From assembly GCA_000431335.1 (NCBI GenBank), contig FR888054.1, forward strand, positions 96,307 to 160,306: 64,000 nucleotides of DNA. Reading direction: 5' to 3'. Origin of the DNA: Clostridium sp. CAG:343 (lineage in GTDB: Bacteria > Bacillota > Clostridia > TANB77 > CAG-508). Below, piece after piece: positions 1-64,000 of this stretch (positions are counted from its first letter, which is position 1; every line of letters begins with the position of its first letter). The position numbers and the translations under genes were made by a program. Under the pieces are notes generated by a model. It was not told where the DNA came from and did not search any database. It saw only the letters and a list, made by a program, of their open reading frames with translations.

Positions 1-163
1 AAATTAATTCTAATATTGTTACAATTAATTCTATTTTTAATAGTTTACTTGTTTTTATTTTATGCAATATTTCTTTAGATTTTTTCATATTATAAATCCC
101 TCCATTCTTACTTAATTAATTTGTATGAATAAAGGGCTTGTTCTTATGCTTATTTTCAATATT

Positions 164-1609
164 TTATACATTAACTTCATCTTTTCTAACTTCTATTTCC
201 TTTTGTCGATAAGATATAATATTGAATTCATCTTTTTTATTAAATACTATCATAATCACTTTTGTATAATTATCTTTAGCTGGTTTACCATATTCATTAA
301 TAGTAATACTTGCTTTATGTTTTTTAAGAGTATCAAAAGTGTTCATAAATCCCATTCCTGTTCCACCACTTTCTTTGTGGGTTGTACTTGGGATTTTTCC
401 TAATTTATGCAATGTATTTATTTCAAATTCAATTCCTGAATCATATATATAAATTGAGTATTGTCCGTCTATTTTTCCTATTCTTACTAAAATACTTCTA
501 TTACTATTATTAGAATAATTTACTGCAATTATTGCATTTTTCACATGGTCTGCTATTAATATTTCTAATTCCTCTTTTGTTATATGATTATTAATCATTT
601 GATATATGTTTCCATTTAATTGTACTTCAAACTTAATTTTATTTTTTATGCATTCTGATTTCATATAATTTAACATATCGTCTATTTCTGAAATGTTTGT
701 CTTTGGAATTTCTATTTCTGGTTCTTCTGATATTTGCTTTGTGATGTTGTTTAGCCTATTTTTTACATCTATTTCTTCTGCTATTTCGTTCTTTAATGCT
801 AGTTCATTTAGTTTGTATTCTAATGCTTTTTGTTTGTGTGCTATTGAATGACTTGTTTTACTAAAGTTTAGATTTTCTTGTTCTAATTGTTTTATTTCTT
901 TTTTCTTGTCCTCTAGTTCCTTTTTGGTTTCTTCTAAATCTTGTACTAACAACCTTTGCTTATAGTAAAGTTGTAATGATTTTTGAATTATGATGAACAT
1001 CATTATAGAAAAGATAATAAATCCAAAACCCAAAGCACTTGTAAAAGATTCATTATAATTAGTCAAAACAATAAAAGAAAATATTATAATTACACTTATA
1101 TTTAAAATTAACATATTAAAATATTCGTTTTTAAGTCTTTTATTTAAAAATATAATACCTTGTTTGAATCTTTTTATTTTTAAAATTCTATTAATTATTA
1201 TGCTATAACAAATTATTATCACTATTAGACTAATCCAATCATTATTAATATTAAAGATTATATTGGGTATAAAAGCTATTGCTACTGAAAGCAAAAATAC
1301 AATATAATTTATACTTAAAGAAAATATTATAATTAAAATCGAATAAACTATATCTTCTTTATTAATTATAGAAAATCCTATAGCCAAAGAAGTTGCTAAA
1401 AAAATCATACTATTTAATGAACTAGAACAAAATTTAATTTCTCCTCCTATAATGGCAATAACTATAATTATCATGTATGAAATAATTTTTTTATTATCTT
1501 TCTTATTTATAATTCTTATAGCAAAATTATATGTAAAAATACTGATACTTAAAATCTTTAATATATAAATAACTATACCTATATTCTCTAGATTATTTAT
1601 AAAATCCAT
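164..1609 (-). CDS. sensor histidine kinase, AgrC/VirS-like (multi-TM N-terminus, coiled-coil linker, GHKL HATPase_c_5-type C-terminus)
   Basis: Translation shows about 6 hydrophobic helices and a K/E-rich coiled coil. The C-terminus carries an N-box-like LIADHVKNAI, a G1 IYDSGIEF and a G2 GGTGMGF, typical of AgrC-family kinases. Confidence 0.6.
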   Translation of the reverse strand: MDFINNLENIGIVIYILKILSISIFTYNFAIRIINKKDNKKIISYMIIIVIAIIGGEIKFCSSSLNSMIFLATSLAIGFSIINKEDIVYSILIIIFSLSINYIVFLLSVAIAFIPNIIFNINNDWISLIVIIICYSIIINRILKIKRFKQGIIFLNKRLKNEYFNMLILNISVIIIFSFIVLTNYNESFTSALGFGFIIFSIMMFIIIQKSLQLYYKQRLLVQDLEETKKELEDKKKEIKQLEQENLNFSKTSHSIAHKQKALEYKLNELALKNEIAEEIDVKNRLNNITKQISEEPEIEIPKTNISEIDDMLNYMKSECIKNKIKFEVQLNGNIYQMINNHITKEELEILIADHVKNAIIAVNYSNNSNRSILVRIGKIDGQYSIYIYDSGIEFEINTLHKLGKIPSTTHKESGGTGMGFMNTFDTLKKHKASITINEYGKPAKDNYTKVIMIVFNKKDEFNIISYRQKEIEVRKDEVNV

Positions 1610-1918
1610 ATTTTATTTTTCCTTTTACAACATTTAATATTATACATATTATATATAAAAATAAAGGGATATTCAATATGAAATATTAATATCTCCTTAT
1701 TTTTATCCCTTTATTTTTATACTTTAACCAGCCCAATGGCTAATCCATCTCCAAAAGGCATTAAACCAATATCTCATTGTATTCACCACCTTTTCCATTT
1801 CGTTTTTTCTCTTGGTGTCAATAAAAAAATACCATTTATTACTTTCAAATAAACGGTATCTAATAATAGAAAAAAATGATGAAAAATGGCGAAAAATAAA
1901 AAAATCTAGTATTTACTA

Positions 1919-2707
1919 CTAGATCATCTTTTTTATTTTATCAACATAATAATAAATAAACTCCATAGGCGTTGGTATTCCTGTCTCATAATTCACTTTG
2001 GCTGTATAATATGTTGTTAAATCTTCTATTGATGAAACTCTCCAAGCATGTATAATTGCATTTTGAATTCCATTAGTTATAGTATTTCCTGATTTTTTAT
2101 ATATTTTCGTTAAATGTTGTATAACATTTATATTACTATTTTCGTTTTGTATTAAGTATAATATAGCATCATGAATATATTTTCTTCCTTTTAACTTTGC
2201 TGTTACTCCTATCAAATCCAACTCATGATAAATATGTTCTGAAATTTTACTTTCACTTTCTCGTAATTCCTCTTCTAAGTTTTTAATATCTGATTGTATT
2301 TCTATTTTTCTTAAATTAATGAATTTATTTAAGACTTGATTACATGAATAATTAGGATGATCTTTATATAATATAAGATCAACTCCATTCCTATGTAGTA
2401 TTTCATAAGTTCTTTTTGAGTTAACATGTGTAGTTACAATTACAATTGGTACATAATTCAAATTTAATTTTTTTAAGTTTAATAAAAATTCTAGAGAATC
2501 CGTGTTGCCTGATGTGCTATTATTTAGCTCTAAATCTAAAACTATACCTTCTGGGTGCTTCAACTTTACATATTTTAATCCTTCTATGTCTGAATCTGTT
2601 ATTCCAACTAATTCTATATCTTTTCTTTCTTTGATACAATTAACAAATCTATTACAGTCATCAATATCATCTTCTATAATTAGTATCTTCATTGCTTTAG
2701 ATTCCAT
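1919..2707 (-). CDS. response regulator: REC domain + Spo0A C-terminal-like DNA-binding domain (Spo0A paralog-type)
   Basis: N-terminus KILIIEDD...VLDLEL...IVTTH...ILYK has REC hallmarks. The C-terminus IGVTAKLKG..Y..AI...NAIIHAW...IPTPMEFIYYYVDKI aligns to the Spo0A_C signature (IGVPAHIKGY..AI...ERAIRHAIEVAW...KPTNSEFIAMVADKL). It lies directly upstream of the kinase on the same strand. Confidence 0.55.
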   Translation of the reverse strand: MESKAMKILIIEDDIDDCNRFVNCIKERKDIELVGITDSDIEGLKYVKLKHPEGIVLDLELNNSTSGNTDSLEFLLNLKKLNLNYVPIVIVTTHVNSKRTYEILHRNGVDLILYKDHPNYSCNQVLNKFINLRKIEIQSDIKNLEEELRESESKISEHIYHELDLIGVTAKLKGRKYIHDAILYLIQNENSNINVIQHLTKIYKKSGNTITNGIQNAIIHAWRVSSIEDLTTYYTAKVNYETGIPTPMEFIYYYVDKIKKMI

Positions 2708-2846
2708 ACTATACTCCTCCTTTTATTCTTATTATGGATAATATACCATAAAACCTCATTGAATACTACATTAATGTAGAATATTTTCCTATATATTTTC
2801 GGTTTTTTTAATATAAAATGAACAATAAGTATAAGGAGTGGTTTTT

Positions 2847-3209
2847 ATGAATATTAATCATAGCAGTAAAGAAATAGAATTAGATAAATTAGAACAAATA
2901 GAAAGAGGCAAAAGAATTAAATTTATTAGAGAAAATGAACTACATATGAATAAAACTCAACTTGCTAAAGAGATTGGCATTTCTGGACAATTCCTAGGAT
3001 TAGTAGAAGAAGGAAAAGGTAACCTTGTCTATAAAAGTATAAAAAAACTAAGAAATATAAGTGGACATTCAGCTGACTTTATTTTATATGGTTTTGATGA
3101 TACAACTATAACTAAAACCAAAGAATGTTTACAACATTATTCTGAAGAAGAATTTATTTATGCTACTAAAATAATTACACAAATTGCCACTTTCATAAAA
3201 AACACTTAA
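2847..3209 (+). CDS. XRE-family helix-turn-helix transcriptional regulator
   Basis: HTH_3-like segment MNKTQLAKEIGISGQFLGLVEEGKG. Start moved to ATG 2847, which follows the RBS AAGGAGTG; the ORF-track start falls inside that RBS. Confidence 0.5.
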   Translation: MNINHSSKEIELDKLEQIERGKRIKFIRENELHMNKTQLAKEIGISGQFLGLVEEGKGNLVYKSIKKLRNISGHSADFILYGFDDTTITKTKECLQHYSEEEFIYATKIITQIATFIKNT

Positions 3210-3323
3210 TGTTTTATGTATGTTTTATATTGTTTTGAATATATCGTATTGACTTTTTGTATTTCTTTAAATAAAATATTCCACATAAAGTACTAATATA
3301 TATACTAAAAGGTGGAATATTTT

Positions 3324-3509
3324 ATGATTACAAATTATTTATTTTTTTTAATAGCTTTACCAAAAGAAGAACTAAAAAAACAACTTTTAATTATTTTATT
3401 ATTTTTTGTGTTTATCATGTTGACTTATCTATTTTTAAATTATCTAAAATTAAAATTCACAAATGAAAATAGTAATTCTCTTTTTCAAAAATTTTTAAAA
3501 AGGCTTTAA
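3324..3509 (+). CDS. small hydrophobic membrane peptide (61 aa)
   Basis: Strong RBS AAAGGTGG sits 8 nt before ATG 3324. The peptide has two hydrophobic stretches and a basic tail. Function unknown. Confidence 0.35.
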   Translation: MITNYLFFLIALPKEELKKQLLIILLFFVFIMLTYLFLNYLKLKFTNENSNSLFQKFLKRL

Positions 3510-3658
3510 ATAACTACTGAAATCATTTAATATATCACATTGTAAAAAGTTAGAAGAATTTTAGTATTTTCAAATATAAAAATCTTTCTTACAATATAAA
3601 GACTTTTTATAGTCCAAATATTTATAAAGAAAGATCTATATGTTTTTTATAAACATTT

Positions 3659-4165
3659 TTATTTTTGCATTTGAATTAAAAAATTATATTTATTTGCATG
3701 TCTTATTTCATCTGTCATTATTGACATAAGTAAAGTATAACTTTTACCACTTGGCATAGTTCCCATTATTTTTCTATACTTCTTAATAGCATCAAGTTCC
3801 CCAAATAATGCCTTTTCTAAATTTTCTTTATAACTCATTTGATTATTGCTACTATTTGTTAAATTATCTGCTGGCAAAATTTGACCTGTAAAATCATAAT
3901 ATAATTCTCTTAAAATTTGATTATGTTTTCTTTCATCATCTCTAATACTTCTTATTATATCTTTTTCTTTATCAGTTGGTGCTTGTTCTATTAATATACC
4001 ATAAAACATTTCATCTTCTTTTTCATCATCAACAGACTTTCTTATCAAATCAATTGCTTGATTTAATGTTATAATTTCTCCGCTTTCCTCTTTCATCTCA
4101 CTATTTCTGTAATTATATTCTCTAAATCCATAATATTGATTATACATATTATAATTAGGATACAT
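3659..4165 (-). CDS. ferritin-like diiron-domain protein
   Basis: Two E..H motifs (DERKH, DEIRH) in predicted helical segments. No closer family assignment is possible by eye. Confidence 0.4.
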   Translation of the reverse strand: MYPNYNMYNQYYGFREYNYRNSEMKEESGEIITLNQAIDLIRKSVDDEKEDEMFYGILIEQAPTDKEKDIIRSIRDDERKHNQILRELYYDFTGQILPADNLTNSSNNQMSYKENLEKALFGELDAIKKYRKIMGTMPSGKSYTLLMSIMTDEIRHANKYNFLIQMQK

Positions 4166-4222
4166 TTTATCCCCTCCCTTAAGCTATAATATGTATTAAA
4201 TATTATTTTGTTAAATAGATTA

Positions 4223-5197
4223 CTAATTTTGCATTTTTATTTGTTCATCTTTTATTAATGGATATCTAATAAGATTTTCACTATTCAAATTTTCTTTATG
4301 CATGTCTATAGCAGTAATTTGATGATTATCGTATGTTGTATAATAATAAATTCCCTTACTTGCATTACAACAAGATGTATAAATTGTTATTTCAAATATT
4401 CCATCATCTAATTCACAACATCCTCTTTGTTGTTCAACAGAATTAAGTATATGAAAAAACTGGCTAACACTTTCTTTTTCTTCTTCTTTAGATACTGAAT
4501 TCATTTTTACAAAAGCTGCTCTTATGAATCTAGATTGAGATGATAAATCTCCTGGAAGCCCTATCGCTCCCATACCTCTACTATATTTCTCTAAATTCAA
4601 CGATTTTGCAAATGTGTTTTTTGGTGATTTAGTTGATAAATTCATATAGTTATTTAATTCGAACATTTGCTTATCAAATGTAGGATTATTGGTTAACACT
4701 CCTACTGGATTTTCATATATTTTTATTCCATCTTTTACAGCTTCTACTGTTATAGATTCTATGCTATCTGAAATAATCCAATGTAATTGTGCTAATGGTA
4801 AATTTGTGCTAAATGGTTCATCTAAAAAATTTATTTTTTCTATTAATTTTTTTGCCTCTTTTACTGTTGTACTCTGACTTAAAATCCATGGAATAAATTC
4901 AAATTGCGTAATATTATCTTTTCCTTTTATTTTTTTATTATATTGTGCATTTCCTACAAAATTTAGTCCTGCTATTCCTAAACCTTTTTCGTTTACTGCT
5001 TCATAATATAATGGATAATTTTCTGTAACATATGCCATTCCTATTATGGCGTAGTGATTTTTTATATTTTGCTTATGTCTAAAGTTAAATTCATAATTTC
5101 TTGGCGTTATTGTTACTTCATCTCCATATGAAATTTCATAGTCTAGTGTCCTTCCAAAATAGAAATCTTTTGTTTTGTATGTTATCGCTGTACACAT
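4223..5197 (-). CDS. cbh: choloylglycine hydrolase / bile salt hydrolase (Ntn hydrolase, Cys2 nucleophile)
   Basis: Begins MCTAITY, with Cys2 directly after the initiator Met. The length and motifs (GLNFVG, LPGD..S.SRFIR, YTSC) match linear amide C-N hydrolases such as clostridial CBAH. Confidence 0.8.
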   Translation of the reverse strand: MCTAITYKTKDFYFGRTLDYEISYGDEVTITPRNYEFNFRHKQNIKNHYAIIGMAYVTENYPLYYEAVNEKGLGIAGLNFVGNAQYNKKIKGKDNITQFEFIPWILSQSTTVKEAKKLIEKINFLDEPFSTNLPLAQLHWIISDSIESITVEAVKDGIKIYENPVGVLTNNPTFDKQMFELNNYMNLSTKSPKNTFAKSLNLEKYSRGMGAIGLPGDLSSQSRFIRAAFVKMNSVSKEEEKESVSQFFHILNSVEQQRGCCELDDGIFEITIYTSCCNASKGIYYYTTYDNHQITAIDMHKENLNSENLIRYPLIKDEQIKMQN

Positions 5198-5285
5198 ATT
5201 TATTTTCTCCTATTCGTTTTTATTCTTTTTGTTTTATTATATCACTTTTGTTTCTTTTTGTGTTGCTTTTTATTATTGATTAATG

Positions 5286-5300
5286 CCTTCGGGTTATGAG
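5286..5300. repeat. 15-bp direct-repeat core (attL-like), identical to 28407..28421
   Basis: Exact match. The sequence is the reverse complement of a tRNA-Met anticodon loop plus 3' stem (ctcataacccgaagg). Confidence 0.55.
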
Positions 5301-5418
5301 CGAGGTTTAACCGATTTTTGTGAGTTTGTGAAAATTAGAGTTTTTGTTGGTATATTGATATTTACAAGAGTTTTAACTTATAGAACATTTGTGCATTTTT
5401 AGGGCATTTTTGGAGAAG

Positions 5419-5440
5419 ATTTTACCCAATTTTTACCCAA
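5419..5440. repeat. arm-type tandem repeat attttacccaatttttacccaa (candidate integrase arm-binding site)
   Basis: The identical 22-mer recurs at 28260..28281, and both copies lie just inside the island ends. Confidence 0.45.
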
Positions 5441-5527
5441 TGGGTATGGTACGTTTGTTCTTAGGAATTTGGCTCTTGTGATAGCTATTTTTATTGAGAA
5501 AAATTTTAATTTTGGAGGTAAATTTTT

Positions 5528-5821
5528 ATGAGTAATTTAAGAGAAGTTAATGATGATATTTTAAAGGATTGGTTAGATTTTAGAGAGGATGCTATTGCTT
5601 CGTTAGGTTGTGCAGAGGATAAAAAGCATTGGATTTATTTTGATGAGATTTCTGAGAGGATTTTGAAGAATGTTCCTGATCAGAATAGAAAGTATGTTGA
5701 GAAACAACTAAAACAGCTTGATGATAATTTCTTTGATTATATTTGCTATTGGAATGAGAAGTATTATAGGAATGGATTTTGTGATGGTTCTCAATTAGTT
5801 ATGGGATGTTTTTCTAATTAA
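5528..5821 (+). CDS. hypothetical small protein (97 aa)
   Basis: Clean ORF with RBS GGAGGT. A degenerate copy of its 3' end is found at 9990..10045. Confidence 0.4.
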   Translation: MSNLREVNDDILKDWLDFREDAIASLGCAEDKKHWIYFDEISERILKNVPDQNRKYVEKQLKQLDDNFFDYICYWNEKYYRNGFCDGSQLVMGCFSN

Positions 5822-5852
5822 GAATACCAGGAAAATAATTTTCCTGGTATTC
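5822..5852. terminator. bidirectional rho-independent terminator hairpin (gaataccagga/tcctggtattc)
   Basis: Perfect 11-bp inverted repeat lying between convergent genes. Confidence 0.5.
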
Positions 5853-5876
5853 CTATATTTATTCTCATATTATTTC

Positions 5877-8800
5877 TTAATCTACTTTAATTTCATTTTT
5901 CAATTCGTAATTGTCTATTTTCATTATTAAATAATTAAATCCATTTATTGAAAAATCTTCTCCTTGTTTTCCTCTTTTTAAGCTTTGACCTACTGGAGCT
6001 TCTGGCGAAATTTTATTGTATCCAATTTTTCTTAATTCTTCTATTTCTGATTCATATATATATAATTTTAATGTTTCATTTTGATCCTCACTATATAATT
6101 CATATAATTTTACTTCATCTATTGTTTGTTTTATATACTTATTGTTTTCACTTTTTATTTCTTCAATTTGTTTATCCATCTTTTTTATATTTAAAGTTGC
6201 ATCTTCTATATCATATTTACTTTCAATTTGTCCTAAAAAATAATCTTCAATAAATTGCCATCTTTCATCATCATTTTTTAATTGAGTAAAGAAATATGTC
6301 ATATAACAAACTGAATCATAATGTAATTTTTGAATTGTCGTTAATGTTCTGCTTTTATATGAATGATTATCTAATACTTTTTGTATAGTTTCTTCACTGT
6401 TTACACGAACAAAAAATTCTAAACTATTTCCTCTTTCAAATGTATATGATGTTAAGTCAAGTAATTCTAATATTTGTGCAGCAATTAATATTGGATCAGA
6501 TCTCATCTTTTTATTATCATCTTTATTAGTATTTATTACTAATATAGTTTCATTATTGTCCTTACATGACTTAAGCATATTTTCTATTGAATTTTTAATA
6601 TGATTTATAGTTCTATCATAATATGCTGAAACAATATGATATCTATTAGTTTTTGAATTATAATCACAAAACTTATATTTTCCAGCTGTATAGTTAAAAT
6701 CGTAAGAAATTAACAAACTAAGTAGTGGTTCAATTAGGTTATTTACTTTTGTTTTACTATTATTAATTCCCTTTTTTATAATTAATTCTGCTATTTCATT
6801 TGAATTATAATGTTTATTTGACATTTTCATGTCATCTAATACACTTTTTATAACATTTAACCATTGTATTGCTTTTATTTCTACATCTCCAAAATCATTT
6901 AATTTTGCAGATAATTTTAATAAAGTTCTATCACTAAAACATGTTCTGTCTATTTGTGGTAATTCCCCTAAGTAAAATTTTCTTTTAAAATTACCAAATG
7001 TTAATCCATCATATTTACCATTATAATGTTCTAACCAACATTGTTTAAAATCAAAAACATATAAATCTCCCGTATATTTAGTCTTTACATCAGATACGTC
7101 CATTTTTTCTAATTGTTTTCTATCATATTTTAATTCTAAATACTTTTTCCAACCATATTGTTCAATGATAGGCATTTTTGAATCTGAAATAAAAAATAAT
7201 CCTTTAGTAAACATACTTCTTGGTTTAAATACTAAAGGCACATAATTTGACATACTTTTAAAATCTCTCTTTATTGCTATAATTGTTGCCTTTAATTTAT
7301 TTTCTATTTCATCATCGTTTGTTGCTTGAAACACATGTGCAAATTCATCTGTAGAAACCAAAAAATTTCTTCTATTTCCAGTCTTATATTTATATAAGAT
7401 TTTCATAAGAACACCAATAATATTGTAAACTGTAATTTGAGACATTCCTTCTAATTTATTAATATATCTGAAATCTTCTTTGTAAAAATCTGTAGATGCA
7501 ATTCCTTTCATTCCAGGCTTTCTTGCCGCTCTTCCAATCTCTTGAACATAATCTGCTAAGTTTCCTGTAGGTGCAAAGTGATAAACATTTTTTATATCTT
7601 CAATATCAATTCCCATGCCAAAAGCTTTTGTTGCTAAAATTATATTCTTATTTCCTTTTCTTATATCTTCAAGTGCCTCGTCTTTGTCTATCTTATCCAT
7701 TTTTCCATGATATATAGCAACTTCATTGTCTGAAAAATTACTAGCTATATTATTTAAAGATTTTATTGTTGGAAAATATACTAGTGTTTTTTCATTATAG
7801 TTTTCAGAATAATCCCTAATTCTTTTAATTACTATTTCATCCTTTTCTTCTTTATATGCACGATCCTTTAAATGATTATATATATTAAAACTTATATCAT
7901 TTCTTTTTATCGCTCCAAAAAAGGTATCACAAGTTAAATTCAAACTCTCAACTATATCATGATACATATCTTCTGTTCCATTGCTAATAGTTGCTGTAGC
8001 TGTAAAAGTTGCAATTGGAAAAATATGTTTTGTTTTATGTCTTAATTTATCTAAATAATCTCCTAAATACCAATAATCCGGTCTAAAATTTTTTCCCCAA
8101 GTAGAAACAGTATGAGCTTCATCCACCACTAATAATCCAATTTGTCTATCTCCTATAAATGTTTCTATGTCTGCATTACTTAATAAAGTTTCAGGAGATA
8201 TATATAAGATAGAAATTTTCTTTTCTTTAATATCTTCTATAATTTTTTCCTTTTCTATTGGTGTAAATTCTGAATTTATAGTTGCTGCACAATTAGTTAA
8301 TACTTTTATATTATTCACTTGATCTTTCATTAGTCCTATTAATGGTGATATTACTATAGTTAATAATTCATTCTTTTCAGCCGCAACTATTGCAGGTATT
8401 TGGAATAAAATTGATTTACCGGCACCTGTTGGTGCTGTCACAAAAATATCTTTAAAACTTTCATTGTTTTGCGCTCTTAAAATGTTTTGATATATTGTAT
8501 CTATAATAATACTTTGATCTACATCTTCCATTTCATTACTATTAAATGGATCTTTATACATTGGGATTTTTCTAAAATTGTATTCAGAATTTTTTCTTTT
8601 TAAAACTTCTAAATATACATTATATAAATCCGGTACAACATCCCTTTTTTTTCTTTTTTCTTCTATAATATTTATCCCCATATAATTAAGAATAAATAAG
8701 AATTTTTTTATATATTTTTCATCTTTTCCTTCAATTTGAATAAATTTAATAGTATTATATTTCCCATCTAATATTTCATTAAAAACTTGAATAAACTCTT

Positions 8801-9386
8801 CTGAAGTCGAATTATCAAATAACTCTGTTTCTTTTACTATATCTAATTTTTTATTTTCATAGTACTCTGAATACCTTCTGATTAACTTTACAAACATTTC
8901 GGATATTTCATTTTCAAATTTATTATAAGAAATAACTAAATTTCCATTTCTAATTTCCATACTAGTATATATTTTCTGTAGCATGTTACTTTGAGTCGTT
9001 TCTTCTTCAAATTTTTTTATTATATTTTTCAAATTTTCACTTTGAATACCTGGATAGTAATAATCAAAACAACCTATATCTATTATTTTTATTTTATATC
9101 CTGAAGCTTGAACTAATCCATATAAATTCTTCTTTTCAACATAAATTATTTCTTCATATAAACACCAATAAATATTCTTTGAACTTAATTTGATGAAATT
9201 ATCTTTCATAAACGCTTCATCATCTACATAAAAAATATTCATCAAGTCTTTAATTATTCCTAAATCAAATATATGCTCACATTTTAAGTTGATTCTTTTA
9301 ATTATAGAATCAAAACCTTTTAACACATATATAGTTTTTTCTTCGTTAACTATCTTAGAAATTTCATCTTCAATCATCTTCAACAT
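5877..9386 (-). CDS. large RecQ-family SF2 helicase (1169 aa) with uncharacterised N- and C-terminal extensions
   Basis: Motif I TAPTGAGKS. Motif II VVDEAHTVSTWGKNFRPDY mirrors the RecQ signature DEAHC.S.WGHDFRP. Motif V/VI GMGIDIEDI...YVQEIGRAARKPG. About 300 aa N-terminal and 350 aa C-terminal have no recognised domain. Confidence 0.7.
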   Translation of the reverse strand: MLKMIEDEISKIVNEEKTIYVLKGFDSIIKRINLKCEHIFDLGIIKDLMNIFYVDDEAFMKDNFIKLSSKNIYWCLYEEIIYVEKKNLYGLVQASGYKIKIIDIGCFDYYYPGIQSENLKNIIKKFEEETTQSNMLQKIYTSMEIRNGNLVISYNKFENEISEMFVKLIRRYSEYYENKKLDIVKETELFDNSTSEEFIQVFNEILDGKYNTIKFIQIEGKDEKYIKKFLFILNYMGINIIEEKRKKRDVVPDLYNVYLEVLKRKNSEYNFRKIPMYKDPFNSNEMEDVDQSIIIDTIYQNILRAQNNESFKDIFVTAPTGAGKSILFQIPAIVAAEKNELLTIVISPLIGLMKDQVNNIKVLTNCAATINSEFTPIEKEKIIEDIKEKKISILYISPETLLSNADIETFIGDRQIGLLVVDEAHTVSTWGKNFRPDYWYLGDYLDKLRHKTKHIFPIATFTATATISNGTEDMYHDIVESLNLTCDTFFGAIKRNDISFNIYNHLKDRAYKEEKDEIVIKRIRDYSENYNEKTLVYFPTIKSLNNIASNFSDNEVAIYHGKMDKIDKDEALEDIRKGNKNIILATKAFGMGIDIEDIKNVYHFAPTGNLADYVQEIGRAARKPGMKGIASTDFYKEDFRYINKLEGMSQITVYNIIGVLMKILYKYKTGNRRNFLVSTDEFAHVFQATNDDEIENKLKATIIAIKRDFKSMSNYVPLVFKPRSMFTKGLFFISDSKMPIIEQYGWKKYLELKYDRKQLEKMDVSDVKTKYTGDLYVFDFKQCWLEHYNGKYDGLTFGNFKRKFYLGELPQIDRTCFSDRTLLKLSAKLNDFGDVEIKAIQWLNVIKSVLDDMKMSNKHYNSNEIAELIIKKGINNSKTKVNNLIEPLLSLLISYDFNYTAGKYKFCDYNSKTNRYHIVSAYYDRTINHIKNSIENMLKSCKDNNETILVINTNKDDNKKMRSDPILIAAQILELLDLTSYTFERGNSLEFFVRVNSEETIQKVLDNHSYKSRTLTTIQKLHYDSVCYMTYFFTQLKNDDERWQFIEDYFLGQIESKYDIEDATLNIKKMDKQIEEIKSENNKYIKQTIDEVKLYELYSEDQNETLKLYIYESEIEELRKIGYNKISPEAPVGQSLKRGKQGEDFSINGFNYLIMKIDNYELKNEIKVD

Positions 9387-9989
9387 TTTACTAACACCTC
9401 TTTTTTTACAATTAAAGTTTATTTATTTCTTCTATTTTAAATGTTTTAATTTTCTACATTATATCACAAAGTATTAATATGAAAAAGATCAATTATAAAA
9501 CTATTTATCTTTTAATAATACTTTTTTCAACTTAAAATTTCATCATCATAAATAACATTATTGCTTCTTGTATTGTTTTAACAATTTTGATTTTAATCTT
9601 ATTCTATCATAAACAAAAATTACAAGTATAAATTTACTCCCAACTCATTCTCGATGAAAGTCAAATAAATTAATAAATTTTAAATTATACATTTAAAATT
9701 TAACTTACAACTTTTAAGGTATAAAAGTCAACTGAATACTTACGTTTGAAATTGTAAATTTCATAAGAAATCTGCTATAATTTTTAATATAATACTAAAG
9801 ATTTTATTCTAAAAAATGCACCAACAATTATTAAAAAATTTGCTACTATTTTTTATTTTTTTTAATTTGTTATGAATAAAGAAAACATTGGATTAATTTT
9901 GATAAAATTATTGAATTTATTAAGCGAATTTTTCTAAACGAAATAAAATATATGTAAAAAATCAATTAGGTAAACTTCACAAAAATTTT

Positions 9990-10045
9990 ATGTATTATAT
10001 TTGTTATTGAAATGAGAAGTATTATAGATTTAAATTTTGTTATGT
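9990..10045 (+). repeat. degenerate duplicate of the 3' end of gene 5528..5821 inside a 730-bp non-coding AT-rich tract
   Basis: tattatatttgttattgaaatgagaagtattatag here matches gattatatttgctattggaatgagaagtattatag at 5741..5775. Confidence 0.4.
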
Positions 10046-10076
10046 TTTTCAGCTAGTTATTGCTTTAATATATAGT

Positions 10077-10107
10077 AAAAGGCGAGTTAATTCTCGCCTT
10101 TTGTTTC
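10077..10107. terminator. rho-independent terminator (aaaaggcgag ttaatt ctcgcctttt)
   Basis: Perfect 10-bp stem flanked by A and T runs. It is bidirectional and lies downstream of the MBL gene. Confidence 0.5.
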
Positions 10108-10113
10108 TTATAA

Positions 10114-11010
10114 TTAAACTTCTAATGTTCCTATATAATAGTCATAACTGTTTGATTTATATTTGTCCTTTAAAAACGAAACTGAGTAATCTTTATTAGA
10201 AACATATATATGTACATTTTTAGATTCACATTCAAATGTTATGTCTCCTGCTGAATTCTGAGTTATTGTATTATAATTACTATAATAGTTCAAGCTATTT
10301 GATGGAGCTTCCCCTATTATTATTATTTTTGGATTTATCTTGTCTAATATTTCTTTTGGAATTTTACCAGATTCTCTACCATGATGTGGAGCAAAAATAA
10401 TATCCGCTTCTTCTATCTCCAAATCATCTTTTATATTCTCCATAAAGTCCTTTTCTAAATCCCCAAACCATAATACTTTAACTCCATCTTCTAAACTATA
10501 CTTGATAATTGGTGATATATTATTAGGACTCTCTCCCTCTTTTGCATTTTCTAATGCATTTTTAAAATATTGATTATTTGTATTTGGCCATAATATATTT
10601 ATACCAGAAGATCCTCTTTCAAATCCAGAATCATCTTTTCCTTCTCTATTCATCCATTTTCTACTGCAACCCTCGTATAAATAAAAATGTTTATTTCCAT
10701 CTCTTAAAGAACAATATTCCTCAAAATCTTCTGTTTTATCTTTTTTTGTTGCTTTGTTTTCCACACAATAAAAATTATTTATACCAACTTTTTCTCTATA
10801 TCTTTTTAATCCCATGATGTGATCTTCATCTGGATGAGTAGAAATGAACCTAGTAATTCCTTTATTTTTAGATTTATCAATTATTTCATCTATAATTTTA
10901 TCCTCATTATCTTCATGCATATAACAGTCAATTACTGTAAAATTATCTGAACCATGTTTAATATAAAACATATCTCCATTTCCAACTGAAAACGATTTTA
11001 TGATACTCAT
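10114..11010 (-). CDS. MBL-fold metallo-hydrolase
   Basis: HPDEDH (HxHxDH) motif with downstream His/Asp ligands (APHHG). Confidence 0.6.
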   Translation of the reverse strand: MSIIKSFSVGNGDMFYIKHGSDNFTVIDCYMHEDNEDKIIDEIIDKSKNKGITRFISTHPDEDHIMGLKRYREKVGINNFYCVENKATKKDKTEDFEEYCSLRDGNKHFYLYEGCSRKWMNREGKDDSGFERGSSGINILWPNTNNQYFKNALENAKEGESPNNISPIIKYSLEDGVKVLWFGDLEKDFMENIKDDLEIEEADIIFAPHHGRESGKIPKEILDKINPKIIIIGEAPSNSLNYYSNYNTITQNSAGDITFECESKNVHIYVSNKDYSVSFLKDKYKSNSYDYYIGTLEV

Positions 11011-11597
11011 TTTTTTTCCTCCTTTTTATTTATTTTTTCTACTACTATTTGACTAACAAAATCTTTAGACTTTAGCCTGCATGATATAACCCCAATTATA
11101 TATGCAATTGTTATAGCTATTAGCTCTTTCCAGAAATAACTTGTCCATATTATAGTTAATACTATAAATACAATAACAAAAATAAATATTAAGAAAACAA
11201 TATCTCTTATAATACAATATTCAGCATTCTTACTTTCAACTATATTATTTTTTTCAACTGGTTTATAATAATCTCTGTAAAATATAAAATTAGGAATATT
11301 ATTCAATTCTTTTATCTTATAATTGTTCTTATCAATTCTTTTGTCATTTTTTATATATTCTTTTGCTTTCTCAAAAGGTGTTTTTTTATAAAAAATACCT
11401 AGTGCTATCCTTTGTTTTTTATTTCTATCAAACATTGATAGAAACAATAATGTAAAAACTAATAGTATTGCATCTATCGGCCATATTTCACTTATTAAAT
11501 TTGGGTAAATCACATTCAAGTTTAAAATAATATGATGACTGATTGCTATAATTAAAGTATATAACAAAATATACCTTTTCTCAAAACTTATTTCCAT
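11007..11597 (-). CDS. 4-TM membrane protein, translationally coupled to the MBL-fold gene
   Basis: Two N-terminal and two C-terminal hydrophobic helices. Its stop overlaps the start of the MBL gene by 4 nt. Confidence 0.4.
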   Translation of the reverse strand: MEISFEKRYILLYTLIIAISHHIILNLNVIYPNLISEIWPIDAILLVFTLLFLSMFDRNKKQRIALGIFYKKTPFEKAKEYIKNDKRIDKNNYKIKELNNIPNFIFYRDYYKPVEKNNIVESKNAEYCIIRDIVFLIFIFVIVFIVLTIIWTSYFWKELIAITIAYIIGVISCRLKSKDFVSQIVVEKINKKEEKK

Positions 11598-11690
11598 TAT
11601 ATTTTCTCCTTTCTCATTATCTTAATTTAAAAAAGCAAAATAATCCTGTAACTATTAATTACTCTCTTACTTTGCTTTTCCTATGTAAAC

Positions 11691-12335
11691 TTATTCTAAA
11701 TATTCTTTTAATCCATCAATTATTTTATACACTTTGGTCATTGGATTTTTTCGTGATGCTTGTCCATCTTTATTTAATTCTTCCATATATTCGCAATTCT
11801 TTATTGCTGTATGTAGCCTTTCTTCACTTGTAGCTTTTTCAAAAATGTTTGTATCGTTTTTAGTATATTCCCCTAAACCTTTTTTCTGAAATTCTTTACT
11901 TAATTCTTGTAATACATTGTCCTTTGAAATATACCTATTTACTTTCTTAAAATGTGATAATAACCACAATTCAAAATTAGGATTAGACCAAGCCACATTA
12001 TAATCACAGGTTTTAATTGCTTTATCAAATTGTTCATCTGAGTAATCATCTTTATCAAACACAACCCAAACTTGTCCATATCTTTTATTTGAATAATTTA
12101 CAAATTTATCTGTATATTTTACTAAAGCTGTGGTATTTTCACCTGTTCCTTTTATTTCAATATTAGGAATTAATACATCAACTTTGCTTCCATACTTTTC
12201 ATTTATCTTTTTCTTTAATCCATTAAAATAATTGGGTTCAGTTTGCTTCCCTTCACATACAATTAAGTAATTAGCTGGTGCAAGCCTCTTACTTTTTAAT
12301 CTGTCTTTTCTTGATATATTTCTATTATTCTTCAT
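11691..12335 (-). CDS. RloB-like (Toprim-like) protein, AbiLii-like
   Basis: N-terminus LIVCEGKQTEPNYF is the hallmark of the RloB family. It overlaps the upstream ATPase gene by 11 nt. Confidence 0.6.
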   Translation of the reverse strand: MKNNRNISRKDRLKSKRLAPANYLIVCEGKQTEPNYFNGLKKKINEKYGSKVDVLIPNIEIKGTGENTTALVKYTDKFVNYSNKRYGQVWVVFDKDDYSDEQFDKAIKTCDYNVAWSNPNFELWLLSHFKKVNRYISKDNVLQELSKEFQKKGLGEYTKNDTNIFEKATSEERLHTAIKNCEYMEELNKDGQASRKNPMTKVYKIIDGLKEYLE

Positions 12336-13557
12336 GTATTATATCAAATTCTTCCAATACTGGAATAGCACCATACCTTCCAGTTAAATAGTCTTTATTG
12401 TATGTTGCATCATTTCTTACTTTTTTACCTGCATTTTTATCATCTTCTAATATATAATCAGATAATGCATATATTTCTGAAATTCCATCTTTGTCTTTTT
12501 CTGCAAACCATATTTCATCTCTTCTAAATGTTTCTTTATTTAAGTTTACCGTATCATGTGTTGAATATATTAACTGTCCATTTCCTATATTGGTCAGACT
12601 ATTATGAAACAAGTTAATAATATATCTAGTTAATAGTGGATGTAATTTTGCATCTAATTCATCAACAAATAATACCATTCCATTTTTTAATGCATCCATA
12701 AAGAAATCAAATAAGTGAAACATTTTTCTCGTACCATTAGATTCTAAATAAAATGGCAATGCTTTTAACTTTCCATTTTCTCCCCTGTGAAGAACTTCAA
12801 TATCTATAATACCATTATTATTTTTAACAGCTTCTATTGAATCTGGTGTAGTTTTTATTCCTTCAATTCCAGAATCAAATGTCTTTATAAATTTTAATAA
12901 TTCTTTTTTATAAATTTCATCGCTTAGTATTTTTAATGAAACTCTGTTATTAATAAATCTTTCAAAATTTGGATTACCTAAGTCTAAATACATGCTATTC
13001 ACAAACCAGTCATATACATTGCTAAAATCCTCATTATTTCTATCTATTTTGCTATATATATTTAAGAATAATGTTCTTTCATCTATATTCACTAAATCTG
13101 AAATTTTATTAGGTTTCATTGATACATTGTTATTTTCTCTTTCGAAAATAACATAGAATTTATTTACCCTTTTCTCAAATAACCATTCTGAAATAATTGT
13201 ATCCTTTAAAACTTCAAAACCATATTTATATATTTTATTATTTTTAGCTAATATTTCTACTTCTAAAGCTATTGGATCATTATTTATCATAAAACTATAA
13301 ATATTTTCTTCATCTATTGGAGAATTCTTTTTAGAGTCATCACTTACCAATATTCTTTTTTTCATATAGTCAAAAGCTTGTAACACATTAGTTTTTCCAC
13401 TAGCATTGGCACCATAAATTGCAGATACTTTCAAATATTCACCATTTTCTGTTTTAGCCACATTATATTCATGTTCTTTTAATGATGTTGCTTCCATATC
13501 TAAACAATTTTCATTTTTAAAAGATTTGAAATTTTTAAAACTAAATCTTATTAACAT
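12325..13557 (-). CDS. AAA ATPase (AAA_21/AAA_15 ABC-like), AbiLi-like
   Basis: Walker A GANASGKTN, a split ABC-type ATPase layout, and Walker B LFVDELD. Confidence 0.6.
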   Translation of the reverse strand: MLIRFSFKNFKSFKNENCLDMEATSLKEHEYNVAKTENGEYLKVSAIYGANASGKTNVLQAFDYMKKRILVSDDSKKNSPIDEENIYSFMINNDPIALEVEILAKNNKIYKYGFEVLKDTIISEWLFEKRVNKFYVIFERENNNVSMKPNKISDLVNIDERTLFLNIYSKIDRNNEDFSNVYDWFVNSMYLDLGNPNFERFINNRVSLKILSDEIYKKELLKFIKTFDSGIEGIKTTPDSIEAVKNNNGIIDIEVLHRGENGKLKALPFYLESNGTRKMFHLFDFFMDALKNGMVLFVDELDAKLHPLLTRYIINLFHNSLTNIGNGQLIYSTHDTVNLNKETFRRDEIWFAEKDKDGISEIYALSDYILEDDKNAGKKVRNDATYNKDYLTGRYGAIPVLEEFDIIHEE

Positions 13558-13646
13558 ATTAAAATCCTCCTTTGCTTTATATATTATATGCTATAATTTA
13601 AAAAATATCAATATTTTTGAGGTGTTTTCTCAAAAATTATTGATAT

Positions 13647-14408
13647 TTATTTAAAAATACTATTAAATTCTAATGGTACTATATTTTCATATAGTAATGT
13701 AAACTGTGAATTAATTTGCCTATAATCATGATAATGTCCAAAATACCATTTCTTAAACTCACATTTTTCTGAAATTTTTTGCAAATAATCTGTTAAAATA
13801 TCTTTTTTATAAGATGGATTTAACAATGTTTGTATGCTTGTAGGACAGCAATGAGAAATAATATAATCAACTTTATAATTTACATTTTCTAAATTTTTTA
13901 TTCCATTTTTCATTTCCTCATTAGTAGGAAGTTCTAAATCCCACCACGAATAATCTCTTATTCTAAAATATGCTCCTCTTTTTCGATATTCATATATTTT
14001 TTCATATTCATCTATGTTTAATATTCCATCCATTATGTCATGTGATCTAGCACCACCAAATGTGAAAAACTTTTTATTATCTATATTAAATATTTCTCCA
14101 CGCATTAAATGAATAACTGATTCTCTTATTTTATGAACTTTACCACCATGCCATTCTTCTACTGGATAATTATATAATCTTTCAAAATTCTCATGATTAC
14201 CATCAACAAATAAAGTGGTAAAATTTTTATTATTTAACCAATCTAGCCAATACTTTTCATATATACTCTCTACTATATAGTTCCATACTCCACCAAAATC
14301 ACCACAAATAATTATATAATCATTTTTAGTCATTTCAGATTGTATAGAAAATTTATTTTCTTCAAATCTTAAAAAATCAGCATGTGTATCACCTGTAATA
14401 TAAATCAT
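13647..14408 (-). CDS. calcineurin-like metallophosphoesterase
   Basis: Motifs GDTHAD, GDFGG and GNHEN. Confidence 0.65.
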   Translation of the reverse strand: MIYITGDTHADFLRFEENKFSIQSEMTKNDYIIICGDFGGVWNYIVESIYEKYWLDWLNNKNFTTLFVDGNHENFERLYNYPVEEWHGGKVHKIRESVIHLMRGEIFNIDNKKFFTFGGARSHDIMDGILNIDEYEKIYEYRKRGAYFRIRDYSWWDLELPTNEEMKNGIKNLENVNYKVDYIISHCCPTSIQTLLNPSYKKDILTDYLQKISEKCEFKKWYFGHYHDYRQINSQFTLLYENIVPLEFNSIFK

Positions 14409-14432
14409 TTTTCTTTACCCCAATTTCTTTTT

Positions 14433-15236
14433 TTAAAATCTGTTTATGTTTTTTCCATATTTCTCCCAATTTATTTCATATGTTTCCTGTTCTGTATTAT
14501 TATCTATTAACATTAGTATTTTTTTACCTACTATCCTTGATGCAAAATAACATATTATTGCATCATCTAAATGGAATGTTCTATCTATTTCATCATTTGA
14601 TAGAATTTCGTGTTTGGATATGTTATACAAATCAACAAACAATTTTAACTCTTCACTTAAATTTTTTTCGAAAATATTTTTATCTGATATGTAATTTAAT
14701 AGTTTTCCTAAAGGATACTTCCTAACTTTCAAAAATTCTAATTTTTTATAAAAACGTAAATATATTTTTATTGATTCTTCGAAATGATGTCCACAATTTT
14801 CTATTATGTCTCTCGCTGTATAGTTTAAATCTAAAATATCTATATCTGTTCTAACATATTGAAAACATCTATATGCATTTCTATATATTGAACCTTGAAA
14901 TGCATTAAAATTGGCTGGATCACAACCTTGACAATAACCACCTATTCCACCTAATGATTGATCAAATTTCCATAGTTCTATAGTTTTATAATTATCTCCT
15001 GCTTTTTTTATATTTTCAATGATACTATCAATAGTATCATTTTGAGTTTTTGTAAATATTACTTTTAATTTTTGTGTTTGTTCTAACATATTCTTTCCTC
15101 TATTAATTATATTTTTGAATATTAAATAATAATAAGCAAAATAATCATGCAATATACACAATTTATCTTGCTTATCCTTTGTATTAATTTGGTAAATAAT
15201 TATATTTATTAGTAATTTCTTGATTTCAGTTCTCAT
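14433..15236 (-). CDS. hypothetical protein (Cys-rich central region)
   Basis: ORF only. It is tightly linked upstream of the phosphoesterase with a 24-nt gap. No recognisable domain. Confidence 0.35.
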   Translation of the reverse strand: MRTEIKKLLINIIIYQINTKDKQDKLCILHDYFAYYYLIFKNIINRGKNMLEQTQKLKVIFTKTQNDTIDSIIENIKKAGDNYKTIELWKFDQSLGGIGGYCQGCDPANFNAFQGSIYRNAYRCFQYVRTDIDILDLNYTARDIIENCGHHFEESIKIYLRFYKKLEFLKVRKYPLGKLLNYISDKNIFEKNLSEELKLFVDLYNISKHEILSNDEIDRTFHLDDAIICYFASRIVGKKILMLIDNNTEQETYEINWEKYGKNINRF

Positions 15237-15490
15237 TCTAGAATCTTTCTTTTATGTCACAATCAATAATCATATTCTTATTAGCTGTTTCAACAAATTC
15301 TTAATCTATTTTTTGAGGTCATAATTTCTTGTATTATTATTCTATGTCTTCTACACTCATTCTTTAATTGTATTAAATCACTATTTTTAAATTTAGTAGA
15401 AATTCTTCATTTAAATAAATATTTTTTAGTCTTCAAAAATAAACAATATAATTAGTTTTTTATTATATTTGTTAATATAATTTATACTAT

Positions 15491-17059
15491 CTATTTATTA
15501 ATCTTTATCGTCAAATTATTATATCCATATTTATTTAATAATCCTAATAAAGCTTGTCCATCTATAAGAGTTAGAGGTTTATCTTGTGCAAAATCATATG
15601 CTTCTTTTCCATAAAAACTTGTAGTAACAAGAATTCCTTTTGTAGCGCCTTCATGTATCATTGTACCATATAAATCTCTTACAGCGGATACTGGAACAAC
15701 ATTATTATATCTTTTAGCTTGTATAACAAACTTTCCACCTCTTATTGGATCATCATCAAAAGCAATTGCATCAACGCCTCCATCATGACTTGCTTGTGTT
15801 ACTTTAACTTCTCCACCATTAACATTAAACATTTTATCAAATAATTCACGTATAAAATATTCAAAATCCTCCCATGGCATGTTTGCTAGATTAAAACCAT
15901 CTAAATCAATATTAGCAACATCTTTACTCTCTATAAATCTAGAATCTTCTCTATTAATTTTCATATATGGAATAACCGGTGTTAGGGATAAAATATTCGG
16001 TGCAAAAATTCCTTTTAATCCTTTTATACATTCTTTATAATCAACATTTTCAATATTTAAATCCAAGAATTTTTCTTTAGTAGACTCTACTGTAATTATA
16101 CAACTTTCAGCTTCTTTCCCTGTACTTTTGTCAATATACTTAATCCATCCATTATATACAATTTTATCAATATTGTTATTATCATCTGAACGTAATATAT
16201 CATTCATAGTTTTCAAACAACACATAAAAATGATATCATTATAAAACTTCTCAAACTTTTTGTCTGTAAGCTTTATTTCATCAATTTCATTCCTTGTACT
16301 AACATATTTATGTTGGATGATTCTTGGGACAGTATCAGCATTTGGCAAGTAATATGCAATAATTAGTGTTTTACTTTCTTTTAAATATTGTATTTCGAAA
16401 TCTTTAACAACTTCGCTTGGCATATAAATATTTTCAATAACATATTCAAAATAATCCTCTATCTGTTGGATATTACCTTCGTTATATTCTTTTCTATTAT
16501 TTTCAACTTGTTTGTTCTTTTCTTCTTGTTCTTTTAAAAATTTTTCTTTTTGCCTATCATATTCTTCTCTTTCTTCTTTTAGTTTCTTATTATATTCATC
16601 ATTTCTTTTTAGTAATTCTGCATTTGCTTCTTCTTCTTTTTTTATTCTAAAATTTTTCCTATTAGTAGAAAAAATTTCTATCCAGCTTTTTTTGGGGACA
16701 TTTAATTCTTCTTTTATTTCTTCTATTGTGTCTCTTTTTAACTTTGATTCAAATTTTCTAAATTCGGATTTATCTATTAAACTGTCATAATATTTTTTTG
16801 ATTTCTGAATATTTCTTTTATTTATAATATTTTTATAACTTTCTATCTTCTTTTCATCGTTTTTTGTTAATTGTTCGGCTTTTCTTTTCATTTCTTCTTT
16901 ATTTTGTTTAGCAATCTCTCTTTTTACTCTTTCGTCCCAAATTCTTTTTTGATTTTCAACCTTGGCATCAAGTTCGTACCTTGTTGGTGCACTAATTTCC
17001 TTGCTTACTCCTAAAAAGTCATTACTTAACACTACTCTATAATAGTTTCTATATGCCAT
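15491..17059 (-). CDS. Mrr_cat-type restriction endonuclease-domain protein with N-terminal K/E-rich coiled coil
   Basis: C-terminus FEYFIRELF...GGVDAIAF...VIQAKRY matches the Mrr catalytic (PD-(D/E)xK) domain. A long KE-rich helical region sits upstream. Confidence 0.6.
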   Translation of the reverse strand: MAYRNYYRVVLSNDFLGVSKEISAPTRYELDAKVENQKRIWDERVKREIAKQNKEEMKRKAEQLTKNDEKKIESYKNIINKRNIQKSKKYYDSLIDKSEFRKFESKLKRDTIEEIKEELNVPKKSWIEIFSTNRKNFRIKKEEEANAELLKRNDEYNKKLKEEREEYDRQKEKFLKEQEEKNKQVENNRKEYNEGNIQQIEDYFEYVIENIYMPSEVVKDFEIQYLKESKTLIIAYYLPNADTVPRIIQHKYVSTRNEIDEIKLTDKKFEKFYNDIIFMCCLKTMNDILRSDDNNNIDKIVYNGWIKYIDKSTGKEAESCIITVESTKEKFLDLNIENVDYKECIKGLKGIFAPNILSLTPVIPYMKINREDSRFIESKDVANIDLDGFNLANMPWEDFEYFIRELFDKMFNVNGGEVKVTQASHDGGVDAIAFDDDPIRGGKFVIQAKRYNNVVPVSAVRDLYGTMIHEGATKGILVTTSFYGKEAYDFAQDKPLTLIDGQALLGLLNKYGYNNLTIKINK

Positions 17060-17070
17060 TTTTCCATCTC

Positions 17071-19032
17071 CTACTCATATTTGTACTCTTCACTATCTTC
17101 AGCAACTTTTAGTTCAGTATATTGATTTTCCTCATCTACTGTGTAAATTATTTCTTTGGCTGTAGTCAATCTGTTTTTTAAATATTCAGATAAAGCTTTG
17201 TCTTCGCAGTATATATAACACCCATTTTGTCCTCTTGTTAATAATGTCCTATATGTATTTTTTATAATTTCATCTGCCAATTTTAAAGCTCCTTCTGGAT
17301 TTTCTTTATACATCTTCTTTATTCCAGATAAAGATTTATCTGTTGATGCTCTTTCTTTAAAATCTGTTATAATTTTTCCGTTTTCATATCGTAAATCTTT
17401 TCCTATAATTACTCCAACATAGTCAAATTCTAATCCTTGTGATGTATGTATGCAACCAGCTTGTTCAACAGAATCTTTATCTATTGCCCAAATTGTTTTA
17501 TTAAAATTCCATTTCATTTTAAAATCATATTCTGGTATCTCTATGTCATATTTATCACCTTTAGGATCTTCTTTTGAAATCCAATCCCAGCAGTATCCTG
17601 CCAATATTCTTGATTTATTCTTAATATTATTACATCTAATAATTTGTTCTTTTAGCTCATTTGGATTATCAAAAACTTTAACTCTATAATCTTTAAGAAA
17701 TGTCATATCTATTTCTTCATCAGTCACGTCACCATACTGTAGAGAGCTTTCTACCCAATCTATAAATTTTTCAGCTCCTCCGCATCTAAATTGAGCATTT
17801 AATTTTCCATATGATATTTCAGCATTTAATTCTTTAGCAAAAAATTCTATTCTTTCTTTTGTTCCATAATCATCTATATGTATATGTTGCTTTGAATCAA
17901 TAAAAAATATTGCAAATCTAGTAGCATTAATAATCTCTTTTATTTGATTCTCTCCTCTTTTTAGGAATCCTGTCTTTTCGGTAAGTCTATGTGCTTCATC
18001 AACGATCAATGCATCAAACTCATTGCTTTTTTCATTTATATATGATCCTGACCCACAAAATAAATTATCAATTTCAGTCTTTTTATATGTTCCTTTTAAT
18101 TGAACAGAATAAACATCTCTTGGTGTTTGATTTTTTGTTATATACTGACAGTTCATTCCATACTTTCCCAAAAATTGTCCTAGTAAATTTATTGCAATTA
18201 CAGACTTTCCTGTACCAGGTCCACCTTCTACTATATAAACTCTTTTCTTACCATCTTTTTTTGATAATTTTGCTAATCTTTTTGCTTCTTCAAATACATC
18301 CTTTTGTAAATCAACCATAGAAAATTCTTCTTTACCATTTAGCATATTTAATATATTATCCTGTAATTGTTTTGAAGGTTTGATTCCACCTTCTTCTAGT
18401 ATATATAATGTTTCCTTATTATCTCCATATTTTATATGTTTTCTAATAAATTCTTTTAGCTTATCATTCTCTCCATTCAAAAAAATTGGTGACTCTTTTA
18501 AAAGGCTTCTATATTGATTGTTTGTTATAGCATCATTTTCTGTTTTTTCATATCTATGTAAACACGAACATGGAATTATATCCATTTTTTCTTCTTCTGC
18601 AGCCGCATAGAAATTTTTCATAATTTTTGCATATGAAAGTGCTTGATATGAAGGATGTTGTACTATACCATATGCTTTTACTTCAACCATATCATCTCTA
18701 TCTGTAACTACTTTAGCACTATTCCACCTTTTGAATTCTATTACTATAATTGTGTGTTCCTTCTCTTCGTTTAATCCACATATTATAAAATCCACTCTTA
18801 ATTTTGAATTATATAATTTAAATTCCATTGCTACAGAAATATCATTTGGAAATATATTATCTCTTAATATTTTTTCCATATGATTTGCTGTATCTATCCA
18901 AGATTCATTTTCACTACTACCTACATTAAATCCTAATCTTGCTTTTATTTTTTTGGCTACTTGATCATTATATACATCTTCTAAAAAAGATTGTTTCGTT
19001 GCCTCATATACTATCATAATAATTGCCCCCAT
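17071..19032 (-). CDS. nuclease-helicase: N-terminal PD-(D/E)xK-like segment plus DUF2075/SF1-type P-loop ATPase
   Basis: N-terminus D...IEFKRW is a PD-ExK-like motif. Walker A GGPGTGKS and Walker B/DEAH-like VDEAHRL are present. The C-terminal region resembles a UvrD-like SF1 helicase. Confidence 0.55.
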   Translation of the reverse strand: MGAIIMIVYEATKQSFLEDVYNDQVAKKIKARLGFNVGSSENESWIDTANHMEKILRDNIFPNDISVAMEFKLYNSKLRVDFIICGLNEEKEHTIIVIEFKRWNSAKVVTDRDDMVEVKAYGIVQHPSYQALSYAKIMKNFYAAAEEEKMDIIPCSCLHRYEKTENDAITNNQYRSLLKESPIFLNGENDKLKEFIRKHIKYGDNKETLYILEEGGIKPSKQLQDNILNMLNGKEEFSMVDLQKDVFEEAKRLAKLSKKDGKKRVYIVEGGPGTGKSVIAINLLGQFLGKYGMNCQYITKNQTPRDVYSVQLKGTYKKTEIDNLFCGSGSYINEKSNEFDALIVDEAHRLTEKTGFLKRGENQIKEIINATRFAIFFIDSKQHIHIDDYGTKERIEFFAKELNAEISYGKLNAQFRCGGAEKFIDWVESSLQYGDVTDEEIDMTFLKDYRVKVFDNPNELKEQIIRCNNIKNKSRILAGYCWDWISKEDPKGDKYDIEIPEYDFKMKWNFNKTIWAIDKDSVEQAGCIHTSQGLEFDYVGVIIGKDLRYENGKIITDFKERASTDKSLSGIKKMYKENPEGALKLADEIIKNTYRTLLTRGQNGCYIYCEDKALSEYLKNRLTTAKEIIYTVDEENQYTELKVAEDSEEYKYE

Positions 19033-19042
19033 AATTATATCT

Positions 19043-19360
19043 TTATAGCTTATTATATTTTGTACTTACACCCTTTGCTTTTTCTACTGGATATTTTTTC
19101 TTTGTTTTTTCTAATTTCTTTAATATTATATCTTTTGGATTAACATTTAATTTCATAGCCATTTGAATACAATATGTAAATACATCTGCTAATTCTTCGC
19201 ATACTTCTTCTTTATTGTAATTTTCACTATCCCATTGAAAGCACTCTAATAATTCTCCAGCTTCTATCGAAATTGATTTTGCTAAATTTTCTGGCGAATG
19301 AAATTTATCCCAATCTCTTTCTTCATTAAATTTACTTATTTCTTTCATCAATTCTTTCAT
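19043..19360 (-). CDS. MazG-like nucleotide pyrophosphohydrolase
   Basis: Small all-alpha protein with EE..E.LADV..Y motifs. Start set at the Met preceded by AAAGGA. Confidence 0.55.
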   Translation of the reverse strand: MKELMKEISKFNEERDWDKFHSPENLAKSISIEAGELLECFQWDSENYNKEEVCEELADVFTYCIQMAMKLNVNPKDIILKKLEKTKKKYPVEKAKGVSTKYNKL

Positions 19361-19460
19361 ATTATCATTTCCTTTAATATACATTTAATCTATTATACTT
19401 TATATCATAAAACGACTTTTTTCTCAATAGTTTTATTATATTTGTGTTTGATTGTTGTAA

Positions 19461-20135
19461 CTAATTTTTATGAAAAAAATGATCATATGGATAACCTGCT
19501 TTAATATATAACTCCGTTAACTCCATTTTATATTTCTCCAATAACTCTAAATACTTTTGCTTAAAAACATTTTTACAAATCCATTCAACTCCTTTTCTTG
19601 AAATAATAACTTTATTATTATCTAAATATTTATAATTACTAAATCCATTATCACACATTTTTTTAATTGCTTTTCTTATACTAGATTCTGCTCTATTAAA
19701 GTATTTTTCTAGTTGTTTTATGTCCATATCTTCATTCCACCAATTTTCATTATGCTCTACTTTTAAAAAATCTTCATACAATTTAATTCTGGTTTCAAAA
19801 AATTCTACATCAGCATCTATTAAAGATTTTTCTTTTTCAAAATACACAAATTTTATCCAGTCATACCCTTCTACTAAAATAAAATATTTTCTACTTCTTA
19901 CTTTTTCACTTCTCCATCTACAAGTTGGATGTTTTTTCAACATAACATCTACTGCTTTTCTTAAATCTACATGCTTTACTTCTTTACCATGTTTTGTTGT
20001 TATTCCTAATAGTTGTAATCTTTTTAAAATTTTATTATATGATAAAAAAATACTATCCAAAATTTGTTCTGAATCTCTCCACATTTTCACCACTTCCTTG
20101 CTATAAAAATTTATTAATGCTAGTTTACGAAGCAT
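19461..20135 (-). CDS. hypothetical protein
   Basis: ORF only. It may be the first gene of the MazG operon. Confidence 0.3.
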   Translation of the reverse strand: MLRKLALINFYSKEVVKMWRDSEQILDSIFLSYNKILKRLQLLGITTKHGKEVKHVDLRKAVDVMLKKHPTCRWRSEKVRSRKYFILVEGYDWIKFVYFEKEKSLIDADVEFFETRIKLYEDFLKVEHNENWWNEDMDIKQLEKYFNRAESSIRKAIKKMCDNGFSNYKYLDNNKVIISRKGVEWICKNVFKQKYLELLEKYKMELTELYIKAGYPYDHFFHKN

Positions 20136-20155
20136 TAATAATTAGCAAAATTTAT

Positions 20156-20275
20156 TTTGCTCCGAATAGTGTGGCATTTTTGGTGTCCAATATTCGCCAG
20201 CATGGTGTTTTGACACCCTTTTCGCTGTTTAGGGCAAAATGCCCTAATACCCTTTTTGCTCTCCGAGGGATATTT
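20156..20275. other. GC-rich structured intergenic element (candidate small RNA or recombination/transfer site)
   Basis: Locally GC-rich in an AT-rich genome. Hairpins ggtgtc...gacacc and tagggca aaa tgcccta are present. It shares a ggcatttttgg/tagggca motif with 5396..5412. Confidence 0.3.
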
Positions 20276-20418
20276 TTTTATAAAAACTCTCTTATTTTTA
20301 TTTTAAATAATTTCAAAAAAGTTCAAATTTTGAGTTTAGAAATTTGAACTTTTTTCTTTACTTTTGTCTTTAAATATACTATAATAAATTTAGTTTTTGA
20401 ATTAAGTTAGCATTTAGT

Positions 20419-21255
20419 TTAGTCGCTTATGCTAGCTTTTTCTTTTTGATTTTTATCATCTTCTTTTAGTTCAATTCCATAACACATTCTATATAATTTT
20501 TGAATAATAGCATTGGATAATTCTTTATCATTACTCTGATAAAATCTATGTAATAAACTTTCCTTATTAAATCTAGTTGTTATTATAATTGGTAGTTTAT
20601 TTTCATTTCTATTTTCTATAATTGTATATAATTTATCTAGAGCCCACTGGCTTATTTTTTCTGTTCCTAAATCATCTATTACAACCATATCTGTATTTGA
20701 AAATAATTCTATTAATTCATTTTCTGACTTTGAATTATCTTTAAAAGTTTCTTTGATCATATCTAACAATGATGATAACCTCCCCATCAACACTATTTTA
20801 TCTTCTTTAATTAATTCATTTGAAATTGATGCTGCTAAATGTGTTTTTCCTACGCCTGTATTTCCAGTAATAATAAGTCCATTTTCTTGTTTGTTTTCGG
20901 TACATTTTTTAGTATAATCTTTTGCTATTTCAACTTCATTTTTATTAGAATCTGTTACTTTAAAATTGTTAAAATTATAATCCTTTAGTCTTTTACTAAT
21001 GTAATTTTGCGAATAAAACTGATTGATAATTTCCCTATAATGTTCATTCTTTTTCTGCTCTTGAACTTCTAAATCAATTCCTTTCCAAAATTCAACAGAT
21101 TCCTTACAAGTACATCTTTCATATTCAATGGAATCTGGAGATATATTAGTATATAAATAATCTAAGCCTATTGGTTTTAATTCTTTTCCACAAAATTTGC
21201 ATTTATTGTGAAAATTCTTTTGATAATTATTACATTTTGTATTCTCTAAATCCAT
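20419..21255 (-). CDS. DnaC/IstB-like AAA+ helicase loader with N-terminal Cys-rich zinc-finger
   Basis: Walker A GNTGVGKTHLA and Walker B VVIDDLGTE. The N-terminus has C..C...C.C. Confidence 0.6.
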   Translation of the reverse strand: MDLENTKCNNYQKNFHNKCKFCGKELKPIGLDYLYTNISPDSIEYERCTCKESVEFWKGIDLEVQEQKKNEHYREIINQFYSQNYISKRLKDYNFNNFKVTDSNKNEVEIAKDYTKKCTENKQENGLIITGNTGVGKTHLAASISNELIKEDKIVLMGRLSSLLDMIKETFKDNSKSENELIELFSNTDMVVIDDLGTEKISQWALDKLYTIIENRNENKLPIIITTRFNKESLLHRFYQSNDKELSNAIIQKLYRMCYGIELKEDDKNQKEKASISD

Positions 21256-21745
21256 TTATATTCTCATTCTCCTTTCTGTTATTTTCTATAATTTCTTCTA
21301 ATGTATTATCTTCTTGTGCGTTATTTTCCGTTATTGTAACGTTACTTTTTTCTTTTTCACTTTTCAATCTTTCACGATATTTTTGTTGTCTTATTCTATT
21401 TTGTTCTTTATATTTTTCGGATGATTCAATACTTTGGTATTCATCCCAATTCTTAATTTTGTATGCTCCTTCTTCTACAATTATCATATTTAATTCTTGA
21501 AATCTTTTAATAATTTTCTCAATCTTTTTCTTAGACTTTCCCATAATCTTAAAAAAATCTTCTATTGTCATTGGTTTATTATCTCCTATTACTAATTTAC
21601 CGTTGCAATTACATTCTATAGCAATAGTCAATAATTGAATCCATACTCTAAAATATGTATCTCCATCTTGTTCTTTTAGTAATATTTGAATTTTTCTGTT
21701 TGAAAATATTTTAATTTCAATTTTTAACCATTGTAAATTATACAT
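21230..21745 (-). CDS. phage replisome organizer N-terminal domain protein (DnaD-like)
   Basis: W.K....F...K...L......G...YF.VW..LL..A pattern at the N-terminus. It overlaps the DnaC-like gene. Confidence 0.5.
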   Translation of the reverse strand: MYNLQWLKIEIKIFSNRKIQILLKEQDGDTYFRVWIQLLTIAIECNCNGKLVIGDNKPMTIEDFFKIMGKSKKKIEKIIKRFQELNMIIVEEGAYKIKNWDEYQSIESSEKYKEQNRIRQQKYRERLKSEKEKSNVTITENNAQEDNTLEEIIENNRKENENINGFREYKM

Positions 21746-21773
21746 ATCCTCCTTTCCTCACTTTCCCTATAAT

Positions 21774-21971
21774 CTAGCTAATAGATTGTTGTTCCATATT
21801 TTCTAAATATTCATCTAGTGCTTGTACTCTAAATAAATATTTTCCACCAACTTTTGAGCATGGTATTTGCTTTCTTCTTACTAATTGATTGACTAACCAA
21901 TAAGATATTCCTAAATACTCTGCTGCTTCTTTCATTGTTAGTGTAGTTCTTTGAACTTTTTGTAATTCCAT
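21774..21971 (-). CDS. excisionase-family (MerR-like) HTH DNA-binding protein
   Basis: MKEAAEYLGIS...VNQLVRRKQIP..KVGGKYLF is the typical Xis/AlpA HTH. Confidence 0.5.
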   Translation of the reverse strand: MELQKVQRTTLTMKEAAEYLGISYWLVNQLVRRKQIPCSKVGGKYLFRVQALDEYLENMEQQSIS

Positions 21972-22246
21972 AGTATCACCTCCTTATATTTTTCTAGAAG
22001 AGATTTTTATCTTTCCTTCCCTTCTATTTAATAGCCCACAAACTACCTTCAAAATAAGCCCCTTTTCAAAAATTTTTTTATATTTTTTTGTTAATTTTAT
22101 TTTGTTAGTGTTTTCAATAGTTTCAAGGATTATTTTTTATTAAACTTATTGCATTTCGCGTTAGTTTTTTGTATAATTTAATTAATTTGTTAGCAATTTT
22201 ATTTTGGTTATTTTATTGCAATTTGTATTTATAGGAGGAAATTTTA

Positions 22247-23338
22247 GTGTTAAGAGAAAATAACATTCCAGTTAAAAATAGTTTTAATATATGGTTTAAT
22301 AGAGAAAAAAGAAAAGAGTTTTATACAACTTCTATAATTTTGTATAAAACTGCCTTTAATCATAATCCTAATAATAAATTTTCTAACATTATTCTTAAAC
22401 CAAATGAAGCTACTAACAAAATCTACTTTACTTCGGCTAATTTTAATGCCCCTTTTGAAGAAAGCTATGGTACATTATTAATTAGATTTCTAAATAGCAA
22501 TTTTTCAACTTTTAAAACTGCTTATGATACTTTCTTTTGTTTTTATGGATTTTCAATATTAGAGGAATTTTATAAAAACATTCCTAAAGCACAATTATTT
22601 AAATCAAAAAAGGACTTTTTTAACACTTATGAACCAATTTTTATAAATATTAAACGTAAATTAAAAGAATTACAATATTTAATGAAAAGGTGTATTGATT
22701 ATATGTATAATCTAAATAACAATTTGGAGGATAAAAATTATTCTTCATTTGAAAAATATTTAACATATGTAATAAAGAATAATCTTTTTAGATATTCAAC
22801 AAATATTGATGTATTTTATTTTCAACAATTTGCACATGATACATTAAATATAGCTGTTGAATCTATCACACCAAAAATAGTGAGAGAGCATTTAGAAAAT
22901 GGAATAATAGATGTAAATGATAGTCCAGTTTTTCATGCATGTAATTTATCTAATATTCTATATGTATCATTGTCAGAAATTGCATCAAATAAGGATATAA
23001 AAATTAAGACTTGTAAAAATTGTGGCAAATACTTTATTCCAATTAAAAATACAGAAAAATATTGTGATATTACTTATTATGAAAATGAAAAAACTTGTAA
23101 AACAATTGGTGCTACTAATTCTTATACTAAAAAACGAAAAACTGTAGAAGGAATAAGATTTTATAGAAATAACTATCAAAGAAGGTTGATGCAAGCTAAA
23201 AGATCTAATAATCAGCAAATTGAATTTGCTTTTGAAAATTGGAAGAAACTCTCTAAGGTTAAGATTAAGGAATTTAATAATAATGAGATTTCTGAAGAAA
23301 AGTTAATTGAGTGGATGAAGAGAAATAAAAATATTTAG
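22247..23338 (+). CDS. hypothetical protein with C-terminal zinc-ribbon (CKNCGKYF...EKYCD)
   Basis: ORF with a plausible RBS GGAGGA. No recognisable catalytic domain. Confidence 0.35.
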   Translation: MLRENNIPVKNSFNIWFNREKRKEFYTTSIILYKTAFNHNPNNKFSNIILKPNEATNKIYFTSANFNAPFEESYGTLLIRFLNSNFSTFKTAYDTFFCFYGFSILEEFYKNIPKAQLFKSKKDFFNTYEPIFINIKRKLKELQYLMKRCIDYMYNLNNNLEDKNYSSFEKYLTYVIKNNLFRYSTNIDVFYFQQFAHDTLNIAVESITPKIVREHLENGIIDVNDSPVFHACNLSNILYVSLSEIASNKDIKIKTCKNCGKYFIPIKNTEKYCDITYYENEKTCKTIGATNSYTKKRKTVEGIRFYRNNYQRRLMQAKRSNNQQIEFAFENWKKLSKVKIKEFNNNEISEEKLIEWMKRNKNI

Positions 23339-23401
23339 ATTACAATTTTTGATTATGTATATAATTAAAAGAATGACAATTTTTAAGAGAGTATAGAAAA
23401 A

Positions 23402-24747
23402 GTTGTGTAAATAAATCCTTCCGTGATAAAATATAAAATATCAAGGAGGGATTTTTCTATGGGTAAAAAAATAGAAAAAGAAAAAAATGAAATAGTAGAG
23501 GAGTTTTTTAGAAGGAATGATCCAAAAAATATTAAATCCATGAATGATATGTACACAGCCTGGAAAGATTTCTTTGCCCCTGCTTTTCAACAATTGTTGG
23601 ATGCTGAAATGGAAGCAAAAATTGGTTATTCCAAAAACGAAAGAACAGATAATAATAATTATCGAAATGGATATTATCCAGAAAGAACTGTAGCAACAGA
23701 AATGGGAGATATTCCAGTAAAAGTTCCTAGAGATAGAAACGGAGAAATTGATTCCGATTTAGTGCCTAAATAATCAAGAACAGCAAATGGTTTTGATGAA
23801 AAAGTAATATCTATGTATGCATTAGGAATGTCTGATAGGGACATTCAGGAACAAATAAAGGAGATATTTGGCTGTAATCTTTCACCAGATATGATAAGTG
23901 ATATAACAGATAAAATTATACCTGAAATACAAGAATGGCAAAAAAGGAAATTAGAAAGTGTATACCCTATAGTATTTATTGATTCTACTCATTTTCATGT
24001 TAGAGATAATGGACAGATAGTAAAAAAAGCAACCTATGTTGTGTTAGGAATTGATAAAGATGGAATGAAAAAAGTTTTAACAATAACAATTGGAGAAAAT
24101 GAAAGTGCAAAATATTGGATGACTGTATTAAACGAACTTAAAAATCGCGGAGTACAAGATATTTTAGTATTATGTGCAGATGGATTGACAGGGCTTAAAG
24201 ATGCAATATCAGCAATATACCCTAAGACGGAATATCAAAGATGTATAGTGCATCAAATAAGGAACTCTTTAAAGTATGTACCATATACAGATAGAAAAGA
24301 ACTTGCTAATGATTTAAAAACAGTTTACAAAGCAAGTACAGAGGAATTAGGGTATACTAACTTATTAGAGTTGGAAGAAAAATGGAAACATAAATATCCT
24401 GGTGCGATTCAAAGTTGGATAGATAACTGGGATGTACTTTCAGTATTCTTTAAATTTTCTACTGAAATAAGAAAAATAATGTATACAACAAGTGCGATAG
24501 AGAGCTTAAATAGTACCTATAAACGAATAAATCGAAACAGAAATGTATTTATGTATGAAGGCAGAATATAAAATAAAGCCTAAAAATAATAGGCTTAAGA
24601 AGGATTTTTCTTAAGCCCTATTAAACTTACACAACTTTTTCTAAAATATTGATTTTTTAGAAAAATATTATTAAAATAATGTTAATAATAAAAATATTAA
24701 ATTTTTTTAAGTTATCAATCGGAAGGAAATCCGATTTACACAACATT
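23402..24747 (+). mobile_element. IS256-family insertion sequence remnant
   Basis: Terminal inverted repeats run from gttgtgtaaat..atccttcc at 23402..23424 to its reverse complement at 24721..24747. An extra IRR-like copy lies at 24626..24641. The interior encodes an IS256-type transposase. Confidence 0.6.
23423..24571 (+). pseudogene. IS256-family (Mutator-like) transposase, interrupted by an in-frame TAA at 23771..23773 and C-terminally truncated
   Basis: The two ORFs are in the same frame and separated only by a TAA where intact homologs have Gln/Arg (DLVPK*SRTANGFDEK). The protein ends about 30 aa short of family length. Confidence 0.65.
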
Positions 24748-24767
24748 TACGATACTCTCCTTTTGTC

Positions 24768-25508
24768 TTATATATTTTTATCCATCCAGTCTACTTCATT
24801 AGGATATATAATATCTGCAAAATATGCATTTTCATTATAATCATATTTAAACCATCCTTTTATTTCTTGCTCATCTTTATTTTTCATGTCTTCAATCATA
24901 ACATTAATAAAATTGTCATAAGTCATTTTTGAATATGCAATAATATTTTTCCCATTTCTACCTGCCACATTAGCTAAATTACATGCTTTTACTACTGCAT
25001 TTCCAATCCAAATTTTATCATTTATTCCAGACCCTTTTTTTCCTGCTTTTACAATTAAATCTTGTCCAACAGATACTCCAATTCCCACTCTAATTTGTCT
25101 TAATTCTTCTCTTTGAAATAATTTATTTAGCATTTTAATACATGTGTTGATATATGCAGATATATCAACTAATTCATATATATCTTTTTGATACGGCGTA
25201 TTGTAAATTCCATACACACAATCACCCCTTATACCTATTTCTCTTACATTATTACTACTATTCATAATAGTAATTAACTCAGATGAAAAACTTCTCAAAA
25301 TTTTTGACACCTTAATATCTTCTTCTTTACCTATAATATCTGATGATTTGACAATATCTACGAAAATAGATCCAATCCATGATTTAATACCATTACTATA
25401 TGTAAATTCACTATCGTCTTTAGGAACATTTTTTTCTTCAATTTCCTCATTGTTTTTTAGAATTTCTTCAACTCTTTTTTTTCCTTCCTCAAAATTGTAA
25501 AATGCCAT
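24768..25508 (-). CDS. class III nucleotidyl cyclase (adenylate/guanylate cyclase fold), PycC-like
   Basis: Metal-binding motifs FVDIVKSS and IRGDCVYG (like F.DI.GFT and IGDCYM). RVGIGVSVGQ and WIGNAVVKACNLANVA match the RIGIH.G and WGD.VN.ASR signatures. Good RBS AGAGGGAG. Confidence 0.6.
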   Translation of the reverse strand: MAFYNFEEGKKRVEEILKNNEEIEEKNVPKDDSEFTYSNGIKSWIGSIFVDIVKSSDIIGKEEDIKVSKILRSFSSELITIMNSSNNVREIGIRGDCVYGIYNTPYQKDIYELVDISAYINTCIKMLNKLFQREELRQIRVGIGVSVGQDLIVKAGKKGSGINDKIWIGNAVVKACNLANVAGRNGKNIIAYSKMTYDNFINVMIEDMKNKDEQEIKGWFKYDYNENAYFADIIYPNEVDWMDKNI

Positions 25509-25521
25509 AATTTTTCTCCCT

Positions 25522-26106
25522 CTATATTATCTTAAAAATTTTTACTATAAATAATAGTATTATAGTTATCATAGCCATATTTAGTCCAATATTATAATTT
25601 TTAAATTTTTTATTGCATATTTTACTATTTATATATACTTGTGAAAGTATATCATTTATATTGCTCTGTTTTGTTTGATTTTTTATTTTTTTGTTAAATT
25701 CTTCATAATTATATTTAGAAATACTTCCATAAAACACTAATGAATTTAGTGTTACCCCTGATTCTTTAAATTCTTTAATATTGATTTTTCCTTTTAGAGC
25801 ATATATTAATTTTATTATTGAAAAAATTGTATTAAAATAAAGTAATAACACCAATAGTCCTTTTGCTATTTTGGAAAAACTTAGACTGTTATTGTTTATA
25901 GTTGTTACTATTCTTTCGATAAAGTCAATATTTGAATCTATTAATATATATCCTAAAACAACTCCCATAAATGCAATAAGTATTGATATCTTTATATCCA
26001 CATTATTAATCCATTCTTTTATATTATCCAAGATATATTTCGCATTTTCAATTTTTTCTCCATATTCTTTTTCTTTATTTTCTGTTGACATCCTTATATT
26101 CTCCAT
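25522..26106 (-). CDS. 3-TM membrane protein (candidate PycTM-like effector)
   Basis: Three predicted hydrophobic helices. It lies immediately upstream of the cyclase on the same strand with a 13-nt gap. Confidence 0.4.
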   Translation of the reverse strand: MENIRMSTENKEKEYGEKIENAKYILDNIKEWINNVDIKISILIAFMGVVLGYILIDSNIDFIERIVTTINNNSLSFSKIAKGLLVLLLYFNTIFSIIKLIYALKGKINIKEFKESGVTLNSLVFYGSISKYNYEEFNKKIKNQTKQSNINDILSQVYINSKICNKKFKNYNIGLNMAMITIILLFIVKIFKII

Positions 26107-26662
26107 TCTGTATATTAGATATTAAAATTTTGTTAAAACTTTGCATTTCATCATAATCCAATACATTACCATATTGTTTTCCACATTTTGGGCAAACATA
26201 TTGTTCCGTTCCAAAATGTCTATTTCCTATTTGCCATTTTTCATCTAGCTGGCATCCACATTCGCATATAGGTATAAAGTTACATAGTGTGTACTTGCCA
26301 TTATAATCTTTTTCATATTGCCATCTAAATTTTACTCTACCTTTATATTTGTCTTCATTATATTTTAGAAAATCTGGTTCTTCTATTTTTTCTTGTTCAT
26401 TTATAATTTTCACATATATAGTTAATATAAGTATTAATGCTATATCTATTATAATATAACCCCCTATAGCTACTTTTATATTTAAAAAATTCCAAATAAT
26501 TTTTATTAATTCCCAAATTTTCTGTCCCAAAAATTTTAATATATTAAACTGCGTAATTTGTTCTACTATAAAATTTGCAATAATTGTACTTATCACTCCT
26601 AGTATGCTTTGTCCAATTAATGACTTAAAAAATTGTTTTATCTTTTTCATTTCTATCTCCAT
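26075..26662 (-). CDS. membrane protein with C-terminal zinc-ribbon (CECGC...CPKCG)
   Basis: Two or three N-terminal TM helices and a C-terminal 4-Cys ribbon. It overlaps the downstream TM gene. Confidence 0.4.
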   Translation of the reverse strand: MEIEMKKIKQFFKSLIGQSILGVISTIIANFIVEQITQFNILKFLGQKIWELIKIIWNFLNIKVAIGGYIIIDIALILILTIYVKIINEQEKIEEPDFLKYNEDKYKGRVKFRWQYEKDYNGKYTLCNFIPICECGCQLDEKWQIGNRHFGTEQYVCPKCGKQYGNVLDYDEMQSFNKILISNIQNGEYKDVNRK

Positions 26663-26909
26663 TTAATCTAATTACTTTGACTCATTATATCATCTTTCTA
26701 GTGTTTTTTCCATATAAATTACAAATTATTACATTTCTTCTAGTATTTTTATGTTTCTTATATATCTTTTTATGAATTTTAGTGTACTCTTTGAAACAGG
26801 CATAAAATAGCTAAAAAAGGCTGGTAATTTTTCTAAAAATAATATATAATACCATAAAATACATACTCCTCCCACCCATAGGCATACTTGAAAGGAGGTG
26901 AAATAAGTA

Positions 26910-28103
26910 ATGGCTGGGAGTATAGAAAAAAGAGGAAAAAATAGTTACAGGCTAACAGTATCTGAAGGATTTGACTTAAATGGAAACCCAATGATACATA
27001 GAAAGACAGTACATGGAACTAAAAAAGATGCAGAAGTTGAACTAGCTAAATTTGTTACTGAAGTACAAAATGGCTTAGTAGTTGATGGTAAATCTCTTAA
27101 ATTTTCTGAATTTACTGAAATATGGAAACGAGATTATGGCTCAAAAGAGCTTGCGCCTTCTACATATAAACGTTATTGTAGAATGTTAGAAACAAGACTT
27201 TTACCATACTTTGGTCATTTCTACATTAATAAAATTAGACCAACTGACATTATGAAGTTTTATGATTTACTTGAAAAAGATACTCAGTTAGTTAGAAAAA
27301 AAGGTAACAATGGTACAAAAACTAAAAAGCCTTTGTCTGGTAAAACAATTTTAGAACATCATAGGTTACTTCGTGCAATGCTACACAGAGCAGTTTATTG
27401 GCAACTTATTGTTAGTAATCCTGCTGAACGTGTTCAAGCTCCTAGAGCAAAAAAGCCAAAAAGAAGATCTTATGATGATGAGCAAACTAAAATATTACTA
27501 GAAAATTTAGAGCAACTTTCTATAGAAGATACTAAATATAAAGTTGCAATCATTCTAACGGTTTTCACAGGCGTTCGTTTAGGTGAACTAATGGGATTAG
27601 AATGGCAAGATATTGATTTTAAAAATGGAATTATTAGTATTAATCGTTCTAGTCAGTATCTATCAGATATGGGAGTCTTTACAAAAGTTCCAAAAACAGA
27701 AAGTTCCATTAGAGAGATTGCAATACCCGAATTTATCATTTCTTTACTTGAGGAATATAAGTTATGGTATGAAGAACAAAAATCGATTTATAACGAATTG
27801 TGGAACGATTCTAATAGGTTATTTGTACAAGCAGATGGCAAACCAATGCATCCTTCTACCATTAGCAAATGGTTTGTAAAATATGTTGGTCAAATAGGTT
27901 TACCTGTAATTAATTTTCACGGATTAAGACATACAAATGCAAGTTTACTAGTTGCACAGAATATTGATATAGCAATAATTTCTGCGAGACTTGGTCATGC
28001 ACAAATAAGTACTACACTTAATTTTTATGTGCATCCACTACTTTCTCATAACAGAAAAGCTGGATATGCACTAGAAAACTTATTATTACCAACAAGGTCT
28101 TAA
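26910..28103 (+). CDS. int: tyrosine recombinase / phage-type integrase
   Basis: N-terminal AP2-like arm-binding segment. The C-terminal catalytic motifs R...HGLRHT...Y(HPLLSH..R) are present. It sits at the right end of island A. Confidence 0.8.
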   Translation: MAGSIEKRGKNSYRLTVSEGFDLNGNPMIHRKTVHGTKKDAEVELAKFVTEVQNGLVVDGKSLKFSEFTEIWKRDYGSKELAPSTYKRYCRMLETRLLPYFGHFYINKIRPTDIMKFYDLLEKDTQLVRKKGNNGTKTKKPLSGKTILEHHRLLRAMLHRAVYWQLIVSNPAERVQAPRAKKPKRRSYDDEQTKILLENLEQLSIEDTKYKVAIILTVFTGVRLGELMGLEWQDIDFKNGIISINRSSQYLSDMGVFTKVPKTESSIREIAIPEFIISLLEEYKLWYEEQKSIYNELWNDSNRLFVQADGKPMHPSTISKWFVKYVGQIGLPVINFHGLRHTNASLLVAQNIDIAIISARLGHAQISTTLNFYVHPLLSHNRKAGYALENLLLPTRS

Positions 28104-28259
28104 TTTAAACTTTTTTCTAATTTTCACAAATTACAAATTTTCACGATAAAAAATAAAAGGCAACTAAATATTTTTAGATTTCCCATTGCCTTTTATTATA
28201 TATAAAAAGTATAAATTTTTGATGAATTTTTATTGATATTTATGGCTTTTTAGGAGATT

Positions 28260-28281
28260 ATTTTACCCAATTTTTACCCAA
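28260..28281. repeat. arm-type tandem repeat attttacccaatttttacccaa (second copy)
   Basis: Identical to 5419..5440 and located between int and the right core repeat. Confidence 0.45.
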
Positions 28282-28376
28282 ATCAACATAATAATGCTTA
28301 AAAATAGCATTATCGCAACCAATTTTTAGGCATAAAAAAATCACTAAAACCGTTACAGTTCTAATGATATATGGTT

Positions 28377-28421
28377 TGGTTGCGGGGGTAAGACTCGAAC
28401 TTACGACCTTCGGGTTATGAG
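28377..28421 (-). other. partial tRNA-Met, 3' 45 nt (anticodon loop to CCA), att remnant
   Basis: The reverse complement reads ctcataacccgaaggtcgtaagttcgagtcttacccccgcaacca, closely matching the 3' half of the intact tRNA at 33009..33084. No 5' half is present. Confidence 0.55.
28407..28421. repeat. 15-bp direct-repeat core (attR-like)
   Basis: Exact copy of 5286..5300. Confidence 0.55.
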
Positions 28422-28595
28422 ATCACATGCGGGAGAATCTTTATATTTTCAGTATATATTTTTTATTTATATTCAATATTTTCATTAAATCTATACCAAT
28501 TATCACATAAAAAAAAGTAACTACCTAATTTCTCCCCTAAATATAATTTTTTTATCAATATTTCTATTAATAATACAGTAACATTTTATTCTATT

Positions 28596-29174
28596 CTATA
28601 ATTTTTTAGCTATCACATTGAATATATGCCAATGCTTCATTTTACCTAAACCAGTAAAATCATCTTTTTCAACTTCTATAAATTTTATAATTTTAAAATT
28701 CTCAAACAATTCTATTACCTGCTCTCTTGTTAAGAAAGTCATCTGTTCTTTTATACTCTTCCATTCATCATTATTTCCGAAGAAATTACCAACAAAATAT
28801 CCATCTTTTAAAATGCTATCATTTATCTTATTCCATAATTCTTTAAAATTATTTTTATTGCAGAATGGAAGACTAAAATTAGCAATCACTAAATTATTCT
28901 TTTCCAATTCAATTTTCTCAAATTTTTGTCTTAAAAATTTAAACTGCTTCGATTCTTCTTTAGATAGTTTCGTTTTAATTCTAGGTTCAATATCTTCTCT
29001 ATCTATTGCTAATACATTCCAACCATTTTTTATTAAATATATTGTATCCCTTCCTGCTCCACATCCAAGTTCAACCGCATTGCCTGGTTCAATCTTTAAT
29101 TCAATAAATTTTTTAACAATATAATTAGGATTTGCATCTGCTGTACTTTCATAATATTTCTCTATTTTTTTCAT
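28596..29174 (-). CDS. class I SAM-dependent methyltransferase (TehB-like)
   Basis: Motif I VELGCGAGRD and motif II-like LAIDRE. Confidence 0.6.
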   Translation of the reverse strand: MKKIEKYYESTADANPNYIVKKFIELKIEPGNAVELGCGAGRDTIYLIKNGWNVLAIDREDIEPRIKTKLSKEESKQFKFLRQKFEKIELEKNNLVIANFSLPFCNKNNFKELWNKINDSILKDGYFVGNFFGNNDEWKSIKEQMTFLTREQVIELFENFKIIKFIEVEKDDFTGLGKMKHWHIFNVIAKKL

Positions 29175-29554
29175 ATGTTATACTCCCACAAACTCAATTT
29201 TCCTTTTGCTTCTATTGGTTCATCAAATACTTCTACATTTTCCAGTTGCCAACCATAATTTTCTTTAAAAGAACTATCTGTGTATATATCTGCATTTTCT
29301 TTTAATAACATCGCTTTAAATTCTGGTGACATTTTCACACAATCTACTAATGTTACTTTTCCTAATATTTTTCCTGCTGGCAAATCTTCTGGAATATATT
29401 TTGCTAATCTTTTCATTGCCTCTTTATCTATTCCTTTTCCTGCATGTATTAATAAATCTCCTCTATATTTAGTTTGCCAACTTCTAAATTCAAATCTTTT
29501 ATCTCCTTGCATTATTAGTGTTGCCCAAGGTTGTTTTATTGTTAATACTTTCAT
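29171..29554 (-). CDS. ASCH-domain protein
   Basis: KQPWA motif and a PUA-like fold signature. Its stop overlaps the methyltransferase start by 4 nt. Confidence 0.55.
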   Translation of the reverse strand: MKVLTIKQPWATLIMQGDKRFEFRSWQTKYRGDLLIHAGKGIDKEAMKRLAKYIPEDLPAGKILGKVTLVDCVKMSPEFKAMLLKENADIYTDSSFKENYGWQLENVEVFDEPIEAKGKLSLWEYNI

Positions 29555-29562
29555 ATTCCCTC

Positions 29563-30036
29563 CTATATTTTTCTCTCCTTAAGTATTTTCTTAAACAATT
29601 CCCTAGTATTATCATATGTAATTGTTTGCATTGCCTCATCAAAATCCAACCATTTTATATCATTCACTTCACATTCCTGTGCTTTTATCTCTCCACCTGT
29701 ACATTTTGCAATAAATAGGACCACTTGTTTCAATGTTCCTTTATCTGTTACATATTCCATTGTATATCTTTTATTAGCATCAATTTCTACGTCTAAATTT
29801 GTTTCTTCTTTTACTTCTCTAATTGCAGTTTCAATTTCTGTTTCATCTTTTTCGACATGTCCTTTCGGAAATCCCCAATGCCCTTTGGTTTGTTTAATTA
29901 ATAACACTTTATTTTTATTTATTATGATACATCCACAAGATTTCTCTCTTTCTTTATTAGTCTCACTTAATATCTTATTCAATTCTATTTCCTCCTTTTT
30001 AACAAAACAATTATATATATATATCGGTATGTCCAA
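29563..30036 (-). CDS. NUDIX hydrolase
   Basis: Nudix box GFPKGHVEKDETEIETAIREVKEETNL. Confidence 0.7.
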   Translation of the reverse strand: MDIPIYIYNCFVKKEEIELNKILSETNKEREKSCGCIIINKNKVLLIKQTKGHWGFPKGHVEKDETEIETAIREVKEETNLDVEIDANKRYTMEYVTDKGTLKQVVLFIAKCTGGEIKAQECEVNDIKWLDFDEAMQTITYDNTRELFKKILKERKI

Positions 30037-30289
30037 TTATTTATTTTTTTGATATCCTATTACTTTTAATGAATCTTTCGCATCCTCTATAAAATATCAC
30101 AATTAATTGACTCTTGTCCTAATATATCCCCTTTATTATTAAATTTCTTAATTTTAGATGTTATTTTTTAATTATTTTATTTGTTCCAAACTTACTAATT
30201 TATTTTTTCTAAAAATCATTTTTAACAAACAAGGAGATGTTATATTCAAAATAGTATTATTGTATACTAATTTAACCTCTTCATTTACT

Positions 30290-30814
30290 TCACACCAATT
30301 TAATAAAAAGAATTTTATCGCTCCCCCGATGACTTACAACAGCAATTTTATTTTCTTCATACTCTTTGAGTATTCTATTTAAAAAAATATTCATTCTTTT
30401 TCTTGTATCTTCTGCACTTTCACCATCAGAAGTCTTATAATTTCTGTCTAATAATTGTTCTTGAGATGGATCTCTTGTACTTTTGTCTTTCATAAATTTT
30501 CCTAATTCTTTTAAATTTCCTAATTTTCTTTCATTTAAGTTACTATCTAAATTAATAGGTAAATTATTAGTATTAGCAATATATTTTGCAGTCGCTTTTG
30601 CCCTTGTATAACTACTTGACCAAATAACGTCAATATTCTTTAACTCAGTATTTTCGCTTAATTTCTTTGATTGCTCTTCACCATATACAGACAATATTTC
30701 TTTTTCGTTAATTATTTGTGTTTCTTCATTTGTATTTCTAATTCCATTTTCAACAACAGTTTCAGCATGTCTAATTAAATAGATTATAGTATTTTCCATC
30801 TTCAATAACTCCAT
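30290..30814 (-). CDS. histidine phosphatase family protein (phosphoglycerate mutase-like)
   Basis: N-terminal LIRHAET (RHG motif) and a downstream His-containing segment. Confidence 0.6.
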   Translation of the reverse strand: MELLKMENTIIYLIRHAETVVENGIRNTNEETQIINEKEILSVYGEEQSKKLSENTELKNIDVIWSSSYTRAKATAKYIANTNNLPINLDSNLNERKLGNLKELGKFMKDKSTRDPSQEQLLDRNYKTSDGESAEDTRKRMNIFLNRILKEYEENKIAVVSHRGSDKILFIKLV

Positions 30815-30842
30815 TTCTCATATTAAAAGTTAATATGTTTAA

Positions 30843-31151
30843 CTAATTTTTTCTTAATAATTCTGTATAATATATGACTTCCTTTTCTAATTTTTTCGCA
30901 TATTCAATTTCTAAACTTGTGCTATCTCCAATATAATTATTTACATTCACAACTAAAATAGCATCAGATAATTCTATTCTTTTAAAATGTTCCTCTTTTA
31001 GTTTCGCTAATTGTTCTTTTGTTCTTTCAACATTCTCTATAATTGGATAAATAGGTGTCAAAATACAATTACCTAATAAAGCCATTTTTTCTGCAATTTC
31101 CATCATCTCTTTTTTGAATTTTAAACTTCCACATAACGTTATTATTTTCAT
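30843..31151 (-). CDS. hypothetical small protein (possibly nucleoside 2-deoxyribosyltransferase-like fold)
   Basis: ORF only. The assignment rests on weak similarity of MKIITLCGS...AILVVN to that fold and should not be trusted without a search. Confidence 0.3.
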   Translation of the reverse strand: MKIITLCGSLKFKKEMMEIAEKMALLGNCILTPIYPIIENVERTKEQLAKLKEEHFKRIELSDAILVVNVNNYIGDSTSLEIEYAKKLEKEVIYYTELLRKN

Positions 31152-31533
31152 TTTTTAAATTCTCCCTATCATTTTCCACAATTATACCACTCCCTGTGTA
31201 CAAATCCAATACATTTATATTCATTTTTTAGTCAAATTAACCCAAAAGATCAAGAAAAAAGCAAATGCTAAAATCTAGCAAATGCTTATAATCTTTCATA
31301 CCTACATAAAAAGCTTCTTTTCTATCTTTTCTAGCAGTAACTCCTGCTATTGCACCATATTTTTTATTTGATACACCATTACTATAAAATTTTCTCATAT
31401 TCTTTTCTAAGTGATCCTACAGTTTGAAAATATCTGGAATTATATACTTCATTTTTGCATATGGATTTTGCATAGAATTTCCTAATTCCTTATGAATATT
31501 TATATAATTTTTAATGCATTGTCCTTTTCCTGT

Positions 31534-32010
31534 TTATGAAATTATTGGATTTTCATTTTTATCAGGATACTTATCAATATTAAATAAGTTTAATATTGAT
31601 ACTATATCTGTTACATCAATATCTCCATGCACTTCATCATCCTGAAATCCAATTGTGACTAAATCGTTTTTATTGTCATATTTTACTGATTTAGCAGAAA
31701 TCGTTAATCCCCTATTTAACAAATAAAAATTGTTACTCTTTCCATTAAGTAATGATGCCCTTATTTTTTTGGCAACTGCTGTAGTAAGTTTTTGTTCCCT
31801 TGGATTAGTTTCCATTGGAATATCTTTAAGAATGTCTTTTATATCACAAATCATTATATACATTTCTGAATTATCCATATAGTTGTTTAAATTGTAAAAT
31901 GGATTTGGAATTTTCCTAAAAGATTTTGTTTTAAAATTTAAAAGTTTCATTTTTTCCTCCTTTTCACATATAAGTGATTTTTTATTAGAATACACAATAT
32001 CCATTGTCAT
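31534..32010 (-). CDS. hypothetical protein, probably the 5' fragment of a disrupted gene
   Basis: The ORF ends abruptly. The 330 bp downstream contain stop-interrupted reading frames that look like its decayed continuation. Confidence 0.3.
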   Translation of the reverse strand: MTMDIVYSNKKSLICEKEEKMKLLNFKTKSFRKIPNPFYNLNNYMDNSEMYIMICDIKDILKDIPMETNPREQKLTTAVAKKIRASLLNGKSNNFYLLNRGLTISAKSVKYDNKNDLVTIGFQDDEVHGDIDVTDIVSILNLFNIDKYPDKNENPIIS

Positions 32011-32072
32011 TCTTTTTGCATTTTATAATTAATTTCTATTGAAGTAAACGCTATGTTAAAAAGGAGAAATTT

Positions 32073-32231
32073 ATGAATATAAATGAAAAAATAGGTCTAA
32101 ATATTAGAAAATATAGGGAAGAACAAGGGTACACACAGAATGATTTCGCAGAAGAATGTCAAATAAGTAGAGCTTATTATGGAAGGATAGAAAGAGGAGA
32201 ACATAGTATAACAGTAGAAACTTCCTCTTGA
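32073..32231 (+). CDS. short XRE-type HTH protein (52 aa), possibly truncated
   Basis: RBS AAAGGAG then ATG. The HTH segment is TQNDFAEECQISRAYYGRIERGE. Confidence 0.4.
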   Translation: MNINEKIGLNIRKYREEQGYTQNDFAEECQISRAYYGRIERGEHSITVETSS

Positions 32232-32342
32232 TTTAATCATTTATTATAATAAAATATTGACAATAAATTTTTTTCTAATATAATAAATATTAAATTATTA
32301 CTTTACTAAAAACTTATTTTAATAATTATATGGAGGTCTTAT

Positions 32343-32879
32343 ATGTATAATCGAATTTCTATTGTTGGAGGATCTGGTAGTGGGAAAAGTACTTTATGTA
32401 ATATTTTATCTAAAGAACTTAATTTACCTGCCATTCATTTAGACAGTCTAAACTATAAACCAAATTGGGTTGAACTTGATAAAAATGAAAGAGACAAAAT
32501 TATATCTGCTAAATCTTCTGAAGAGAAATGGATAATTGATGGAAACTATAACAATACTATCAAAGAAAGATTTAATAAAGCTGACTTAATTATTTGGCTA
32601 GATTACTCTACTTTTTCTCAATTAAAAGGTGTTTTTAAAAGAATAATAACAACATTCAATAAGGAACGTCCTGAAATCCCTGGTTGCAAAGAACGATTAA
32701 ATTTTACTTTTATAAAATATGTTGCTACATATAATAGAAAAAAACGTCCTTTGCTTTTAGAAAATTTAAAAGATATTTCTCCTGATAAAATATTAATATT
32801 TAAAAATCAAAAAGCTTTAAATAAATGGTTAATTGATTTTACACATAACAAAAATATTTTAAATAACATTAAAAACTAA
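32343..32879 (+). CDS. P-loop NTPase, topology-modulation / adenylate-kinase-like
   Basis: Walker A GGSGSGKST, NMP-kinase-like size, and a downstream DLIIWLD. Confidence 0.55.
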   Translation: MYNRISIVGGSGSGKSTLCNILSKELNLPAIHLDSLNYKPNWVELDKNERDKIISAKSSEEKWIIDGNYNNTIKERFNKADLIIWLDYSTFSQLKGVFKRIITTFNKERPEIPGCKERLNFTFIKYVATYNRKKRPLLLENLKDISPDKILIFKNQKALNKWLIDFTHNKNILNNIKN

Positions 32880-33008
32880 AATTTTGTAATAAATCTTTTT
32901 TATTAGAATATAATATATTATATGACCCTACAACACTAAATTCTTTAATAATTTAATAAAATGTATTGACAAAGTACAGGTTTAGCCTTATAATAATAAT
33001 TGTTATAT

Positions 33009-33084
33009 CGCGGGGTGGAGCAGTTGGCAGCTCGTTGGGCTCATAACCCAAAGGTCGGTAGTTCGAGTCTACCCTCCGCAACCA
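33009..33084 (+). tRNA. tRNA-Met (anticodon CAT), initiator-type
   Basis: Cloverleaf is readable. 5' CGCGGGG pairs with 3' CTCCGCA and carries the C1:A72 mismatch typical of initiator tRNA. Anticodon loop CTCATAA, T-arm GGTAGTTCGAGTCTACC, and CCA is encoded. Confidence 0.8.
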
Positions 33085-33087
33085 ATT
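33037..33087. repeat. 51-bp direct repeat (attL, within the intact tRNA)
   Basis: gggctcataacccaaaggtcggtagttcgagtctaccctccgcaaccaatt. Confidence 0.6.
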
Positions 33088-33242
33088 CGAGAGTTTTTAC
33101 TTAAAGGGATATCCCTTTAAATGTAATTTTAATACAGAGATTTTACTATAAAAAGTAAGGTCTCTTTTTTGTATTCTATAAACACTTTCATACTCTATAG
33201 ATTTGCCCTTCAGCAAAATTTAAAGATTTGGAGGTGCATAAT

Positions 33243-33944
33243 ATGAGTAAAAAAGAACAACCAAATTATTATGCAATAATACCTGCAACAGTTAGGTATG
33301 ACACTAATCTAAAATATACAGAAAAATTATTATATGGAGAAATTACAGCATTATCCAATAAAAATGGTTATTGTTATGCTCAAAATAAATACTTTGCAGA
33401 TTTATATAATGTAACAGCCGTCTCAGTTAGCAGATGGATTTCACATTTGCAACAGCTTGGATATATAAAAACAGAAGTTATAAGAAATGAAAATAAAGAA
33501 ATAGTATCAAGAAATATTTACATTGTAGATATCCCCTATTATCAAAAAAATCAATACCCCTATATACAAAAAAGTATAGAGGGTATTAACAAAAATGTTA
33601 AAGATAATAATATAAAATATAATATAGATGATTTATTTCATTTAATTATAAATAATAGCAACGAAATTCCAGAAGAATTTTTAGCAATAATTGATAGGTT
33701 AGAATTTAATTATAAACCTTATATGCTTCAATATATGAAAGAAGATAAAATTAATATGGTAAAAAATGTTATATATGTTTTATATGATTTGTATAATAGT
33801 AATTTTCAATTTTTATTGCAAAATGTAAGTAGAGAATATTTAATAAATTTATATTTTTTAGCAGTGGATAATAAACCAGATACCTTATTAAATTATTACA
33901 AAAAATCTATCATAAATAGTAGTACAAACTATAAAAAAATATAA
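33243..33944 (+). CDS. RepA_N-type replication initiator protein
   Basis: N-terminus YAIIPATVRYD..L...EKLLYGEI..LS...GYCYA...YFADL..V...VSRWI..L...GYI fits the firmicute RepA_N pattern. Start set at ATG 33243 after GGAGGTG. Confidence 0.45.
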   Translation: MSKKEQPNYYAIIPATVRYDTNLKYTEKLLYGEITALSNKNGYCYAQNKYFADLYNVTAVSVSRWISHLQQLGYIKTEVIRNENKEIVSRNIYIVDIPYYQKNQYPYIQKSIEGINKNVKDNNIKYNIDDLFHLIINNSNEIPEEFLAIIDRLEFNYKPYMLQYMKEDKINMVKNVIYVLYDLYNSNFQFLLQNVSREYLINLYFLAVDNKPDTLLNYYKKSIINSSTNYKKI

Positions 33945-34164
33945 GTTTTACAGTAACAAAAAGTATGGCAAAATTAGCTTTTTTTCAAGAAGAAATTTGG
34001 CATATTTTAGAGTACAATGAAATGCATATATTTCAAGTGTTTTATAATTTTTATTACATGTTTTTTGAAGTGGAGGTAGGTTGCAATATCGGAAGATATG
34101 GCATACCTACCAAAAGGACAATTTATTGATAAACTTTTAGTTCGTATTGGAGGTGATGATAATT

Positions 34165-35058
34165 TTGAATTATTTTTTGAAAGATAAAGAGGAGATTTCT
34201 TTAATAAAATTTATTGCAAAATATCAATGTTTAAATGTAAATAGTGCAAAATATTTTTTTAGTAGTAGTAGATATTATAGAAATAGAATTAAAAATCTAA
34301 TAGATAAAAATTTTTTAAGAAAAATTAAGTGGATACTGGTATTAGGAAAATCAGGAATTCAATATGTAAAACTATTAAATTTTGAGTACAACAAATTGAA
34401 TAAAAACCAAAAATATAGAGAAAGACTATTAAAATTAAGTAACATAGCTACTTTTTATTATAATTGTAATACAGTTGATTTTATACCATCATTTGCAATA
34501 AAAGATAAAACAATACTTACGACAACAGGTAGAAGATTTATAGGAATATTTAATATAAATGGATTTGAATACTTGGCTTATCAAATTTTTAAAGAACATG
34601 ACAATAGATATATTGAATCTGTAGCCTTTGATATACAAAAAGAAATGAAATATAGCAATATTATTATTTTAGTAAATGATATAAACAGAATAGATTTCAG
34701 TTATTTTGCCTTTGGGAAGAATCAAATATTAGTAATTGAAGATAATGATATTAATAGAGAAAAATTAAAATATTTACATAGTATGAGATGGAAAGAATTA
34801 ATAGATAAGTATTATAGTAATGTTCATTTATCTGAATATAGCTTTTGTGAATATTCAAATAATAAAGATAAATTTATTAATACTTTTTACTTTATAGATA
34901 CTGAAAAGATTAACAGATTTAGATATTTTATAAATGAGAATTCCACTAAAAGAACATATATTATTTGTGATGCAGAACTGGAAACAAAATTACGAAAAGA
35001 ACTACCTGATGCTAACTATTGTATGGTGGATTTTGAAAAATATATTGATAAAGAGTGA
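34165..35058 (+). CDS. replication-relaxation (Replic_Relax)-like protein
   Basis: N-terminal winged-helix-like pattern (EISLIKFIAKYQCLNVNSAKYFF...RNRIKNLIDKNFL). The start is uncertain; TTG 34165 lies 9 nt after GGAGGTG. Confidence 0.35.
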   Translation: MNYFLKDKEEISLIKFIAKYQCLNVNSAKYFFSSSRYYRNRIKNLIDKNFLRKIKWILVLGKSGIQYVKLLNFEYNKLNKNQKYRERLLKLSNIATFYYNCNTVDFIPSFAIKDKTILTTTGRRFIGIFNINGFEYLAYQIFKEHDNRYIESVAFDIQKEMKYSNIIILVNDINRIDFSYFAFGKNQILVIEDNDINREKLKYLHSMRWKELIDKYYSNVHLSEYSFCEYSNNKDKFINTFYFIDTEKINRFRYFINENSTKRTYIICDAELETKLRKELPDANYCMVDFEKYIDKE

Positions 35059-35414
35059 AGATATTATTGTTGTTAGTTGGAGAGTAATAACTTAGATTAC
35101 ATTATAAGCAGAGTGTTTCGAGATTTAGTGCCACTCGGCTATAATTTGGAAAACATATATCAAATTATAAAGATTTTTAAATTGTGATTTTAATGTTGAT
35201 TATACATAAAAAAAGTTAAAAATAGAGATGGTAAAATTGAAGAATGCTGGTAATGAAAATTTAAATATTACAATCTTTTTGCTATTATATGGAACTATTT
35301 TAAAAAATATTATAAACTTTGAAAGGATATATAAAGTTAATGGACTCATATAAATAGAAAAATAAATGTTAGTTACAGATTTTATTATTACAAGACATAG
35401 GAAGGGGAAAATAA

Positions 35415-35951
35415 ATGGAAGAATTAGTGGTAAAGGCTAAGAAAGGAGATAAAGAAGCTTTTACACAAATAGTGTTAATATTAAAAGAAGATTTATACAA
35501 GATAGCAAAAACTAGAATTACAAATGAAGCAGATATAGAAGATGCCATTCAAGAAACAATGATTGAAGCATATAAATCTATAAAAAAGATAAAGGATGTA
35601 AGTAAAATAAAGCAATGGATAATTAAAATATTGATTAATAAATGCAATAGAATATATAGAAGAAAATACAAAAAGGACATTTCCATAGACGAATATAATT
35701 TAGAAAAATATATTATTCTAAATGGATATAAAGATGTAGAAAACGATTTAAGTTTTTACTCTTTATTAAAGAATCTAAATTATAAAGAAAGAATAATATT
35801 AACATTATATTACATGGAAGAATATTCAGTAAAGGAAATTAAAGAAATAACTAAAATGAACGAAAACACAATAAATACTTGTTTGCATAGGGCAAGAAAG
35901 AAAATAAAAGAAGATATAGGAGGAGAATTTGTTGATGAAAGAGTCAAGTGA
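35415..35951 (+). CDS. sigma-70 family ECF-type RNA polymerase sigma factor
   Basis: Region 2 (DAIQETMIEAYKS...QWIIKILINKC) and region 4 (ERIILTLYYMEEYSVKEIKEITKMNENTINTCLHRARKKI). Confidence 0.65.
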   Translation: MEELVVKAKKGDKEAFTQIVLILKEDLYKIAKTRITNEADIEDAIQETMIEAYKSIKKIKDVSKIKQWIIKILINKCNRIYRRKYKKDISIDEYNLEKYIILNGYKDVENDLSFYSLLKNLNYKERIILTLYYMEEYSVKEIKEITKMNENTINTCLHRARKKIKEDIGGEFVDERVK

Positions 35952-37095
35952 GGAAAAAATCAAACAAATTTTAAAAAGCAAAATAAATATTCCAAGTGGG
36001 TATGTTGATGCAATTAATACAGCGTTCATTAAAAAGGGAAAAAGTAATCATTTTATAAAAATATTAACAACTACTTGTGCAGGAATTATATTAACCAGCG
36101 GAATTGTTTTGGCAGGATATAATATCTATCAAAAAATATGGAAAGAACCAGAGATGGTTAAAAATAGCGATATAGAAAAGTCATTAGAAAATAAAGAAAT
36201 CTCAAAAGAGGATCAGGAGAAGTTAATTACAACTGAAGAGGCAAAGAAAAAATCATTAGAAATATTAAATGCACTTGGATATGAAGAATTAAAAATTGAA
36301 GAAGCAGAACTTAAAAATTCAAATAATACAATTTATTTTGATATAAAAATAGTAGGCAATAACAAGTTTAATGTTTTAATTGATGGTAAAAACGGAAAAT
36401 TAATTGGAATTAATAACTTAAATAATATTTATAATGATATAAGTCAAATATCTGAAATGGAAGCAAAAGAAGATGCTGTATATATAAGTGAAAATTTAAA
36501 ACTAGATAACGAAAAATATGAATTAAATTATTGTAAAGAAGAAAGCAGTTGTTATGGAGAAAAGCAATATAAAATATGGGTAGCGAGTTTTAATAAAAAG
36601 TATGATGAAAGATATAATCCCTATGACAGTATGAAAATTTACTTTTATGAAAGCAATAAAATCATAAAATTAGATTCTGTAATAATCAATAAAGATGAGA
36701 ATTTTCAAAATAATGAAATAAAAATTAGTGAAGATGATGCAAAAAGCATTTCAATAGAAAAAGAAAAACAATTAAGTCAATTAGAAATTATTGATATAGC
36801 CTCTGAATTAGAAATAAGAAAAATGAATACATATATTTTCAAATTAGAAAATAATATTGATGATGCTAATATAGATGAAAGTAACGAAGAAACTACTATA
36901 TATAAAACAGAAAATATTACGCGAAATGTATGGATAGTGAGAATAAAGCACAATAAGCCGGAAAATATAAATTTTAGCACAAGCCTAGAATATAATAAAC
37001 AAATGGATAAAAAATATTATATTGATGCAACCACAGGTGAAATAATTGGAGGAGAAGACTTTTTTGAAAAAATGAACAATCCATTGTATAACTAA
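35935..37095 (+). CDS. single-pass membrane protein, putative anti-sigma factor (large extracytoplasmic domain)
   Basis: Overlaps the sigma gene. One TM helix is predicted at about residues 48-70, with a short cytoplasmic N-terminus. Confidence 0.4.
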   Translation: MKESSEEKIKQILKSKINIPSGYVDAINTAFIKKGKSNHFIKILTTTCAGIILTSGIVLAGYNIYQKIWKEPEMVKNSDIEKSLENKEISKEDQEKLITTEEAKKKSLEILNALGYEELKIEEAELKNSNNTIYFDIKIVGNNKFNVLIDGKNGKLIGINNLNNIYNDISQISEMEAKEDAVYISENLKLDNEKYELNYCKEESSCYGEKQYKIWVASFNKKYDERYNPYDSMKIYFYESNKIIKLDSVIINKDENFQNNEIKISEDDAKSISIEKEKQLSQLEIIDIASELEIRKMNTYIFKLENNIDDANIDESNEETTIYKTENITRNVWIVRIKHNKPENINFSTSLEYNKQMDKKYYIDATTGEIIGGEDFFEKMNNPLYN

Positions 37096-37101
37096 TAAGC
37101 C

Positions 37102-37133
37102 AAGAAGGAGCTGAAATACAACTCCTTCTTTTG
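37102..37133. terminator. bidirectional rho-independent terminator (aagaaggag...ctccttctt + T-run)
   Basis: Perfect 9-bp stem followed by TTTT. Confidence 0.5.
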
Positions 37134-37156
37134 GTAGAAAGCTAGAATATGGTTAA

Positions 37157-37624
37157 TTAACTAATATAGTACCAGTATTCAATAAAAGCTCGTCTGTAAT
37201 ATCCAGGCGGATTTGAGATGCTACTTGCATCAAAGAAGATTTGGACTTGTTGACCGTAACTTACTGGGCAAGTAACCTCAAAGTCAACAAGACCACTTCT
37301 ATTATCATCCTTTGTAATACTAGCATTTCCAATTGCCCCACCATATGCATACCTTATTTGTGCAGTTAATCTAATGGGGCTTACAGCAGCATGAGCATCT
37401 TCTCCATAAAAATGCCCTACTATGTGTAAAGTACCTGTTCTTTTGATTGTTTTTACCTGCGTTAAGTTGTTATCTGTCATGTGCATAGAACCAACATAGG
37501 TTTTAGTTGAACTTGACCAATCTTCGGCACCAGCTGCAAATGCAGGAACTGCAGATGTTATTATCATTGCACACATAAGTACAAAACTAATAATAAACCG
37601 TGTTGCTTTATTTTTTACCTTCAT
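37157..37624 (-). CDS. small secreted protein, paralog A (signal peptide; conserved C-terminal ...NPPGYYRRAFIEY)
   Basis: N-terminal signal peptide with an AFAAGA cleavage region. Shares blocks with 38704..39195 (DNNLTQVKTI / DNLTPVKTI; GQQVQIFFDASSISNPPGYYR / GQRIQVYWDISSQYNPPGPYR). Locally higher GC. Confidence 0.5.
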   Translation of the reverse strand: MKVKNKATRFIISFVLMCAMIITSAVPAFAAGAEDWSSSTKTYVGSMHMTDNNLTQVKTIKRTGTLHIVGHFYGEDAHAAVSPIRLTAQIRYAYGGAIGNASITKDDNRSGLVDFEVTCPVSYGQQVQIFFDASSISNPPGYYRRAFIEYWYYIS

Positions 37625-37812
37625 AATAAAATATCCTCCTTAAAATGCATCAGTAGTATTTTTCTAGCTCTCTACCTGTATCTATTCAAAAAGGATAGAT
37701 ATTAATTATATATATAACTAGAACAGAAAAAAGTAAAAAAAGTAAAAAAAAGTAAAAATGTGAAAGATAAAAGTATATAAAAGGACTCTTATATTATAGG
37801 GGAAGTGAGAGT

Positions 37813-38535
37813 ATGACAAATGTTCTAGTAGTAGAAGATAATTTTTATCAATCAAAGCAAATTATTAATTATTTATCTCAAAGAAATAAAGAATTAAAAT
37901 TATATAGTATGGTTTATTCTGGAGAAGAAGCATTAGAAATAATAGAAGAACAAAAAGTTGATATTATTATACTAGATTTAAAATTAAAAGGGATGAACGG
38001 AGTAGATGTTATTAAAGAAATTGAATACAAAAAGATAGAAAAATATAGAAGTTCCATAATTGTTGTTTCTGGAGATTATTCTATGATAAGACAAGTTTAT
38101 AATAGTGATTACATATATAGATGCTTTTTAAAACCTTTTAATTTTAATGAGATTGAAGAAAGTATAGAGAAAATTATCTGTGAAAATAATTATGAAATGG
38201 AAACAGATGTAAAATCAAAAATAAACAAAGAATTGAAAAAATTAAAATTTAATTTTACATATAAGGGAACAAAATACTTATCTGAATGTATATATCAAAT
38301 ATATAAATCAAACGAATCGGATGTAGATAATTTATCTAAAGAGTTTTATCCTATTGTGGCAGAAAAATATAATAAATCGGTTAATACTATTTATGGAAAT
38401 ATAAAGCAGGCAATTAATGCAATGTTTTTTGATTGCGAAGAGAGAATATTAAAAGAATATTTTAAATATAGTTTTGTCGTTAAGCCAAAGCCAAAAGAAA
38501 TTGTTTATATAATATTAAATAAATTATATGGATAA
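37813..38535 (+). CDS. response regulator: REC + Spo0A_C-like domain (second copy in the window)
   Basis: REC motifs VLVVEDN...IIILDLKL. The C-terminus GTKYLSECIY...NIKQAINAMFF...KPKPKEIVYIILNKL is Spo0A_C-like. Confidence 0.55.
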   Translation: MTNVLVVEDNFYQSKQIINYLSQRNKELKLYSMVYSGEEALEIIEEQKVDIIILDLKLKGMNGVDVIKEIEYKKIEKYRSSIIVVSGDYSMIRQVYNSDYIYRCFLKPFNFNEIEESIEKIICENNYEMETDVKSKINKELKKLKFNFTYKGTKYLSECIYQIYKSNESDVDNLSKEFYPIVAEKYNKSVNTIYGNIKQAINAMFFDCEERILKEYFKYSFVVKPKPKEIVYIILNKLYG

Positions 38536-38703
38536 ATTTACTTTTTTTTACTTTTTCCGTGCCGTTATGGCAAAATATTTTATAATGTATAATGTATACT
38601 GCATATGAATTACATAGTGCAACATATGATATTAAAATGGCAAGTGTCATTTTAATATAACAAGTATGTGAGAGATATTTTTTTCATAATGGAGGTATAG
38701 AAG

Positions 38704-39195
38704 ATGACAAGATTTAAAGCAACATTTCTATCACTTTTTCTAGCATTAGGTATGATACTAGGAACAACTACAGCTTATGCTGCTGAAACACGGTCAGGAA
38801 CAGAAGTTTGGCATTTAGGAGAGGCAACAGTTGGCTCTTTTGTAGTTGAAAATGATAATCTTACACCTGTGAAGACAATAGGAGATGATGGAAAGTTATT
38901 TATTTGGACGCAATTTTCACGTGCAGATAGTTCATCGTATCCACCTATTGTTGTAACAGTAGAATTAAGAGATTATGATACAGGAGCAGTTCTTGACAGA
39001 GTTCAATACAAAGAAGGCGAAACAATAGATCGCGTTTTATATTATCCTAATGCTAAAAAAGGACAAAGAATCCAAGTGTATTGGGATATTAGCAGTCAGT
39101 ATAATCCACCTGGACCATACAGAAAAGCAAATATAACATATGGTTATATACTTTATCAAGATGAAGTTCCACCTGAAGGACCAGGAACTGACTAA
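38704..39195 (+). CDS. small secreted protein, paralog B
   Basis: Signal peptide ending TAYAAE. Paralogous to 37157..37624 and GC-richer than its surroundings. Confidence 0.5.
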   Translation: MTRFKATFLSLFLALGMILGTTTAYAAETRSGTEVWHLGEATVGSFVVENDNLTPVKTIGDDGKLFIWTQFSRADSSSYPPIVVTVELRDYDTGAVLDRVQYKEGETIDRVLYYPNAKKGQRIQVYWDISSQYNPPGPYRKANITYGYILYQDEVPPEGPGTD

Positions 39196-39390
39196 AAATA
39201 CTCTTTGAAAAAATCAAAAATTAAGTAACTATAAATTTTCAATGCTCTCACATACTGGGGACTAACTTGTTTAGTCCCCATCATTAAATAAAGTAGAAAA
39301 ATGCTTTACTTTTCTTGATGTTTAATATATATTGGTTAATATAATAAAGAATACTGAACAAATGTTAATTTTTTTGGAGGAGGAAAACTG

Positions 39391-40584
39391 ATGATAAAAT
39401 TAAGAATAAAAATTATAGGAATTATATTAATAATGATTTGTACTTTACATAGCATAGTTTTAGCTTCATCATCTACTACTAGTTTAAAAAATGAGCAAGC
39501 TGAAAATAACAAAAAAATAAATGAAGCACAATCAGAATTAAAAGACATTCAAGTAGAAAAATCAGATACAATAAAACAAGTAGATGAGTTAACCTCACAA
39601 ATAACAGAATATCAAAAACAAATTAGCGAAATAGATAGTAAAATCGAAGAATTAGATAATAAAATACAAACTTCACAAAAAGAAATAGAAGAGGCACAAA
39701 AGAATTATGAAAAAAAAGAAGAATTATTAAAAGCAAGATTAGTTGCTGTTTATGAATCGGGTGAAACTTCTTATTTGGATGTTTTATTAGGCTCAGAAAG
39801 TTTAATTGATTTAATTTCAAACTATTATTTAGTATCTGAAATTGTGATAAGTGATGAAGAATTATTGGAAGAAATACAAAAACAAAAAGAAAATATAGAA
39901 AATTCTAAACATGATTTGGAAGTAAGCCAAGAAGAAATGAACACATCAAAAGAACAAAAACAAAATGTATCTGAAGAATTACAAAAGTCAAAAACAGAAA
40001 AAAATACATATGTTGCAAAATTATCAAATGATGAGAAAGAAATACAAGAACAAATAGAAGATTTAAACCAAGCTAATAAGTCAATAGATGATAAAATAAC
40101 CGCAATTATAGCATCTAGCAATAATACTAGCAGTAACAATAACTCTAACAATGGAAATATTAATGTAAATGTAAATGGATCATCCTCAGCAGGATTTATA
40201 AAACCAGTTAATAGTTATGTCACAACTGGAATGTATTATTCAAGTGGGCAATATCATGGTGCGGTAGATTATGGAGCAGCAGGAATAAATGGATTACCTG
40301 TATATGCTGTTGGAGATGGAGAAGTAATCCTAGCAGAAGCATTAACTACAAGTTATGGAAATTATATTATTATAAAACATGATAATGGACTATTTACTTT
40401 ATATGCACATGGACAAGCAGGCTCAATTGCAGTTTCAAAAGGGCAAAGAGTTTCAAAGGGACAACAAATTATGAGAGTAGGAAATACAGGAAACTCGACG
40501 GGACCACATTTGCATTTTGAAGTAAGACAATATCCAGGATTATATAATAACAGAGTAGCCCCTTTAGATTATATACCTAGATAG
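39391..40584 (+). CDS. secreted M23-family metallopeptidase with N-terminal coiled coil and N/S-rich linker
   Basis: Signal peptide, a roughly 200-aa heptad-rich region, and an M23 catalytic region with HGAVDY...YAHG...GNTGNSTGPHLHFEV (the H.H motif). Confidence 0.75.
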   Translation: MIKLRIKIIGIILIMICTLHSIVLASSSTTSLKNEQAENNKKINEAQSELKDIQVEKSDTIKQVDELTSQITEYQKQISEIDSKIEELDNKIQTSQKEIEEAQKNYEKKEELLKARLVAVYESGETSYLDVLLGSESLIDLISNYYLVSEIVISDEELLEEIQKQKENIENSKHDLEVSQEEMNTSKEQKQNVSEELQKSKTEKNTYVAKLSNDEKEIQEQIEDLNQANKSIDDKITAIIASSNNTSSNNNSNNGNINVNVNGSSSAGFIKPVNSYVTTGMYYSSGQYHGAVDYGAAGINGLPVYAVGDGEVILAEALTTSYGNYIIIKHDNGLFTLYAHGQAGSIAVSKGQRVSKGQQIMRVGNTGNSTGPHLHFEVRQYPGLYNNRVAPLDYIPR

Positions 40585-40660
40585 AGAATAATAGTATTGA
40601 TATTTCAAGACGAAATAACTTAGAAATCAGAACAAATGCTTATATGATAATCCTAATAAT

Positions 40661-40873
40661 TTAATTATAATAGAATACATCTCTATGACCAGACAGAGAT
40701 GTGTTTTTTTTGTTGTCTAATCTTCTTATTGTAACAACTAGAGCTACAAATAAGGCAATAGCGACAACAGTTACCATTGCAAGTTTACCAATTAGTATGT
40801 AAATAAAAAGTACATAAACTTGTTCAAATAACATATACATCTCCCCGTTCATAAAGAAAGCGACACTCCACAC
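40661..40873 (-). CDS. small membrane protein (about 60 aa)
   Basis: One long hydrophobic helix followed by a basic tail. ORF only. Confidence 0.25.
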   Translation of the reverse strand: MWSVAFFMNGEMYMLFEQVYVLFIYILIGKLAMVTVVAIALFVALVVTIRRLDNKKNTSLSGHRDVFYYN

Positions 40874-41208
40874 ACTGTTTTACTCATTTTCTTTTATTAT
40901 TAGACTTATTTGTTCGTTGTAAATCAAGCAAACAAGTCTATTTTTTTAAATAAAAATGAATACAAAAAATTAATAATAAAAATTTTTTGCCATACTAAAA
41001 TTGCTTAAAAATGCCTAAATATCAATAAAAATTTTTTTTTAGGCGTGCTTATTGAAATTTACAAAAAAAGGTTATAAAATTATATACGAGAAAGGAAGTG
41101 ATTGGAAAAAAGATTAATAAAAATATAATATAGTGTTTCAAAAAAATTTGCCCTTCCATAAGGCAGTTTATAGTAAATGTGCCTAATCTATATATGGAAG
41201 TGATATAA

Positions 41209-41406
41209 ATGAATGAAAATTTTAATGAAAAAATTGGTTTAAATGTTAGTGAAGCAGCTAACATGCTCGGCATTAGTAAAAACTTAATGAGTGAATTAAT
41301 AAAGTACCCTGATTTTCCTTGCATTAAGTTCAAAAGAAGAATTGTCATTAACAAAAAGAAATTACAGGAATGGTTTGATAAAAATTCTGGAAGATTTTTT
41401 GTATAA
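41209..41406 (+). CDS. xis: excisionase-family HTH DNA-binding protein
   Basis: LNVSEAANMLGISKNLMSELIK...FPCIKFKRRIVINKKKLQEW. It lies immediately upstream of int. Confidence 0.55.
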   Translation: MNENFNEKIGLNVSEAANMLGISKNLMSELIKYPDFPCIKFKRRIVINKKKLQEWFDKNSGRFFV

Positions 41407-41499
41407 CATTGCTTTCCTCTATATTTTGCCCTATAATAGAGAATATTAAATATTGTGCTTTTACTTTTAATGTTCTCTATCTTGAATGGAGGCAAAGTT

Positions 41500-42741
41500 A
41501 TGGTAAAAACATCGCAAAACCAATCCGTAAAGAAAAAAAGAAACACCAGAGGAATGGGCTCTATTAGACCCAAAAATGGTGGATATGAAGGAAGAATAAC
41601 AATAAAAGCAAATGGCAAATCAAAACAAATATCTTTATTTAACAAAGATAAGAGAATTCTAGTGCAAGAAATGATAAAAGCAAAACAAGAAGCAAATGAC
41701 AATGAATATGTAGAAAAAGACAAAATAACTTTAGAAGAGTGGCTAAAGAAATGGATTCGTATTCATAAAAAACCATTTGTTAAGCCTAGAACTCTACAAG
41801 GGTACATTGAAAAAATCAAAACAAACATTATTCCCTATTTAGGTAACTATCCTATGCAATCGCTAGATAGATTAATTCTTCAAGAATATTTTTCAGATTT
41901 AACAACGGGAAATGAAAAAAATGGCATCAAAAAATACTCTCCTAAAACAATTAAGGAAATAAAAAGTATTCTAAATATGGCTTTTACAGATGCTGAAATT
42001 GATAAAATAATAAAATTTAATCCTATTCCAACAATTCGTACACCGAAAGTGCAAAGACAGAAGAAGAAACCTATTATATCACCAGCAGAGCAACAACAAC
42101 TAATAGAAATATTATTGTCTGAAACAAATGGACTATGCTATATTTTTATAATGAATACAGGTGTTAGACCAGGAGAAAATGGTGGGATGAAATGGAAACA
42201 TTACAGCTATGAAAATGCTAATGTAAAAGTAAGAGATAATTATGGAAAAGTAACCTATTATGATGATAATTTTGAAAAAATCGAATCTACTTATGAAGAA
42301 AAAGACTTGAAAACACCATCTAGTTATAGAAACATACCATTGCAAAATTGGTTAAATAATTTAATGCATACATATATGCTATATGTTATGAAACAAAAAG
42401 GATATACCAATAAAAAACAGCTAGATGATGAGTATATTTTTATGAATAGTTTAGGACATGCTTTAAGTAGTGATTATTTATGGGATACACTTGATAAGAT
42501 TTTAAAAAGACATAATTTTAAACATTTAAGTGTTTATCAATTAAGGCATTTATTTGCGACAAGATGCATTGATGTAAACATACCTGTAAATCAAATCAAA
42601 CAATATTTAGGTCATGCTTTAGCGAGTACAACAATGGACTATTATGTTGAATATGATGAAGATACGAATAAAGCTGAAATTGAAAAATTAGAACCCATCA
42701 ATAATATGCAAATAGTACCTAAAATTTTAAAGGGAATGTAA
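41500..42741 (+). CDS. int: tyrosine recombinase / integrase
   Basis: Start at ATG 41500 after GGAGG. The C-terminal catalytic region has R..LRH..A.......Y.GH...TT..Y. Confidence 0.8.
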   Translation: MVKTSQNQSVKKKRNTRGMGSIRPKNGGYEGRITIKANGKSKQISLFNKDKRILVQEMIKAKQEANDNEYVEKDKITLEEWLKKWIRIHKKPFVKPRTLQGYIEKIKTNIIPYLGNYPMQSLDRLILQEYFSDLTTGNEKNGIKKYSPKTIKEIKSILNMAFTDAEIDKIIKFNPIPTIRTPKVQRQKKKPIISPAEQQQLIEILLSETNGLCYIFIMNTGVRPGENGGMKWKHYSYENANVKVRDNYGKVTYYDDNFEKIESTYEEKDLKTPSSYRNIPLQNWLNNLMHTYMLYVMKQKGYTNKKQLDDEYIFMNSLGHALSSDYLWDTLDKILKRHNFKHLSVYQLRHLFATRCIDVNIPVNQIKQYLGHALASTTMDYYVEYDEDTNKAEIEKLEPINNMQIVPKILKGM

Positions 42742-42893
42742 TATAGTGTCTGTCCTTAAAAATACAGTTTAAGGGACATGAAAGGGACATTGATAAATTT
42801 ATATAAAAAATCGAAATATTAAATACTTTCGAAATGGTTGCAAGAGTAAGAATATATAAAAATTTTAAAAGATAAAAATTGGAAGAAATGGTC

Positions 42894-42944
42894 GGGCTCA
42901 TAACCCAAAGGTCGGTAGTTCGAGTCTACCCCCCGCAACCAATT
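42894..42944. repeat. 51-bp direct repeat (attR): displaced 3' part of tRNA-Met
   Basis: One mismatch to 33037..33087. Confidence 0.6.
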
Positions 42945-42952
42945 ATATCAAG

Positions 42953-42984
42953 CATTTGCTAGCAATAGCAAATGTTTTTTTTTT
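42953..42984. terminator. rho-independent terminator (catttgcta gcaa tagcaaatg + T10), native tRNA terminator
   Basis: Perfect 9-bp stem, 4-nt loop and ten T residues. Confidence 0.65.
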
Positions 42985-43054
42985 ATAATCCTATTGTTAA
43001 TTAACATAAAACATGATATAATATATGCCATGGAAAATATATGGAGGAAAATAT

Positions 43055-45742
43055 ATGAAAAAACTAAATAAAATAACTTTAAAAGAACTTTTAGACTCTA
43101 CGGACTTATTAATGCATTTATCTGATATATTATATTTTTGTGATGATGTTGAAACAATTAATGAATTCGTTAATTCTACTAGAAAAAATTCTGACTTAAA
43201 CTATAAAGAAATTAAAGATTTTTTAATTAAACACGAAAACAAAATAAATAAACAAAAATTATTATTATTAATTGTAAAAAATTATTCTGATAATATACAA
43301 TTAATAGATTCTATATTAAAAGATAATACCTATAAATCAAAAAGTAATAATTCTGAAACTCTGGAATTAATAATACAGAAACAAAAGCAAGAACAAAATC
43401 TAAATATAGCCAAAAAAATAGGTAAAGGTATGGATGAATCTTTTGCATTCTATTTCTATAATACAGATACCAATAGATATGACATAAATATAATTGATTC
43501 AAAAGAATTAATTGATGGTATTAAAATAAACAGTTCCGCTAATCTAAAAAGATTCAAAGAAATAAACCAAGATTTCATGGAATCTGATAAAACCGAAACT
43601 GTAGGAATTGAATATCTATTACAATCAATCGTACTAACAGATTTTAATAATATATTTCCTAATGAACAAATTGGAGATAATATGAGAACTTTACTTTTGG
43701 AAAACCAAATCCTAAAAAACAATGTTAAAACCAGAAAAGAAATAGAAAATTTAAAAAACCAAAATTATGATGAATATGAAAATTTAATAGAAAACAATAA
43801 ATTTCATGATATATTATCAGATATGAAAAATTTACTAGAAAAATATATAAAATATGTAGATATTGACAAGCTTCTTGCAATTAGTGCATATAGATTTGAG
43901 GAAAGTCTAGAAAATGAATTCATATCTATAGAAAATGCACCTGCTATAAAAGAAATTTTAAATACAATTATAAAACATACCAAAAATAATAAAACATTAA
44001 CTTTATCTCTACAAGATAGAAAAAATTCTTATGATCTTAAAGACATAGAATATTCATTAACTGATATAATTAACTGTATAAATAGATTTACAGACGACTC
44101 ATATATAAAGAAATCACAAATAGAAGAATATAAAAATAAAATAAATTCAGAAGAACTTACTTTATTTGATTTAGATCCTCAATATGTAAAGATTTGTTTT
44201 TCACCTTCTGAATTAGAAAATATAGCTAAATTAAATAGTCAAAACTTACAATATGTATCTACAATATTACAATGGAATAAAGATAAAATATTAAATAATA
44301 TTAAATTTCAAAAAAATTGCCCTGTTGAGTTATTGAAAGATTTTATGACTAAAAAAATTATTTATCCAAATGATATAATATCATTATATAAAGATAATAT
44401 AATAGATATAGAATATATAAAAAATTTAAAAGAATATTCAAATTTTTCTAATGAAATTTCCGCTTCAGAACTAATTTCTTTATATGATAATTATAATAAA
44501 AATAAATCTGAAGAAAATAATTTAATAAACTATACTAGATATTTAGATCTTTATAAAGAAATATTACTAAATGATAATCCTAAAGAAACCGAAAAATATT
44601 CACTAAACTTTATGGAGCAAATGATTGAAAATTATGACAAAAGACATATAGATACACATATAACTCAATTAGAAGAATTTTATAAACAAGGATTATTAAC
44701 ATTAAATACTATTATAGAATGGAATGATCCTTCTGTAATAGAAACTTTTTTAACAGACTTATATAAAGAAAATATTATTCAATTAAATGATGTAAAAAAA
44801 TTCGTAAAAAACGGTAACTTACCTTTCGAATATATAAAACAATTAGTATGGGAAGAAAATATTAATTATGAAGAAAGACTAAAACTCTTAGAAGAAGGTT
44901 GGATCCCTGAAGAAGAAATCTTTGAATTATACTCAAAGGCTCTTATTAGAGAGGATGATTTATTAAAATTATCACAAAAATCAATTATAAGTAAACAAAA
45001 AACACTTGATATTATAAATAATACTCAATTACAAGATTTAGAAAAATATTCTAATATTGTATTAGTAATAGGTGATAAACTCCAAAAAATAAAAAGAGAT
45101 GATAGCTTGTATTTTAATGAAGAAAAAAACACTTCAAGCAAAAGCTCTAAACCTAAATTAATGATTGACCCAAATGAAAGAGAGTCCCTTTTTAGTTTGT
45201 TAAAAGCTGGTAAACCAAATAAAGTAGAAATATCAGAGACTAGTCCTTTCTATAATTATGAATTTTATATTATCCCTGATGAAAGTGGAAAAGTAAATTT
45301 AAATAGTGTTATAATTGCAGAAAGAATTTATGAAGAAAAAGAAGAGCATATAAAAAATCCTAATACAACCATTAAATATGCTACTGATAACGCTACATAC
45401 TTCTTCAAATATAAAGATTTAATGGTTCTAAGTAATTACTTAAAAAAAGATGATGCAATAAAAGAAACAAAGAATATAATCTTTAAAGCAAATCACACAC
45501 TTGCAAACGATAAAAGGAATGGACATTGGGCTGCTAGCGTAATTTATGGAGTTGCTAAAACTATGTTATCATCTGACTTAAAGGAATATAGCAAAGATAA
45601 TCAAAGAAAAATAATAGTTGAAAAACTTAGTAAAGTATATACTTACGATGAATTAGAAAAAATTTTAGATAAAGGATCTTCAATAGATTCCGGAGATTCT
45701 ATTTGTGAAATTATAGATTATGATGACTCTGACTCTAGATAA
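43055..45742 (+). CDS. large hypothetical protein (896 aa), N/K/E-rich, predicted helical, no recognisable domain
   Basis: Start at ATG 43055 after GGAGGA. No catalytic motifs found by eye. Confidence 0.5.
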   Translation: MKKLNKITLKELLDSTDLLMHLSDILYFCDDVETINEFVNSTRKNSDLNYKEIKDFLIKHENKINKQKLLLLIVKNYSDNIQLIDSILKDNTYKSKSNNSETLELIIQKQKQEQNLNIAKKIGKGMDESFAFYFYNTDTNRYDINIIDSKELIDGIKINSSANLKRFKEINQDFMESDKTETVGIEYLLQSIVLTDFNNIFPNEQIGDNMRTLLLENQILKNNVKTRKEIENLKNQNYDEYENLIENNKFHDILSDMKNLLEKYIKYVDIDKLLAISAYRFEESLENEFISIENAPAIKEILNTIIKHTKNNKTLTLSLQDRKNSYDLKDIEYSLTDIINCINRFTDDSYIKKSQIEEYKNKINSEELTLFDLDPQYVKICFSPSELENIAKLNSQNLQYVSTILQWNKDKILNNIKFQKNCPVELLKDFMTKKIIYPNDIISLYKDNIIDIEYIKNLKEYSNFSNEISASELISLYDNYNKNKSEENNLINYTRYLDLYKEILLNDNPKETEKYSLNFMEQMIENYDKRHIDTHITQLEEFYKQGLLTLNTIIEWNDPSVIETFLTDLYKENIIQLNDVKKFVKNGNLPFEYIKQLVWEENINYEERLKLLEEGWIPEEEIFELYSKALIREDDLLKLSQKSIISKQKTLDIINNTQLQDLEKYSNIVLVIGDKLQKIKRDDSLYFNEEKNTSSKSSKPKLMIDPNERESLFSLLKAGKPNKVEISETSPFYNYEFYIIPDESGKVNLNSVIIAERIYEEKEEHIKNPNTTIKYATDNATYFFKYKDLMVLSNYLKKDDAIKETKNIIFKANHTLANDKRNGHWAASVIYGVAKTMLSSDLKEYSKDNQRKIIVEKLSKVYTYDELEKILDKGSSIDSGDSICEIIDYDDSDSR

Positions 45743-45885
45743 TTTTTTGTATATTATAACAACTAAAAGATACTTTTAAAAGTATTTTTATTGAATTTTT
45801 TGTCGAAATACGATATATTATTTATATTGTTTTAATAGAAAGGAGTCCATGATTTATTTAGTTTATTAAATAATCATATAAAAAA

Positions 45886-47103
45886 ATGAAAATAAAAAAA
45901 ATATTTATTATATTATTATGTACATTTTTAATTTTAATTCCATTTGGAAATGTTCTATCAGCTGATATTGTAAATCAACCTTCAATTAGTGCAGATGCTT
46001 CTATTGTAATTGACAATAAAACTAATAAAATCCTATATAGTAAAAACGAAAATAAAAAAATGTACCCTGCTAGTACTACTAAGATTTTAACAGCAATTCT
46101 TGTTATTGAAAATTCAAATTTAGATGATTTAGTAACAGCAAGCTATGATGCTATTATGTCTATTCCAGATGGTTATTCAATAGCTAATATTCAAATTGGT
46201 GAACAACTTACAGTTGAACAATTATTAGAACTTTTATTAGTTCACTCTGCTAATGACGCGGCTAACGTATTAGCAGAATTTATTGGAGGTTCAACAGACA
46301 GTTTCGTTTCTATGATGAATACTAGAATTAATGAATTAGGATTATCTAATTCTCATTTTACTAATGTTTATGGTATGCATAATGAAAATCATTATACAAC
46401 TGCTCATGACTTAGCAATAATTATGAAATATTGCCTCAAGAACGATACATTTAGAAAAATCTCTGGTCAAGCTTCTTGTTCTATCCCATCAACTAACAAA
46501 TATGGCACTAGAACATATAATTCTACAAATGAACTTTTAATTCCAAATAGTTCATCTTATTATAAATATTTAACTACTGGAAAAACAGGATTTACTTCTC
46601 AAGCAAAAGAGTGCTTAGTTTCTTCTGCTTATAAAGATGATTTAGAATTAATTGGAGTTGTACTTGGAAGTAATAATCGATTTTCTGATACTCGTGCTAT
46701 ATATGACTTTGCATATTCTAATTATTCTATTAAGATTATTGCAAATGAAGGAGACATTGCAAGTAATATAACCATCTCTAATGCAACAAAAGAAACCGAA
46801 AGTCTGAATCTATTATTAGATGAAAGTATTCCTGTACTGATATCTAATTCTCAAGATATTTCTGAAATTTCACCTGAAATAATATTGAATGATAATATTT
46901 CAGCTCCAATTGAAGAAGGCTCTATTTTAGGTAAAATAAAATATACAGTAGCAGGAGTTACTTATTCGACTAATATTATCGCTGAACATAATGTTGAAAA
47001 ATCTAAATTGCCAGTTTATATTTTGTATTTAAGTATTGCTTTTATATTTATTATAATTTGTTTTATTTTAATTTATAAAAAAAATAGTAAAAAAAAGATT
47101 TAA
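45886..47103 (+). CDS. D-alanyl-D-alanine carboxypeptidase (S11, PBP5/DacF-like) with C-terminal membrane anchor
   Basis: SxxK (ASTTK), SxN (HSAND) and KTG (KTGFT) motifs, with a C-terminal hydrophobic helix. Confidence 0.8.
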   Translation: MKIKKIFIILLCTFLILIPFGNVLSADIVNQPSISADASIVIDNKTNKILYSKNENKKMYPASTTKILTAILVIENSNLDDLVTASYDAIMSIPDGYSIANIQIGEQLTVEQLLELLLVHSANDAANVLAEFIGGSTDSFVSMMNTRINELGLSNSHFTNVYGMHNENHYTTAHDLAIIMKYCLKNDTFRKISGQASCSIPSTNKYGTRTYNSTNELLIPNSSSYYKYLTTGKTGFTSQAKECLVSSAYKDDLELIGVVLGSNNRFSDTRAIYDFAYSNYSIKIIANEGDIASNITISNATKETESLNLLLDESIPVLISNSQDISEISPEIILNDNISAPIEEGSILGKIKYTVAGVTYSTNIIAEHNVEKSKLPVYILYLSIAFIFIIICFILIYKKNSKKKI

Positions 47104-47142
47104 GTTAAAATTATAACTTAAATCTCTTTTTTAATTTTTTGC

Positions 47143-50100
47143 TTATTTTATATAATGTTTTTTTCTCACTATATAACTTACTCCTGCAATTGTAGCTCCT
47201 ACTCCAACAGATGCTATTATAATCCAAAATGCTACTGAACCTGTATATGGTAATTTAAATGGTAATTTTTCTAAAACTCCTTCATTTTTATTACTATTGC
47301 TATTGCTTTCATTTTCTTTCACAATTTCATTTATTTGTCCAGTTACAACATTTGAAATATTAATCTTACTTAAATCTGTTTTATTTCCAGCTGCATCTTC
47401 TATATTTTCTGTTATATTATTGATGGTCATTTTGCCAATATCTTTTTCTGATATTGTATATGTATATATTATAGAATTTACATATTCTCCTACAGTATAG
47501 TCGCTTTCTAAATTTCCTTCTGCTTTGTTTCTTCCAAATTTAATATTTAATACAGGTACTTCTTCAGCTGCTATATACTCATTTCTGTTTTTCATATTTT
47601 CATCTTCAAAAACGACTTTAATTTTAACTTTATCTCCTGCCTTATAATTTTTTCCTTCTTCTGCCATTACATAAATTGCCTTTATAGTTGATTTTGAATA
47701 ATCAATCACTATTGGCTCATCCATATTTTCTTCATTCATTACTGTCAAATTTGCTTCATTCCCTGATAAATCTCTACATCCACTTACTTGGATTTCAAGA
47801 TATCCCTCTTTTATTTTGTCATTTATTTCTAAACTAGCTGTATACTCTTTGCCACTACCTTCTACTGTAGCCACTTGTCCTCCCATTGTAACTGTTGGCA
47901 ATTCTGCTAAATCTTCATTTGAAGTAATATTAACTTTTACAATATCTCCTTTATTTAAATAATAACTATCTTTTTCTATTTCTGGGACTACTGTTATCTC
48001 TGGTGCTGTAGTATCTGCTACAACTTCACCAACTAATAAATTTATTCCGTTTGGAACTGTTTCTAAATTGCCTGTTAATTCATCAGACATTTCGTCTTGC
48101 TCTGTTACATCATCTCCTACAAATGCTTTAGTATTGCTAGAAATATATTCTTCACTTAGTTCTTTGCTTTCATCTTCTGATTCATCATTAGATAAAACTT
48201 CCATTTTTTCATTTTCTATATCTATATTTTCTTCTGTTTCTTCAATAGTAAAATCTTCTTCTTCTTCATTATTAACTGTTAATATAGTATCCATTTTACC
48301 AGTATCATCTGTTAAATTTCCATCATTTAGTCCTACTATTTTTAATATTCCATTATCTCCTTCTTGCACTTCATATTCGTATCTAATAGCTGTATTATTG
48401 TCTTCAAATCTAATAAATTCTGGATTTTTAACACTTGAATTGTTACCAAATTCTAACTGTAGTTCTGGTACATTTCCTTTTACTTCTTCTGAAAATGCAA
48501 TCTTTATACTTATTTTTTCCCCTTGTTTATATTCTTGTTGTCCTTCATCTTGATCAATTGTAACTTTTTGAATAGTAGGTATATTTAATGGCTTTACATT
48601 TACTTTTATTGTCTCTTTAACATCTTCATTTGTTGGGCTACTTATTTCTATAGTTGCTTTTCCCTCTGAAATAGCAAGTATTTTATATGCTCCTGTCTCT
48701 TCATCCTTATACATTCTTGCAATATCTTCATCTGATGATGTAATAATTGGTTCTTCTGTTGCATCTATTTCTCCTTCTATATCTTGACTATTTGCACTTG
48801 ATTTTAGAAGTTTAGATACTGAATTTGCAATTATATATTCCTCATCTTCTAATGATTCTTTTAGCGTAATATCTTGCTTACTTGTATAAATTTTAGTAAT
48901 AGACTTCTCTACCTTTACATCACATCCATCACTTATACCATCGATTGTAACAGTTACCTTTGCAGTTCCTTCTTTTACAGGTATAACTTCTACATTTCCA
49001 TAACTATCCTCTTTTAATTTTACAATATTTTCATCTGAACTTTTCCACTCAGCGTCTTTATTATCTAAATTTGTGTTTACTTTTAAATATGTATATTTAT
49101 CCGGTAAGTTAGACAAATCATAGTTTATTGTATTTTCACTTAATTCAACATATGCTTTATCTATAATTTCAATATTAAATCTAGCTGTTTTATATTTATT
49201 ATCTTCACTATTCTCATCTAGCATGCTACAACATATAACTATTTTGCTACCTGTTACAGCATTTTCATTAACTTTAATATTAGCACTTCCATCATTATTT
49301 TGAGTAATAGTTACCATATCTGCTTGCCCTTCAGCATACCATCTAATTTTATTTTGAATACTTTCATCTTTAAAATCTTCATAATCGTCATCTTTTAAAC
49401 TTTTAAACTTTAATGTAAAAACATCATTTTTATACATTCTATTATAATTATTAAAGCTCATTTTCTGAATGCCTGTAGCATCAACTACATTTAATGAACC
49501 ATCTCTGTTAATATCTCCTCTTTCTTTTTCTTCTTCTGTAAATTGAACCAAGTTTACTATTGCTCTTTGTACCTCAAACGAATCCACCTCTGTAATAAAT
49601 CCATCTTTGTTAACATCTCCTAAAATATTTTTGTTTACTTTCTTTGCAGTAATTACTTCAAATCCAGTAGTAATATTATTTTTATCTATTATTTTTAATT
49701 TTATTTCTCCCACTTTTTCTTCTTCATTATTTTCATTTAGGTATGTTACTTTTATTACCACACTACCGTTTAAAGCTGATAGTTCATTTTTTGATTTAAT
49801 TGAAATTCCATCTTGACTTTTAGTAACATTTACTAATTCTTCTCCTTCAGTAACAGATAATTTTAAATTGTCAATTGAAACTAATTTATTTTTATCGTCA
49901 TATACCTTAAATGTTTCTGAACTTCCTATTTGTAATGAATTTACTCTTTTATTTATAATAACTTTTAAAGCTGTTAAATCATTAGCGTCAATAGTATCAT
50001 TTCCATCAACATTAGCATATTTTTTTTGATCATCTGTAAGTTCTTGTAATTTAGATAAATATCTTTGTAATAACAAATAGTCGTATTCATTAATATATCC

Positions 50101-52974
50101 ATCTTGATTTATATCTCCTGCTATAGCCTCATTCTTTACATTCGTCGCACTATCTGTTTTGGCAGATTTTACTAATATATATCCATTTCCTTCCATATAC
50201 TTTTCTACTAAAGTATTTATATTGTCTGTTTCTGTTCCGCTTTCACTATCCCTACCAGCATTTGAAATTGTTACAGTATCTCCACTTATACTTAAAAGAA
50301 CTAACCAATGACCTATTGTAGTATATTTAGAATCAGGCCCTGGACTAACTCCAACAAGCACAGGCATACCTTTTTCTAAATTATTCCTTATATTTTTAAT
50401 AGTAGTTTCTGTTGAAGTATTATATTTTAGTTCAACTGTTACTCCAAAATTTTCAAAAGCTGTTTTTAATGATGAAGGGGACGTTCCCTCTTTTATACTA
50501 TTAGCTACATCTCCTGGATTTTTATCTATTCCTAATCCACTAAGTACAATTGCAACAGATGTTGGTCCACACCCATACTGATGTATTGTACCTCCCCAAT
50601 ATGATTTTTCAGCATATGAACCTCTAAACTGCTTATAATTTTTATAATTCTTATCTCCAACTTTTGTTAACCAAGTATATCCATCTCCTGTTTCTGAATA
50701 AGTTGAAATATCTACAGCACTTGCGAAATATAACTTATTTGCTTCACTATTTCCGTAATATAAATAAATTCCATTTGAAGATTTATTACTTTCATCTATA
50801 ATAATGTCATCTCCCAAGTTTCCTGACAAATTTTTATAATTCTTTATCTCTATTGGTATACATTTATCTACATAACCAAATGCATTAGCTGTTTGTAGTA
50901 TATAATTTGAATCTAAATATGCATAATAATGATATATTTCACTTTTATCTTTTTTATTTTTATTTTTTAATCTAGCAAAAGTCGTTTTGTGTCCACATAC
51001 ATATATTTCTGGATTATTTCCAAGTTTCTCTTCTGTTGTTAAATCTATTACTATTTTTTGATTTTGGTATATTGTCATTTTTTGTTTATCAGATGACAAT
51101 TTTCCTCCTGTTATATTTATTTCACTTATTTCAGGATAACTACTATCGAAATAAACTTTATTTTTTATAGTATAACTTGTAGCATTTCCCCATTTATCTG
51201 ATAGTCCATATATTTCTATTACATAATCTCCATATAAAGTCCCTGTTCCAAATTTATCTGTTATTGGAATTTCTATAGAGAAATTGGTTTTATTTCCTAC
51301 ATTTATTGTACCAGTTTTTAAATCTGTTCCATTAATTTTTATTCCACTATATTTTGAAACTTCTTCATGTGCTTTAAGATTTAATATCAATTTGTCTCCT
51401 ACTTTTACTGCACATTTATCTTTATCATAAATCTTGCCATCTTTCTTTATTTGTAAACTTTGTATTTTAGGTGGCGTTGTATCTGTTTTAATTTTTTTCT
51501 TTGATATTCTAATATTGCCTGCTAAATCCTCAACTTCGATATTATATGTTCCAGATTTTGTAACTTCATATGTTACAGGATATGCACAATAGTAATTTTT
51601 ATTATTACATTTATAAATATCACTTCCATTTACTGATATCCTTTTTATAGCCACATTATCTTTAGCACATATCATTAAGTACTTTATGTTTTTTCCTAAT
51701 TCACTTTTGCAACTAGCAGTAATCGTTGGACGATTTGTATCAATTCCTTTAACCTCTTGAGAAAAAGCAATAGTATTTAGTCCTGGATATATTACTTTTA
51801 TATTATAAGTTCCATTTTTTGTTACTAAATATTTTACTGTATTATACCCTACATATTTTCCATTTACATAAATTTTAGCATTGTTGCAATCAACATTTAA
51901 ACCATTACTTGGCCAAATATTTATATATTTCTTTTTTGCCCAACCATTAGTAACACTCGAATTATATCTTAAAGACATTTGATAATAATTGTTGCTATTA
52001 TTATTGTTGTTGTTATTATTGTTGTTATTATTATTTGGATTAGTACTTGCTTTGGTTCCTGACCAATTAAACATTACATATGATCCTTTAAATGGTGAAC
52101 TTGACGTACCTGGTATTCGAACCATTGCTTTTTCTTTTTCTTTTCCTTTACTTTTAACTGTAACTTTTTTTCCAGATATCTTGACAATATTCTCCTTATA
52201 ATAAGTAGGTGCTACTATATTACCATATGATTTCACAAAGATATCTGGCAATGTACTATTTCCTGTATTTCCACTTTTTATTGTTCCTAAATATTTAGTT
52301 ATTATTTGGTGTTGTAAATTATATCTAGCATCATGTACAATACCATCATTTATGCTTTCAATATTATTTTTACTTAAATCTATATATGTAATATTTTTTA
52401 AAGCTTTCCTTCCAGAAGAGGTCATAAACCCACTTGTTCCAGATATTTTACAATTAGAAAAATTTAATCTTCTTAAATTCGGCCATTTTGAAAAATCAGG
52501 TAATGTAGTTATTCCTCCTATATTTAATCCTGAAAAATTAAACTCTGTTTCTTTTTTACATGTAGCTGAACTAAAATATCTACTTGGTACTTCAATATAA
52601 TATCCTCCTGATATTTTATGTAATGCCTTTCTATTATTTCTTTCTAATGATGCCTCTACTGGATTCATATTTTTTTGTTCATCCCACGTTAACCATATTT
52701 CATCGGATATCTTATTAATAATATATTTTAATATTACATCACTAGAGCTAGTTATTCTAACAGAACTATATTTAGCCAATTTTTTCTCAATTGGATTAAT
52801 TGCTATTTGAGTAATACTAGTTTTATCTTCTTCATACTTAGCATCTTTTATCTTATTTGTTATACATACTAGTCCAATTATTACTTCTGCCACCAAAATA
52901 ATAAATAAAAAATTTAATACTTTTAAAAATTTCATAATTTTCATAATAATATCCCCTTTAATGTTATTAATCAC
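47143..52974 (-). CDS. giant cell-wall-anchored surface protein (1943 aa): signal/TM, LRR, polyAsn tract, Ig-like repeats, C39-like cysteine peptidase, dockerin-like repeats, LPxTG-type sorting signal
   Basis: LRR-like L..L.LS.N.I. A run of N x22. QYGCGPTSVAIVL...GHWLV is C39_2-like. Two pairs of dockerin/EF-hand-like D.N.DG.I...D. The C-terminal sorting signal is LPYTG followed by a hydrophobic segment and RKKHYIK. Confidence 0.7.
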   Translation of the reverse strand: MINNIKGDIIMKIMKFLKVLNFLFIILVAEVIIGLVCITNKIKDAKYEEDKTSITQIAINPIEKKLAKYSSVRITSSSDVILKYIINKISDEIWLTWDEQKNMNPVEASLERNNRKALHKISGGYYIEVPSRYFSSATCKKETEFNFSGLNIGGITTLPDFSKWPNLRRLNFSNCKISGTSGFMTSSGRKALKNITYIDLSKNNIESINDGIVHDARYNLQHQIITKYLGTIKSGNTGNSTLPDIFVKSYGNIVAPTYYKENIVKISGKKVTVKSKGKEKEKAMVRIPGTSSSPFKGSYVMFNWSGTKASTNPNNNNNNNNNNNNNSNNYYQMSLRYNSSVTNGWAKKKYINIWPSNGLNVDCNNAKIYVNGKYVGYNTVKYLVTKNGTYNIKVIYPGLNTIAFSQEVKGIDTNRPTITASCKSELGKNIKYLMICAKDNVAIKRISVNGSDIYKCNNKNYYCAYPVTYEVTKSGTYNIEVEDLAGNIRISKKKIKTDTTPPKIQSLQIKKDGKIYDKDKCAVKVGDKLILNLKAHEEVSKYSGIKINGTDLKTGTINVGNKTNFSIEIPITDKFGTGTLYGDYVIEIYGLSDKWGNATSYTIKNKVYFDSSYPEISEINITGGKLSSDKQKMTIYQNQKIVIDLTTEEKLGNNPEIYVCGHKTTFARLKNKNKKDKSEIYHYYAYLDSNYILQTANAFGYVDKCIPIEIKNYKNLSGNLGDDIIIDESNKSSNGIYLYYGNSEANKLYFASAVDISTYSETGDGYTWLTKVGDKNYKNYKQFRGSYAEKSYWGGTIHQYGCGPTSVAIVLSGLGIDKNPGDVANSIKEGTSPSSLKTAFENFGVTVELKYNTSTETTIKNIRNNLEKGMPVLVGVSPGPDSKYTTIGHWLVLLSISGDTVTISNAGRDSESGTETDNINTLVEKYMEGNGYILVKSAKTDSATNVKNEAIAGDINQDGYINEYDYLLLQRYLSKLQELTDDQKKYANVDGNDTIDANDLTALKVIINKRVNSLQIGSSETFKVYDDKNKLVSIDNLKLSVTEGEELVNVTKSQDGISIKSKNELSALNGSVVIKVTYLNENNEEEKVGEIKLKIIDKNNITTGFEVITAKKVNKNILGDVNKDGFITEVDSFEVQRAIVNLVQFTEEEKERGDINRDGSLNVVDATGIQKMSFNNYNRMYKNDVFTLKFKSLKDDDYEDFKDESIQNKIRWYAEGQADMVTITQNNDGSANIKVNENAVTGSKIVICCSMLDENSEDNKYKTARFNIEIIDKAYVELSENTINYDLSNLPDKYTYLKVNTNLDNKDAEWKSSDENIVKLKEDSYGNVEVIPVKEGTAKVTVTIDGISDGCDVKVEKSITKIYTSKQDITLKESLEDEEYIIANSVSKLLKSSANSQDIEGEIDATEEPIITSSDEDIARMYKDEETGAYKILAISEGKATIEISSPTNEDVKETIKVNVKPLNIPTIQKVTIDQDEGQQEYKQGEKISIKIAFSEEVKGNVPELQLEFGNNSSVKNPEFIRFEDNNTAIRYEYEVQEGDNGILKIVGLNDGNLTDDTGKMDTILTVNNEEEEDFTIEETEENIDIENEKMEVLSNDESEDESKELSEEYISSNTKAFVGDDVTEQDEMSDELTGNLETVPNGINLLVGEVVADTTAPEITVVPEIEKDSYYLNKGDIVKVNITSNEDLAELPTVTMGGQVATVEGSGKEYTASLEINDKIKEGYLEIQVSGCRDLSGNEANLTVMNEENMDEPIVIDYSKSTIKAIYVMAEEGKNYKAGDKVKIKVVFEDENMKNRNEYIAAEEVPVLNIKFGRNKAEGNLESDYTVGEYVNSIIYTYTISEKDIGKMTINNITENIEDAAGNKTDLSKINISNVVTGQINEIVKENESNSNSNKNEGVLEKLPFKLPYTGSVAFWIIIASVGVGATIAGVSYIVRKKHYIK
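51985..52040. repeat. AAT/AAC trinucleotide tract (minus strand) encoding the polyAsn run
   Basis: About 55 bp of (att/gtt)n on the plus strand. This is a simple-sequence repeat prone to in-frame length variation. Confidence 0.5.
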
Positions 52975-53147
52975 TAATTTAAATTTACTACATTATTATT
53001 TTAGTTTCAATAGTAGCTATTTCTTAGTTCAAGAATGTTACAATGCATTACTAGAAAACTACTTGCGGATATTTAAAATATAAACACCACATTCTTTAAT
53101 ATTTTATTTTTATTACAATTTGATTACATGCCATTTTATTTACTATT

Positions 53148-53852
53148 TTATACTGTAATTAGTTCCTTTATCTTATTAAATTTATTTTCTCCAATGCCAT
53201 TTACCTGTTTTATATCTTCTATTAATTTAAACTTTCCTTTCTTCTTTCTGTATTCTATTATTTTTAAAGCTGTTGATTCTCCAATTCCAGGTAAAGTTTC
53301 TAAATCCGTTTTAGTAGCTGTATTTATATTTATCTTTAACTTTTTATTATTATTACTTTTTATCTCATTACTTTGTTCTACTGTTCCAGAATCTATATTA
53401 CTTTCTACAATTATAGTTGACTCTTTTTCTTCTTTACTTGGTATATGAATTTTCATCCCATCTTCTATTATATATGCTAAATTTATATTTGTAATATCTG
53501 CTTCATCTTTTAATCCCCCAGCTTTATCTATAGCATCTATAATTCTGGAATTATTTTTCAATTCTACAATTCCCTCTTTATTTACGGCTCCGCTAACATG
53601 AACAATTGTATTTTCGTTTTTTTCTAGTTGTTGTTCATTAGAATTATTTTCAATTTGATCATTTGTTTTAATCTCTTCTTTTATTTCTAAATTTTGTTCT
53701 TGATTGTTTAACCACTCTTCTTTTCTATCAAAAATAAAATAGTAACTAATTATTGCAACAATTGCTACAATTACTATTAATAGAATTTTATTTTTTTTAT
53801 TGAAATCATTTATTCTTATATGTATCTCTCCTTCCTCAGAATAATTTAGCAA
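53148..53852 (-). CDS. comEA: competence protein ComEA (TM anchor, SLBB domain, tandem helix-hairpin-helix)
   Basis: C-terminal LETLPGIGESTALKIIEYR...VNGIGENKFNKIK HhH pair, and an upstream SLBB-like VHVSGAV...G. Confidence 0.75.
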   Translation of the reverse strand: MLNYSEEGEIHIRINDFNKKNKILLIVIVAIVAIISYYFIFDRKEEWLNNQEQNLEIKEEIKTNDQIENNSNEQQLEKNENTIVHVSGAVNKEGIVELKNNSRIIDAIDKAGGLKDEADITNINLAYIIEDGMKIHIPSKEEKESTIIVESNIDSGTVEQSNEIKSNNNKKLKININTATKTDLETLPGIGESTALKIIEYRKKKGKFKLIEDIKQVNGIGENKFNKIKELITV

Positions 53853-54055
53853 ACCATATAATTTATATTAATCTTATATTTTTTCTTTGGTTTTTTTATA
53901 TAATCACCACATTATGTGCTTTATAACTAATATTTATTAATTTGAATTTTAGTAAGAATTTTACTTGAAATAAATTTGATTGAATTAAATTTATTATAGA
54001 AAAGATAAGTATTTCAAATTGTTATCTTATCTTTTCTATAATAGTATATTGATTG

Positions 54056-55417
54056 TTAATAATCTTTTCCTATAATAATCGTTACATCTACTTTGCTTGA
54101 ACTTGATTGACTATTTTGTATAACCCCTGTACCTAATACTTCTTTCATGTTTTGTAATAAAGTATTGCTTACATCTTTTTTATCTATAATAGTTGTTTTA
54201 GAAGTTGAATTAGTAGTTCCAGTTCTAGTAACTTTATAACCTGCTCCTTCTAGTTCACTTACTGCCTTTTGTAGTTTTTTACTATTTCCGCTTCCATTTA
54301 ATATTTCTATTTTAATATCACTTTTTTTATTTGATGTTACTGTATTATTAATAGTACTATTCGTTGAAGTATTTGAAGTCACATTATTTGTTGTAGTTTC
54401 TGCATTTTCAGTTAACTCTTCTGTATTATCTCTATCATAAAATAATTCCTGTATTAATGCTTGTGTTGCTTTTTTATCATGTATAAATACCCATTTTCCA
54501 GATGTATTTTTATTAGTATTGATTCCTGGTAAACTAGCTGTTAATAAATCATCTGTATTAAACTCTACTGCATATGGGACATAATCTTTTGCAACTTCAA
54601 AGTCTATATTAGTTATTACATATTCTTTTGCAACTTCTAAAATTTCTCCAATTTTAAATATATTTTCTGGTTTTGCTGTTTGTTTTATAACTTGCATAAT
54701 AAATTCTCTTTGTGTTCTCATTCTTCCTGTGTCATTGTCACCATATTCCTCTGGATATGAAGTACCATCATTATTATGTCTAAACCTTACTAACTGTTCT
54801 GCTTTGTCTCCATCTAATTTTTGTTCTCCTGCTTTTAAATGAATGTGTAAATTCTGTGATGTATCATCATAATTCATATCAATTGGAACATCAAATGTAA
54901 TACCTCCAATTACATCTACTAATTTAATTAAAGCTTCTGTTTTTACTACTACATAATATTTAATATCTAAACCTGTTATTTCATTTACTGCTTCTAAAGT
55001 TTCATCTGGTCTATGTTTTCTACTATACAATGCATTTATTTTTTCATAAGCTGTTGCTTTAGCTGGGGTTTTTCCAGTATATGTATCCCTTGGAATAGAT
55101 AATAATGTAGCTTTTTGAGTATTTGGATTATAAGAAGCAACCATAATAGTATCAGTTAAATCTACATTTTCTTGATCTGTACTAATACCTAATATTAAGC
55201 ATTTAAATTCCCCTAAATTTTTCTTGGTATTTTCATCATGTCCTACCACTGTTGCTAACATTCCAGACATTCCGCCTCCATTTTTATAAACTTTATATGC
55301 AAATACACTTCCTGCTATTAATATAATAAATAACATTATAAGCAAAACTTTTTTCCATACTTTTTTCTTATTTGTTGTTCCTTTTTTTCCTCTTTTGTTA
55401 GAATTACTTTTTTTCAA
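54056..55417 (-). CDS. LCP (LytR-CpsA-Psr) family cell-envelope phosphotransferase
   Basis: N-terminal TM. LytR_cpsA_psr core DTIMVASYNP...LLSIPRDTY. Confidence 0.75.
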   Translation of the reverse strand: MKKSNSNKRGKKGTTNKKKVWKKVLLIMLFIILIAGSVFAYKVYKNGGGMSGMLATVVGHDENTKKNLGEFKCLILGISTDQENVDLTDTIMVASYNPNTQKATLLSIPRDTYTGKTPAKATAYEKINALYSRKHRPDETLEAVNEITGLDIKYYVVVKTEALIKLVDVIGGITFDVPIDMNYDDTSQNLHIHLKAGEQKLDGDKAEQLVRFRHNNDGTSYPEEYGDNDTGRMRTQREFIMQVIKQTAKPENIFKIGEILEVAKEYVITNIDFEVAKDYVPYAVEFNTDDLLTASLPGINTNKNTSGKWVFIHDKKATQALIQELFYDRDNTEELTENAETTTNNVTSNTSTNSTINNTVTSNKKSDIKIEILNGSGNSKKLQKAVSELEGAGYKVTRTGTTNSTSKTTIIDKKDVSNTLLQNMKEVLGTGVIQNSQSSSSKVDVTIIIGKDY

Positions 55418-55642
55418 AATTGCTCACTCCTAAAATTTTATGTTATAAGTATAACAAACTTATATATAAAACGCAATAATTTTACAAAAAATTCACAATA
55501 AATAAACACAGTATAATTTACATTCTTATAATCTTTACTGAATTTACTTTTTAATAGTAACATAAACTCCAACATTAACAAAAAAAGATTGAGTCGTAAC
55601 TAATACCCCAATCTCTTATTTTATAGTATTTTTTAGAAAATA

Positions 55643-56257
55643 TTATGTTTTAAAAAACACATTTAATATATTATAAGTACTCATTGTCTTTGCTAAATAC
55701 GATTCTTGCATAGCATTATCAAGTGCTCCATTTGGATTAAGTATTACTACTAATTGTATTACCATTAAAATCACATAAGTAATAATAATTCCTCTTAATA
55801 ATCCGTACAAAACTCCTCCTATTTCATTAAACTGTTTTATAATTGGAAATTTTGCTACTTGATTAGCTAACGAATTAACTAGTAATAAACAAATTTTAAT
55901 TATTATAAATAACACTATTAATGTTATTCCATATATAATATTTATCGATAAACTTTTAGATGTATCTGGTAAAAGTCCATTTTTTGCACTTTCTATAAGT
56001 TTACTTGAACTATCTTTACTATCATCATTTTTCATAAACTCTTCTATTTTGGTTTGTATCATTTGTTGTAACTTTTCATCTACTGTAGTATTATTAATTA
56101 TTATATTACCAATTGGTTTATATAATAATAATGTTACAACCATTGCAATTATAAATGCTAATATATTTATTGCCAATGAAATTAATCCCTTTTTATAGCC
56201 AAAAAACGCTGAAGCTAATATAAATAATATAATTATTATATCAATTACAATTCCCAT
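55643..56257 (-). CDS. cvpA: CvpA-family membrane protein
   Basis: N-terminus IDIIIILFILASAFFGYKKGLI plus 3-4 TM helices. Confidence 0.55.
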   Translation of the reverse strand: MGIVIDIIIILFILASAFFGYKKGLISLAINILAFIIAMVVTLLLYKPIGNIIINNTTVDEKLQQMIQTKIEEFMKNDDSKDSSSKLIESAKNGLLPDTSKSLSINIIYGITLIVLFIIIKICLLLVNSLANQVAKFPIIKQFNEIGGVLYGLLRGIIITYVILMVIQLVVILNPNGALDNAMQESYLAKTMSTYNILNVFFKT

Positions 56258-56270
56258 AATTTATCCCCTT

Positions 56271-57455
56271 TTATAAGTTTATAATTTCAATTTTATCTCT
56301 ATAGATAATTCCGGCTATACTATCTGAAACAACAATATTAGTAATTTCTTGATTTGCCACATATCTCTTTACAAGCCATCCATCTGTACTAATGAACTCT
56401 ACTTCTGTTCCTAAATTAATTGCTATAATATTTCCATATGTATATAATTCTTTAGTAACAGAACTTGCTGTATATTGCTTTATTTCATGATTTTCAATAT
56501 TCACTATATTTACTAAAGAATCTGCTGTAAATAATCCCGAAGATTTTTCTTCAATTGAACATGCTCTATTTACTAAATTTACTGATTGAAATATTACTTT
56601 TTTATTTTGATTATCTATTAGTGTTATATCTTCTCCGTTCTCTATTTGATGTATAGAGTCTGTATACATACAAACTAGCTTATTTTTATTTTGATATTTT
56701 ATATTAGTTATTAGCTTATTTTCTTCTCCCTTATATGTATTTTCTAATGAATTAGTAGGATCAGTACTTGCCTTATCTATTGATATAACTTTTATACTAG
56801 ATTGTATCATAGTACCTGATGTGTCAACTTCTGCAATTGCTAAATACTTATTATCATTTGAGATGCTAACATCTACTGCTCTTGTTGATGATAGATATGT
56901 ATTAAACAATTCTTTTCCTTGAGGATTATATGTTTTTATAACTGTTTTATAACTTGTATCTACTATTACTACTGCTACATATCCATTTTTATTAACATGT
57001 ACTTGTGAAATGTTTCCTTCCACTTCCGCTTCCCAAGCTATGTCTTTATCTGAAATTAAATAGACTTTTTTCCCTTTGTTTTCTGCTATTGCTAAAAATC
57101 TATTTGCTGAACCCCAAATAGGATTTGAAATTTGTAAATCAAGTGTCTTTTCCTGACTTCCTGTACTATTATAAATTGAAAATTTAGTTTTATTTAAAAT
57201 ACCTATATATTTATTAAAAGCATAAATATTAGAATCTTGATTCTCTTTTAAATCTATTGTTGCTACTTTATCTTGTAATACTTCTTTTCTAAATATATTT
57301 TTATCAATCCATTCTCTTGCCTTGTCATTAGTACTATATAGCCCAATTGTTATAATTGCTATTACAATAAATACTATAATTATCGTTAAAATAACTATTT
57401 TTTTCTTATTAACTTTCTTTTCCTTATTAGTTGCGTCTATCCAAATATCTTTCAT
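56271..57455 (-). CDS. membrane-anchored hypothetical protein (single N-terminal TM, beta-rich ectodomain)
   Basis: ORF with one TM helix. No recognised motif. Confidence 0.4.
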   Translation of the reverse strand: MKDIWIDATNKEKKVNKKKIVILTIIIVFIVIAIITIGLYSTNDKAREWIDKNIFRKEVLQDKVATIDLKENQDSNIYAFNKYIGILNKTKFSIYNSTGSQEKTLDLQISNPIWGSANRFLAIAENKGKKVYLISDKDIAWEAEVEGNISQVHVNKNGYVAVVIVDTSYKTVIKTYNPQGKELFNTYLSSTRAVDVSISNDNKYLAIAEVDTSGTMIQSSIKVISIDKASTDPTNSLENTYKGEENKLITNIKYQNKNKLVCMYTDSIHQIENGEDITLIDNQNKKVIFQSVNLVNRACSIEEKSSGLFTADSLVNIVNIENHEIKQYTASSVTKELYTYGNIIAINLGTEVEFISTDGWLVKRYVANQEITNIVVSDSIAGIIYRDKIEIINL

Positions 57456-57545
57456 TTTATATTTTCTCCTTGGTTTTTATTAGTTAAGTTATATCAGTTT
57501 TTCATGTTTTTTTCAAGGTTTTTACGAATTTTTTAAGTTTCAAAA

Positions 57546-58054
57546 GTTACAGTTCAGTAAGAGATGATTATGATGTCCAATCTTTGCCTCCAACTATAAC
57601 ACTTAAATTTTATTTAATGTCTTTTCATTTCATTCAAAAAGAAAATCTAATACAAGAAAATAAGGCGCTTTCACTCAAGCTCAAAATTATTATTATATGA
57701 ATTTAAACTTTTCGAATGTAATTGGAGTAATCTTAGAATTTCTTAGATAATTTAATGGAAAATGTTCGCGTCGAGCTTTAGCTCGGACTAAGTGAAAGGG
57801 TGCCATTAAATTATTTTAGAAATTCTTAGATTATGTATTGAACTGAGAAAAGTTTAAATTCATATAATAATAATTTTGCCCGTGAACATTACTCATTTTC
57901 TTGTAAAAGATTTTCTATTTTTCATTCCAATCAAACGTCATTAAATAAAATTTAAGTGTTATAGTTGGAAAATCAAACGTCATTAAATAAAATCTAAGTG
58001 TTATAGTGGGAGCCAAAGCTTGGACATCATAAGCATTTCTTACTGACCTATAAC
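57546..58054. repeat. about 510-bp near-perfect palindrome (long inverted repeat, MITE-like) in the dapF upstream region
   Basis: The arms match over about 230 bp. For example 57546..57579 aligns with the reverse complement of 58021..58054 at 30 of 34 positions. The centre is near 57782 (cgagctttagctcg). The right arm has an internal 40-bp tandem duplication. Confidence 0.6.
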
Positions 58055-58083
58055 AAAATACTAAAACTTAAAAATAAGAAAGC

Positions 58084-58112
58084 TTTACAAAAAAATATAC
58101 ATATGATAGAAT
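58084..58112 (+). promoter_or_regulatory. sigmaA-type promoter candidate for dapF (-35 TTTACA, 17-nt spacer, -10 TAGAAT)
   Basis: Hexamers at 58084..58089 and 58107..58112. An RBS AGAGGGTG precedes the ATG at 58165. Confidence 0.35.
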
Positions 58113-58164
58113 GACAACTAATAAAATATAACTATATTTTATTTAGTATTAATACCTAAAGAGG

Positions 58165-59008
58165 GTGAAGAAAATGAAAAAATTTACAAAAATGCACGGG
58201 TTAGGAAATGATTATGTCTATATGGATGCCATACACCAAAAAATAGACAATGGATCTGAACTAGCTCGTTTTGTTAGTAATAGGCACTTTGGGATTGGTT
58301 CAGATGGTTTGATTTTAATCTGTAAAAGTGATATTGCTGATTTTAAAATGAGAATGTTTAATCAAGATGGTAGTGAAGCAGAAATGTGTGGCAATGGAAT
58401 TCGTTGTGTAGGAAAGTTCGTATATGACAAAGGGTTAACTAATAAAACAACGGTAACAATTGAGACTTTAGCTGGAATAAAAACACTAAAATTTAATTTA
58501 AAAGATAAAAAAGTAGAAACAGTAAGGGTAGATATGGGAGAACCAATTTTAAATCCAGAAATGATTCCAGTTATATCAAGTGAAAATCCAGTAAAAGATT
58601 TAAAGTTAAAAGCTTTAGATAAAGAATTTATTTTTACTTGTGTATCTATGGGAAATCCGCATGCTATTACAGTAGTAAAAGACACAGAAAAATTTGATGT
58701 AGAAACTTATGGAAGAATATTGGAAGTAGACAAAGCTTTTCCAAATAAAACAAATGTTGAATTTGTTCAAATAGTAGACAAAGAACATATAAAAATGAGA
58801 GTATGGGAAAGAGGTGCAGGAGAAACTTTAGCTTGTGGAACAGGAGCATGTGCAACAGCAGTTGCCTGCCATTTAAATGGTCTTACAGATAGAAATGTAT
58901 ACATAGAATTACTTCGGAGGAACATTAAAAATAGAATGGAATAAAGAAGATAATCATATTTATATGACAGGACCAGCAGTAACAGTATTTGAGGGGGAAT
59001 TAGAATGA
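58165..59008 (+). CDS. dapF: diaminopimelate epimerase, with an apparent +1 frameshift near 58909..58915
   Basis: N-terminal [11 protein letters not shown] and catalytic Cys motifs (CGNGIRC, GTGACA). The annotated frame ends ...[12 protein letters not shown]. The +1 frame continues as [31 protein letters not shown] and ends in the ATGA overlap with dapL, matching the conserved DapF C-terminus (ELPGG.L.I.W...MTGPA). Confidence 0.75.
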
Positions 59009-60201
59009 GTTTAATAAATGAAAATTTTTTAAAATTACAAGATAGCTATTTATTTTCAACAATAGCAAAAAAAGTAGCAAAATTTACTGAAGAAAATCCA
59101 GAAAAGGAAATAATAAAACTTGGAATAGGTGATGTTACAAGGCCTATAGTTCCAGCATGTATAGAAGCTATGCATAAAGCAGTAGATGAAATAGGAACAA
59201 AAGAAGGTTTTAAAGGATATGGACCAGAGCAAGGTTATGATTTCTTAAGAGATGCAATAGTAAAAAACGATTATAAATCAAGAGGAATAGATGTAAAAAA
59301 AGATGAAATATTTGTATCAGATGGAGCAAAATGTGATTGTGGAAATATAGTAGATATTTTTGGAAAAGAAAATAAAGTAGCTATTACAGACCCTGTTTAT
59401 CCTGTATATTTAGATACAAACATTATGTCAGGAAGAGATGTTATATACTTACCTGTAACAGCTAAAAATAACTTTATGCCAGAGCTACCAAAAGAAAAAG
59501 TAGATATGATATATCTATGTTTCCCAAATAATCCAACAGGAACAGTTTTAACAAAAGAAGAATTGAAGAAGTGGGTAGACTATGCTAAAGCAAATAATTC
59601 AGTAATTTTATATGATGCTGCATACGAAGCATTCATAACAGAAGAAAAAATACCACATAGTATTTATGAAGTAGAAGGAGCAAAGGAAGTTGCAATTGAG
59701 TTCAAAAGCTACTCAAAAACAGCAGGATTTACAGGAGTTAGATGTGCATATGTAGTAATACCAAAAGAGTTAAAAGGATATACAAAAGATGGAAAAGAAA
59801 TAAGCTATAATAAGTTATGGAATAGAAGAACTTGTACAAAATTTAATGGTGTATCTTACATAGTACAAAGAGCAGCAGAAGCAACATATTCTGAAAAAGG
59901 TAAAAAAGAAATAAAAGAAAATATAAATTATTATTTGGAAAATGCTAAAATAATAAAAAAAGGTTTAGAAGAAGCAGGATTTACATGCTATGGAGGGGTT
60001 AATTCACCATATGTATGGTTGAAAGTTCCAGATGGTATGACGTCTTGGGAGTTTTTTGATGAACTATTAGAAAAAGCAAATGTTGTAGGAACTCCAGGAA
60101 GTGGATTTGGACCTCATGGAGAGGGATATTTTAGATTAACAGCTTTTGGAACGAAGGAAAATACAATTAAGGCAATTGAGAGAATAAAAAAGGTAATGTA
60201 A
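59005..60201 (+). CDS. dapL: LL-diaminopimelate aminotransferase
   Basis: N-terminus [21 protein letters not shown]. Aminotransferase class I fold with the PLP lysine region ([12 protein letters not shown]). It is translationally coupled to dapF. Confidence 0.8.
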
Positions 60202-60207
60202 AAAGAG

Positions 60208-60246
60208 AAGGTAGTGATTACTAAGAAAGTAGTCATTACCTTTTTA
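60208..60246. terminator. rho-independent terminator after dapL
   Basis: Imperfect hairpin ggtagtgattact...agtagtcattacc followed by TTTTT. Confidence 0.45.
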
Positions 60247-60315
60247 TTAATTTTAAAATTGGTATGTAATAAATTGTTAAATAGTATTACAGATTAATCT
60301 AATCTGTTCATTATG

Positions 60316-60372
60316 TTCAAAAAGAGAATCTAGTATAAAAAATAAGGCACTTTCACTCAGGTTAAAATCATA
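60316..60372. repeat. partial copy of the palindrome left-arm segment (caaaaagaRaatcta...aataaggcRctttcactcaRg)
   Basis: About 50 of 57 nt match 57634..57690. Confidence 0.45.
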
Positions 60373-60518
60373 TACATATATACATTCTAATTATACTATA
60401 GGTTTGTAAATTACAATTAAATGAAAATAATACAAACATAAATTTGTAAAAAATGTTGACTTTTAATTATAATATTTATATAATTAGCAAAGAAAAAATT
60501 ATAAAAGGTGGGCGAAAA

Positions 60519-61073
60519 ATGAAGGAACAATTTTTAGAATTATTAAAAAAAGTAAAAAGAGAAGGAATAGACGAATTAATACAATTTTTAGAAAAATCAG
60601 ATTTTTTTATTGCACCAGCAAGTACAAGATTTCATGGAAATCACGAAGGTGGTCTTGTAGAACATAGTATAAAAGTTTATGAAATATTAAAACATAAAGT
60701 AGAAAATAGCATATTAAAAATAGATATACCAGAAGAATCAATAATTATAATAGGATTATTACATGATATTTGTAAAACTAATTTTTATAAAGTAGATTTT
60801 AGAAATGCTAAAAATGCCTTGGGAGTTTGGGAAAAAGTACCATATTACACAATAGAAGATACAATACCATATGGACATGGAGAAAAATCAGTAATGATGA
60901 TTACAGAATATATGAAATTAACACCAGAAGAAAAATACTCTATACGTTGGCATATGGGATACACTGAGCCAAAAGAAAATTATAATGCAATAGGAGCAAG
61001 TTATACAAAATATCCAATTGCTTTATTAACACATGAAGCAGACTTGGAAGCAACTTATTTTTATGATACATAA
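60519..61073 (+). CDS. HD-domain phosphohydrolase
   Basis: HGNHEGGLVEH...LLHDICK (H..HD motif pair). Start at ATG 60519 after AAAGGTGG. Confidence 0.6.
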   Translation: MKEQFLELLKKVKREGIDELIQFLEKSDFFIAPASTRFHGNHEGGLVEHSIKVYEILKHKVENSILKIDIPEESIIIIGLLHDICKTNFYKVDFRNAKNALGVWEKVPYYTIEDTIPYGHGEKSVMMITEYMKLTPEEKYSIRWHMGYTEPKENYNAIGASYTKYPIALLTHEADLEATYFYDT

Positions 61074-61096
61074 AAGTTAAATTAGAGAGGAAAAAA

Positions 61097-61720
61097 ATGA
61101 TAGCATATATAAAGGGAAAATTAGAAATGAAAATGACTGAATATGTAGTAATAGATGTTGGAGGCATTGGTTATAAAGTATTCATGTCAGAATTAGGAAT
61201 AGAAAATATAGGAAATATAGGAGACACAGTAAAAGTACATACATATTACAGAGTAAGAGAGGATGACATAAGTATTTTTGGTTTTAATACCCTAGAAGAA
61301 TTAAAGATGTTTGAACTTTTACTTGGAGTAAGTGGAGTTGGAGCAAAAACAGCTCTTACAATGCTTGCAGTATGTGAACCTTCTGAGTTTGCATTAGCTG
61401 TTATTTCAGAAGATGTAAAAGCATTAACAGGAATTCCTGGAATAGGACCAAAATCAGCTAAAAGAATAATATTAGAACTAAAAGATAAAATAAAGAAAGA
61501 ACAAGAAGTAAAAGCTATAAAAGATACAATAGAAAATAAGGCAAGTTCAAAAATACAAATAGCTATTCAAAATGACGAAAAAGTAAAAGAAGCAATTTCA
61601 GCTCTTCAAGTTTTAGGATATAATAGAAAAGAAATAGAAAAAGCCTTTGGAAAATTACCAACGATAGAAATGTCAACAGAAGAATTAATAAGAAAAGGAT
61701 TAGTAGCATTAGGAAAATAA
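61097..61720 (+). CDS. ruvA: Holliday junction DNA helicase subunit RuvA
   Basis: MIAYIKGKL...VVIDVGGIGYKV. HhH pair GVSGVGAKTAL...GIPGIGPKSAKRI. The C-terminal domain III is present. Confidence 0.85.
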   Translation: MIAYIKGKLEMKMTEYVVIDVGGIGYKVFMSELGIENIGNIGDTVKVHTYYRVREDDISIFGFNTLEELKMFELLLGVSGVGAKTALTMLAVCEPSEFALAVISEDVKALTGIPGIGPKSAKRIILELKDKIKKEQEVKAIKDTIENKASSKIQIAIQNDEKVKEAISALQVLGYNRKEIEKAFGKLPTIEMSTEELIRKGLVALGK

Positions 61721-61740
61721 TAAAAATAGAGGTAGAGATT

Positions 61741-62977
61741 ATGAATATGAATGAACCATTAGCATTTCGAGTAAGACCAAAAACATTAGAAGAATATATT
61801 GGTCAAGAACATGTATTACGGAAAAGATAAAATTTTATATAGAACAATTAAAGCAGATAGACTATCTAGTATCATTCTATTTGGACCTCCAGGATGTGGA
61901 AAAACTTCACTTGCAAGAGTAATAAGTGAAACAACGAAATATAAATTTTACAAAATAAATGCAGTAACAGCAGGAGTAGCAGATATAAAAAAAGTAATAG
62001 AAGAAACAAAAAACTTCATGCTAAATCCAACAGGAAAAAGCATATTATTTATAGATGAAATTCATAGATTTAACAAATTACAACAAGATGCTCTACTTCC
62101 TTATGTAGAAAATGGAACAATAATACTAATAGGAGCTACAACAGAAAATCCATATTTTGAAGTAAACAAAGCTTTAATTTCAAGATCAATGGTTGTAAAG
62201 CTAGATCCATTAACAGAGGACAATATATACGATATTTTAAAAAATGCAATAAAAAATAAAGATGGGCTTGGAGAATATAATATAAAAATTGAAGATGCTA
62301 CATTAAAAAAATTAGCTACAATATCCAATGGTGATGTAAGAACAGCACTAAATGGATTAGAAGTAGCAACTTTAACAACAGCAATGAGTGATGATGGTTA
62401 TATTCATTTAACAGATGAAGATATAAAAAATAGTGTTCAAAGTAAAAAGGCGATTTTCGATAAAAACGGTGAGCAACATTATGATAATATTAGTGCATTC
62501 ATTAAATCAATGAGAGGTTCAGATCCAGATGCAGCAGTATTTTATTTAGCACGTGCGTTAAATGGTGGAGAAGATCCAATGTTTTTAGCTAGAAGAATAG
62601 TAATATGTGCATCAGAAGATGTTGGAATGGCAAATCCAAATGCGTTAGTTGTTGCAAATAGTGCAATGCAAGCAGTACATATAATAGGAATGCCAGAAGC
62701 AAGAATATTATTGTCAGAAGCAGCTATTTATGTAGCAACATCAAAAAAATCAAATGCATCATATATGGCAATAAACAAAGCATTAGAAGATGTTAAAACA
62801 AAAGACACAGGAGAAGTTCCAATGCATATTAGAAATGCTCCTATAGAAAAAATGAAAGAATTAGGCTATCATGAGGGATACTTGTATCCACATGATTTCC
62901 CAGGACACTATGTAGAGCAACAATATCTTCCAGATAAAATGGTTGGAACTAAATATTATGTAAAAGATGAAAAATGA
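61741..62977 (+). CDS. rarA: replication-associated recombination protein A (RarA/MgsA), with an apparent +1 frameshift at about 61819
   Basis: The frame from ATG 61741 (RBS GAGGTAGAG) gives MNMNEPLAFRVRPKTLEEYIGQEHVLRKR*. The next frame continues as GKDKILYRTIKADRLSSIILFGPPGCGKTSLARVI..., matching conserved RarA (YIGQ.HLLG.GK.L). Deleting the C at 61819 restores a single ORF. Confidence 0.7.
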
Positions 62978-63053
62978 GTTATATTACTATGTAATATAGC
63001 TCTTTTTTTAAAATAAAATGAATAAATTCTGAAAAAAACTTCAAAATAATAAT

Positions 63054-63419
63054 ATGAATAAAAACAAAATTTTTTTAAAAATGGCAATAGGTTTTATAGC
63101 TGGAATAATAAGCGGACTATTTTCTACTGGAGGAGGAATGATATTAGTTCCAGCATTTATATATTTATTAAAAATCAAAGATATAAAAGCAAGAGGAACA
63201 TCAATATTTTGTATTTTACCTATGGTATTAACAAGTAGTTTTTTCTATTATAAAGGAAACTATATTAATTGGAAAATAGCATTTTTGTGTGCTCTAGGAG
63301 GTGCAATAGGGGGATATATAGGAGCAAGATTATTAAAAAAATTGCCAGAAAAGATATTAAAAAGTGCTTTTGCTATATTTTTAATATATGTAGCAGTTAG
63401 AATGTTAACAGCAAATTAA
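63054..63419 (+). CDS. TSUP (TauE/SafE) family half-size 4-TM transporter subunit
   Basis: GxxxGxxSG and GGGM motifs. About 120 aa, half of a canonical TSUP protein. Confidence 0.55.
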   Translation: MNKNKIFLKMAIGFIAGIISGLFSTGGGMILVPAFIYLLKIKDIKARGTSIFCILPMVLTSSFFYYKGNYINWKIAFLCALGGAIGGYIGARLLKKLPEKILKSAFAIFLIYVAVRMLTAN

Positions 63420-63468
63420 ACAATTGCAAAAATAAAAATCGGAAACATTCCAAATCGGAGGTAGAAAT

Positions 63469-63852
63469 ATGATAGAAATTCTTATTGGAATGATATCTGG
63501 AATTGTAAGTGGAACGGGTATGGGAGGAGGAACAATTTTAATATTTCTTCTTACTTTTATGATGGGAATAGAGCAACATGTGGCTCAAGCGACAAACTTA
63601 ATATTCTTTATTCCAACTTCAATTGTTGCAATAATTATAAATATAAAAAATAAAAATATTGATTTAAAATTAGCAATAATAATATCTATATTTGGTATTT
63701 TAGGAGCTATTATAGGCTCTAATATATCAGTATATACAGATGTTAAAATATTAAAAAAATGTTTTGGAGTTTTTTTAATAATAGTTGCGATTAATGAAAT
63801 ATATTCCATAATAAGATTGTATAAAAAAGATAAAAAAACAAATAATAAATAA
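63469..63852 (+). CDS. TSUP (TauE/SafE) family half-size 4-TM transporter subunit (second half)
   Basis: Same motifs as 63054..63419 (GIVSGTGMGGG). RBS GGAGG. Confidence 0.55.
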   Translation: MIEILIGMISGIVSGTGMGGGTILIFLLTFMMGIEQHVAQATNLIFFIPTSIVAIIINIKNKNIDLKLAIIISIFGILGAIIGSNISVYTDVKILKKCFGVFLIIVAINEIYSIIRLYKKDKKTNNK

Positions 63853-63869
63853 AAAGAGGAGGGATTTTC

Positions 63870-64000
63870 ATGAAATTTGTAAAAGGAGTTGTAATTGGAG
63901 GTTTAATAACTACTGGTTTTGTTATGATGTATGCAGAAACAGGAAAAATGAACAAAAAAATGATTATGAAAAAAGGTAAACAATTAGCAAAAAAGATGGG
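63870..64000 (+). CDS. hypothetical membrane-associated protein, 5' partial at the window edge
   Basis: RBS AGAGGAGGG then ATG 63870. The ORF runs to the end of the window. Confidence 0.3.
   Translation, partial: MKFVKGVVIGGLITTGFVMMYAETGKMNKKMIMKKGKQLAKKM

Follow-up and report, generated by a model that had tools for sequence, protein, structure and literature searches.

A candidate peptide-signalling two-component cassette built on a Spo0A_C-type response regulator in gut Clostridia

The window, by which is meant the whole 64-kb stretch of DNA that was analysed, carries near one end a compact set of genes in which a response regulator (RR1), a 17-codon peptide gene and a histidine kinase follow one another on the minus strand, while a gene for an XRE-family protein diverges from RR1. 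In 80 species of gut Clostridia these four are the only genes conserved around RR1; the flanks differ and hold variable housekeeping genes. RR1 is nearly universal in its clade, to which conservation of the XRE gene is confined, and DNA near-identical to positions 1-6000 is absent from the plasmid collection. An earlier note on this DNA had passed over the peptide gene, the presence of which shifts the interpretation of the locus towards peptide signalling. The features of the cassette are these:

164..1609, minus strand: histidine kinase, 481 aa, directly downstream of RR1
1001..1776, minus strand: hypervariable allelic segment, comprising the peptide from codon 2 onward, the spacer that separates it from the kinase, and the membrane sensor of the kinase (residues 1 to about 203)
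1648..1676, minus strand: kinase promoter-like TTGAAT-17-TATAAT, with TATAAT kept across species
1657..1712, minus strand: hairpin AAAGGGATA...TATCCCTTT with T-run, interpreted as terminating the peptide transcript
1724..1777, minus strand: peptide gene, 17 codons, encoding MRYWFNAFWRWISHWAG, between RR1 and the kinase
1784..1790, minus strand: Shine-Dalgarno GGTGGTG (within AAAAGGTGGTGA), 6 nt 5' of the peptide ATG and kept in 66 of 81 loci
1823..1859, minus strand: conserved hairpin ATACCGTTTATT / AATAAATGGTAT with T-run, 3' arm TGgTAtttT
1866..1896, minus strand: three tandem 10-bp direct repeats TTTTCGCCAT / TTTTCATCAT / TTTTTTCTAT, presumed RR1 sites
1898..1923, minus strand: RR1 terminator-like hairpin TCTAGTA...TACTAGA with T-run, overlapping the RR1 stop codon
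1919..2707, minus strand: RR1, 262 aa, REC plus Spo0A_C-type DNA-binding domain
2708..2837, no strand assigned: divergent XRE/RR1 control region, with promoter-like and conserved motifs
2740-2748, in the XRE/RR1 spacer: RR1 extended -10-like TGGTATATT
2766-2779, in the XRE/RR1 spacer: palindrome CTACATTAATGTAG, specific to the window
2783-2792: conserved ATAGGAAAAT, the reverse complement of the TTTTCCTAT box type
2814-2819, in the XRE/RR1 spacer: XRE -10 TAAAAT
2838..3209, plus strand: XRE-family HTH protein, 120-123 aa, likely start ATG at 2847

The window contains a second regulator of the same domain architecture, RR2, and it was this pair of REC-Spo0A_C proteins that had first drawn comment; both reading frames are borne out by the present analysis. 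The family to which RR2 belongs is unrelated to that of RR1, and its setting is quite distinct:

33034..42944, no strand assigned: island B, an integrative element of 9.9 kb at tRNA-Met, with RR2 inside it
33034-33087 and 42891-42944: attL and attR, the ends of island B, which are 54-nt direct repeats of the 3' part of tRNA-Met
37813..38535, plus strand: RR2, 240 aa, REC plus Spo0A_C
41455..42741: tyrosine integrase of island B

The att repeats and the integrase support the placement of the second regulator within an integrative, putatively mobile element. A relaxase was not recognised in the window; elements with RR2 homologs have Mob_Pre. RR2, which gave no match in the plasmid collection, is an orphan that has neither kinase nor peptide gene nearby, and the small secreted proteins beside it are not homologous to the protein beside the RR2 homolog in locus L081.

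With respect to their domains, both regulators exceed the Pfam cutoff of 25 bits for Spo0A_C (PF08769), RR1 at 54.6 bits and RR2 at 47.0 bits, and for Response_reg they score 30.0 and 59.0 bits, respectively, against a cutoff of 30.2. The REC residues E12/D13/D14, D58, T92/T93 and K115 are invariant in the RR1 family alignment. The C-domain of RR1, in an AlphaFold model with a pLDDT of 77-89, is paired by Foldseek with the C-domain of Spo0A (1fc3 and 1lq1; TM 0.70-0.79, rmsd 3.1-4.0), a match of the C-domain only, as the REC domain is poorly modelled by AlphaFold. Membership of the Spo0A_C superfamily is thus indicated for both proteins by profile and, for RR1, by predicted fold as well. Spo0A itself is another matter. 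Against TIGR02875, the Spo0A equivalog profile, RR1 reaches 70.0 bits and RR2 68.7 bits where 200 are required, and the recognition helix is of a non-Spo0A kind (KKSGNTITNGIQNAIIHAW versus the Spo0A signature SRVERAIRHAIEVAW), reading NTITNGIQNAIIHAW in RR1, where it is invariant throughout the family, and NTIYGNIKQAINAMF in RR2. The context of RR1 is XRE, peptide gene and kinase rather than spoIVB/recN; no spoIVB was found in the RR1 flanks with Pfam and NCBIfam scans, and no sporulation gene was found among the ORFs scanned in the 64-kb window. Judged by these sequence comparisons, RR1 and RR2 are Spo0A_C paralogs and neither is the genuine Spo0A, much as had been anticipated. What cannot be sustained is the idea that the domain is normally restricted to Spo0A, given that the RR1 C-domain matches 422 clusters at 50% identity. 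The helix was surveyed in the matches of 230-320 aa among the best 150 of these, and in all 91 clusters so aligned it is of the S[VI]ERAMQNAI type, the Spo0A helix occurring in none of them.

The kinase is composed of about 7 hydrophobic segments (aa 10-208), a coiled DHp region, in which H254 and H258 are invariant (SHSIAHKQ), and a GHKL ATPase with the motifs KNAI (N box), DSG and GGTGMG. Residues N358, D390-x-G392 and G416-x-G418-x-G420 are invariant in its orthologs. The generic HATPase_c profile is matched by the kinase and by 27 of 28 orthologs, HATPase_c_5 by one of the 28, and Pfam HisKA by neither the kinase nor its orthologs; a search of the PDB with the family profile returned no AgrC chain and only KinB 3d36 (E 0.003). 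The earlier description of the protein as AgrC-type is not upheld by these searches: by sequence it is not of the AgrC family, and the likeness is one of topology only. An AlphaFold model of the kinase (pLDDT 39.5, shallow alignment) was unusable. Adjacency of RR1 and kinase is found at 63 of 67 species loci and at 42 of the 52 distant loci that have room for a kinase; RR1 occurs without a kinase in four species. From this arrangement and the invariant catalytic residues, RR1 and the kinase are taken to be a cognate two-component pair in which phosphotransfer is predicted.

The third component, MRYWFNAFWRWISHWAG, is predicted to be an amphipathic, Trp-rich helix with no leader or signal sequence, its gene containing three Trp codons. 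It is the only ORF of its type in the 64-kb window, and a peptide gene is present in the gap between regulator and kinase at about 69 of 81 related species loci, with three in tandem at locus L066. Within the RR1 clade the products are 13-18 aa in size and keep a fixed Trp pattern (i, i+7, i+11), but the other positions are also conserved; most alleles have no Cys. Related loci were also found in metagenomes, with patterns derived from a 12-sequence alignment, a 46-sequence alignment being too divergent for this. In these distant relatives the regulator is 28-45% identical to RR1, the GC content ranges from 29 to 65%, and a kinase of the same family (130-247 bits) adjoins the regulator. An ORF of 13-17 aa, Trp-rich and with a Shine-Dalgarno sequence, lies in the gap at about 40 of 80 such loci on either strand, which indicates a gene in its own right rather than a leader peptide. 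A scan of the flanks found no exporter, protease, modification, immunity or transporter gene conserved in the cassette.

The transcriptional layout departs from the operon that had been proposed for regulator and kinase. The conserved adjacency stands, but the sequence argues against a simple operon, for between the two genes lie the peptide gene with its own putative terminator and a separate kinase promoter, the -35 of which sits in the 3' arm of that terminator. The conserved hairpins of the cassette are read as terminators. In the one at 1823..1859, compensatory changes affect 4 of 7 pairs, and changes from G-U to A-U indicate that it folds on the sense strand; the invariant positions of its 3' arm are also those of an extended -10 promoter. 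Because a terminator-like hairpin stands between the boxes and the peptide gene, the position of the peptide promoter is one that we infer. In the XRE-RR1 spacer the palindrome CTACATTAATGTAG was not conserved across the species compared, and an Rfam search of positions 1..3400 returned nothing credible.

Upstream of the peptide gene, the core of the direct repeats, TTCGCCA, is the reverse complement of the TGNCGAA 0A box. The 95 bp that precede the peptide promoter contain TTCGNCA boxes at a density of 5.8 per kb, the background being 0.23 per kb (~25-fold); the boxes are always in one orientation, with every pair 10 or 20 bp apart. The strict box is found in 25 of 67 loci, the others having relaxed versions, and similar CGAAAA repeats with 10-bp phasing occur at the distant locus L126. 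A scan for relaxed tandem boxes elsewhere gave mostly noise in DNA of 25% GC, and the few strict tandem boxes elsewhere (L019, L043) shared no common target gene. The peptide gene is the only RR1 target to which this evidence points. The earlier suggestion of 0A-box-like binding thus gains some support because of the tandem TTCGNCA (reverse complement TGNCGAA) boxes, but it is weakened by a recognition helix that differs from that of Spo0A. Nothing links RR1 or RR2 to the sporulation and virulence regulons that the earlier note had imagined them to rewire.

Fundamental to the interpretation of the cassette is the manner in which it varies. Within one species the flanks, the XRE gene, RR1, the boxes and kinase residues 204-481 are 98-100% identical, whereas the peptides and the kinase membrane sensors (aa 1-203) are only 41-48% identical, sensor identity ranging over 39-54% among the alleles. 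The breakpoints are sharp: segment 1001..1776 shows 45-70% nucleotide identity to the syntenic loci L166-L169 and its surroundings 98-100%. There are at least 4 peptide/sensor alleles, the four peptides being MRYWFNAFWRWISHWAG, MRYWFEAFCRWISHWAG, MSWDDFWRWISKWF and MSWYDALLRWIGRWM. Across species, peptide similarity tracks sensor similarity when the similarity of the kinase domain and of the regulator is controlled for (partial rho 0.21, permutation p about 0.0005). Such exact co-replacement of peptide and sensor domain suggests that recognition by the kinase is the selected property, and a hypervariable peptide and sensor within constant surroundings is, on this comparison of loci, the pattern of agr specificity groups.

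The reading that we prefer, with a probability of roughly 0.6, treats the locus as a two-component cassette for peptide signalling, complete in itself and organised around a Spo0A_C-type regulator. A small transcription unit of its own would yield the leaderless, amphipathic, Trp-rich peptide of 17 residues, which would presumably be exported and would bind the kinase at its polytopic membrane sensor. Autophosphorylation of the kinase on H254 or H258 would follow, and the phosphate would pass to D58 of RR1, such that RR1~P could bind, through its Spo0A_C-type domain, the 0A-box-like 10-bp repeats (TTTTYRCCAT) that stand in tandem some 40-75 bp before the extended -10 promoter of the peptide. 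Binding would raise synthesis of the peptide in an autoinduction loop, and other genes would presumably be controlled too. Since peptide and sensor co-vary as allelic groups within a species, strains would be expected to hear their own peptide variant only. That the cassette exemplifies a widespread class of quorum-sensing system in Clostridia of the gut and of other anaerobic habitats, uniting an unprocessed, leaderless 13-17 aa Trp-rich pheromone, a new family of polytopic kinases, a sister family of Spo0A with the 'ERAMQNAI' helix and agr-like pherotypes, is a broader proposition on which the odds are about even. No prior description of the module was found in literature searches of open-access papers.

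A peptide so short and amphipathic could act from within the membrane of its own producer, and it may be a cell-autonomous modulator that remains in or on this membrane and contacts the transmembrane domain of the kinase, a feedback element under the control of the regulator in the manner of MgrB on PhoQ, and not a diffusible signal. The lack of any export or processing gene in the cassette suits this idea, as do a leaderless helix of 13-17 aa and a gene that adjoins the presumed regulator sites, while co-variation of peptide and sensor is to be expected in any tight physical partnership. It is nevertheless thought unlikely, for several highly divergent peptide-plus-sensor alleles in genomes otherwise 99-100% identical form the pattern of specificity groups between cells, for which an internal feedback offers no obvious cause, and the three tandem peptide genes of L066 fit a signal output better than stoichiometric regulation. 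The same short, leaderless, Trp-rich and amphipathic character, together with a small transcript that appears to be its own and to have strong translation signals, could also belong to a molecule that serves primarily as effector, be it a surfactant or toxin like the PSMs or a small leaderless antimicrobial, whose production the two-component system controls or senses and which may, like nisin, be its own inducer; the leaderless PSMs of staphylococci, for instance, are direct targets of the agr regulator. There is, though, no immunity or transporter gene whose conservation nearby could be found, 13-17 aa is shorter than known PSMs or leaderless bacteriocins, and the exact co-replacement of peptide and sensor speaks of selection on recognition by the kinase, so that we regard this as improbable.

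Two further accounts concern the regulator and the small ORF. That RR1, RR2 or both recognise true Spo0A boxes, rewiring the sporulation regulon or interfering with it, or that RR1 is the divergent Spo0A of this lineage, has some appeal in the Spo0A_C profile matches of both proteins, the modelled fold of RR1 and its near-universality in the clade; furthermore, the presumed box TGGCGAA retains G2, C4 and G5 of the 0A box, the bases contacted by Spo0A (PMC3485338). Against this are set the TIGR02875 scores far below the cutoff, the replacement of the signature helix by a different and family-invariant one, the grouping of the RR1 C-domain with 'ERAMQNAI'-type clusters (230-320 aa, best 150), conserved neighbours other than spoIVB/recN and the lack of a sporulation gene among the scanned ORFs of the window, and the account is considered very improbable. 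Lastly, three Trp codons followed by a hairpin and T-run upstream of the kinase resemble the leader peptide of an attenuator controlling the kinase gene. Yet at many distant loci the ORF is opposite in strand to the kinase, the hairpin is followed by a conserved TTGATT-17-TATAAT promoter that belongs to the kinase itself, non-Trp positions are kept, and peptide and sensor domain co-vary. Leader-peptide attenuation was rejected, largely refuted by the opposite-strand ORFs, and has next to no probability.

The peptide-signalling cassette, as we prefer to see it, recalls several known systems without coinciding with any. It shares with staphylococcal agr (AgrBDCA) and the related peptide-pheromone systems ComCDE, PlnABCD and Fsr a peptide gene adjoining a polytopic-sensor kinase and a response regulator, direct repeats upstream of the peptide promoter, which suggest autoinduction, and a hypervariable segment spanning exactly the peptide and the kinase sensor, with several alleles per species. 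However, no part of the cassette is homologous to theirs: the kinase lacks the HPK10/HATPase_c_5 signature, the regulator output is Spo0A_C rather than LytTR, a processing or export gene of the AgrB or ComAB type is lacking, and the peptide, of only 13-17 aa, is devoid of a leader, of a double-glycine motif and usually also of Cys, which precludes a thiolactone. ComS/XIP and SHP of streptococci are likewise very short, leaderless, hydrophobic, Trp-containing peptides encoded beside a regulator (ComR/Rgg) and, like the cassette peptide, unmodified, but they are re-imported and bind cytoplasmic RRNPP receptors, whereas the co-varying partner here is a membrane kinase. The XRE protein, at only ~120 aa, lacks a peptide-binding repeat domain and does not occur beyond the RR1 clade. 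With MgrB-PhoQ and SafA-PhoQ the cassette has in common a tiny hydrophobic or amphipathic peptide, likely under the regulator and likely contacting the kinase membrane domain; peptides of the MgrB and SafA type, however, are 47-65 aa, have a true transmembrane helix and are encoded outside the two-component locus, and we know of none that is replaced together with its sensor as an allele.

The likeness to Spo0A (TIGR02875; 1FC3, 1LQ1) lies in the REC plus Spo0A_C architecture, a similar length, the predicted fold of the C-domain and a presumed operator that resembles tandem 0A boxes at 10-bp spacing. Apart from its 70 bits against a cutoff of 200, its recognition helix (TITNGIQNAIIHAW, not RVERAIRHAIEVAW) and its lack of a spoIVB/recN context, RR1 differs in having a dedicated adjacent kinase and peptide gene, where Spo0A is an orphan regulator that is phosphorylated through a phosphorelay or by orphan kinases. 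Additional Spo0A-like genes have been reported before: spo0A paralogs, numbering two in 10 of 118 genomes and three in Anaerostipes hadrus (Galperin et al., bioRxiv 10.1101/2022.02.25.481979), a second Spo0A in C. thermocellum (PMC4890492) and truncated Spo0A_C genes in gut phages (PMC10294663). These reports take the extra copies as sporulation-related, and a cognate kinase, a peptide gene and specificity groups are described in none of them. At 49% identity to Spo0A of B. subtilis, the paralog of C. thermocellum is far closer to Spo0A than RR1 or RR2 are.

Peptide quorum sensing in Firmicutes is known in few architectures, namely agr, the com/bacteriocin-type HPK10-LytTR systems and the RRNPP receptors, and the cassette, made of unrelated components, would add one more. 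More than 100 species of uncultured gut Clostridia have it, as do distant relatives in metagenomes of termite gut, human gut and fermenters. The system also lends itself directly to experiment: the peptides are of a length that can be synthesised, the natural alleles are specificity controls and the presumed operator lies within 30 bp. A working assumption in sporulation genomics is that a response regulator with Spo0A_C is Spo0A (PMC6136694), and the finding corrects this assumption as used in calling spore-formers and in interpreting 'spo0A' genes of phages and mobile elements. If the proposal is true, the Spo0A_C fold would not be a marker of sporulation, and the master regulator of sporulation would stand beside a large sister family dedicated to signalling by peptides.

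The two open reading frames that the earlier note had read as receiver (REC) plus Spo0A_C response regulators, RR1 and RR2, are both present where it placed them, and RR1 is accompanied by a histidine kinase and a tiny peptide gene.

Principal genes
164..1609, minus strand: kinase, 481 aa, with about seven hydrophobic segments in residues 10-208, then a coiled region, then a GHKL ATPase
1724..1777, same strand as RR1 and the kinase: peptide gene, 17 codons, encoding MRYWFNAFWRWISHWAG, within the 310-bp RR1-kinase gap
1919..2707, minus strand: RR1, 262 aa, REC + Spo0A_C
37813..38535: RR2, 240 aa, REC + Spo0A_C

Both regulators match Pfam Spo0A_C (RR1 54.6 bits, RR2 47.0 bits, cutoff 25) and Response_reg (30.0 and 59.0 bits, respectively). 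Is either of them, then, the sporulation master regulator? The NCBIfam Spo0A equivalog gives 70.0 bits for RR1 and 68.7 bits for RR2 against a cutoff of 200, and in an alignment to solved Spo0A C-domains the recognition-helix position holds NTITNGIQNAIIHAW in RR1 and a different sequence, SRVERAIRHAIEVAW, in Spo0A. In the AlphaFold model of RR1 the C-domain alone is confident (pLDDT 77-89), and it superposes on 1fc3 and 1lq1 with a TM of 0.70-0.79. From the domain matches, equivalog scores, helix and fold it follows that the domain assignment of the earlier note holds and that, as it expected, neither protein is spo0A. The catalytic residues of the kinase and of the RR1 receiver are intact.

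The domain was also said to be normally restricted to Spo0A, and one study has taken it as a unique mark of that protein (PMC6136694). This restriction does not stand, as the RR1 C-domain, searched against 1.84 billion representative proteins, matched 422 clusters, and none of the 91 proteins of 230-320 aa aligned from the best 150 of these carries the Spo0A signature helix; most are REC + Spo0A_C proteins of 250-290 aa whose helix is of the S[VI]ERAMQNAIxxAW type. According to surveys, some Clostridia have additional 'spo0A' genes (bioRxiv 10.1101/2022.02.25.481979); C. thermocellum reportedly has a second Spo0A (PMC4890492), and gut phages are reported to carry truncated Spo0A_C genes (PMC10294663). 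Human-faecal 'Bacteriophage sp.' records (MT835504.1, MT835715.1, MT835781.1 and others) hold full-length REC + Spo0A_C-like proteins, which align with 87-98% of RR1 at 22-25% identity; these go beyond the truncated C-domain-only forms reported from phages.

RR1 has 1485 detectable relatives, and its orthologs (65-86% identity) are found in 128 species-level genomes, all of them MAGs of uncultured gut Clostridia from rabbit, mouse, human, goat and chicken. Genomes of this clade are about 1.7 Mb with 25% GC (25.5% in the window). Across 80 fetched loci only four genes are conserved around RR1, namely a divergent small XRE gene, RR1, the tiny ORF and the kinase, which together make up the cassette, and the flanks differ. 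In four species (L032, L055, L059, L068) an ortholog 67-75% identical to RR1 stands without adjacent kinase, peptide or XRE gene, in differing contexts such as pcrA ... radC-mreBCD, and these may be orphaned or second copies.

The partnership extends well beyond this clade. Twelve distant proteins, 28-45% identical to RR1, were used to fetch 80 metagenomic loci of 29-65% GC from termite-gut, human-gut and fermenter samples, and a kinase of the same family (130-247 bits with the kinase profile) lies directly downstream of the regulator in 42 of the 52 with room for it. About 40 of the 80 have an SD-preceded, Trp-rich ORF of 13-17 aa in the gap, on the same strand in cases such as MWADIWATITRWLKI and MWARIWATISLLVGI and on the opposite strand in others, including MWKFWVWLRGLLVI, MSSLYWKIWELIFKNY and MWRWWQKLWGWLSY; such opposite-strand placement rules out that the ORF is a leader peptide or uORF. 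In one distant locus, L126, AACGAAAACC repeats phased at 10 bp precede the peptide gene. The XRE gene is confined to the RR1 clade.

The kinase had been labelled AgrC-type, a term that describes its topology and not its membership, since generic HATPase_c is the sole match for it and 27 of 28 orthologs, the AgrC-type HATPase_c_5 is matched in one of the 28, and HisKA models match none of these proteins. Searched against the PDB, the family profile found no AgrC chain; its sole match was the KinB ATPase domain (E 0.003).

The peptide ATG is preceded at 6 nt by AAAAGGTGGTGA, and a strict pattern recovers a tiny ORF with this ribosome-binding site from 66 of 81 loci; about 69 have one overall, the remainder being mostly truncated contigs. 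Across species loci the product is 13-18 aa long with the consensus M-x-W-[YFW]-[DE]-x-[FL]-x-x-W-[ILV]-x-x-W-x-G, placing Trp at i, i+7 and i+11, and for the four alleles of the window's species the hydrophobic moment is matched by at most 0.6% of shuffles. No second ORF of this type occurs elsewhere in the 64-kb window. Some loci carry several, with three in tandem in L066 (3131-3590; MSWYDALLNWISRWM, MLKWYDEFLRWYSHWIR, MRQWYEAFWKWVSHWAG) and two in L120 (at 6169 and 7080).

An alignment of 67 intergenic regions gives the layout of the gap.

Elements of the gap, in gene-strand order
at the RR1 stop codon: RR1 terminator hairpin
1896-1866: three 10-bp direct repeats, TTTTCGCCAT / TTTTCATCAT / TTTTTTCTAT, the middle one best kept (TTTTYRCCAT)
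1859-1823: hairpin and T-run, 4 of 7 pairs with compensatory changes; the invariant bases (T, G, T, A, T) coincide with the key positions of an extended -10, TGnTAnnnT
3' of that hairpin: SD, then peptide ORF
1712-1657: second hairpin and T-run, after the peptide ORF
1676-1648: conserved kinase promoter, TTGATT-17-TATAAT, then the kinase ATG

With these separate promoter, hairpin and SD elements the peptide gene is, as predicted from sequence, a small transcription unit of its own, and what the earlier note took for an RR1-kinase operon is not a simple one, the peptide unit and the kinase promoter intervening. The strict core TTCGNCA, which on the other strand reads as the 0A box TGNCGAA, has a density of 5.8 per kb over the 95 bp preceding the peptide promoter versus 0.23 per kb in all loci; it keeps to a single orientation throughout, with pairs 10 or 20 bp apart. 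Spo0A contacts G2, C4 and G5 of TGTCGAA (PMC3485338), bases that are kept in TGGCGAA, the RR1 repeat core on the reverse strand. The direct repeats are thus putative binding sites for RR1~P. The XRE-RR1 spacer has a box of the TTTTTCTAT type in reverse orientation, plus TATGGTAT elements like the same extended -10.

Fundamental to the function proposed here is the joint replacement of peptide and sensor. Database homologs of the kinase are often '84% identical over 84% of the query', and four syntenic loci (L166-L169; CBAH, rubrerythrin, XRE, RR1, peptide, kinase, DUF6512, comM, dprA) localise the divergence.

Identity of L166-L169 to the window
all flanking genes, XRE, RR1: 98-100% nt
repeats, hairpin, SD: 98-100% nt
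~1776 to ~1001, peptide codon 2 to kinase residue ~203: 45-70% nt
sensor domain, kinase N-terminal ~215 aa: 41-48% aa
kinase residues 204-481: 98-100% nt, 98-99% aa

The 117 kinase representatives whose cytoplasmic parts share 96% identity or more include at least four sensor alleles, mutually 39-54% identical, with the peptides MRYWFNAFWRWISHWAG, MRYWFEAFCRWISHWAG, MSWDDFWRWISKWF and MSWYDALLRWIGRWM. Between species the sensor is the fastest-evolving part (median identity 34%, the kinase domain having 64% and the regulator 68%), and its similarity tracks that of the peptide when kinase-domain and regulator similarity are controlled for (partial rho 0.21, permutation p about 0.0005). This co-replacement and covariation speak for the peptide as the membrane sensor's ligand, and the agr specificity groups show the same pattern of hypervariable peptide and sensor alleles. 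In L170 (1780-2696), a sample with the MRYWFEAFCRWISHWAG allele, RR1 is split into ORFs of 99 and 194 aa, perhaps as a frameshift pseudogene, perhaps through misassembly.

RR2 is a distant protein, alignable with RR1 over 55 receiver residues at 27% identity, and belongs to a small family (about 40 clusters) with its own conserved helix, ntIxgnIkqaxnxM; its receiver is intact. Its placement in a mobile element is borne out by an integrase and 54-nt repeats at tRNA-Met.

Island B and its genes
33034-42944: 9.9-kb element in tRNA-Met, att repeats at 33034-33087 and 42891-42944
within the element: integrase and HTH_36 protein
35415..35951: ECF sigma factor
35929..37095: PepSY-type membrane protein
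37157..37624, minus, and 38704..39195, plus: paralogous signal-peptide proteins flanking RR2, 155 and 163 aa, 35% identical, no family match found
39391..40584: PcsB-like M23 peptidase

A 60%-identical RR2 homolog sits in an element of similar kind, which has an integrase and a Mob_Pre relaxase. No kinase or peptide gene accompanying RR2 was found among the element ORFs or in the window-wide peptide-ORF scan. Island B may serve, under RR2, as a mobile module for cell-wall lysis or competition.

Several neighbouring genes deserve mention. A hydrophobic ORF of 61-65 aa (3312-3509, plus), immediately 3' of the XRE gene and co-oriented with it, is conserved across 21 of the 80 species loci, is a called gene in L166-L170, and may be a cassette member in this sub-lineage. 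Directly after the kinase, running off the window (1-86, minus), is a gene for a DUF6512 polytopic membrane protein, which takes this position in the species of the window and in about 18-20 of the 80 loci (e.g. L002:8607-9203); in the syntenic loci comM, dprA and yraN follow. A ComEA gene lies at 53148..53852. A choloylglycine (bile salt) hydrolase family gene (4223-5197, minus; Pfam CBAH 360 bits) is consistent with a gut-adapted organism. A 1943-aa ORF (47143-52974, minus) has as its neighbour a 905-aa ORF (43025..45742) without a Pfam match. A dense run of defence-type genes occupies 5877-21745, with recombination-related genes and an AIPR fragment beyond it.

Defence-type and later genes
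in 5877-21745: DEAD/Helicase_C protein, 1169 aa; helicase-like protein, 653 aa
11691..13557: RloB + AAA_21 ATPase
15491..17059: Mrr-type restriction endonuclease
20419..21255: DnaC/IstB-like ATPase
23813..24571: IS256 transposase fragment
26910..28103: second tyrosine recombinase
31534..32010: AIPR fragment

What, then, does the cassette do? An autoinducing peptide circuit whose alleles are pherotypes is the favoured reading, with a probability of about 0.6. The main rival, a cell-autonomous, MgrB-like membrane modulator, gains from there being no export or processing gene in the cassette but explains the within-species diversification poorly, and is considered unlikely. That the peptide is a PSM- or bacteriocin-like effector is compatible with the main model and improbable as an account of its role. 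Readings in which RR1 is the true Spo0A, or in which RR1 or RR2 interferes with the sporulation regulon, are very improbable given HMM scores far below the equivalog cutoff, the differing recognition helix, the gene context and the position of RR1 among aligned clusters that are not Spo0A.

Among the open-access papers searched, none was found to describe a Spo0A_C regulator that comes with a cognate kinase, a tiny peptide gene and specificity alleles. As proposed, the cassette is alike in function to agr and com, while by every homology-based criterion of membership it lies outside agr. In the autoinducing circuit the peptide would be made and exported by some route and sensed by the polytopic kinase, phosphate would pass to D58 of RR1, and RR1~P on the phased repeats would activate the peptide promoter together with further targets, such that the peptide and sensor alleles would act as pherotypes.

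Follow-up and report, generated by a model that had tools for sequence, protein, structure and literature searches.

Islands that insert into tRNA genes at an anticodon-centred position (class A) by means of tyrosine integrases have been catalogued by Islander (PMC4383910; Williams 2002, as cited there). The island described here, which lies in a window of 64,000 nucleotides of Clostridium sp. CAG:343 DNA (the whole stretch that was analysed), shares with them an integrase gene within the element, an attP that carries a 3' tDNA fragment starting at the anticodon loop, and an occurrence in tandem arrays. At its primary site the tRNA is also regenerated at the integrase end, with a displaced 3' fragment opposite (loci L107 and L021). 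It is unlike them in its integrase-proximal junction, which is not a tRNA in the window nor in 48 of 70 species, the rule rather than the exception in this family, and in a window attB of 15 nt of loop and 3' stem. A search of the Islander type, for a tDNA and a cognate fragment in the same orientation, would therefore miss the window copy.

Mobile backbones with fixed slots, in which unrelated anti-phage systems are exchanged from strain to strain, are known from the hotspots of P2 prophages and P4-like satellites and from integrase-associated defence islands of E. coli (PMC9122126, PMC10121019). The present island resembles these also in that one chromosomal site holds different cargo in different strains. 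It differs in its host clade (uncultured low-GC gut Clostridia) and in its backbone of replisome organiser and DnaC, DUF6076 and a 97-aa gene; it has no capsid-hijacking or packaging genes, and it is at most a putative satellite. Integrative mobilisable elements (IMEs) of Firmicutes, such as Tn6104 and those of streptococci, likewise combine an integrase, an excisionase, a replisome organiser with DnaC and adaptive cargo (PMC5704250), and some relatives of the island at the window attB encode a relaxase, which the window island does not. Tn6104 and related replisome-organiser IMEs use serine integrases and target ICE genes rather than tRNA genes (PMC5704250).

Two further systems are informative. 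In the tRNA-dependent lysogeny of mycobacteriophages (PMC10865867), as here, the short common core used by the tyrosine integrase overlaps a tRNA gene, so that the junction does not restore the tRNA, and secondary attB sites occur; an element in locus L014 splits the window species' own tRNA-fMet likewise, exactly after CTCATAA. Unlike these phages, the island carries a restoring 3' fragment and rebuilds the tRNA at its primary site, and it has no complete replacement tRNA gene. With the Tn916 family it shares an Xis that matches Tn916-Xis above the Pfam threshold, a short Int N-terminal domain, and direct-repeat arm sites that lie, on either arm, ~120-150 bp away from the crossover. Unlike Tn916, it targets a specific 15-nt core and not AT-rich bent DNA with variable coupling sequences, and it has no conjugation module.

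We conclude that 5286-28421 is very probably a single integrated copy of a site-specific integrative island with defence slots, which has tRNA-fMet as its primary target and may rely on a helper for movement. The general kind, a tRNA-targeting integrative defence island, is already known; the integrase and island family of this element appears to be undescribed.

Boundaries and attachment sites

Clostridium sp. CAG:343 is presumably a member of the GTDB order TANB77. The 15-mer CCTTCGGGTTATGAG occurs exactly on the plus strand of the window at 5286-5300 and 28407-28421, with ~0.01 matches expected at up to two mismatches, and the island between these copies spans 23,136 bp. The positions are those given in the earlier note, and the 15-mer has no other exact copy; near-copies, with one mismatch and on the minus strand, are confined to an intact tRNA-fMet (33009-33084) and its displaced 3' fragment (~42894-42941). 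Read on the minus strand, the left core is CTCATAA of the anticodon loop, followed by CCCGA of the 3' anticodon stem and by AGG. At the right end, 28377-28421, read likewise on the minus strand, gives the 3'-terminal 45 nt of an initiator tRNA-Met, from the anticodon loop to CCA, and agrees in every base with the corresponding stretch of the intact 76-nt tRNA that the same island builds in another host (L016).

Just inside each end, the 22-bp motif ATTTTACCCAATTTTTACCCAA is present exactly at 5419-5440 and 28260-28281, as had been claimed, and nowhere else even with 3 mismatches. Its 10-mer unit TTTTACCCAA is found at four positions, all within these two motifs, and the likeness between the arms stretches to 58 nt at 81% identity (5383-5440 versus 28224-28281). 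In most genomes 139-147 nt separate the start of the tandem pair from the core that follows it, and in a minority 119-279 nt. The conservation of the P arm is 100% in every host context; other islands at this site keep the place of the motif, with a type-specific sequence. Across ~65 species the class of arm motif tracks Int residues 15-31. The fixed distance to the core and the covariation with the Int N-terminus favour the proposal that these are arm-type sites, to which Int would bind.

The comparative data agree with these ends. Next to one and the same CBAH flank, different islands are present in ten strains, and every one of these islands starts at the 15-mer, and an island with a 55%-identical Int has a right junction in common with ours only over CTCATAACCCG. 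The same island, at 99.7-100% DNA identity, is found in at least 4 other chromosomal contexts, and the cross-host alignments end exactly at 5286/5287 and 28421. The flanks of the other hosts are unalignable or ~80% identical to those of the window, and in the L016 host the proteins encoded in the flanks reach only 34-48% identity to those of the window. Such near base-for-base copies in distantly related gut bacteria indicate a real, recently travelling island. The empty site is found on a human-gut metagenome contig (L025), as TehB-like flank, one 15-mer and CBAH flank; its junction reads ...cccgcatgtgat-CTCATAACCCGAAGG-cattaatcaataat..., so that both window flanks are joined by one core. The repeats that the earlier note took for island ends are thus the points at which the ten strains, the empty site and the cross-host alignments all break, and the single-copy site that it proposed to look for exists. 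It might be argued that neither the 15-mer pair nor the 22-mer pair bounds anything, both being chance or dispersed repeats in a background of low complexity and high AT content; with ~0.01 and 0.00 matches expected, and with boundaries confirmed by comparison, this is almost certainly wrong.

The empty-site contig is short (2.6 kb) and of low coverage, and the empty site on it may have arisen by excision instead of being naive. The attP junction of an excised circle, ACTTACGACCTTCGGGTTATGAGCGAGGTTTAACCG, had no match in IMG/VR, the one database searched for it. For an orthologous empty site in related species, the CBAH-TehB spacers of L020 and L024 were considered and proved too diverged for alignment. 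On the long contigs read for each of the two flanking genes, 25 and 23 in number, the site is occupied throughout. Such constant occupation, together with an IS insertion and a pseudogene copy of the end gene, would fit a fixed, decayed remnant of a prophage or island, whose repeats are relics and whose similarity among strains reflects vertical descent. However, the identity of the copies across at least four flank contexts, the existence of an empty site, and the intact Int, Xis and both att sites make this very unlikely.

The tRNA-fMet target and the half-site in the window

On contig ERZ19243357 NODE_1, an intact tRNA-fMet stands at the int end of the same island (L107), and at the other end (L021) a perfect core is preceded by a decayed tRNA 3' rest with a score reached by 0 of 2000 shuffles. 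Since the island is found in this host inside an intact tRNA-fMet, with a decayed 3' remnant opposite, the tRNA-fMet anticodon loop is its primary target. The reading of the 15-mer and the 45-nt fragment as the 3' part of an initiator tRNA-Met is borne out by the rebuilding of an intact tRNA-fMet by the same island in both L016 and L107. Seen against the features by which Islander recognises islands, the window copy has an attP with a fragment of the target tDNA (45 nt at 28377-28421), a tyrosine integrase gene within the island (26910-28103), and end direct repeats with an empty site holding one copy; a regenerated tDNA at one end with a displaced fragment at the other is absent from the window and present on the contig just described. 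Among the 70 species with the core, the tRNA 3' rest has 0 mismatches in 42 and at most 4 in 59.

At the window junctions, by contrast with this primary site, ARAGORN and Rfam detected no intact tRNA, in agreement with the earlier observation; the tRNA at 33009 was the sole Rfam match in the window. The empty site has no tRNA either, and the window flanks have no residual tRNA similarity, which fits the suggestion that integration was into a secondary or decayed site. A decayed tRNA at this site was considered and rejected, as the 36 nt outside each core are unlike tRNA halves (p ~0.5), and in the family 5'-half tRNA similarity is kept in 0 of 50 non-tRNA right flanks. Judging from its sequence, the window attB is a non-tRNA site that carries only the loop and the 3' stem. 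One point counts against our account: the chance of an exact 15-mer at a non-tRNA site, calculated from base composition, is ~2e-4 per 1.7-Mb genome, far too low for a chance secondary site. For the oppositely oriented tRNA-fMet 4.6 kb away, an Int-mediated inversion between inverted loops was also considered and rejected; the right junction fits this and the left does not.

According to the mechanism we propose, the tyrosine Int would join the island attP to a chromosomal site by recombination at the 15-nt core that both contain. The attP would have three parts, namely the P arm and the P' arm, each with its tandem arm-type site, and the 45-nt tRNA-Met 3' copy between them. Strand exchange would take place within the 7-nt anticodon-loop sequence CTCATAA, where we infer the exact cleavage points and the overlap to lie; the break that the L014 element makes in tRNA-fMet, directly after this sequence, speaks for such a crossover position. 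The primary target, the tRNA-fMet gene, is repaired by the 3' copy of the island. In the window, the attB is intergenic, between the genes for a TehB-like methyltransferase and a bile-salt hydrolase (CBAH), and offers Int a half-site of loop and 3' stem with no other tRNA sequence.

Backbone and defence cargo

The proposed tyrosine integrase is recognised as such by Pfam and PHROGs (Table 1). The exact protein, named 'integrase family protein [Clostridium sp. CAG:343]', is present on 391 contigs, and its family (73-95% identity) extends over at least 80 species of uncultured gut Clostridia, with a conserved gene order of p207, dnaC, rep-org, xis, DUF6076, slot, int. Int, Xis, the replisome organiser, the DnaC-like loader, the wHTH protein, DUF6076 and the 97-aa end gene form a backbone conserved in ~60 species, and the slot between DUF6076 and int measures 0.5-4.7 kb. 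The loader, organiser and excisionase genes make up a replication/excision operon on the minus strand (20419-21971). The wHTH protein possibly has a partition or maintenance role, and a literature search returned no papers on DUF6076. In a comparison with phages, the DnaC-like protein was at most 31% identical to proteins of temperate Firmicute phages, and the wHTH protein had no phage match.

Table 1. Features of the island, with window coordinates and the evidence for each
Feature	Coordinates	Strand	Evidence
attL core, left 15-nt identity segment	5286-5300	+	island/flank border in 10 strains and 4 host contexts
P' arm	5301-5527	+	tandem arm-type motif of 11-bp period, 5419-5440; P-arm similarity 5383-5440
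Conserved left-end gene, 97 aa	5528-5821	+	no family match
DEAD/Helicase_C protein, 1169 aa, candidate defence helicase	5877-9386	-	Pfam DEAD and Helicase_C; PADLOC
Decayed second copy of 97-aa gene	9862-10064	+	tblastn 52-60% identity
PDC-M48-like candidate two-gene defence system	10114-11597	-	PDC-M48B 5e-147; Lactamase_B
AbiL-type abortive-infection pair	11691-13557	-	AbiLi 3e-88; AbiLii 2e-27; RloB 5e-40; AAA_21 1e-29
Calcineurin-like phosphoesterase	13647-14408	-	Metallophos 2e-7; weak PDC-S10 match
267-aa protein	14433-15236	-	no family match
Mrr-type restriction endonuclease (type IV, modification-dependent)	15491-17059	-	Mrr_cat 7e-31; mREase_IV 2e-56
Schlafen-group-3-like helicase, N-terminal NERD-like region	17071-19032	-	SLFN-g3_helicase 1e-98
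MazG-like pyrophosphohydrolase	19043-19384	-	MazG-like 5e-20
wHTH backbone gene, predicted winged-helix DNA-binding protein	19461-20135	-	207-224 aa; likely start gives 207 aa
DnaC/IstB-like helicase loader	20419-21255	-	IstB_IS21 9e-20; phrog_50 DnaC-like 4e-48
Phage-type replisome organiser	21230-21745	-	Phage_rep_org_N 1e-23
Excisionase	21774-21971	-	HTH_17 3e-13; TIGR01764 excisionase 4e-14; Tn916-Xis 23.4 bits
DUF6076 protein, putative regulator	22247-23338	+	C-terminal Cys4 zinc ribbon; divergent from xis-rep operon
IS256-family insertion sequence	23387-24759	+	Transposase_mut 5e-15 and 7e-78; 26-nt terminal inverted repeats 23387-23412 and 24734-24759
Pycsar defence system (predicted)	24768-26662	-	PycC 1e-79; PycTM 4e-32; Pfam Guanylate_cyc and PycTM
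Tyrosine integrase	26910-28103	+	Phage_integrase 1e-25; SAM_3 2e-14; phrog_1 3e-76
P arm	28104-28406	+	tandem arm-type motif 28260-28281 (extended 28224-28281); tRNA-fMet 3' rest
Island-borne 30-nt tRNA-fMet 3' rest	28377-28406	- (sense)	lies in P arm
attR core, right 15-nt identity segment	28407-28421	+	all other host contexts lose identity right after ...GGGTTATGAG

The 97-aa protein has no match in Pfam, PHROGs, NCBIfam or PADLOC. Its gene adjoins attL in 9 of 10 different islands at the window site, and in other species the left ends of tandem islands are marked by homologues (53-71% identity). The decayed second copy, a 135-nt direct repeat with 71% identity to 5668-5802, has no remaining att core or arm motif upstream. 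As the relic of an older island end, it shows the island to be composite.

Among the cargo, the large helicase matches the PADLOC models C3a193 'possible alternative Cas3' (2e-133) and DpdF-like (1e-65). The PDC-M48-like pair consists of a metallo-beta-lactamase-fold protein (10114-11010) and a 196-aa partner without a match (11007-11597), and the AbiL pair is formed by overlapping ORFs for AbiLii/RloB (11691-12335) and the AbiLi AAA_21 ATPase (12325-13557), that is, an ATPase and a RloB-like partner in one operon. The Schlafen-like helicase and the MazG-like protein (17071-19384) are a candidate two-gene defence module, with PDC-S41 and Nhi-like matches in PADLOC, and the same pair occurs in a different island (L010). 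The putative Pycsar cyclase PycC (24768-25508) adjoins the effector PycTM (25522-26106) on the same strand, and a 195-aa ORF (26075-26662) overlaps the latter. Inside the same int-proximal slot lies the IS; two separate ORFs (23423-23773 and 23813-24571) make up its transposase.

Backbone flanks variable slots, as in other defence islands, and the cargo matches known or candidate defence systems. The cargo beside the 97-aa gene differs among islands L001-L010, and 309 PADLOC families were matched across 89 ORFs of the int-proximal slot in relatives. The claim that the cargo is almost entirely anti-phage and DNA-processing genes is supported by PADLOC and Pfam matches but needs correction for about one third of the island, which is its own backbone and the IS; 19461-23338, 5528-5821 and 26910-28103 are conserved mobility and replication backbone rather than cargo. 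Four backbone or cargo ORFs had no match in any family search.

Movement between hosts and significance

Excision would be carried out by Int together with the Tn916-type Xis. The excised circle can probably replicate by means of the replisome organiser and the DnaC-like loader, with maintenance by the wHTH Par-like protein and regulation by the DUF6076 zinc-ribbon protein. Anti-phage systems are carried in a pair of variable slots, of which the first separates DUF6076 from int and the second separates the wHTH gene from the 97-aa end gene. The transfer route is our guess: because the element encodes no transfer machinery, be it relaxase, packaging, capsid or other transfer gene, it may move between genera by hitch-hiking on a helper, through phage packaging or conjugative mobilisation.

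One may speculate that the helper is a phage. A PICI-like satellite would be induced by its helper, excised by Int and Xis, replicated from its own origin and packaged in helper capsids, which would explain spread between genera without transfer genes; its defence cargo would shield host and satellite from competing phages. Consistently, the island has an integrase with an excisionase/AlpA-type regulator, a replication module with a divergently transcribed putative regulator, no conjugation genes, and variable defence slots like those of P4-like satellites and PICIs (PMC9122126), and the nr name of one wHTH homologue (P0262) attributes it to a Caudoviricetes MAG. However, Pfam and PHROGs revealed no terS, capsid-size-redirection, primase-helicase or other hallmark: in place of a pri-rep module with primase or helicase-primase there are the replisome organiser and DnaC-like loader, and none of the ORFs matched genes for packaging or for interference with capsids, such as terS, cpm/ppi or sid/psu. 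A megablast search of 50,697 phage records with the complete island gave no match, IMG/VR lacks the attP junction and has a single Int relative, of 43% identity, and 23 kb exceeds typical PICIs. We regard a satellite as possible, on the unlikely side.

The other helper would be a co-resident conjugative element, mobilising an IME that has only an oriT. Tn6104 and streptococcal IMEs also have a maintenance module of replisome organiser and DnaC (PMC5704250), the Xis is Tn916-like, the integration/excision module (Int, Xis, att sites) is present, and four islands at the same attB (L002, L004, L005, L007) carry a PF03432 relaxase and TnpV. Against this, the island itself has no relaxase or coupling protein, the relaxase and TnpV of the relatives may belong to a nested Tn4451-like transposon, and megablast of the whole island against plasmids gave no match. 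An IME is, in our view, rather unlikely.

Whatever its vehicle, the island is a precisely delimited, evidently active mobile element, for which the att sites are known exactly, together with an empty site and the primary tRNA target; its hosts belong to a group of gut bacteria without, to our knowledge, any cultured members. The near-identical copies of the island, in spite of flank proteins so dissimilar, are a record of recent gene flow over long distances in the human gut. The two cargo slots, in which several genes of this copy have no annotation, are a catalogue for finding new defence systems. With a 15-nt minimal site and many non-tRNA junctions, such elements are undercounted by tRNA-based island finders, and the compact set of attP, attB and Int could be tried as a genetic tool for uncultured gut Clostridia. 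More tentatively, and with less than even confidence, we suggest that these islands form a very widespread family of helper-dependent replicative elements and a main anti-phage shuttle between genera of uncultured small-genome gut Clostridia, and that their Int needs only a 15-nt 'half tRNA' site. If so, this half site of anticodon loop and 3' stem would be conserved while all the neighbouring tRNA sequence decays, and the family could settle at sites that are not tRNA genes, build up arrays and remodel the surroundings of the tRNA-fMet gene.

Ends and mobility of the island

The positions read by the earlier note (15-mers, 22-mers, tRNA fragment and integrase ORF; listed in the table) were all re-found in the window and are correct. 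The 15-mer CCTTCGGGTTATGAG is exact at both ends; a pattern search allowing two mismatches gave two further copies in the window, both on the opposite strand, where about 0.01 matches are expected by chance. These near-copies lie inside an intact initiator tRNA-Met gene and in its displaced 3' fragment. The 22-mer ATTTTACCCAATTTTTACCCAA is likewise exact in both arms, with no other copy in the window at three mismatches; its 10-nt unit is restricted to the four positions there, and the similarity between the arms reaches 58 nt at 81% identity. The tRNA fragment reads, in reverse complement, CTCATAACCCGAAGGTCGTAAGTTCGAGTCTTACCCCCGCAACCA; these 45 nt run from the anticodon loop of an initiator-type tRNA-Met through to its CCA end and form its 3' part.

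Positions 5286 and 28421 are the ends of a mobile element, as the repeats had been taken to indicate, and four independent lines of evidence agree on this: varied islands at one site, an empty site, copies between other flanks, and exact alignment ends. When the protein of CBAH, the left flanking gene, was looked up by exact match, ten distinct long contigs from the same species came up, in which the CBAH flank is conserved as far as the 15-mer and the content past it is entirely different (type IIG/IIL restriction systems, GmrSD, KAP NTPases, Hachiman, RnlAB and others). A search for both window flanks with a free gap between them matched one human-gut metagenome contig (L025), which reads ...cccgcatgtgat-CTCATAACCCGAAGG-cattaatcaataataaaaagc..., that is, TehB-like flank, single core, CBAH flank; an empty site with one 15-mer, the check proposed in the earlier note, is therefore present.

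Copies in other contexts were traced through the integrase and the 97-aa left-end gene. On the right, the same island is followed by an intact tRNA-fMet beside comEA/PBP5/LytR (loci L016 and L107), by a non-tRNA junction (L017) or by a tandem partner island (L018); on the left, it is preceded by TehB-CBAH (L020, L024), HSP20/NUDIX/ComM/DprA (L021) or def/His-phosphatase/CBAH (L023). By blastn, the island DNA is 99.7-100% identical across all these contexts, and alignments stop exactly at 5286/5287 and 28421, the flanks being unalignable or ~80% identical. Flank proteins of the L016 host share only 34-48% identity with their window orthologues, and such divergence around near-identical island DNA means that transfer between distantly related hosts was recent. 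The island is well delimited and evidently active.

Features of the island and its surroundings (window positions)
Feature	Position	Part	Remarks
Response regulator	1919-2707		Spo0A C-terminal domain
CBAH	4223-5197	left flank	
15-mer, left	5286-5300	core	
22-mer, left	5419-5440	arm	
97-aa end gene	5528-5821	backbone	without family match
Second 97-aa gene copy	9862-10064		decayed
Schlafen-like helicase + MazG-like partner	17071-19384	cargo	
DnaC-like loader	20419-21255	backbone	
Replisome organiser	21230-21745	backbone	
Xis	21774-21971	backbone	TIGR01764 excisionase; Tn916-Xis above threshold
IS256-family element	23387-24759	int-proximal slot	26-nt terminal inverted repeats
Int	26910-28103	backbone	tyrosine integrase
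22-mer, right	28260-28281	arm	
tRNA-Met 3' fragment	28377-28421		
15-mer, right	28407-28421	core	
Pycsar (PycC + PycTM)		cargo	
AbiL (AbiLi + AbiLii)		cargo	
PDC-M48-like pair		cargo	
Mrr-type type IV endonuclease		cargo	
C3a193/DpdF-like helicase		cargo	1169 aa
Phosphoesterase		cargo	
Second island	33009-42941		~9.9 kb
Initiator tRNA-Met gene	33009-33084 (+)	second island	intact
48-nt repeat	33037-33084; 42894-42941	second island	one mismatch
Response regulator	37813-38535	second island	Spo0A C-terminal domain
Integrase	41455-42741	second island	at far end
PBP5-like gene	45886-47103		
1943-aa ORF	47143-52974		
comEA-like gene	53148-53852		

Attachment at tRNA-fMet and at the window site

Loci L107 and L021 are separated by about 23.1 kb on a single 502-kb contig. 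The integrase end there is an intact 76-nt tRNA-fMet; at the far end (L021) the sequence ahead of a perfect 15-mer is CAGTTTC-ATGGTAAGATTTGAATTTATGA, a version of the tRNA 3' rest that has drifted towards AT and whose alignment score was reached by none of 2000 shuffles. The repeat is thus tRNA-derived, as first suggested, and on this contig the island forms an intact tRNA-fMet at the integrase end and has a tRNA 3' remnant opposite; tRNA-fMet is the primary site, the window's a secondary one. An intact tRNA at the integrase end with a displaced 3' copy is the textbook layout of an anticodon-centred tDNA island (PMC4383910), which this copy matches; the window copy lacks the strict Islander signature because no tDNA is regenerated.

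At the window junctions, neither of which had been thought to rebuild an intact tRNA, ARAGORN and Rfam indeed found no tRNA. The window flanks carry no residual tRNA similarity on either side (p ~0.5) and the empty site holds no tRNA, so the window copy sits in a non-tRNA attB, in line with the earlier reading of a secondary or already-decayed site. This attB consists of the loop CTCATAA and CCCGAAGG. An island at the same attB with a 55%-identical integrase (L013) has only CTCATAACCCG in common with the window copy at the right junction, and AAGG therefore belongs to the chromosome. In another strain of the species (L014, 16101-16140), another element interrupts the species' own tRNA-fMet exactly after the loop CTCATAA; this junction does not restore the gene, ARAGORN finds no tRNA there, and the split is reminiscent of tRNA-dependent lysogeny (PMC10865867). 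The L013 and L014 junctions place the crossover in the 7-nt loop; together they suggest that the 3'-stem side would be the conserved half-site, with the 5'-stem side free to vary.

Base composition gives a probability of ~2e-4 per genome that a non-tRNA site would carry the exact 15-mer by chance. At the empty site and at four different left junctions 14-15 of the 15 core nucleotides are kept and the rest of the tRNA is gone. Since the core at L021 is perfect although 7 of 30 adjacent tRNA positions have drifted, selection acting on the element itself may preserve it. On that view the window attB may be a very old att relic.

The integrase family and the tract beside tRNA-fMet

Sampling one genome per species, we found the integrase at 73-95% identity in at least 80 species, nearly all of them represented by ~1.7-Mb MAGs named as uncultured gut 'Clostridia' or 'Clostridium sp. 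CAG'. We found no published description of this island family, no papers on DUF6076 and, by megablast, no phage or plasmid match for the island. The genes follow one another in a conserved order: wHTH protein, DnaC-like loader, replisome organiser, Xis, divergent DUF6076, variable slot, Int. In most species with a recognisable core a tandem motif of 11-bp period begins 139-147 nt before it; a minority have the motif 119-279 nt away or no tandem pair. Motif classes (TTTACCCAA, TTTTCCCAAC, TTCCCCAAC and others) follow the sequence of Int residues 15-31. The tandem motifs, which the earlier note had proposed as integrase arm sites, would accordingly look like arm-type sites for an N-terminal arm-binding domain, a reading strengthened by the covariation.

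In 70 species a core lies no more than 900 nt from int. The 30-nt tRNA 3' rest carried by the island is free of mismatches in 42 of them and has at most four in 59. At the int-proximal junction, 16 of the 70 have an intact tRNA-fMet, 6 run into the left end of a further family island and 48 have unrelated sequence. Beyond four of the 48 unrelated junctions a same-orientation tRNA-fMet follows at 5-9.5 kb, which suggests tandem arrays with other elements. Another five (L044, L047, L057, L064, L069) resemble window 28422-33084, with 3-4.7 kb of variable genes after the core; in these and in the window, a tRNA-fMet then follows on the strand opposite to the island's tRNA fragment. Genes of 'house-cleaning' type (TehB-like, ASCH, NUDIX, AAA_18 and similar) recur there in differing order, and Int-mediated inversion is one possible cause of the inverted arrangement. 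With the comEA/PBP5/LytR block also present further right in the window, these patterns mark the stretch from CBAH to ~43 kb as a variable tract next to a tRNA-fMet locus.

A second, smaller island is integrated within this tract in an intact initiator tRNA-Met gene; its integrase shares 24% identity with that of the first, and genes for an ECF sigma factor, an HTH_36 protein and a Spo0A_C-type response regulator are part of its cargo. The small-genome host seems to carry several orphan Spo0A-like proteins. Further right, a 1943-aa ORF separates PBP5-like and comEA-like genes that are adjacent in the L016 host.

Cargo, proposed working and transfer

The candidate anti-phage character noted for the cargo is supported by matches to Pycsar, AbiL, PDC-M48-like, Mrr-type and C3a193/DpdF-like genes in the island; three cargo ORFs gave no match. 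DUF1470 we take to be the ABATE/CGNR zinc-finger class. The pair of MazG-like pyrophosphohydrolase and Schlafen-group-3-like helicase is also found at L010:3152-5357, in an island that occupies the same site but differs otherwise, and may form a two-gene defence module. Across relatives the int-proximal slot measures 0.5-4.7 kb, and 89 ORFs sampled from it match 309 PADLOC families. The transposase of the IS256-family element in this slot consists of two ORFs of 116 and 252 aa, a split shared by every island copy seen in other hosts, which indicates that the IS inserted before the island spread. The decayed 97-aa gene copy (52-60% amino acid identity; 71% nucleotide identity over 135 nt) has no att core or arm motif upstream, and from its presence the left 4.3 kb, with end gene and helicase, seem to derive from the end of another island that became fused to this one.

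In the proposed scheme, sites on the two arms guide Int in recombining attP with whatever target offers the loop and 3' half-site; where that target is tRNA-fMet, the gene would be repaired by the 3' copy that the island carries. Xis would direct excision, replication of the excised circle would rely on the replisome organiser and loader, and its maintenance may be aided by the wHTH protein. The best candidate for a switch is DUF6076, which is divergent from the xis-rep operon.

As Pfam and PHROGs searches gave no relaxase, coupling protein, terminase or capsid gene, transfer would need a helper. A satellite-like route is a tentative and rather unlikely candidate: P4-like satellites and PICIs, cited for comparison, carry similar defence hotspots (PMC9122126), but the island has neither the primase nor the packaging genes of a PICI. 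It is slightly less likely still that the island is a mobilisable element carrying only an oriT; Firmicute IMEs, again cited for comparison, use the same replisome-organiser/DnaC module (PMC5704250), but the relaxase of an IME is missing.

In its working the window element resembles anticodon-centred tDNA islands and the carriers of E. coli defence hotspots (PMC10121019, PMC9122126). Other islands at the same attB (L002, L004, L005, L007; ~1-1000) encode a PF03432 relaxase and TnpV, which may stem from a nested Tn4451-like mobilisable transposon; if so, a conjugative mobilisation route would be possible for some family members. The interest of the island itself is moderate and lies chiefly in its use as a resource and in its minimal att site.

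Follow-up and report, generated by a model that had tools for sequence, protein, structure and literature searches.

Several described systems can be compared with the RecQ-like helicase that is encoded in the window, the whole stretch of 64,000 nucleotides that was analysed. Bacterial RecQ, represented by the E. coli catalytic core (PDB 1OYW/1OYY), shares with it the motor domains, the DEAH box, motif 0 and the RecQ-specific aromatic-rich loop HxxSxWGxxFRPxY, and is its best structural match (Foldseek E=3e-20, about 400 columns, 27% identity). However, with a score of 198.6 the helicase does not reach the NCBIfam family cut-off of 219.8, its motif 0 has an insertion of about 15 residues, and it has extra N-terminal (255 aa) and C-terminal (about 530 aa) regions and lacks the Cys4 zinc module and HRDC. 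PsyrT/RqlH, the helicase-PRTase toxin of PsyrTA/RqlHI, also has a RecQ-like motor and is found in accessory or defence DNA, and the PADLOC PsyrT model matches the motor of the window helicase. The PRTase domain is the toxic part of RqlH (PMC4670107). The window helicase has neither a PRTase nor a PsyrA/RqlI partner, and its architecture outside the motor is unrelated. DpdF, the helicase of the Dpd 7-deazaguanine DNA-modification/restriction cluster, gives the second-best PADLOC match, again on the motor (E=1e-65), however, NF041063 gives the helicase 148.6 against a cut-off of 550 and the island has no dpd genes.

Among PDB sequences, the motor is best matched by human RECQL5 (E=4e-36). This RecQ helicase is known to make direct contact with RNA polymerase II. 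The PDB entries with the RECQL5 sequence contain further components beside the helicase. RECQL5 is eukaryotic, however, and contacts the polymerase via unrelated KIX/SRI modules, and the homology is limited to the motor. In HelD, which recycles RNA polymerase in Gram-positive bacteria, an NTP-driven helicase-like motor is joined to RNA polymerase via a Gre-factor-like module (PMC7749165, PMC7749167). HelD may offer a working analogy for a polymerase-attached motor, and it is among the top-probability Foldseek matches of the C-terminal fragment of the window helicase. However, HelD belongs to SF1 (UvrD-like) whereas the window helicase is an SF2 RecQ-like protein, and the Gre-like part of HelD, its N-terminal coiled coil, reaches into the secondary channel, whereas the likeness in the helicase concerns the globular C-terminal domain of Gre.

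Defence-carrying integrative islands and phage satellites, such as the P4-like satellites, combine an integrase, a replication module and a variable anti-phage block by a conserved end, and exchange cargo between related elements (PMC9122126). The island in the window is similar in these respects, but it represents a low-GC Clostridia family that integrates in tRNA-Met and has its own 97-aa terminal gene, and it showed no genes for capsid or packaging.

The helicase and the regions flanking its motor

The initial annotation described a 1169-aa helicase gene and a convergent 97-aa gene, and both open reading frames exist as claimed (the second is listed with the island below). The helicase can be divided as follows.

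5877..9386, minus strand: RecQ-like SF2 helicase of the PDLC01089 family, 1169 aa (ORF, Pfam, PADLOC, PDB sequence match, AF2, Foldseek)
8622..9386, minus strand: family-specific N-terminal region, residues 1-255, alpha/beta, conserved in the family
7467..8615, minus strand: RecQ-type motor, residues 258-640, with motif 0 and its insertion, Walker A, DEAH, aromatic-rich loop and motif VI (motif conservation, recQ_fam, PDB)
6225..7466, minus strand: family-specific C-terminal region, residues 641-1054, with winged-helix-like modules and no Cys4 zinc site (conservation, Foldseek)
5880..6224, minus strand: lineage-specific C-terminal extension, residues 1055-1169, a helix and a beta domain weakly resembling the Gre-factor C-terminal domain (Pfam, Foldseek, hhalign)

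Pfam recognises only DEAD (307-468) and Helicase_C (518-622) in the protein. RecQ-specific motifs had been reported for the central core, and VVDEAHTVSTWGKNFRPDY is indeed found at residues 419-437 of a motor of the RecQ type. The resemblance to RecQ begins at the modified motif 0, around residue 258, the recQ_fam profile gives 198.6 bits over residues 312-667, and RecQ, RECQL5 and WRN match the motor among PDB sequences at E values of 1e-28 to 1e-36. The AF2 model (pLDDT 82) has RecQ catalytic cores as its sole Foldseek matches. With RecQ cores as best matches by both sequence and predicted structure, the motor is assigned to the RecQ type. Motifs I, II (DEAH), III and VI and the aromatic-rich loop are invariant among 46 relatives, and all the ATPase and translocation motifs of the helicase are intact. 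Neither the zinc-binding Cys4 module nor an HRDC domain is detectable in the helicase, which agrees with the earlier remark that RQC and HRDC were not evident.

The sizes of the flanks, originally given as about 300 and 350 aa, have to be corrected. As the RecQ resemblance begins only at motif 0, the N-terminal family-specific region has about 255 aa; the post-motor region has about 530 aa (640-1169). The description of these flanks as novel holds insofar as sequence searches matched them to no curated family and to no solved structure, residues 1-255 and 641-1054 having no Pfam and no PDB sequence match. It does not hold in that the flanks are conserved at full length in a large family with a PADLOC model, and the C-terminal part shows winged-helix-like folds and a Gre-like end. 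The N-terminal region is conserved family-wide with few invariant residues (G24 and P112; E78 is near-invariant), and phmmer searches with it against 1.84 billion representatives returned family members and fragments only. In the C-terminal region conservation reaches G1052. Foldseek with the C-terminal fragment returned the NFRKB winged helix at a probability of 0.94, and Dcc1 and the Roquin ROQ domain at low probability.

The extension is restricted to a clade of 1143-1172-aa proteins. Pfam GreA_GreB matches it in 13 of 18 clade members, with a best E value of 4e-4 that is below the cut-off (20.6 bits on the extension; cut-off 26.9). In Foldseek the C-terminal fragment matches Gfh1 (probability 0.96, E=0.067) and HelD (probability 0.69), and hhalign places the extension in register with GreA (P=7e-4, probability 27%). 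Among PDB sequences, a profile built from the extension had no match. The three concordant lines, each below normal significance, hint that the extension resembles the Gre-factor C-terminal domain. As modelled, the post-motor part as a whole resembles winged-helix-like folds followed by a Gre-factor-like terminal domain.

PADLOC PDLC01089, a model with unnamed function, matches residues 63-1054 (E=2e-133), and relatives that align over the full length (89-100% coverage) come from Clostridia, Saccharibacteria, Paenibacillus, Staphylococcus, Selenomonadales and Bacteroidota. Judged by sequence, the helicase is a member of a large, functionally uncharacterised RecQ-like SF2 family that spans many phyla and is conserved end to end. 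No paper describing this family was found in the literature searched. Of 70 relatives' loci, 37 have a sigma-70 gene with regions 2, 3 and 4 above Pfam cut-offs directly upstream of the helicase and on its strand, and in 35 of the 37 the gap between the two genes is -44 to +20 nt. A NERD/UvrD-like gene lies directly downstream in 10 of 77 loci. The lineage of the window has neither gene and carries the C-terminal extension instead. Clades from Saccharibacteria and Streptococcus have no sigma gene and no extension, therefore an RNA-polymerase tether is not essential to the family. Type I RM, PLD-helicase, C5 methyltransferase and serine recombinase genes are recurrent neighbours.

The island and the two copies of its terminal gene

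The helicase gene lies at the cargo end of a 23.1-kb integrative island (5286..28421) that is inserted in a tRNA-Met gene. The features that define the island and its helicase end are listed below.

5286..5300: left att core CCTTCGGGTTATGAG, which belongs to the tRNA-Met anticodon stem-loop and is repeated exactly, in direct orientation, at 28407-28421
5395..5441, plus strand: arm-type repeat block with two copies of TTTTACCCAA, candidate integrase arm sites (repeat of 28236-28281; tandem 11-mers)
5528..5821, plus strand: conserved 97-aa terminal gene of the island family, adjoining the att core (more than 2000 clusters)
5822..5852: hairpin terminator with a 14-bp stem between the convergent small gene and helicase, part of the helicase cassette (inside 5819-9453)
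9454..9861: AT-rich spacer in which the most promoter-like sequence for the helicase lies at 9485-9458 on the minus strand
9862..10060, plus strand: decayed pseudogene of the small terminal gene, codons about 26-93 (blastn, tblastn, GC)
10074..10105: bidirectional hairpin terminator that follows both the pseudogene and the MBL gene
10114..11597, minus strand: cargo next to the helicase end, PDC-M48B-like MBL-fold protein (10114-11010; PADLOC PDLC04673, E=5e-147) and an overlapping 196-aa gene, whose product has no match
11691..13557, minus strand: further neighbouring cargo, AbiL, with AbiLi at 12325-13557 and AbiLii/RloB at 11691-12335 (Pfam, PADLOC)
26910..28103, plus strand: island tyrosine integrase (Phage_integrase and Phage_int_SAM_3; phrog_1, E=3e-76)
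28236..28281, plus strand: second copy of the arm-type repeat block
28377..28421, minus strand: 3' half of a tRNA-Met within the island, with the right att core at its end, 28407-28421 (sequence reading and core repeat)

The 15-nt core is repeated at both ends of the island, where 0.01 matches are expected by chance. In contigs with other flanks, similarity to the window starts at 5274-5287 and ends at 28421-28423, so that the change-over coincides exactly with the cores, and in one of them (L105) an intact tRNA-Met spans the integrase-side junction. The arm-type blocks (46 nt, 87% identical between the ends, E=3e-10) keep their position in L095-L102 and probably represent integrase-binding sites. 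Besides the integrase, the island carries Pycsar, a replication module (replisome organiser and DnaC-like loader), SLFN-like helicase, Mrr, AbiL and PDC-M48B genes, and thereby several anti-phage systems.

The 97-aa gene has no Pfam, NCBIfam, PADLOC or PHROG match, although it occurs in more than 2000 clusters at 75-99% identity. It always adjoins the att core with variable DNA beyond. The left att core also precedes it in islands with other cargo, and the order of core, arm repeats and small gene recurs where the cargo is wholly different. Its association with the helicase, raised in the initial annotation, did not hold: none of the 80 loci of helicase relatives contains the gene, nor do the loci of 81-90% identical homologues (L116-L119), and it is present in islands with other cargo. 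From this distribution it is classed as the terminal gene of a tRNA-Met-integrating island family and not as a helicase partner.

A 50-bp duplicate of the end of this gene had been noticed at 9990..10045. The duplicate is real but larger, a pseudogene of about 200 bp in which 9862-10060 aligns with 5603-5802 at 71% identity over 183 nt (blastn E=2e-18) and, at the protein level, with codons 26-93 (tblastn E=9e-10). It has stops in all frames and a GC content of 16% vs 30% in the intact gene. It is not an assembly artefact, being found at the same place in 22 of 22 fetched helicase-carrying loci from 11 different metagenome samples. Another decayed copy of the terminal gene lies at a tandem-island junction in L107. 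The segment 9862-10060 is evidently what remains of a terminal gene, a relic of a former island end. The surrounding tract, 9387-10113, is gene-free as claimed, with no coding-looking ORF of at least 20 aa and no Rfam match. Its spacer (9454..9861) lies outside both the pseudogene and the cassette common to L116-L118, and the promoter-like match is not above chance in such AT-rich DNA.

The segment 5819-9453 has 80-90% nucleotide identity to the unrelated islands L116-L118, and the identity is limited to 5819/5868-9406/9453 (the L117/L118 block at 90%). In those islands the helicase has GmrSD and type I RM, or Kiwa and RM, as neighbours, and the small gene is not nearby. The helicase gene is a self-contained single-gene cassette of a family that travels in this form between bacterial anti-phage islands. 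In the window the cassette has an intact copy of the terminal gene on one side and a decayed copy on the other, which supports its addition by recombination. The earlier observation is confirmed in a stronger form than first reported, and its interpretation is supported in part.

This anatomy and history of the locus can be stated with high confidence. The helicase was probably added by recombination beyond the former end of a 23-kb mobile island. The pseudogene would be the trace of an island that once ended after the MBL gene, and the helicase would have joined later together with a fresh terminal gene, either by tandem integration of a second island and subsequent deletion or by recombination inside the conserved terminal gene. 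The order of events is only inferred because no island variant with an intact small gene straight after the MBL gene was recovered.

Proposed function and alternative explanations

The best explanation overall, with a probability of about 0.6, is an anti-phage or anti-mobile-element helicase cassette that is possibly tethered to RNA polymerase. A defence role as such, as an anti-phage or anti-mobile-DNA effector, is favoured to the same degree. The helicase would act by ATP-driven 3'-5' translocation of the RecQ type on foreign DNA or transcription-associated structures. More speculatively, the Gre-factor-like domain of the window lineage could dock the motor on RNA polymerase at the rim of the secondary channel, and in most other lineages the dedicated upstream sigma-70 factor might take this docking role, or a regulatory one. 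Tethering itself is proposed tentatively and is rather doubtful; the sigma gene of the relatives may regulate expression of the operon only. The 1169-aa helicase has no recognisable nuclease and would have to stop a phage by unwinding alone, which counts against the proposal.

A toxin-antitoxin-like pairing of the helicase with the convergent 97-aa gene, similar to PsyrTA/RqlHI, is conceivable, since the PsyrT model matches the motor (E=2.5e-57) and 55 nt separate the small gene from the stop codon of the helicase. However, the match covers the motor only (313-623), Pfam finds no PRTase domain, the toxic part of RqlH (PMC4670107), and the two genes are convergent and do not form an operon. The small gene is missing from 80 of 80 relatives' loci and from L116-L119 and is present in helicase-free islands; the pairing is contradicted by these co-occurrence data and is highly improbable. 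RecQ helicases are well known to process replication and recombination intermediates, and the island has a replication module and an integrase, so the helicase might serve the replication, recombination or transfer of the island itself. This is improbable, as the gene lies in the variable cargo end outside the core module, L107 and L095-L102 have the same integrase and replication genes without it, and the 81-90% identical homologues in other islands are found among GmrSD, Kiwa and RM genes. The PDLC01089 label reads 'poss. alt. Cas3', and two contigs (L004, L005) have Cas9 or Cas12a loci no more than about 10 kb away, but a Cas3-like CRISPR effector is barely credible. There is no HD nuclease domain in the helicase, the motor scores only E 1e-5 to 1e-6 with Cas3 models, a CRISPR array is absent from the window, no cas genes adjoin the helicase in the 80 relatives' loci, and the cas loci of the two contigs lie outside the island in variable chromosomal flank.

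A more serious competitor, although still unlikely, is a stand-alone defence-island helicase with no tie to RNA polymerase, in which a small beta domain resembles Gre by chance and the sigma factor controls its own operon only. Every Gre-like signal is below threshold, whole clades have neither sigma gene nor extension, and another clade has the NERD/UvrD-like protein as helicase partner instead. Against this, three different methods converge on the Gre fold family, HelD too appears among the top-probability Foldseek matches, and the tight, often overlapping spacing of sigma and helicase genes (35 loci) suggests a two-protein unit and not a distant regulator.

The helicase motor and the regions that flank it

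The 1169-residue protein encoded by the minus-strand ORF 5877..9386 carries an intact RecQ-type motor. Pfam recognizes a DEAD domain (307-468) and a Helicase_C domain (518-622) only. Walker A (TAPTGAGKS), the DEAH box (VVDEAH), motif III, motif VI (QEIGRAAR) and the RecQ aromatic-rich loop (TWGKNFRPDY) are invariant across 46 aligned relatives, and RecQ motif 0 is found at about residues 258-295 with an insertion of about 15 residues. The protein thus has both the DEAH box and the aromatic-rich loop that mark an SF2 motor of the RecQ family. The closest PDB sequences are the cores of RECQL5, bacterial RecQ, WRN and BLM (E 1e-26 to 4e-36). The full-length AF2 model is confident (pLDDT 82, pTM 0.74) and with Foldseek it superimposes on RecQ catalytic cores only (E=3e-20, about 400 columns); against BFVD it finds helicase cores only, with TMq of at most 0.27. 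The initial annotation had described the core as RecQ-like, and both sequence and structure bear this out. The NCBIfam RecQ models cover residues 312-667 only and score below threshold, with 198.6 bits for recQ_fam (TIGR00614; cut-off 219.8) and 212.5 bits for the recQ equivalog (cut-off 640.2).

A single PADLOC model, PDLC01089, describes exactly this architecture and is labelled "C3a193, poss. alt. Cas3". The match is nearly full-length (E=2.3e-133, residues 63-1054 against profile positions 43-982 of 983), and distant relatives match the same model with E values of 1e-140 to 1e-149. The relatives are 1040-1250 residues long, can be aligned over 89-100% of their length and come from Clostridia, Saccharibacteria, Streptococcus, Paenibacillus, Staphylococcus, Selenomonadales and Bacteroidota. 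In the sequence collection, 587 indexed blocks contain the identical protein. The helicase is therefore a member of a large, multi-phylum family that has no assigned function, and literature searches that combined RecQ with sigma factors and defence found no paper describing it.

The regions flanking the motor had been considered novel. They are not unique to this protein, as they occur throughout the family and the conserved columns of the 46-relative alignment extend to G1052. Profiles built from 32 sequences for the N-terminal and C-terminal regions gave only noise against PDB sequences and Pfam. The N-terminal 255 residues are alpha/beta in the AF2 model and have very few invariant residues (G24 and P112, with E78 nearly invariant), which argues against a catalytic domain there. 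A phmmer search with residues 1-255 over 1.84 billion representatives returned 16 hits, all of them family members or contig-end fragments, and at this sensitivity no other architecture carries the domain. It had also been noted that the RQC and HRDC modules are not evident, and Pfam agrees: RQC has no match in the helicase or in the C-terminal regions of relatives, and HRDC has none in the helicase or in those of 32 relatives even at E<=1. There is no conserved cysteine among the invariant and nearly invariant columns 633-731 of the 46-relative alignment, hence no RecQ zinc (Cys4) module follows the motor.

When residues 640-1169 were modelled separately (pLDDT 81), Foldseek found nothing at E<=0.001. 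The match with the highest probability (0.96) was Gfh1, a Gre-factor homologue that is bound to RNA polymerase in the matched structure (3aoi_X), although E was 0.067 and TMt 0.32. Other high-probability matches were the winged-helix domain of NFRKB (0.94) and the complex of HelD with B. subtilis RNA polymerase (0.69). The C-terminal model thus contains winged-helix-like modules, and no RecQ winged helix is among the matches.

The final 115 or so residues (1055-1169) are exclusive to the clade of the helicase, whose members are 1143-1172 residues long. When 18 diverged members (25-88% identical to the helicase) were scanned singly, 13 matched the Pfam GreA/GreB C-terminal domain (PF01272), the best of them below threshold at E=4e-4 and 20.6 bits against a gathering cut-off of 26.9. 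No other Pfam family recurs among the 18. An hhalign comparison of the clade profile with two GreA sequences, one of them from a database locus (L056) and the two 38% identical to each other, aligned the signature region of the Gre C-terminal domain in register (P=7e-4, but a probability of only 27%). The profile of the extension had no match among PDB sequences and found only four fragments in a set of 5.8 billion proteins. A Gre-C-like fold is predicted as the probable structure of the extension.

Another clade of the family, with proteins P0098, P0104, P0113, P0114 and P0118, has a different C-terminal extension of about 100 residues, FPYSNW...GEF...FSYVWEDRKIIVY, with no Pfam match. Its pattern of conserved acidic residues and lysines could represent a small nuclease-like module.

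Gene neighbourhoods and proposed function

ORFs were called and proteins clustered in 80 genome loci of helicase relatives. Of the 70 loci with sufficient upstream sequence, 37 have a same-strand gene for a protein of 340-430 residues directly before the helicase, and in 35 of these 37 cases the gap is -44 to +20 nt. The protein is a complete sigma-70-family factor in which regions 2, 3 and 4 all exceed the Pfam cut-offs. Among the 77 loci in which a helicase ORF was called, 10 have a gene for a NERD and UvrD-like protein of 530-590 residues (PADLOC RTasNERD-Hel, E=4e-65) directly downstream, at a gap of -35 to +12 nt. These are loci L022, L025, L043, L054, L066, L069, L071, L078, L081 and L088, with the helicase at about 10001-13200 in most. 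Operons that join the helicase to a sigma-70 factor, as in Staphylococcus kloosii and Paenibacillus (L050, L028), or to a NERD/UvrD-like protein recur among the relatives. In the remaining loci, including those of the clade to which the helicase belongs, it stands alone. As far as we could find, the sigma and Gre associations of this family have not been described. With the NERD/UvrD-like gene, this helicase family may form a second two-gene system.

Type I restriction-modification (RM) genes, PLD-helicases, C5 methyltransferases and serine recombinases recur near the relatives. Homologues that are 81-90% identical to the helicase lie between GmrSD and a type I RM system in one database locus (L116), and after Kiwa, an RM pair and DUF4268 in three others (L117-L119). 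Nucleotide similarity to these loci is restricted to 5819/5868-9406/9453. By this comparison, the helicase moves between defence islands as a single-gene cassette, of which the hairpin at 5822-5852 is a part.

What does a RecQ-type motor do in such islands? An anti-phage or anti-mobile-DNA role is more likely than not. The tight sigma-70 operon in about half of the relatives, together with a possible Gre-like domain in the helicase's own lineage, which lacks the sigma gene, suggests that the motor acts at RNA polymerase. We propose, with a probability of about 0.22, that the PDLC01089 helicases are an unrecognized class of immune motors coupled to RNA polymerase through a sigma-70 paralogue or a fused Gre-like domain. 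On this view a RecQ-type translocase would reach RNA polymerase that is transcribing or has been hijacked by phage; a dedicated sigma-70 paralogue would bring it there in most lineages, and the fused Gre-factor-like domain in the lineage studied here. It would then unwind transcription complexes on the invading DNA or strip them off. Sensing of phage proteins that attack the polymerase might be a further role of the sigma or Gre module. For the clade of the helicase, it is a tentative suggestion that the Gre-like domain docks the motor at the rim of the secondary channel; in other clades the partner sigma would provide the link. It was shown that HelD reaches RNA polymerase through a Gre-like arm (PMC7749165, PMC7749167), and it is an analogue for the Gre-like attachment of a helicase motor. 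RECQL5, which acts on RNA polymerase II, is a second analogue, in this case for the docking of a RecQ motor. Several observations count against docking: there are clades with neither the sigma gene nor the extension, no nuclease is present, and all the Gre-like signals are sub-threshold. To our knowledge, few defence systems target RNA polymerase, and among the components of bacterial immune islands that are still unexplained, helicases are the most common. This large family is found across many phyla and abounds in gut metagenomes, and the sigma and Gre observations give a concrete lead on its function.

The matches of the PADLOC models for DpdF, PsyrT, BrxH and Cas3 are all confined to the motor. 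The label of PDLC01089 points to a Cas3-like effector, but the protein has no HD domain, the window has no CRISPR array, and there are no cas genes in the island or beside the relatives. DpdF reaches 148.6 bits with NF041063 against a cut-off of 550 and there are no dpd neighbours, while for PsyrT/RqlH Pfam finds no PRTase. A toxin-antitoxin pair of the PsyrTA/RqlHI type would need an operonic partner, and the sole neighbour is a convergent, unrelated 97-residue gene. A replication helicase of the island was also considered and this reading fails specific tests: the gene belongs to the variable cargo end, and it is missing from other islands that share the integrase and replication genes.

The island and its terminal gene

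The helicase lies in a tRNA-integrating tyrosine-recombinase island (5286..28421), which has an integrase at one end, tRNA direct repeats and breaks in synteny at its ends. The 15-nt core CCTTCGGGTTATGAG, part of the tRNA-Met anticodon stem-loop, occurs at both ends (0.01 matches expected by chance), and a short way in from either end there is a block of 46 nt containing two TTTTACCCAA repeats. In contigs that carry the island with other flanks, the match starts at 5274-5287 and ends at 28421-28423. In one such comparison contig (L105), an intact tRNA-Met straddles the integrase-side junction.

Features of the island in order from the integrase end (window positions; strand where recorded)
28407-28421, att core CCTTCGGGTTATGAG
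28377-28421, minus, tRNA 3' half
26910-28103, tyrosine integrase
24768-25508 and 25522-26106, Pycsar-like pair adjoining the integrase: cyclase-like protein (weak Guanylate_cyc match) and PycTM
23423-23773 and 23813-24571, split IS256-type transposase (Transposase_mut) in two ORFs
22247-24571, DUF6076 protein, then the IS256-type gene, together
HTH_17 protein, replisome organiser, DnaC-like loader
MazG-like gene, SLFN-type helicase gene, Mrr, metallophosphatase
AbiL
10114-11597, PDC-M48B-like MBL protein with 196-aa partner
9862-10060, pseudogene
5877..9386, minus, helicase
5528..5821, plus, small gene (97 aa), convergent with the helicase
5286-5300, att core CCTTCGGGTTATGAG

The IS256-type insertion sequence is probably inactivated. 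The MBL-fold protein matches the PADLOC candidate PDC-M48B over almost its full length (E=5e-147). The overlapping upstream 196-residue gene matches no PADLOC, Pfam or PHROG model and may be a variant partner for this candidate system.

A degenerate copy of the last 50 bp of the small gene had been reported beyond the helicase. The copy is real but its size was understated: positions 5603-5802 and 9862-10060 are 71% identical over 183 nt (blastn within the window, E=2e-18), and codons 26-93 are recognizable at the protein level (tblastn, E=9e-10). With stops in all frames and 16% GC against 30% for the intact gene, 9862-10060 is an old pseudogene that spans most of the small gene. Both copies have a hairpin terminator of their own downstream. 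The surrounding tract (9387-10113) was rightly called gene-free, as it has no credible ORF and no Rfam match; Rfam gave nothing credible over 5000-10300. A promoter scan (44 sites, 42.5 expected) was uninformative in DNA of 19-25% GC; the window as a whole has about 25%. The pseudogene is at the same place in all 22 helicase-carrying loci, from 11 different samples, which rules out an assembly artefact.

More than 2000 clusters are related to the 97-residue protein at 75-99% identity, and none of the databases searched, PHROGs among them, annotates it. A 79%-identical copy of the gene lies behind the same att core and arm repeats, at equal spacing, in islands with wholly different cargo. Co-occurrence with the helicase had been raised as a check, and the small gene is absent from every locus of the helicase relatives. 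It is thus a conserved terminal gene of the island family and an island landmark, not a partner of the helicase. In the predicted excised circle, where attP would join 28406 to 5301, the small gene would come right after int on the same strand, and this suggests that its expression depends on circularization.

It had been suggested that recombination gave rise to the helicase arrangement, and this is supported in substance by the cassette-limited similarity and the decayed former terminal gene. AbiL, the 196-residue gene, the MBL gene, the pseudogene, the helicase and the small gene form a constant block, and the island upstream of it is variable. No island was found in which the MBL gene is followed immediately by an intact small gene; the helicase arrangement is present in all 24 of the longest MBL-carrying contigs. 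Codons 1-25 of the small gene, the arm repeats and the att core are missing upstream of the pseudogene, in keeping with a deletion junction near 9862. In the simplest scenario, the island formerly ended with the gene that is now the pseudogene, and a second element ending in the helicase and small gene was then joined on. The joining could have occurred by tandem integration at the same att site, followed by loss of the intervening integrase and att DNA, or by recombination within the conserved terminal gene. In another contig (L107) a second, frameshifted copy of the small gene follows a second integrase in a tandem-island arrangement, which indicates that defence islands accrete in tandem at this tRNA-Met site. 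The locus is a clear example of defence cargo accreting on integrative islands, with new cassettes added at the terminal gene beside the att site and decayed copies marking earlier ends. The stretch right after the same island in L107 (11514-20200) holds a KAP NTPase, Gabija (GajA/GajB), the second integrase and the frameshifted copy.

Neighbouring elements

In the region 28422-33084, right of the att core (28421), the tRNA 5' half that would be expected there is absent. The opposite strand has an intact tRNA-Met at a distance of 4.6 kb (33009-33084; core at 33040-33054), and the intervening segment has the look of an inversion through recombination between two att cores of opposite orientation. 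In L105, by contrast, the tRNA is located right at the island junction.

The same tRNA-Met forms one boundary of a second integrative element (33009-42943, about 9.9 kb), and a 52-nt repeat of the tRNA's 3' end (42892-42943) forms the other. Genes for an integrase (41455-42741), an HTH_17 protein, an M23 peptidase (39391-40584), a Spo0A-like response regulator (37813-38535) and an ECF sigma factor (35415-35951) lie within this element. The window has two Spo0A_C response regulators: that at 37813-38535 is inside the second element, and that at 1919-2707 is chromosomal and adjoins a histidine kinase (164-1609).
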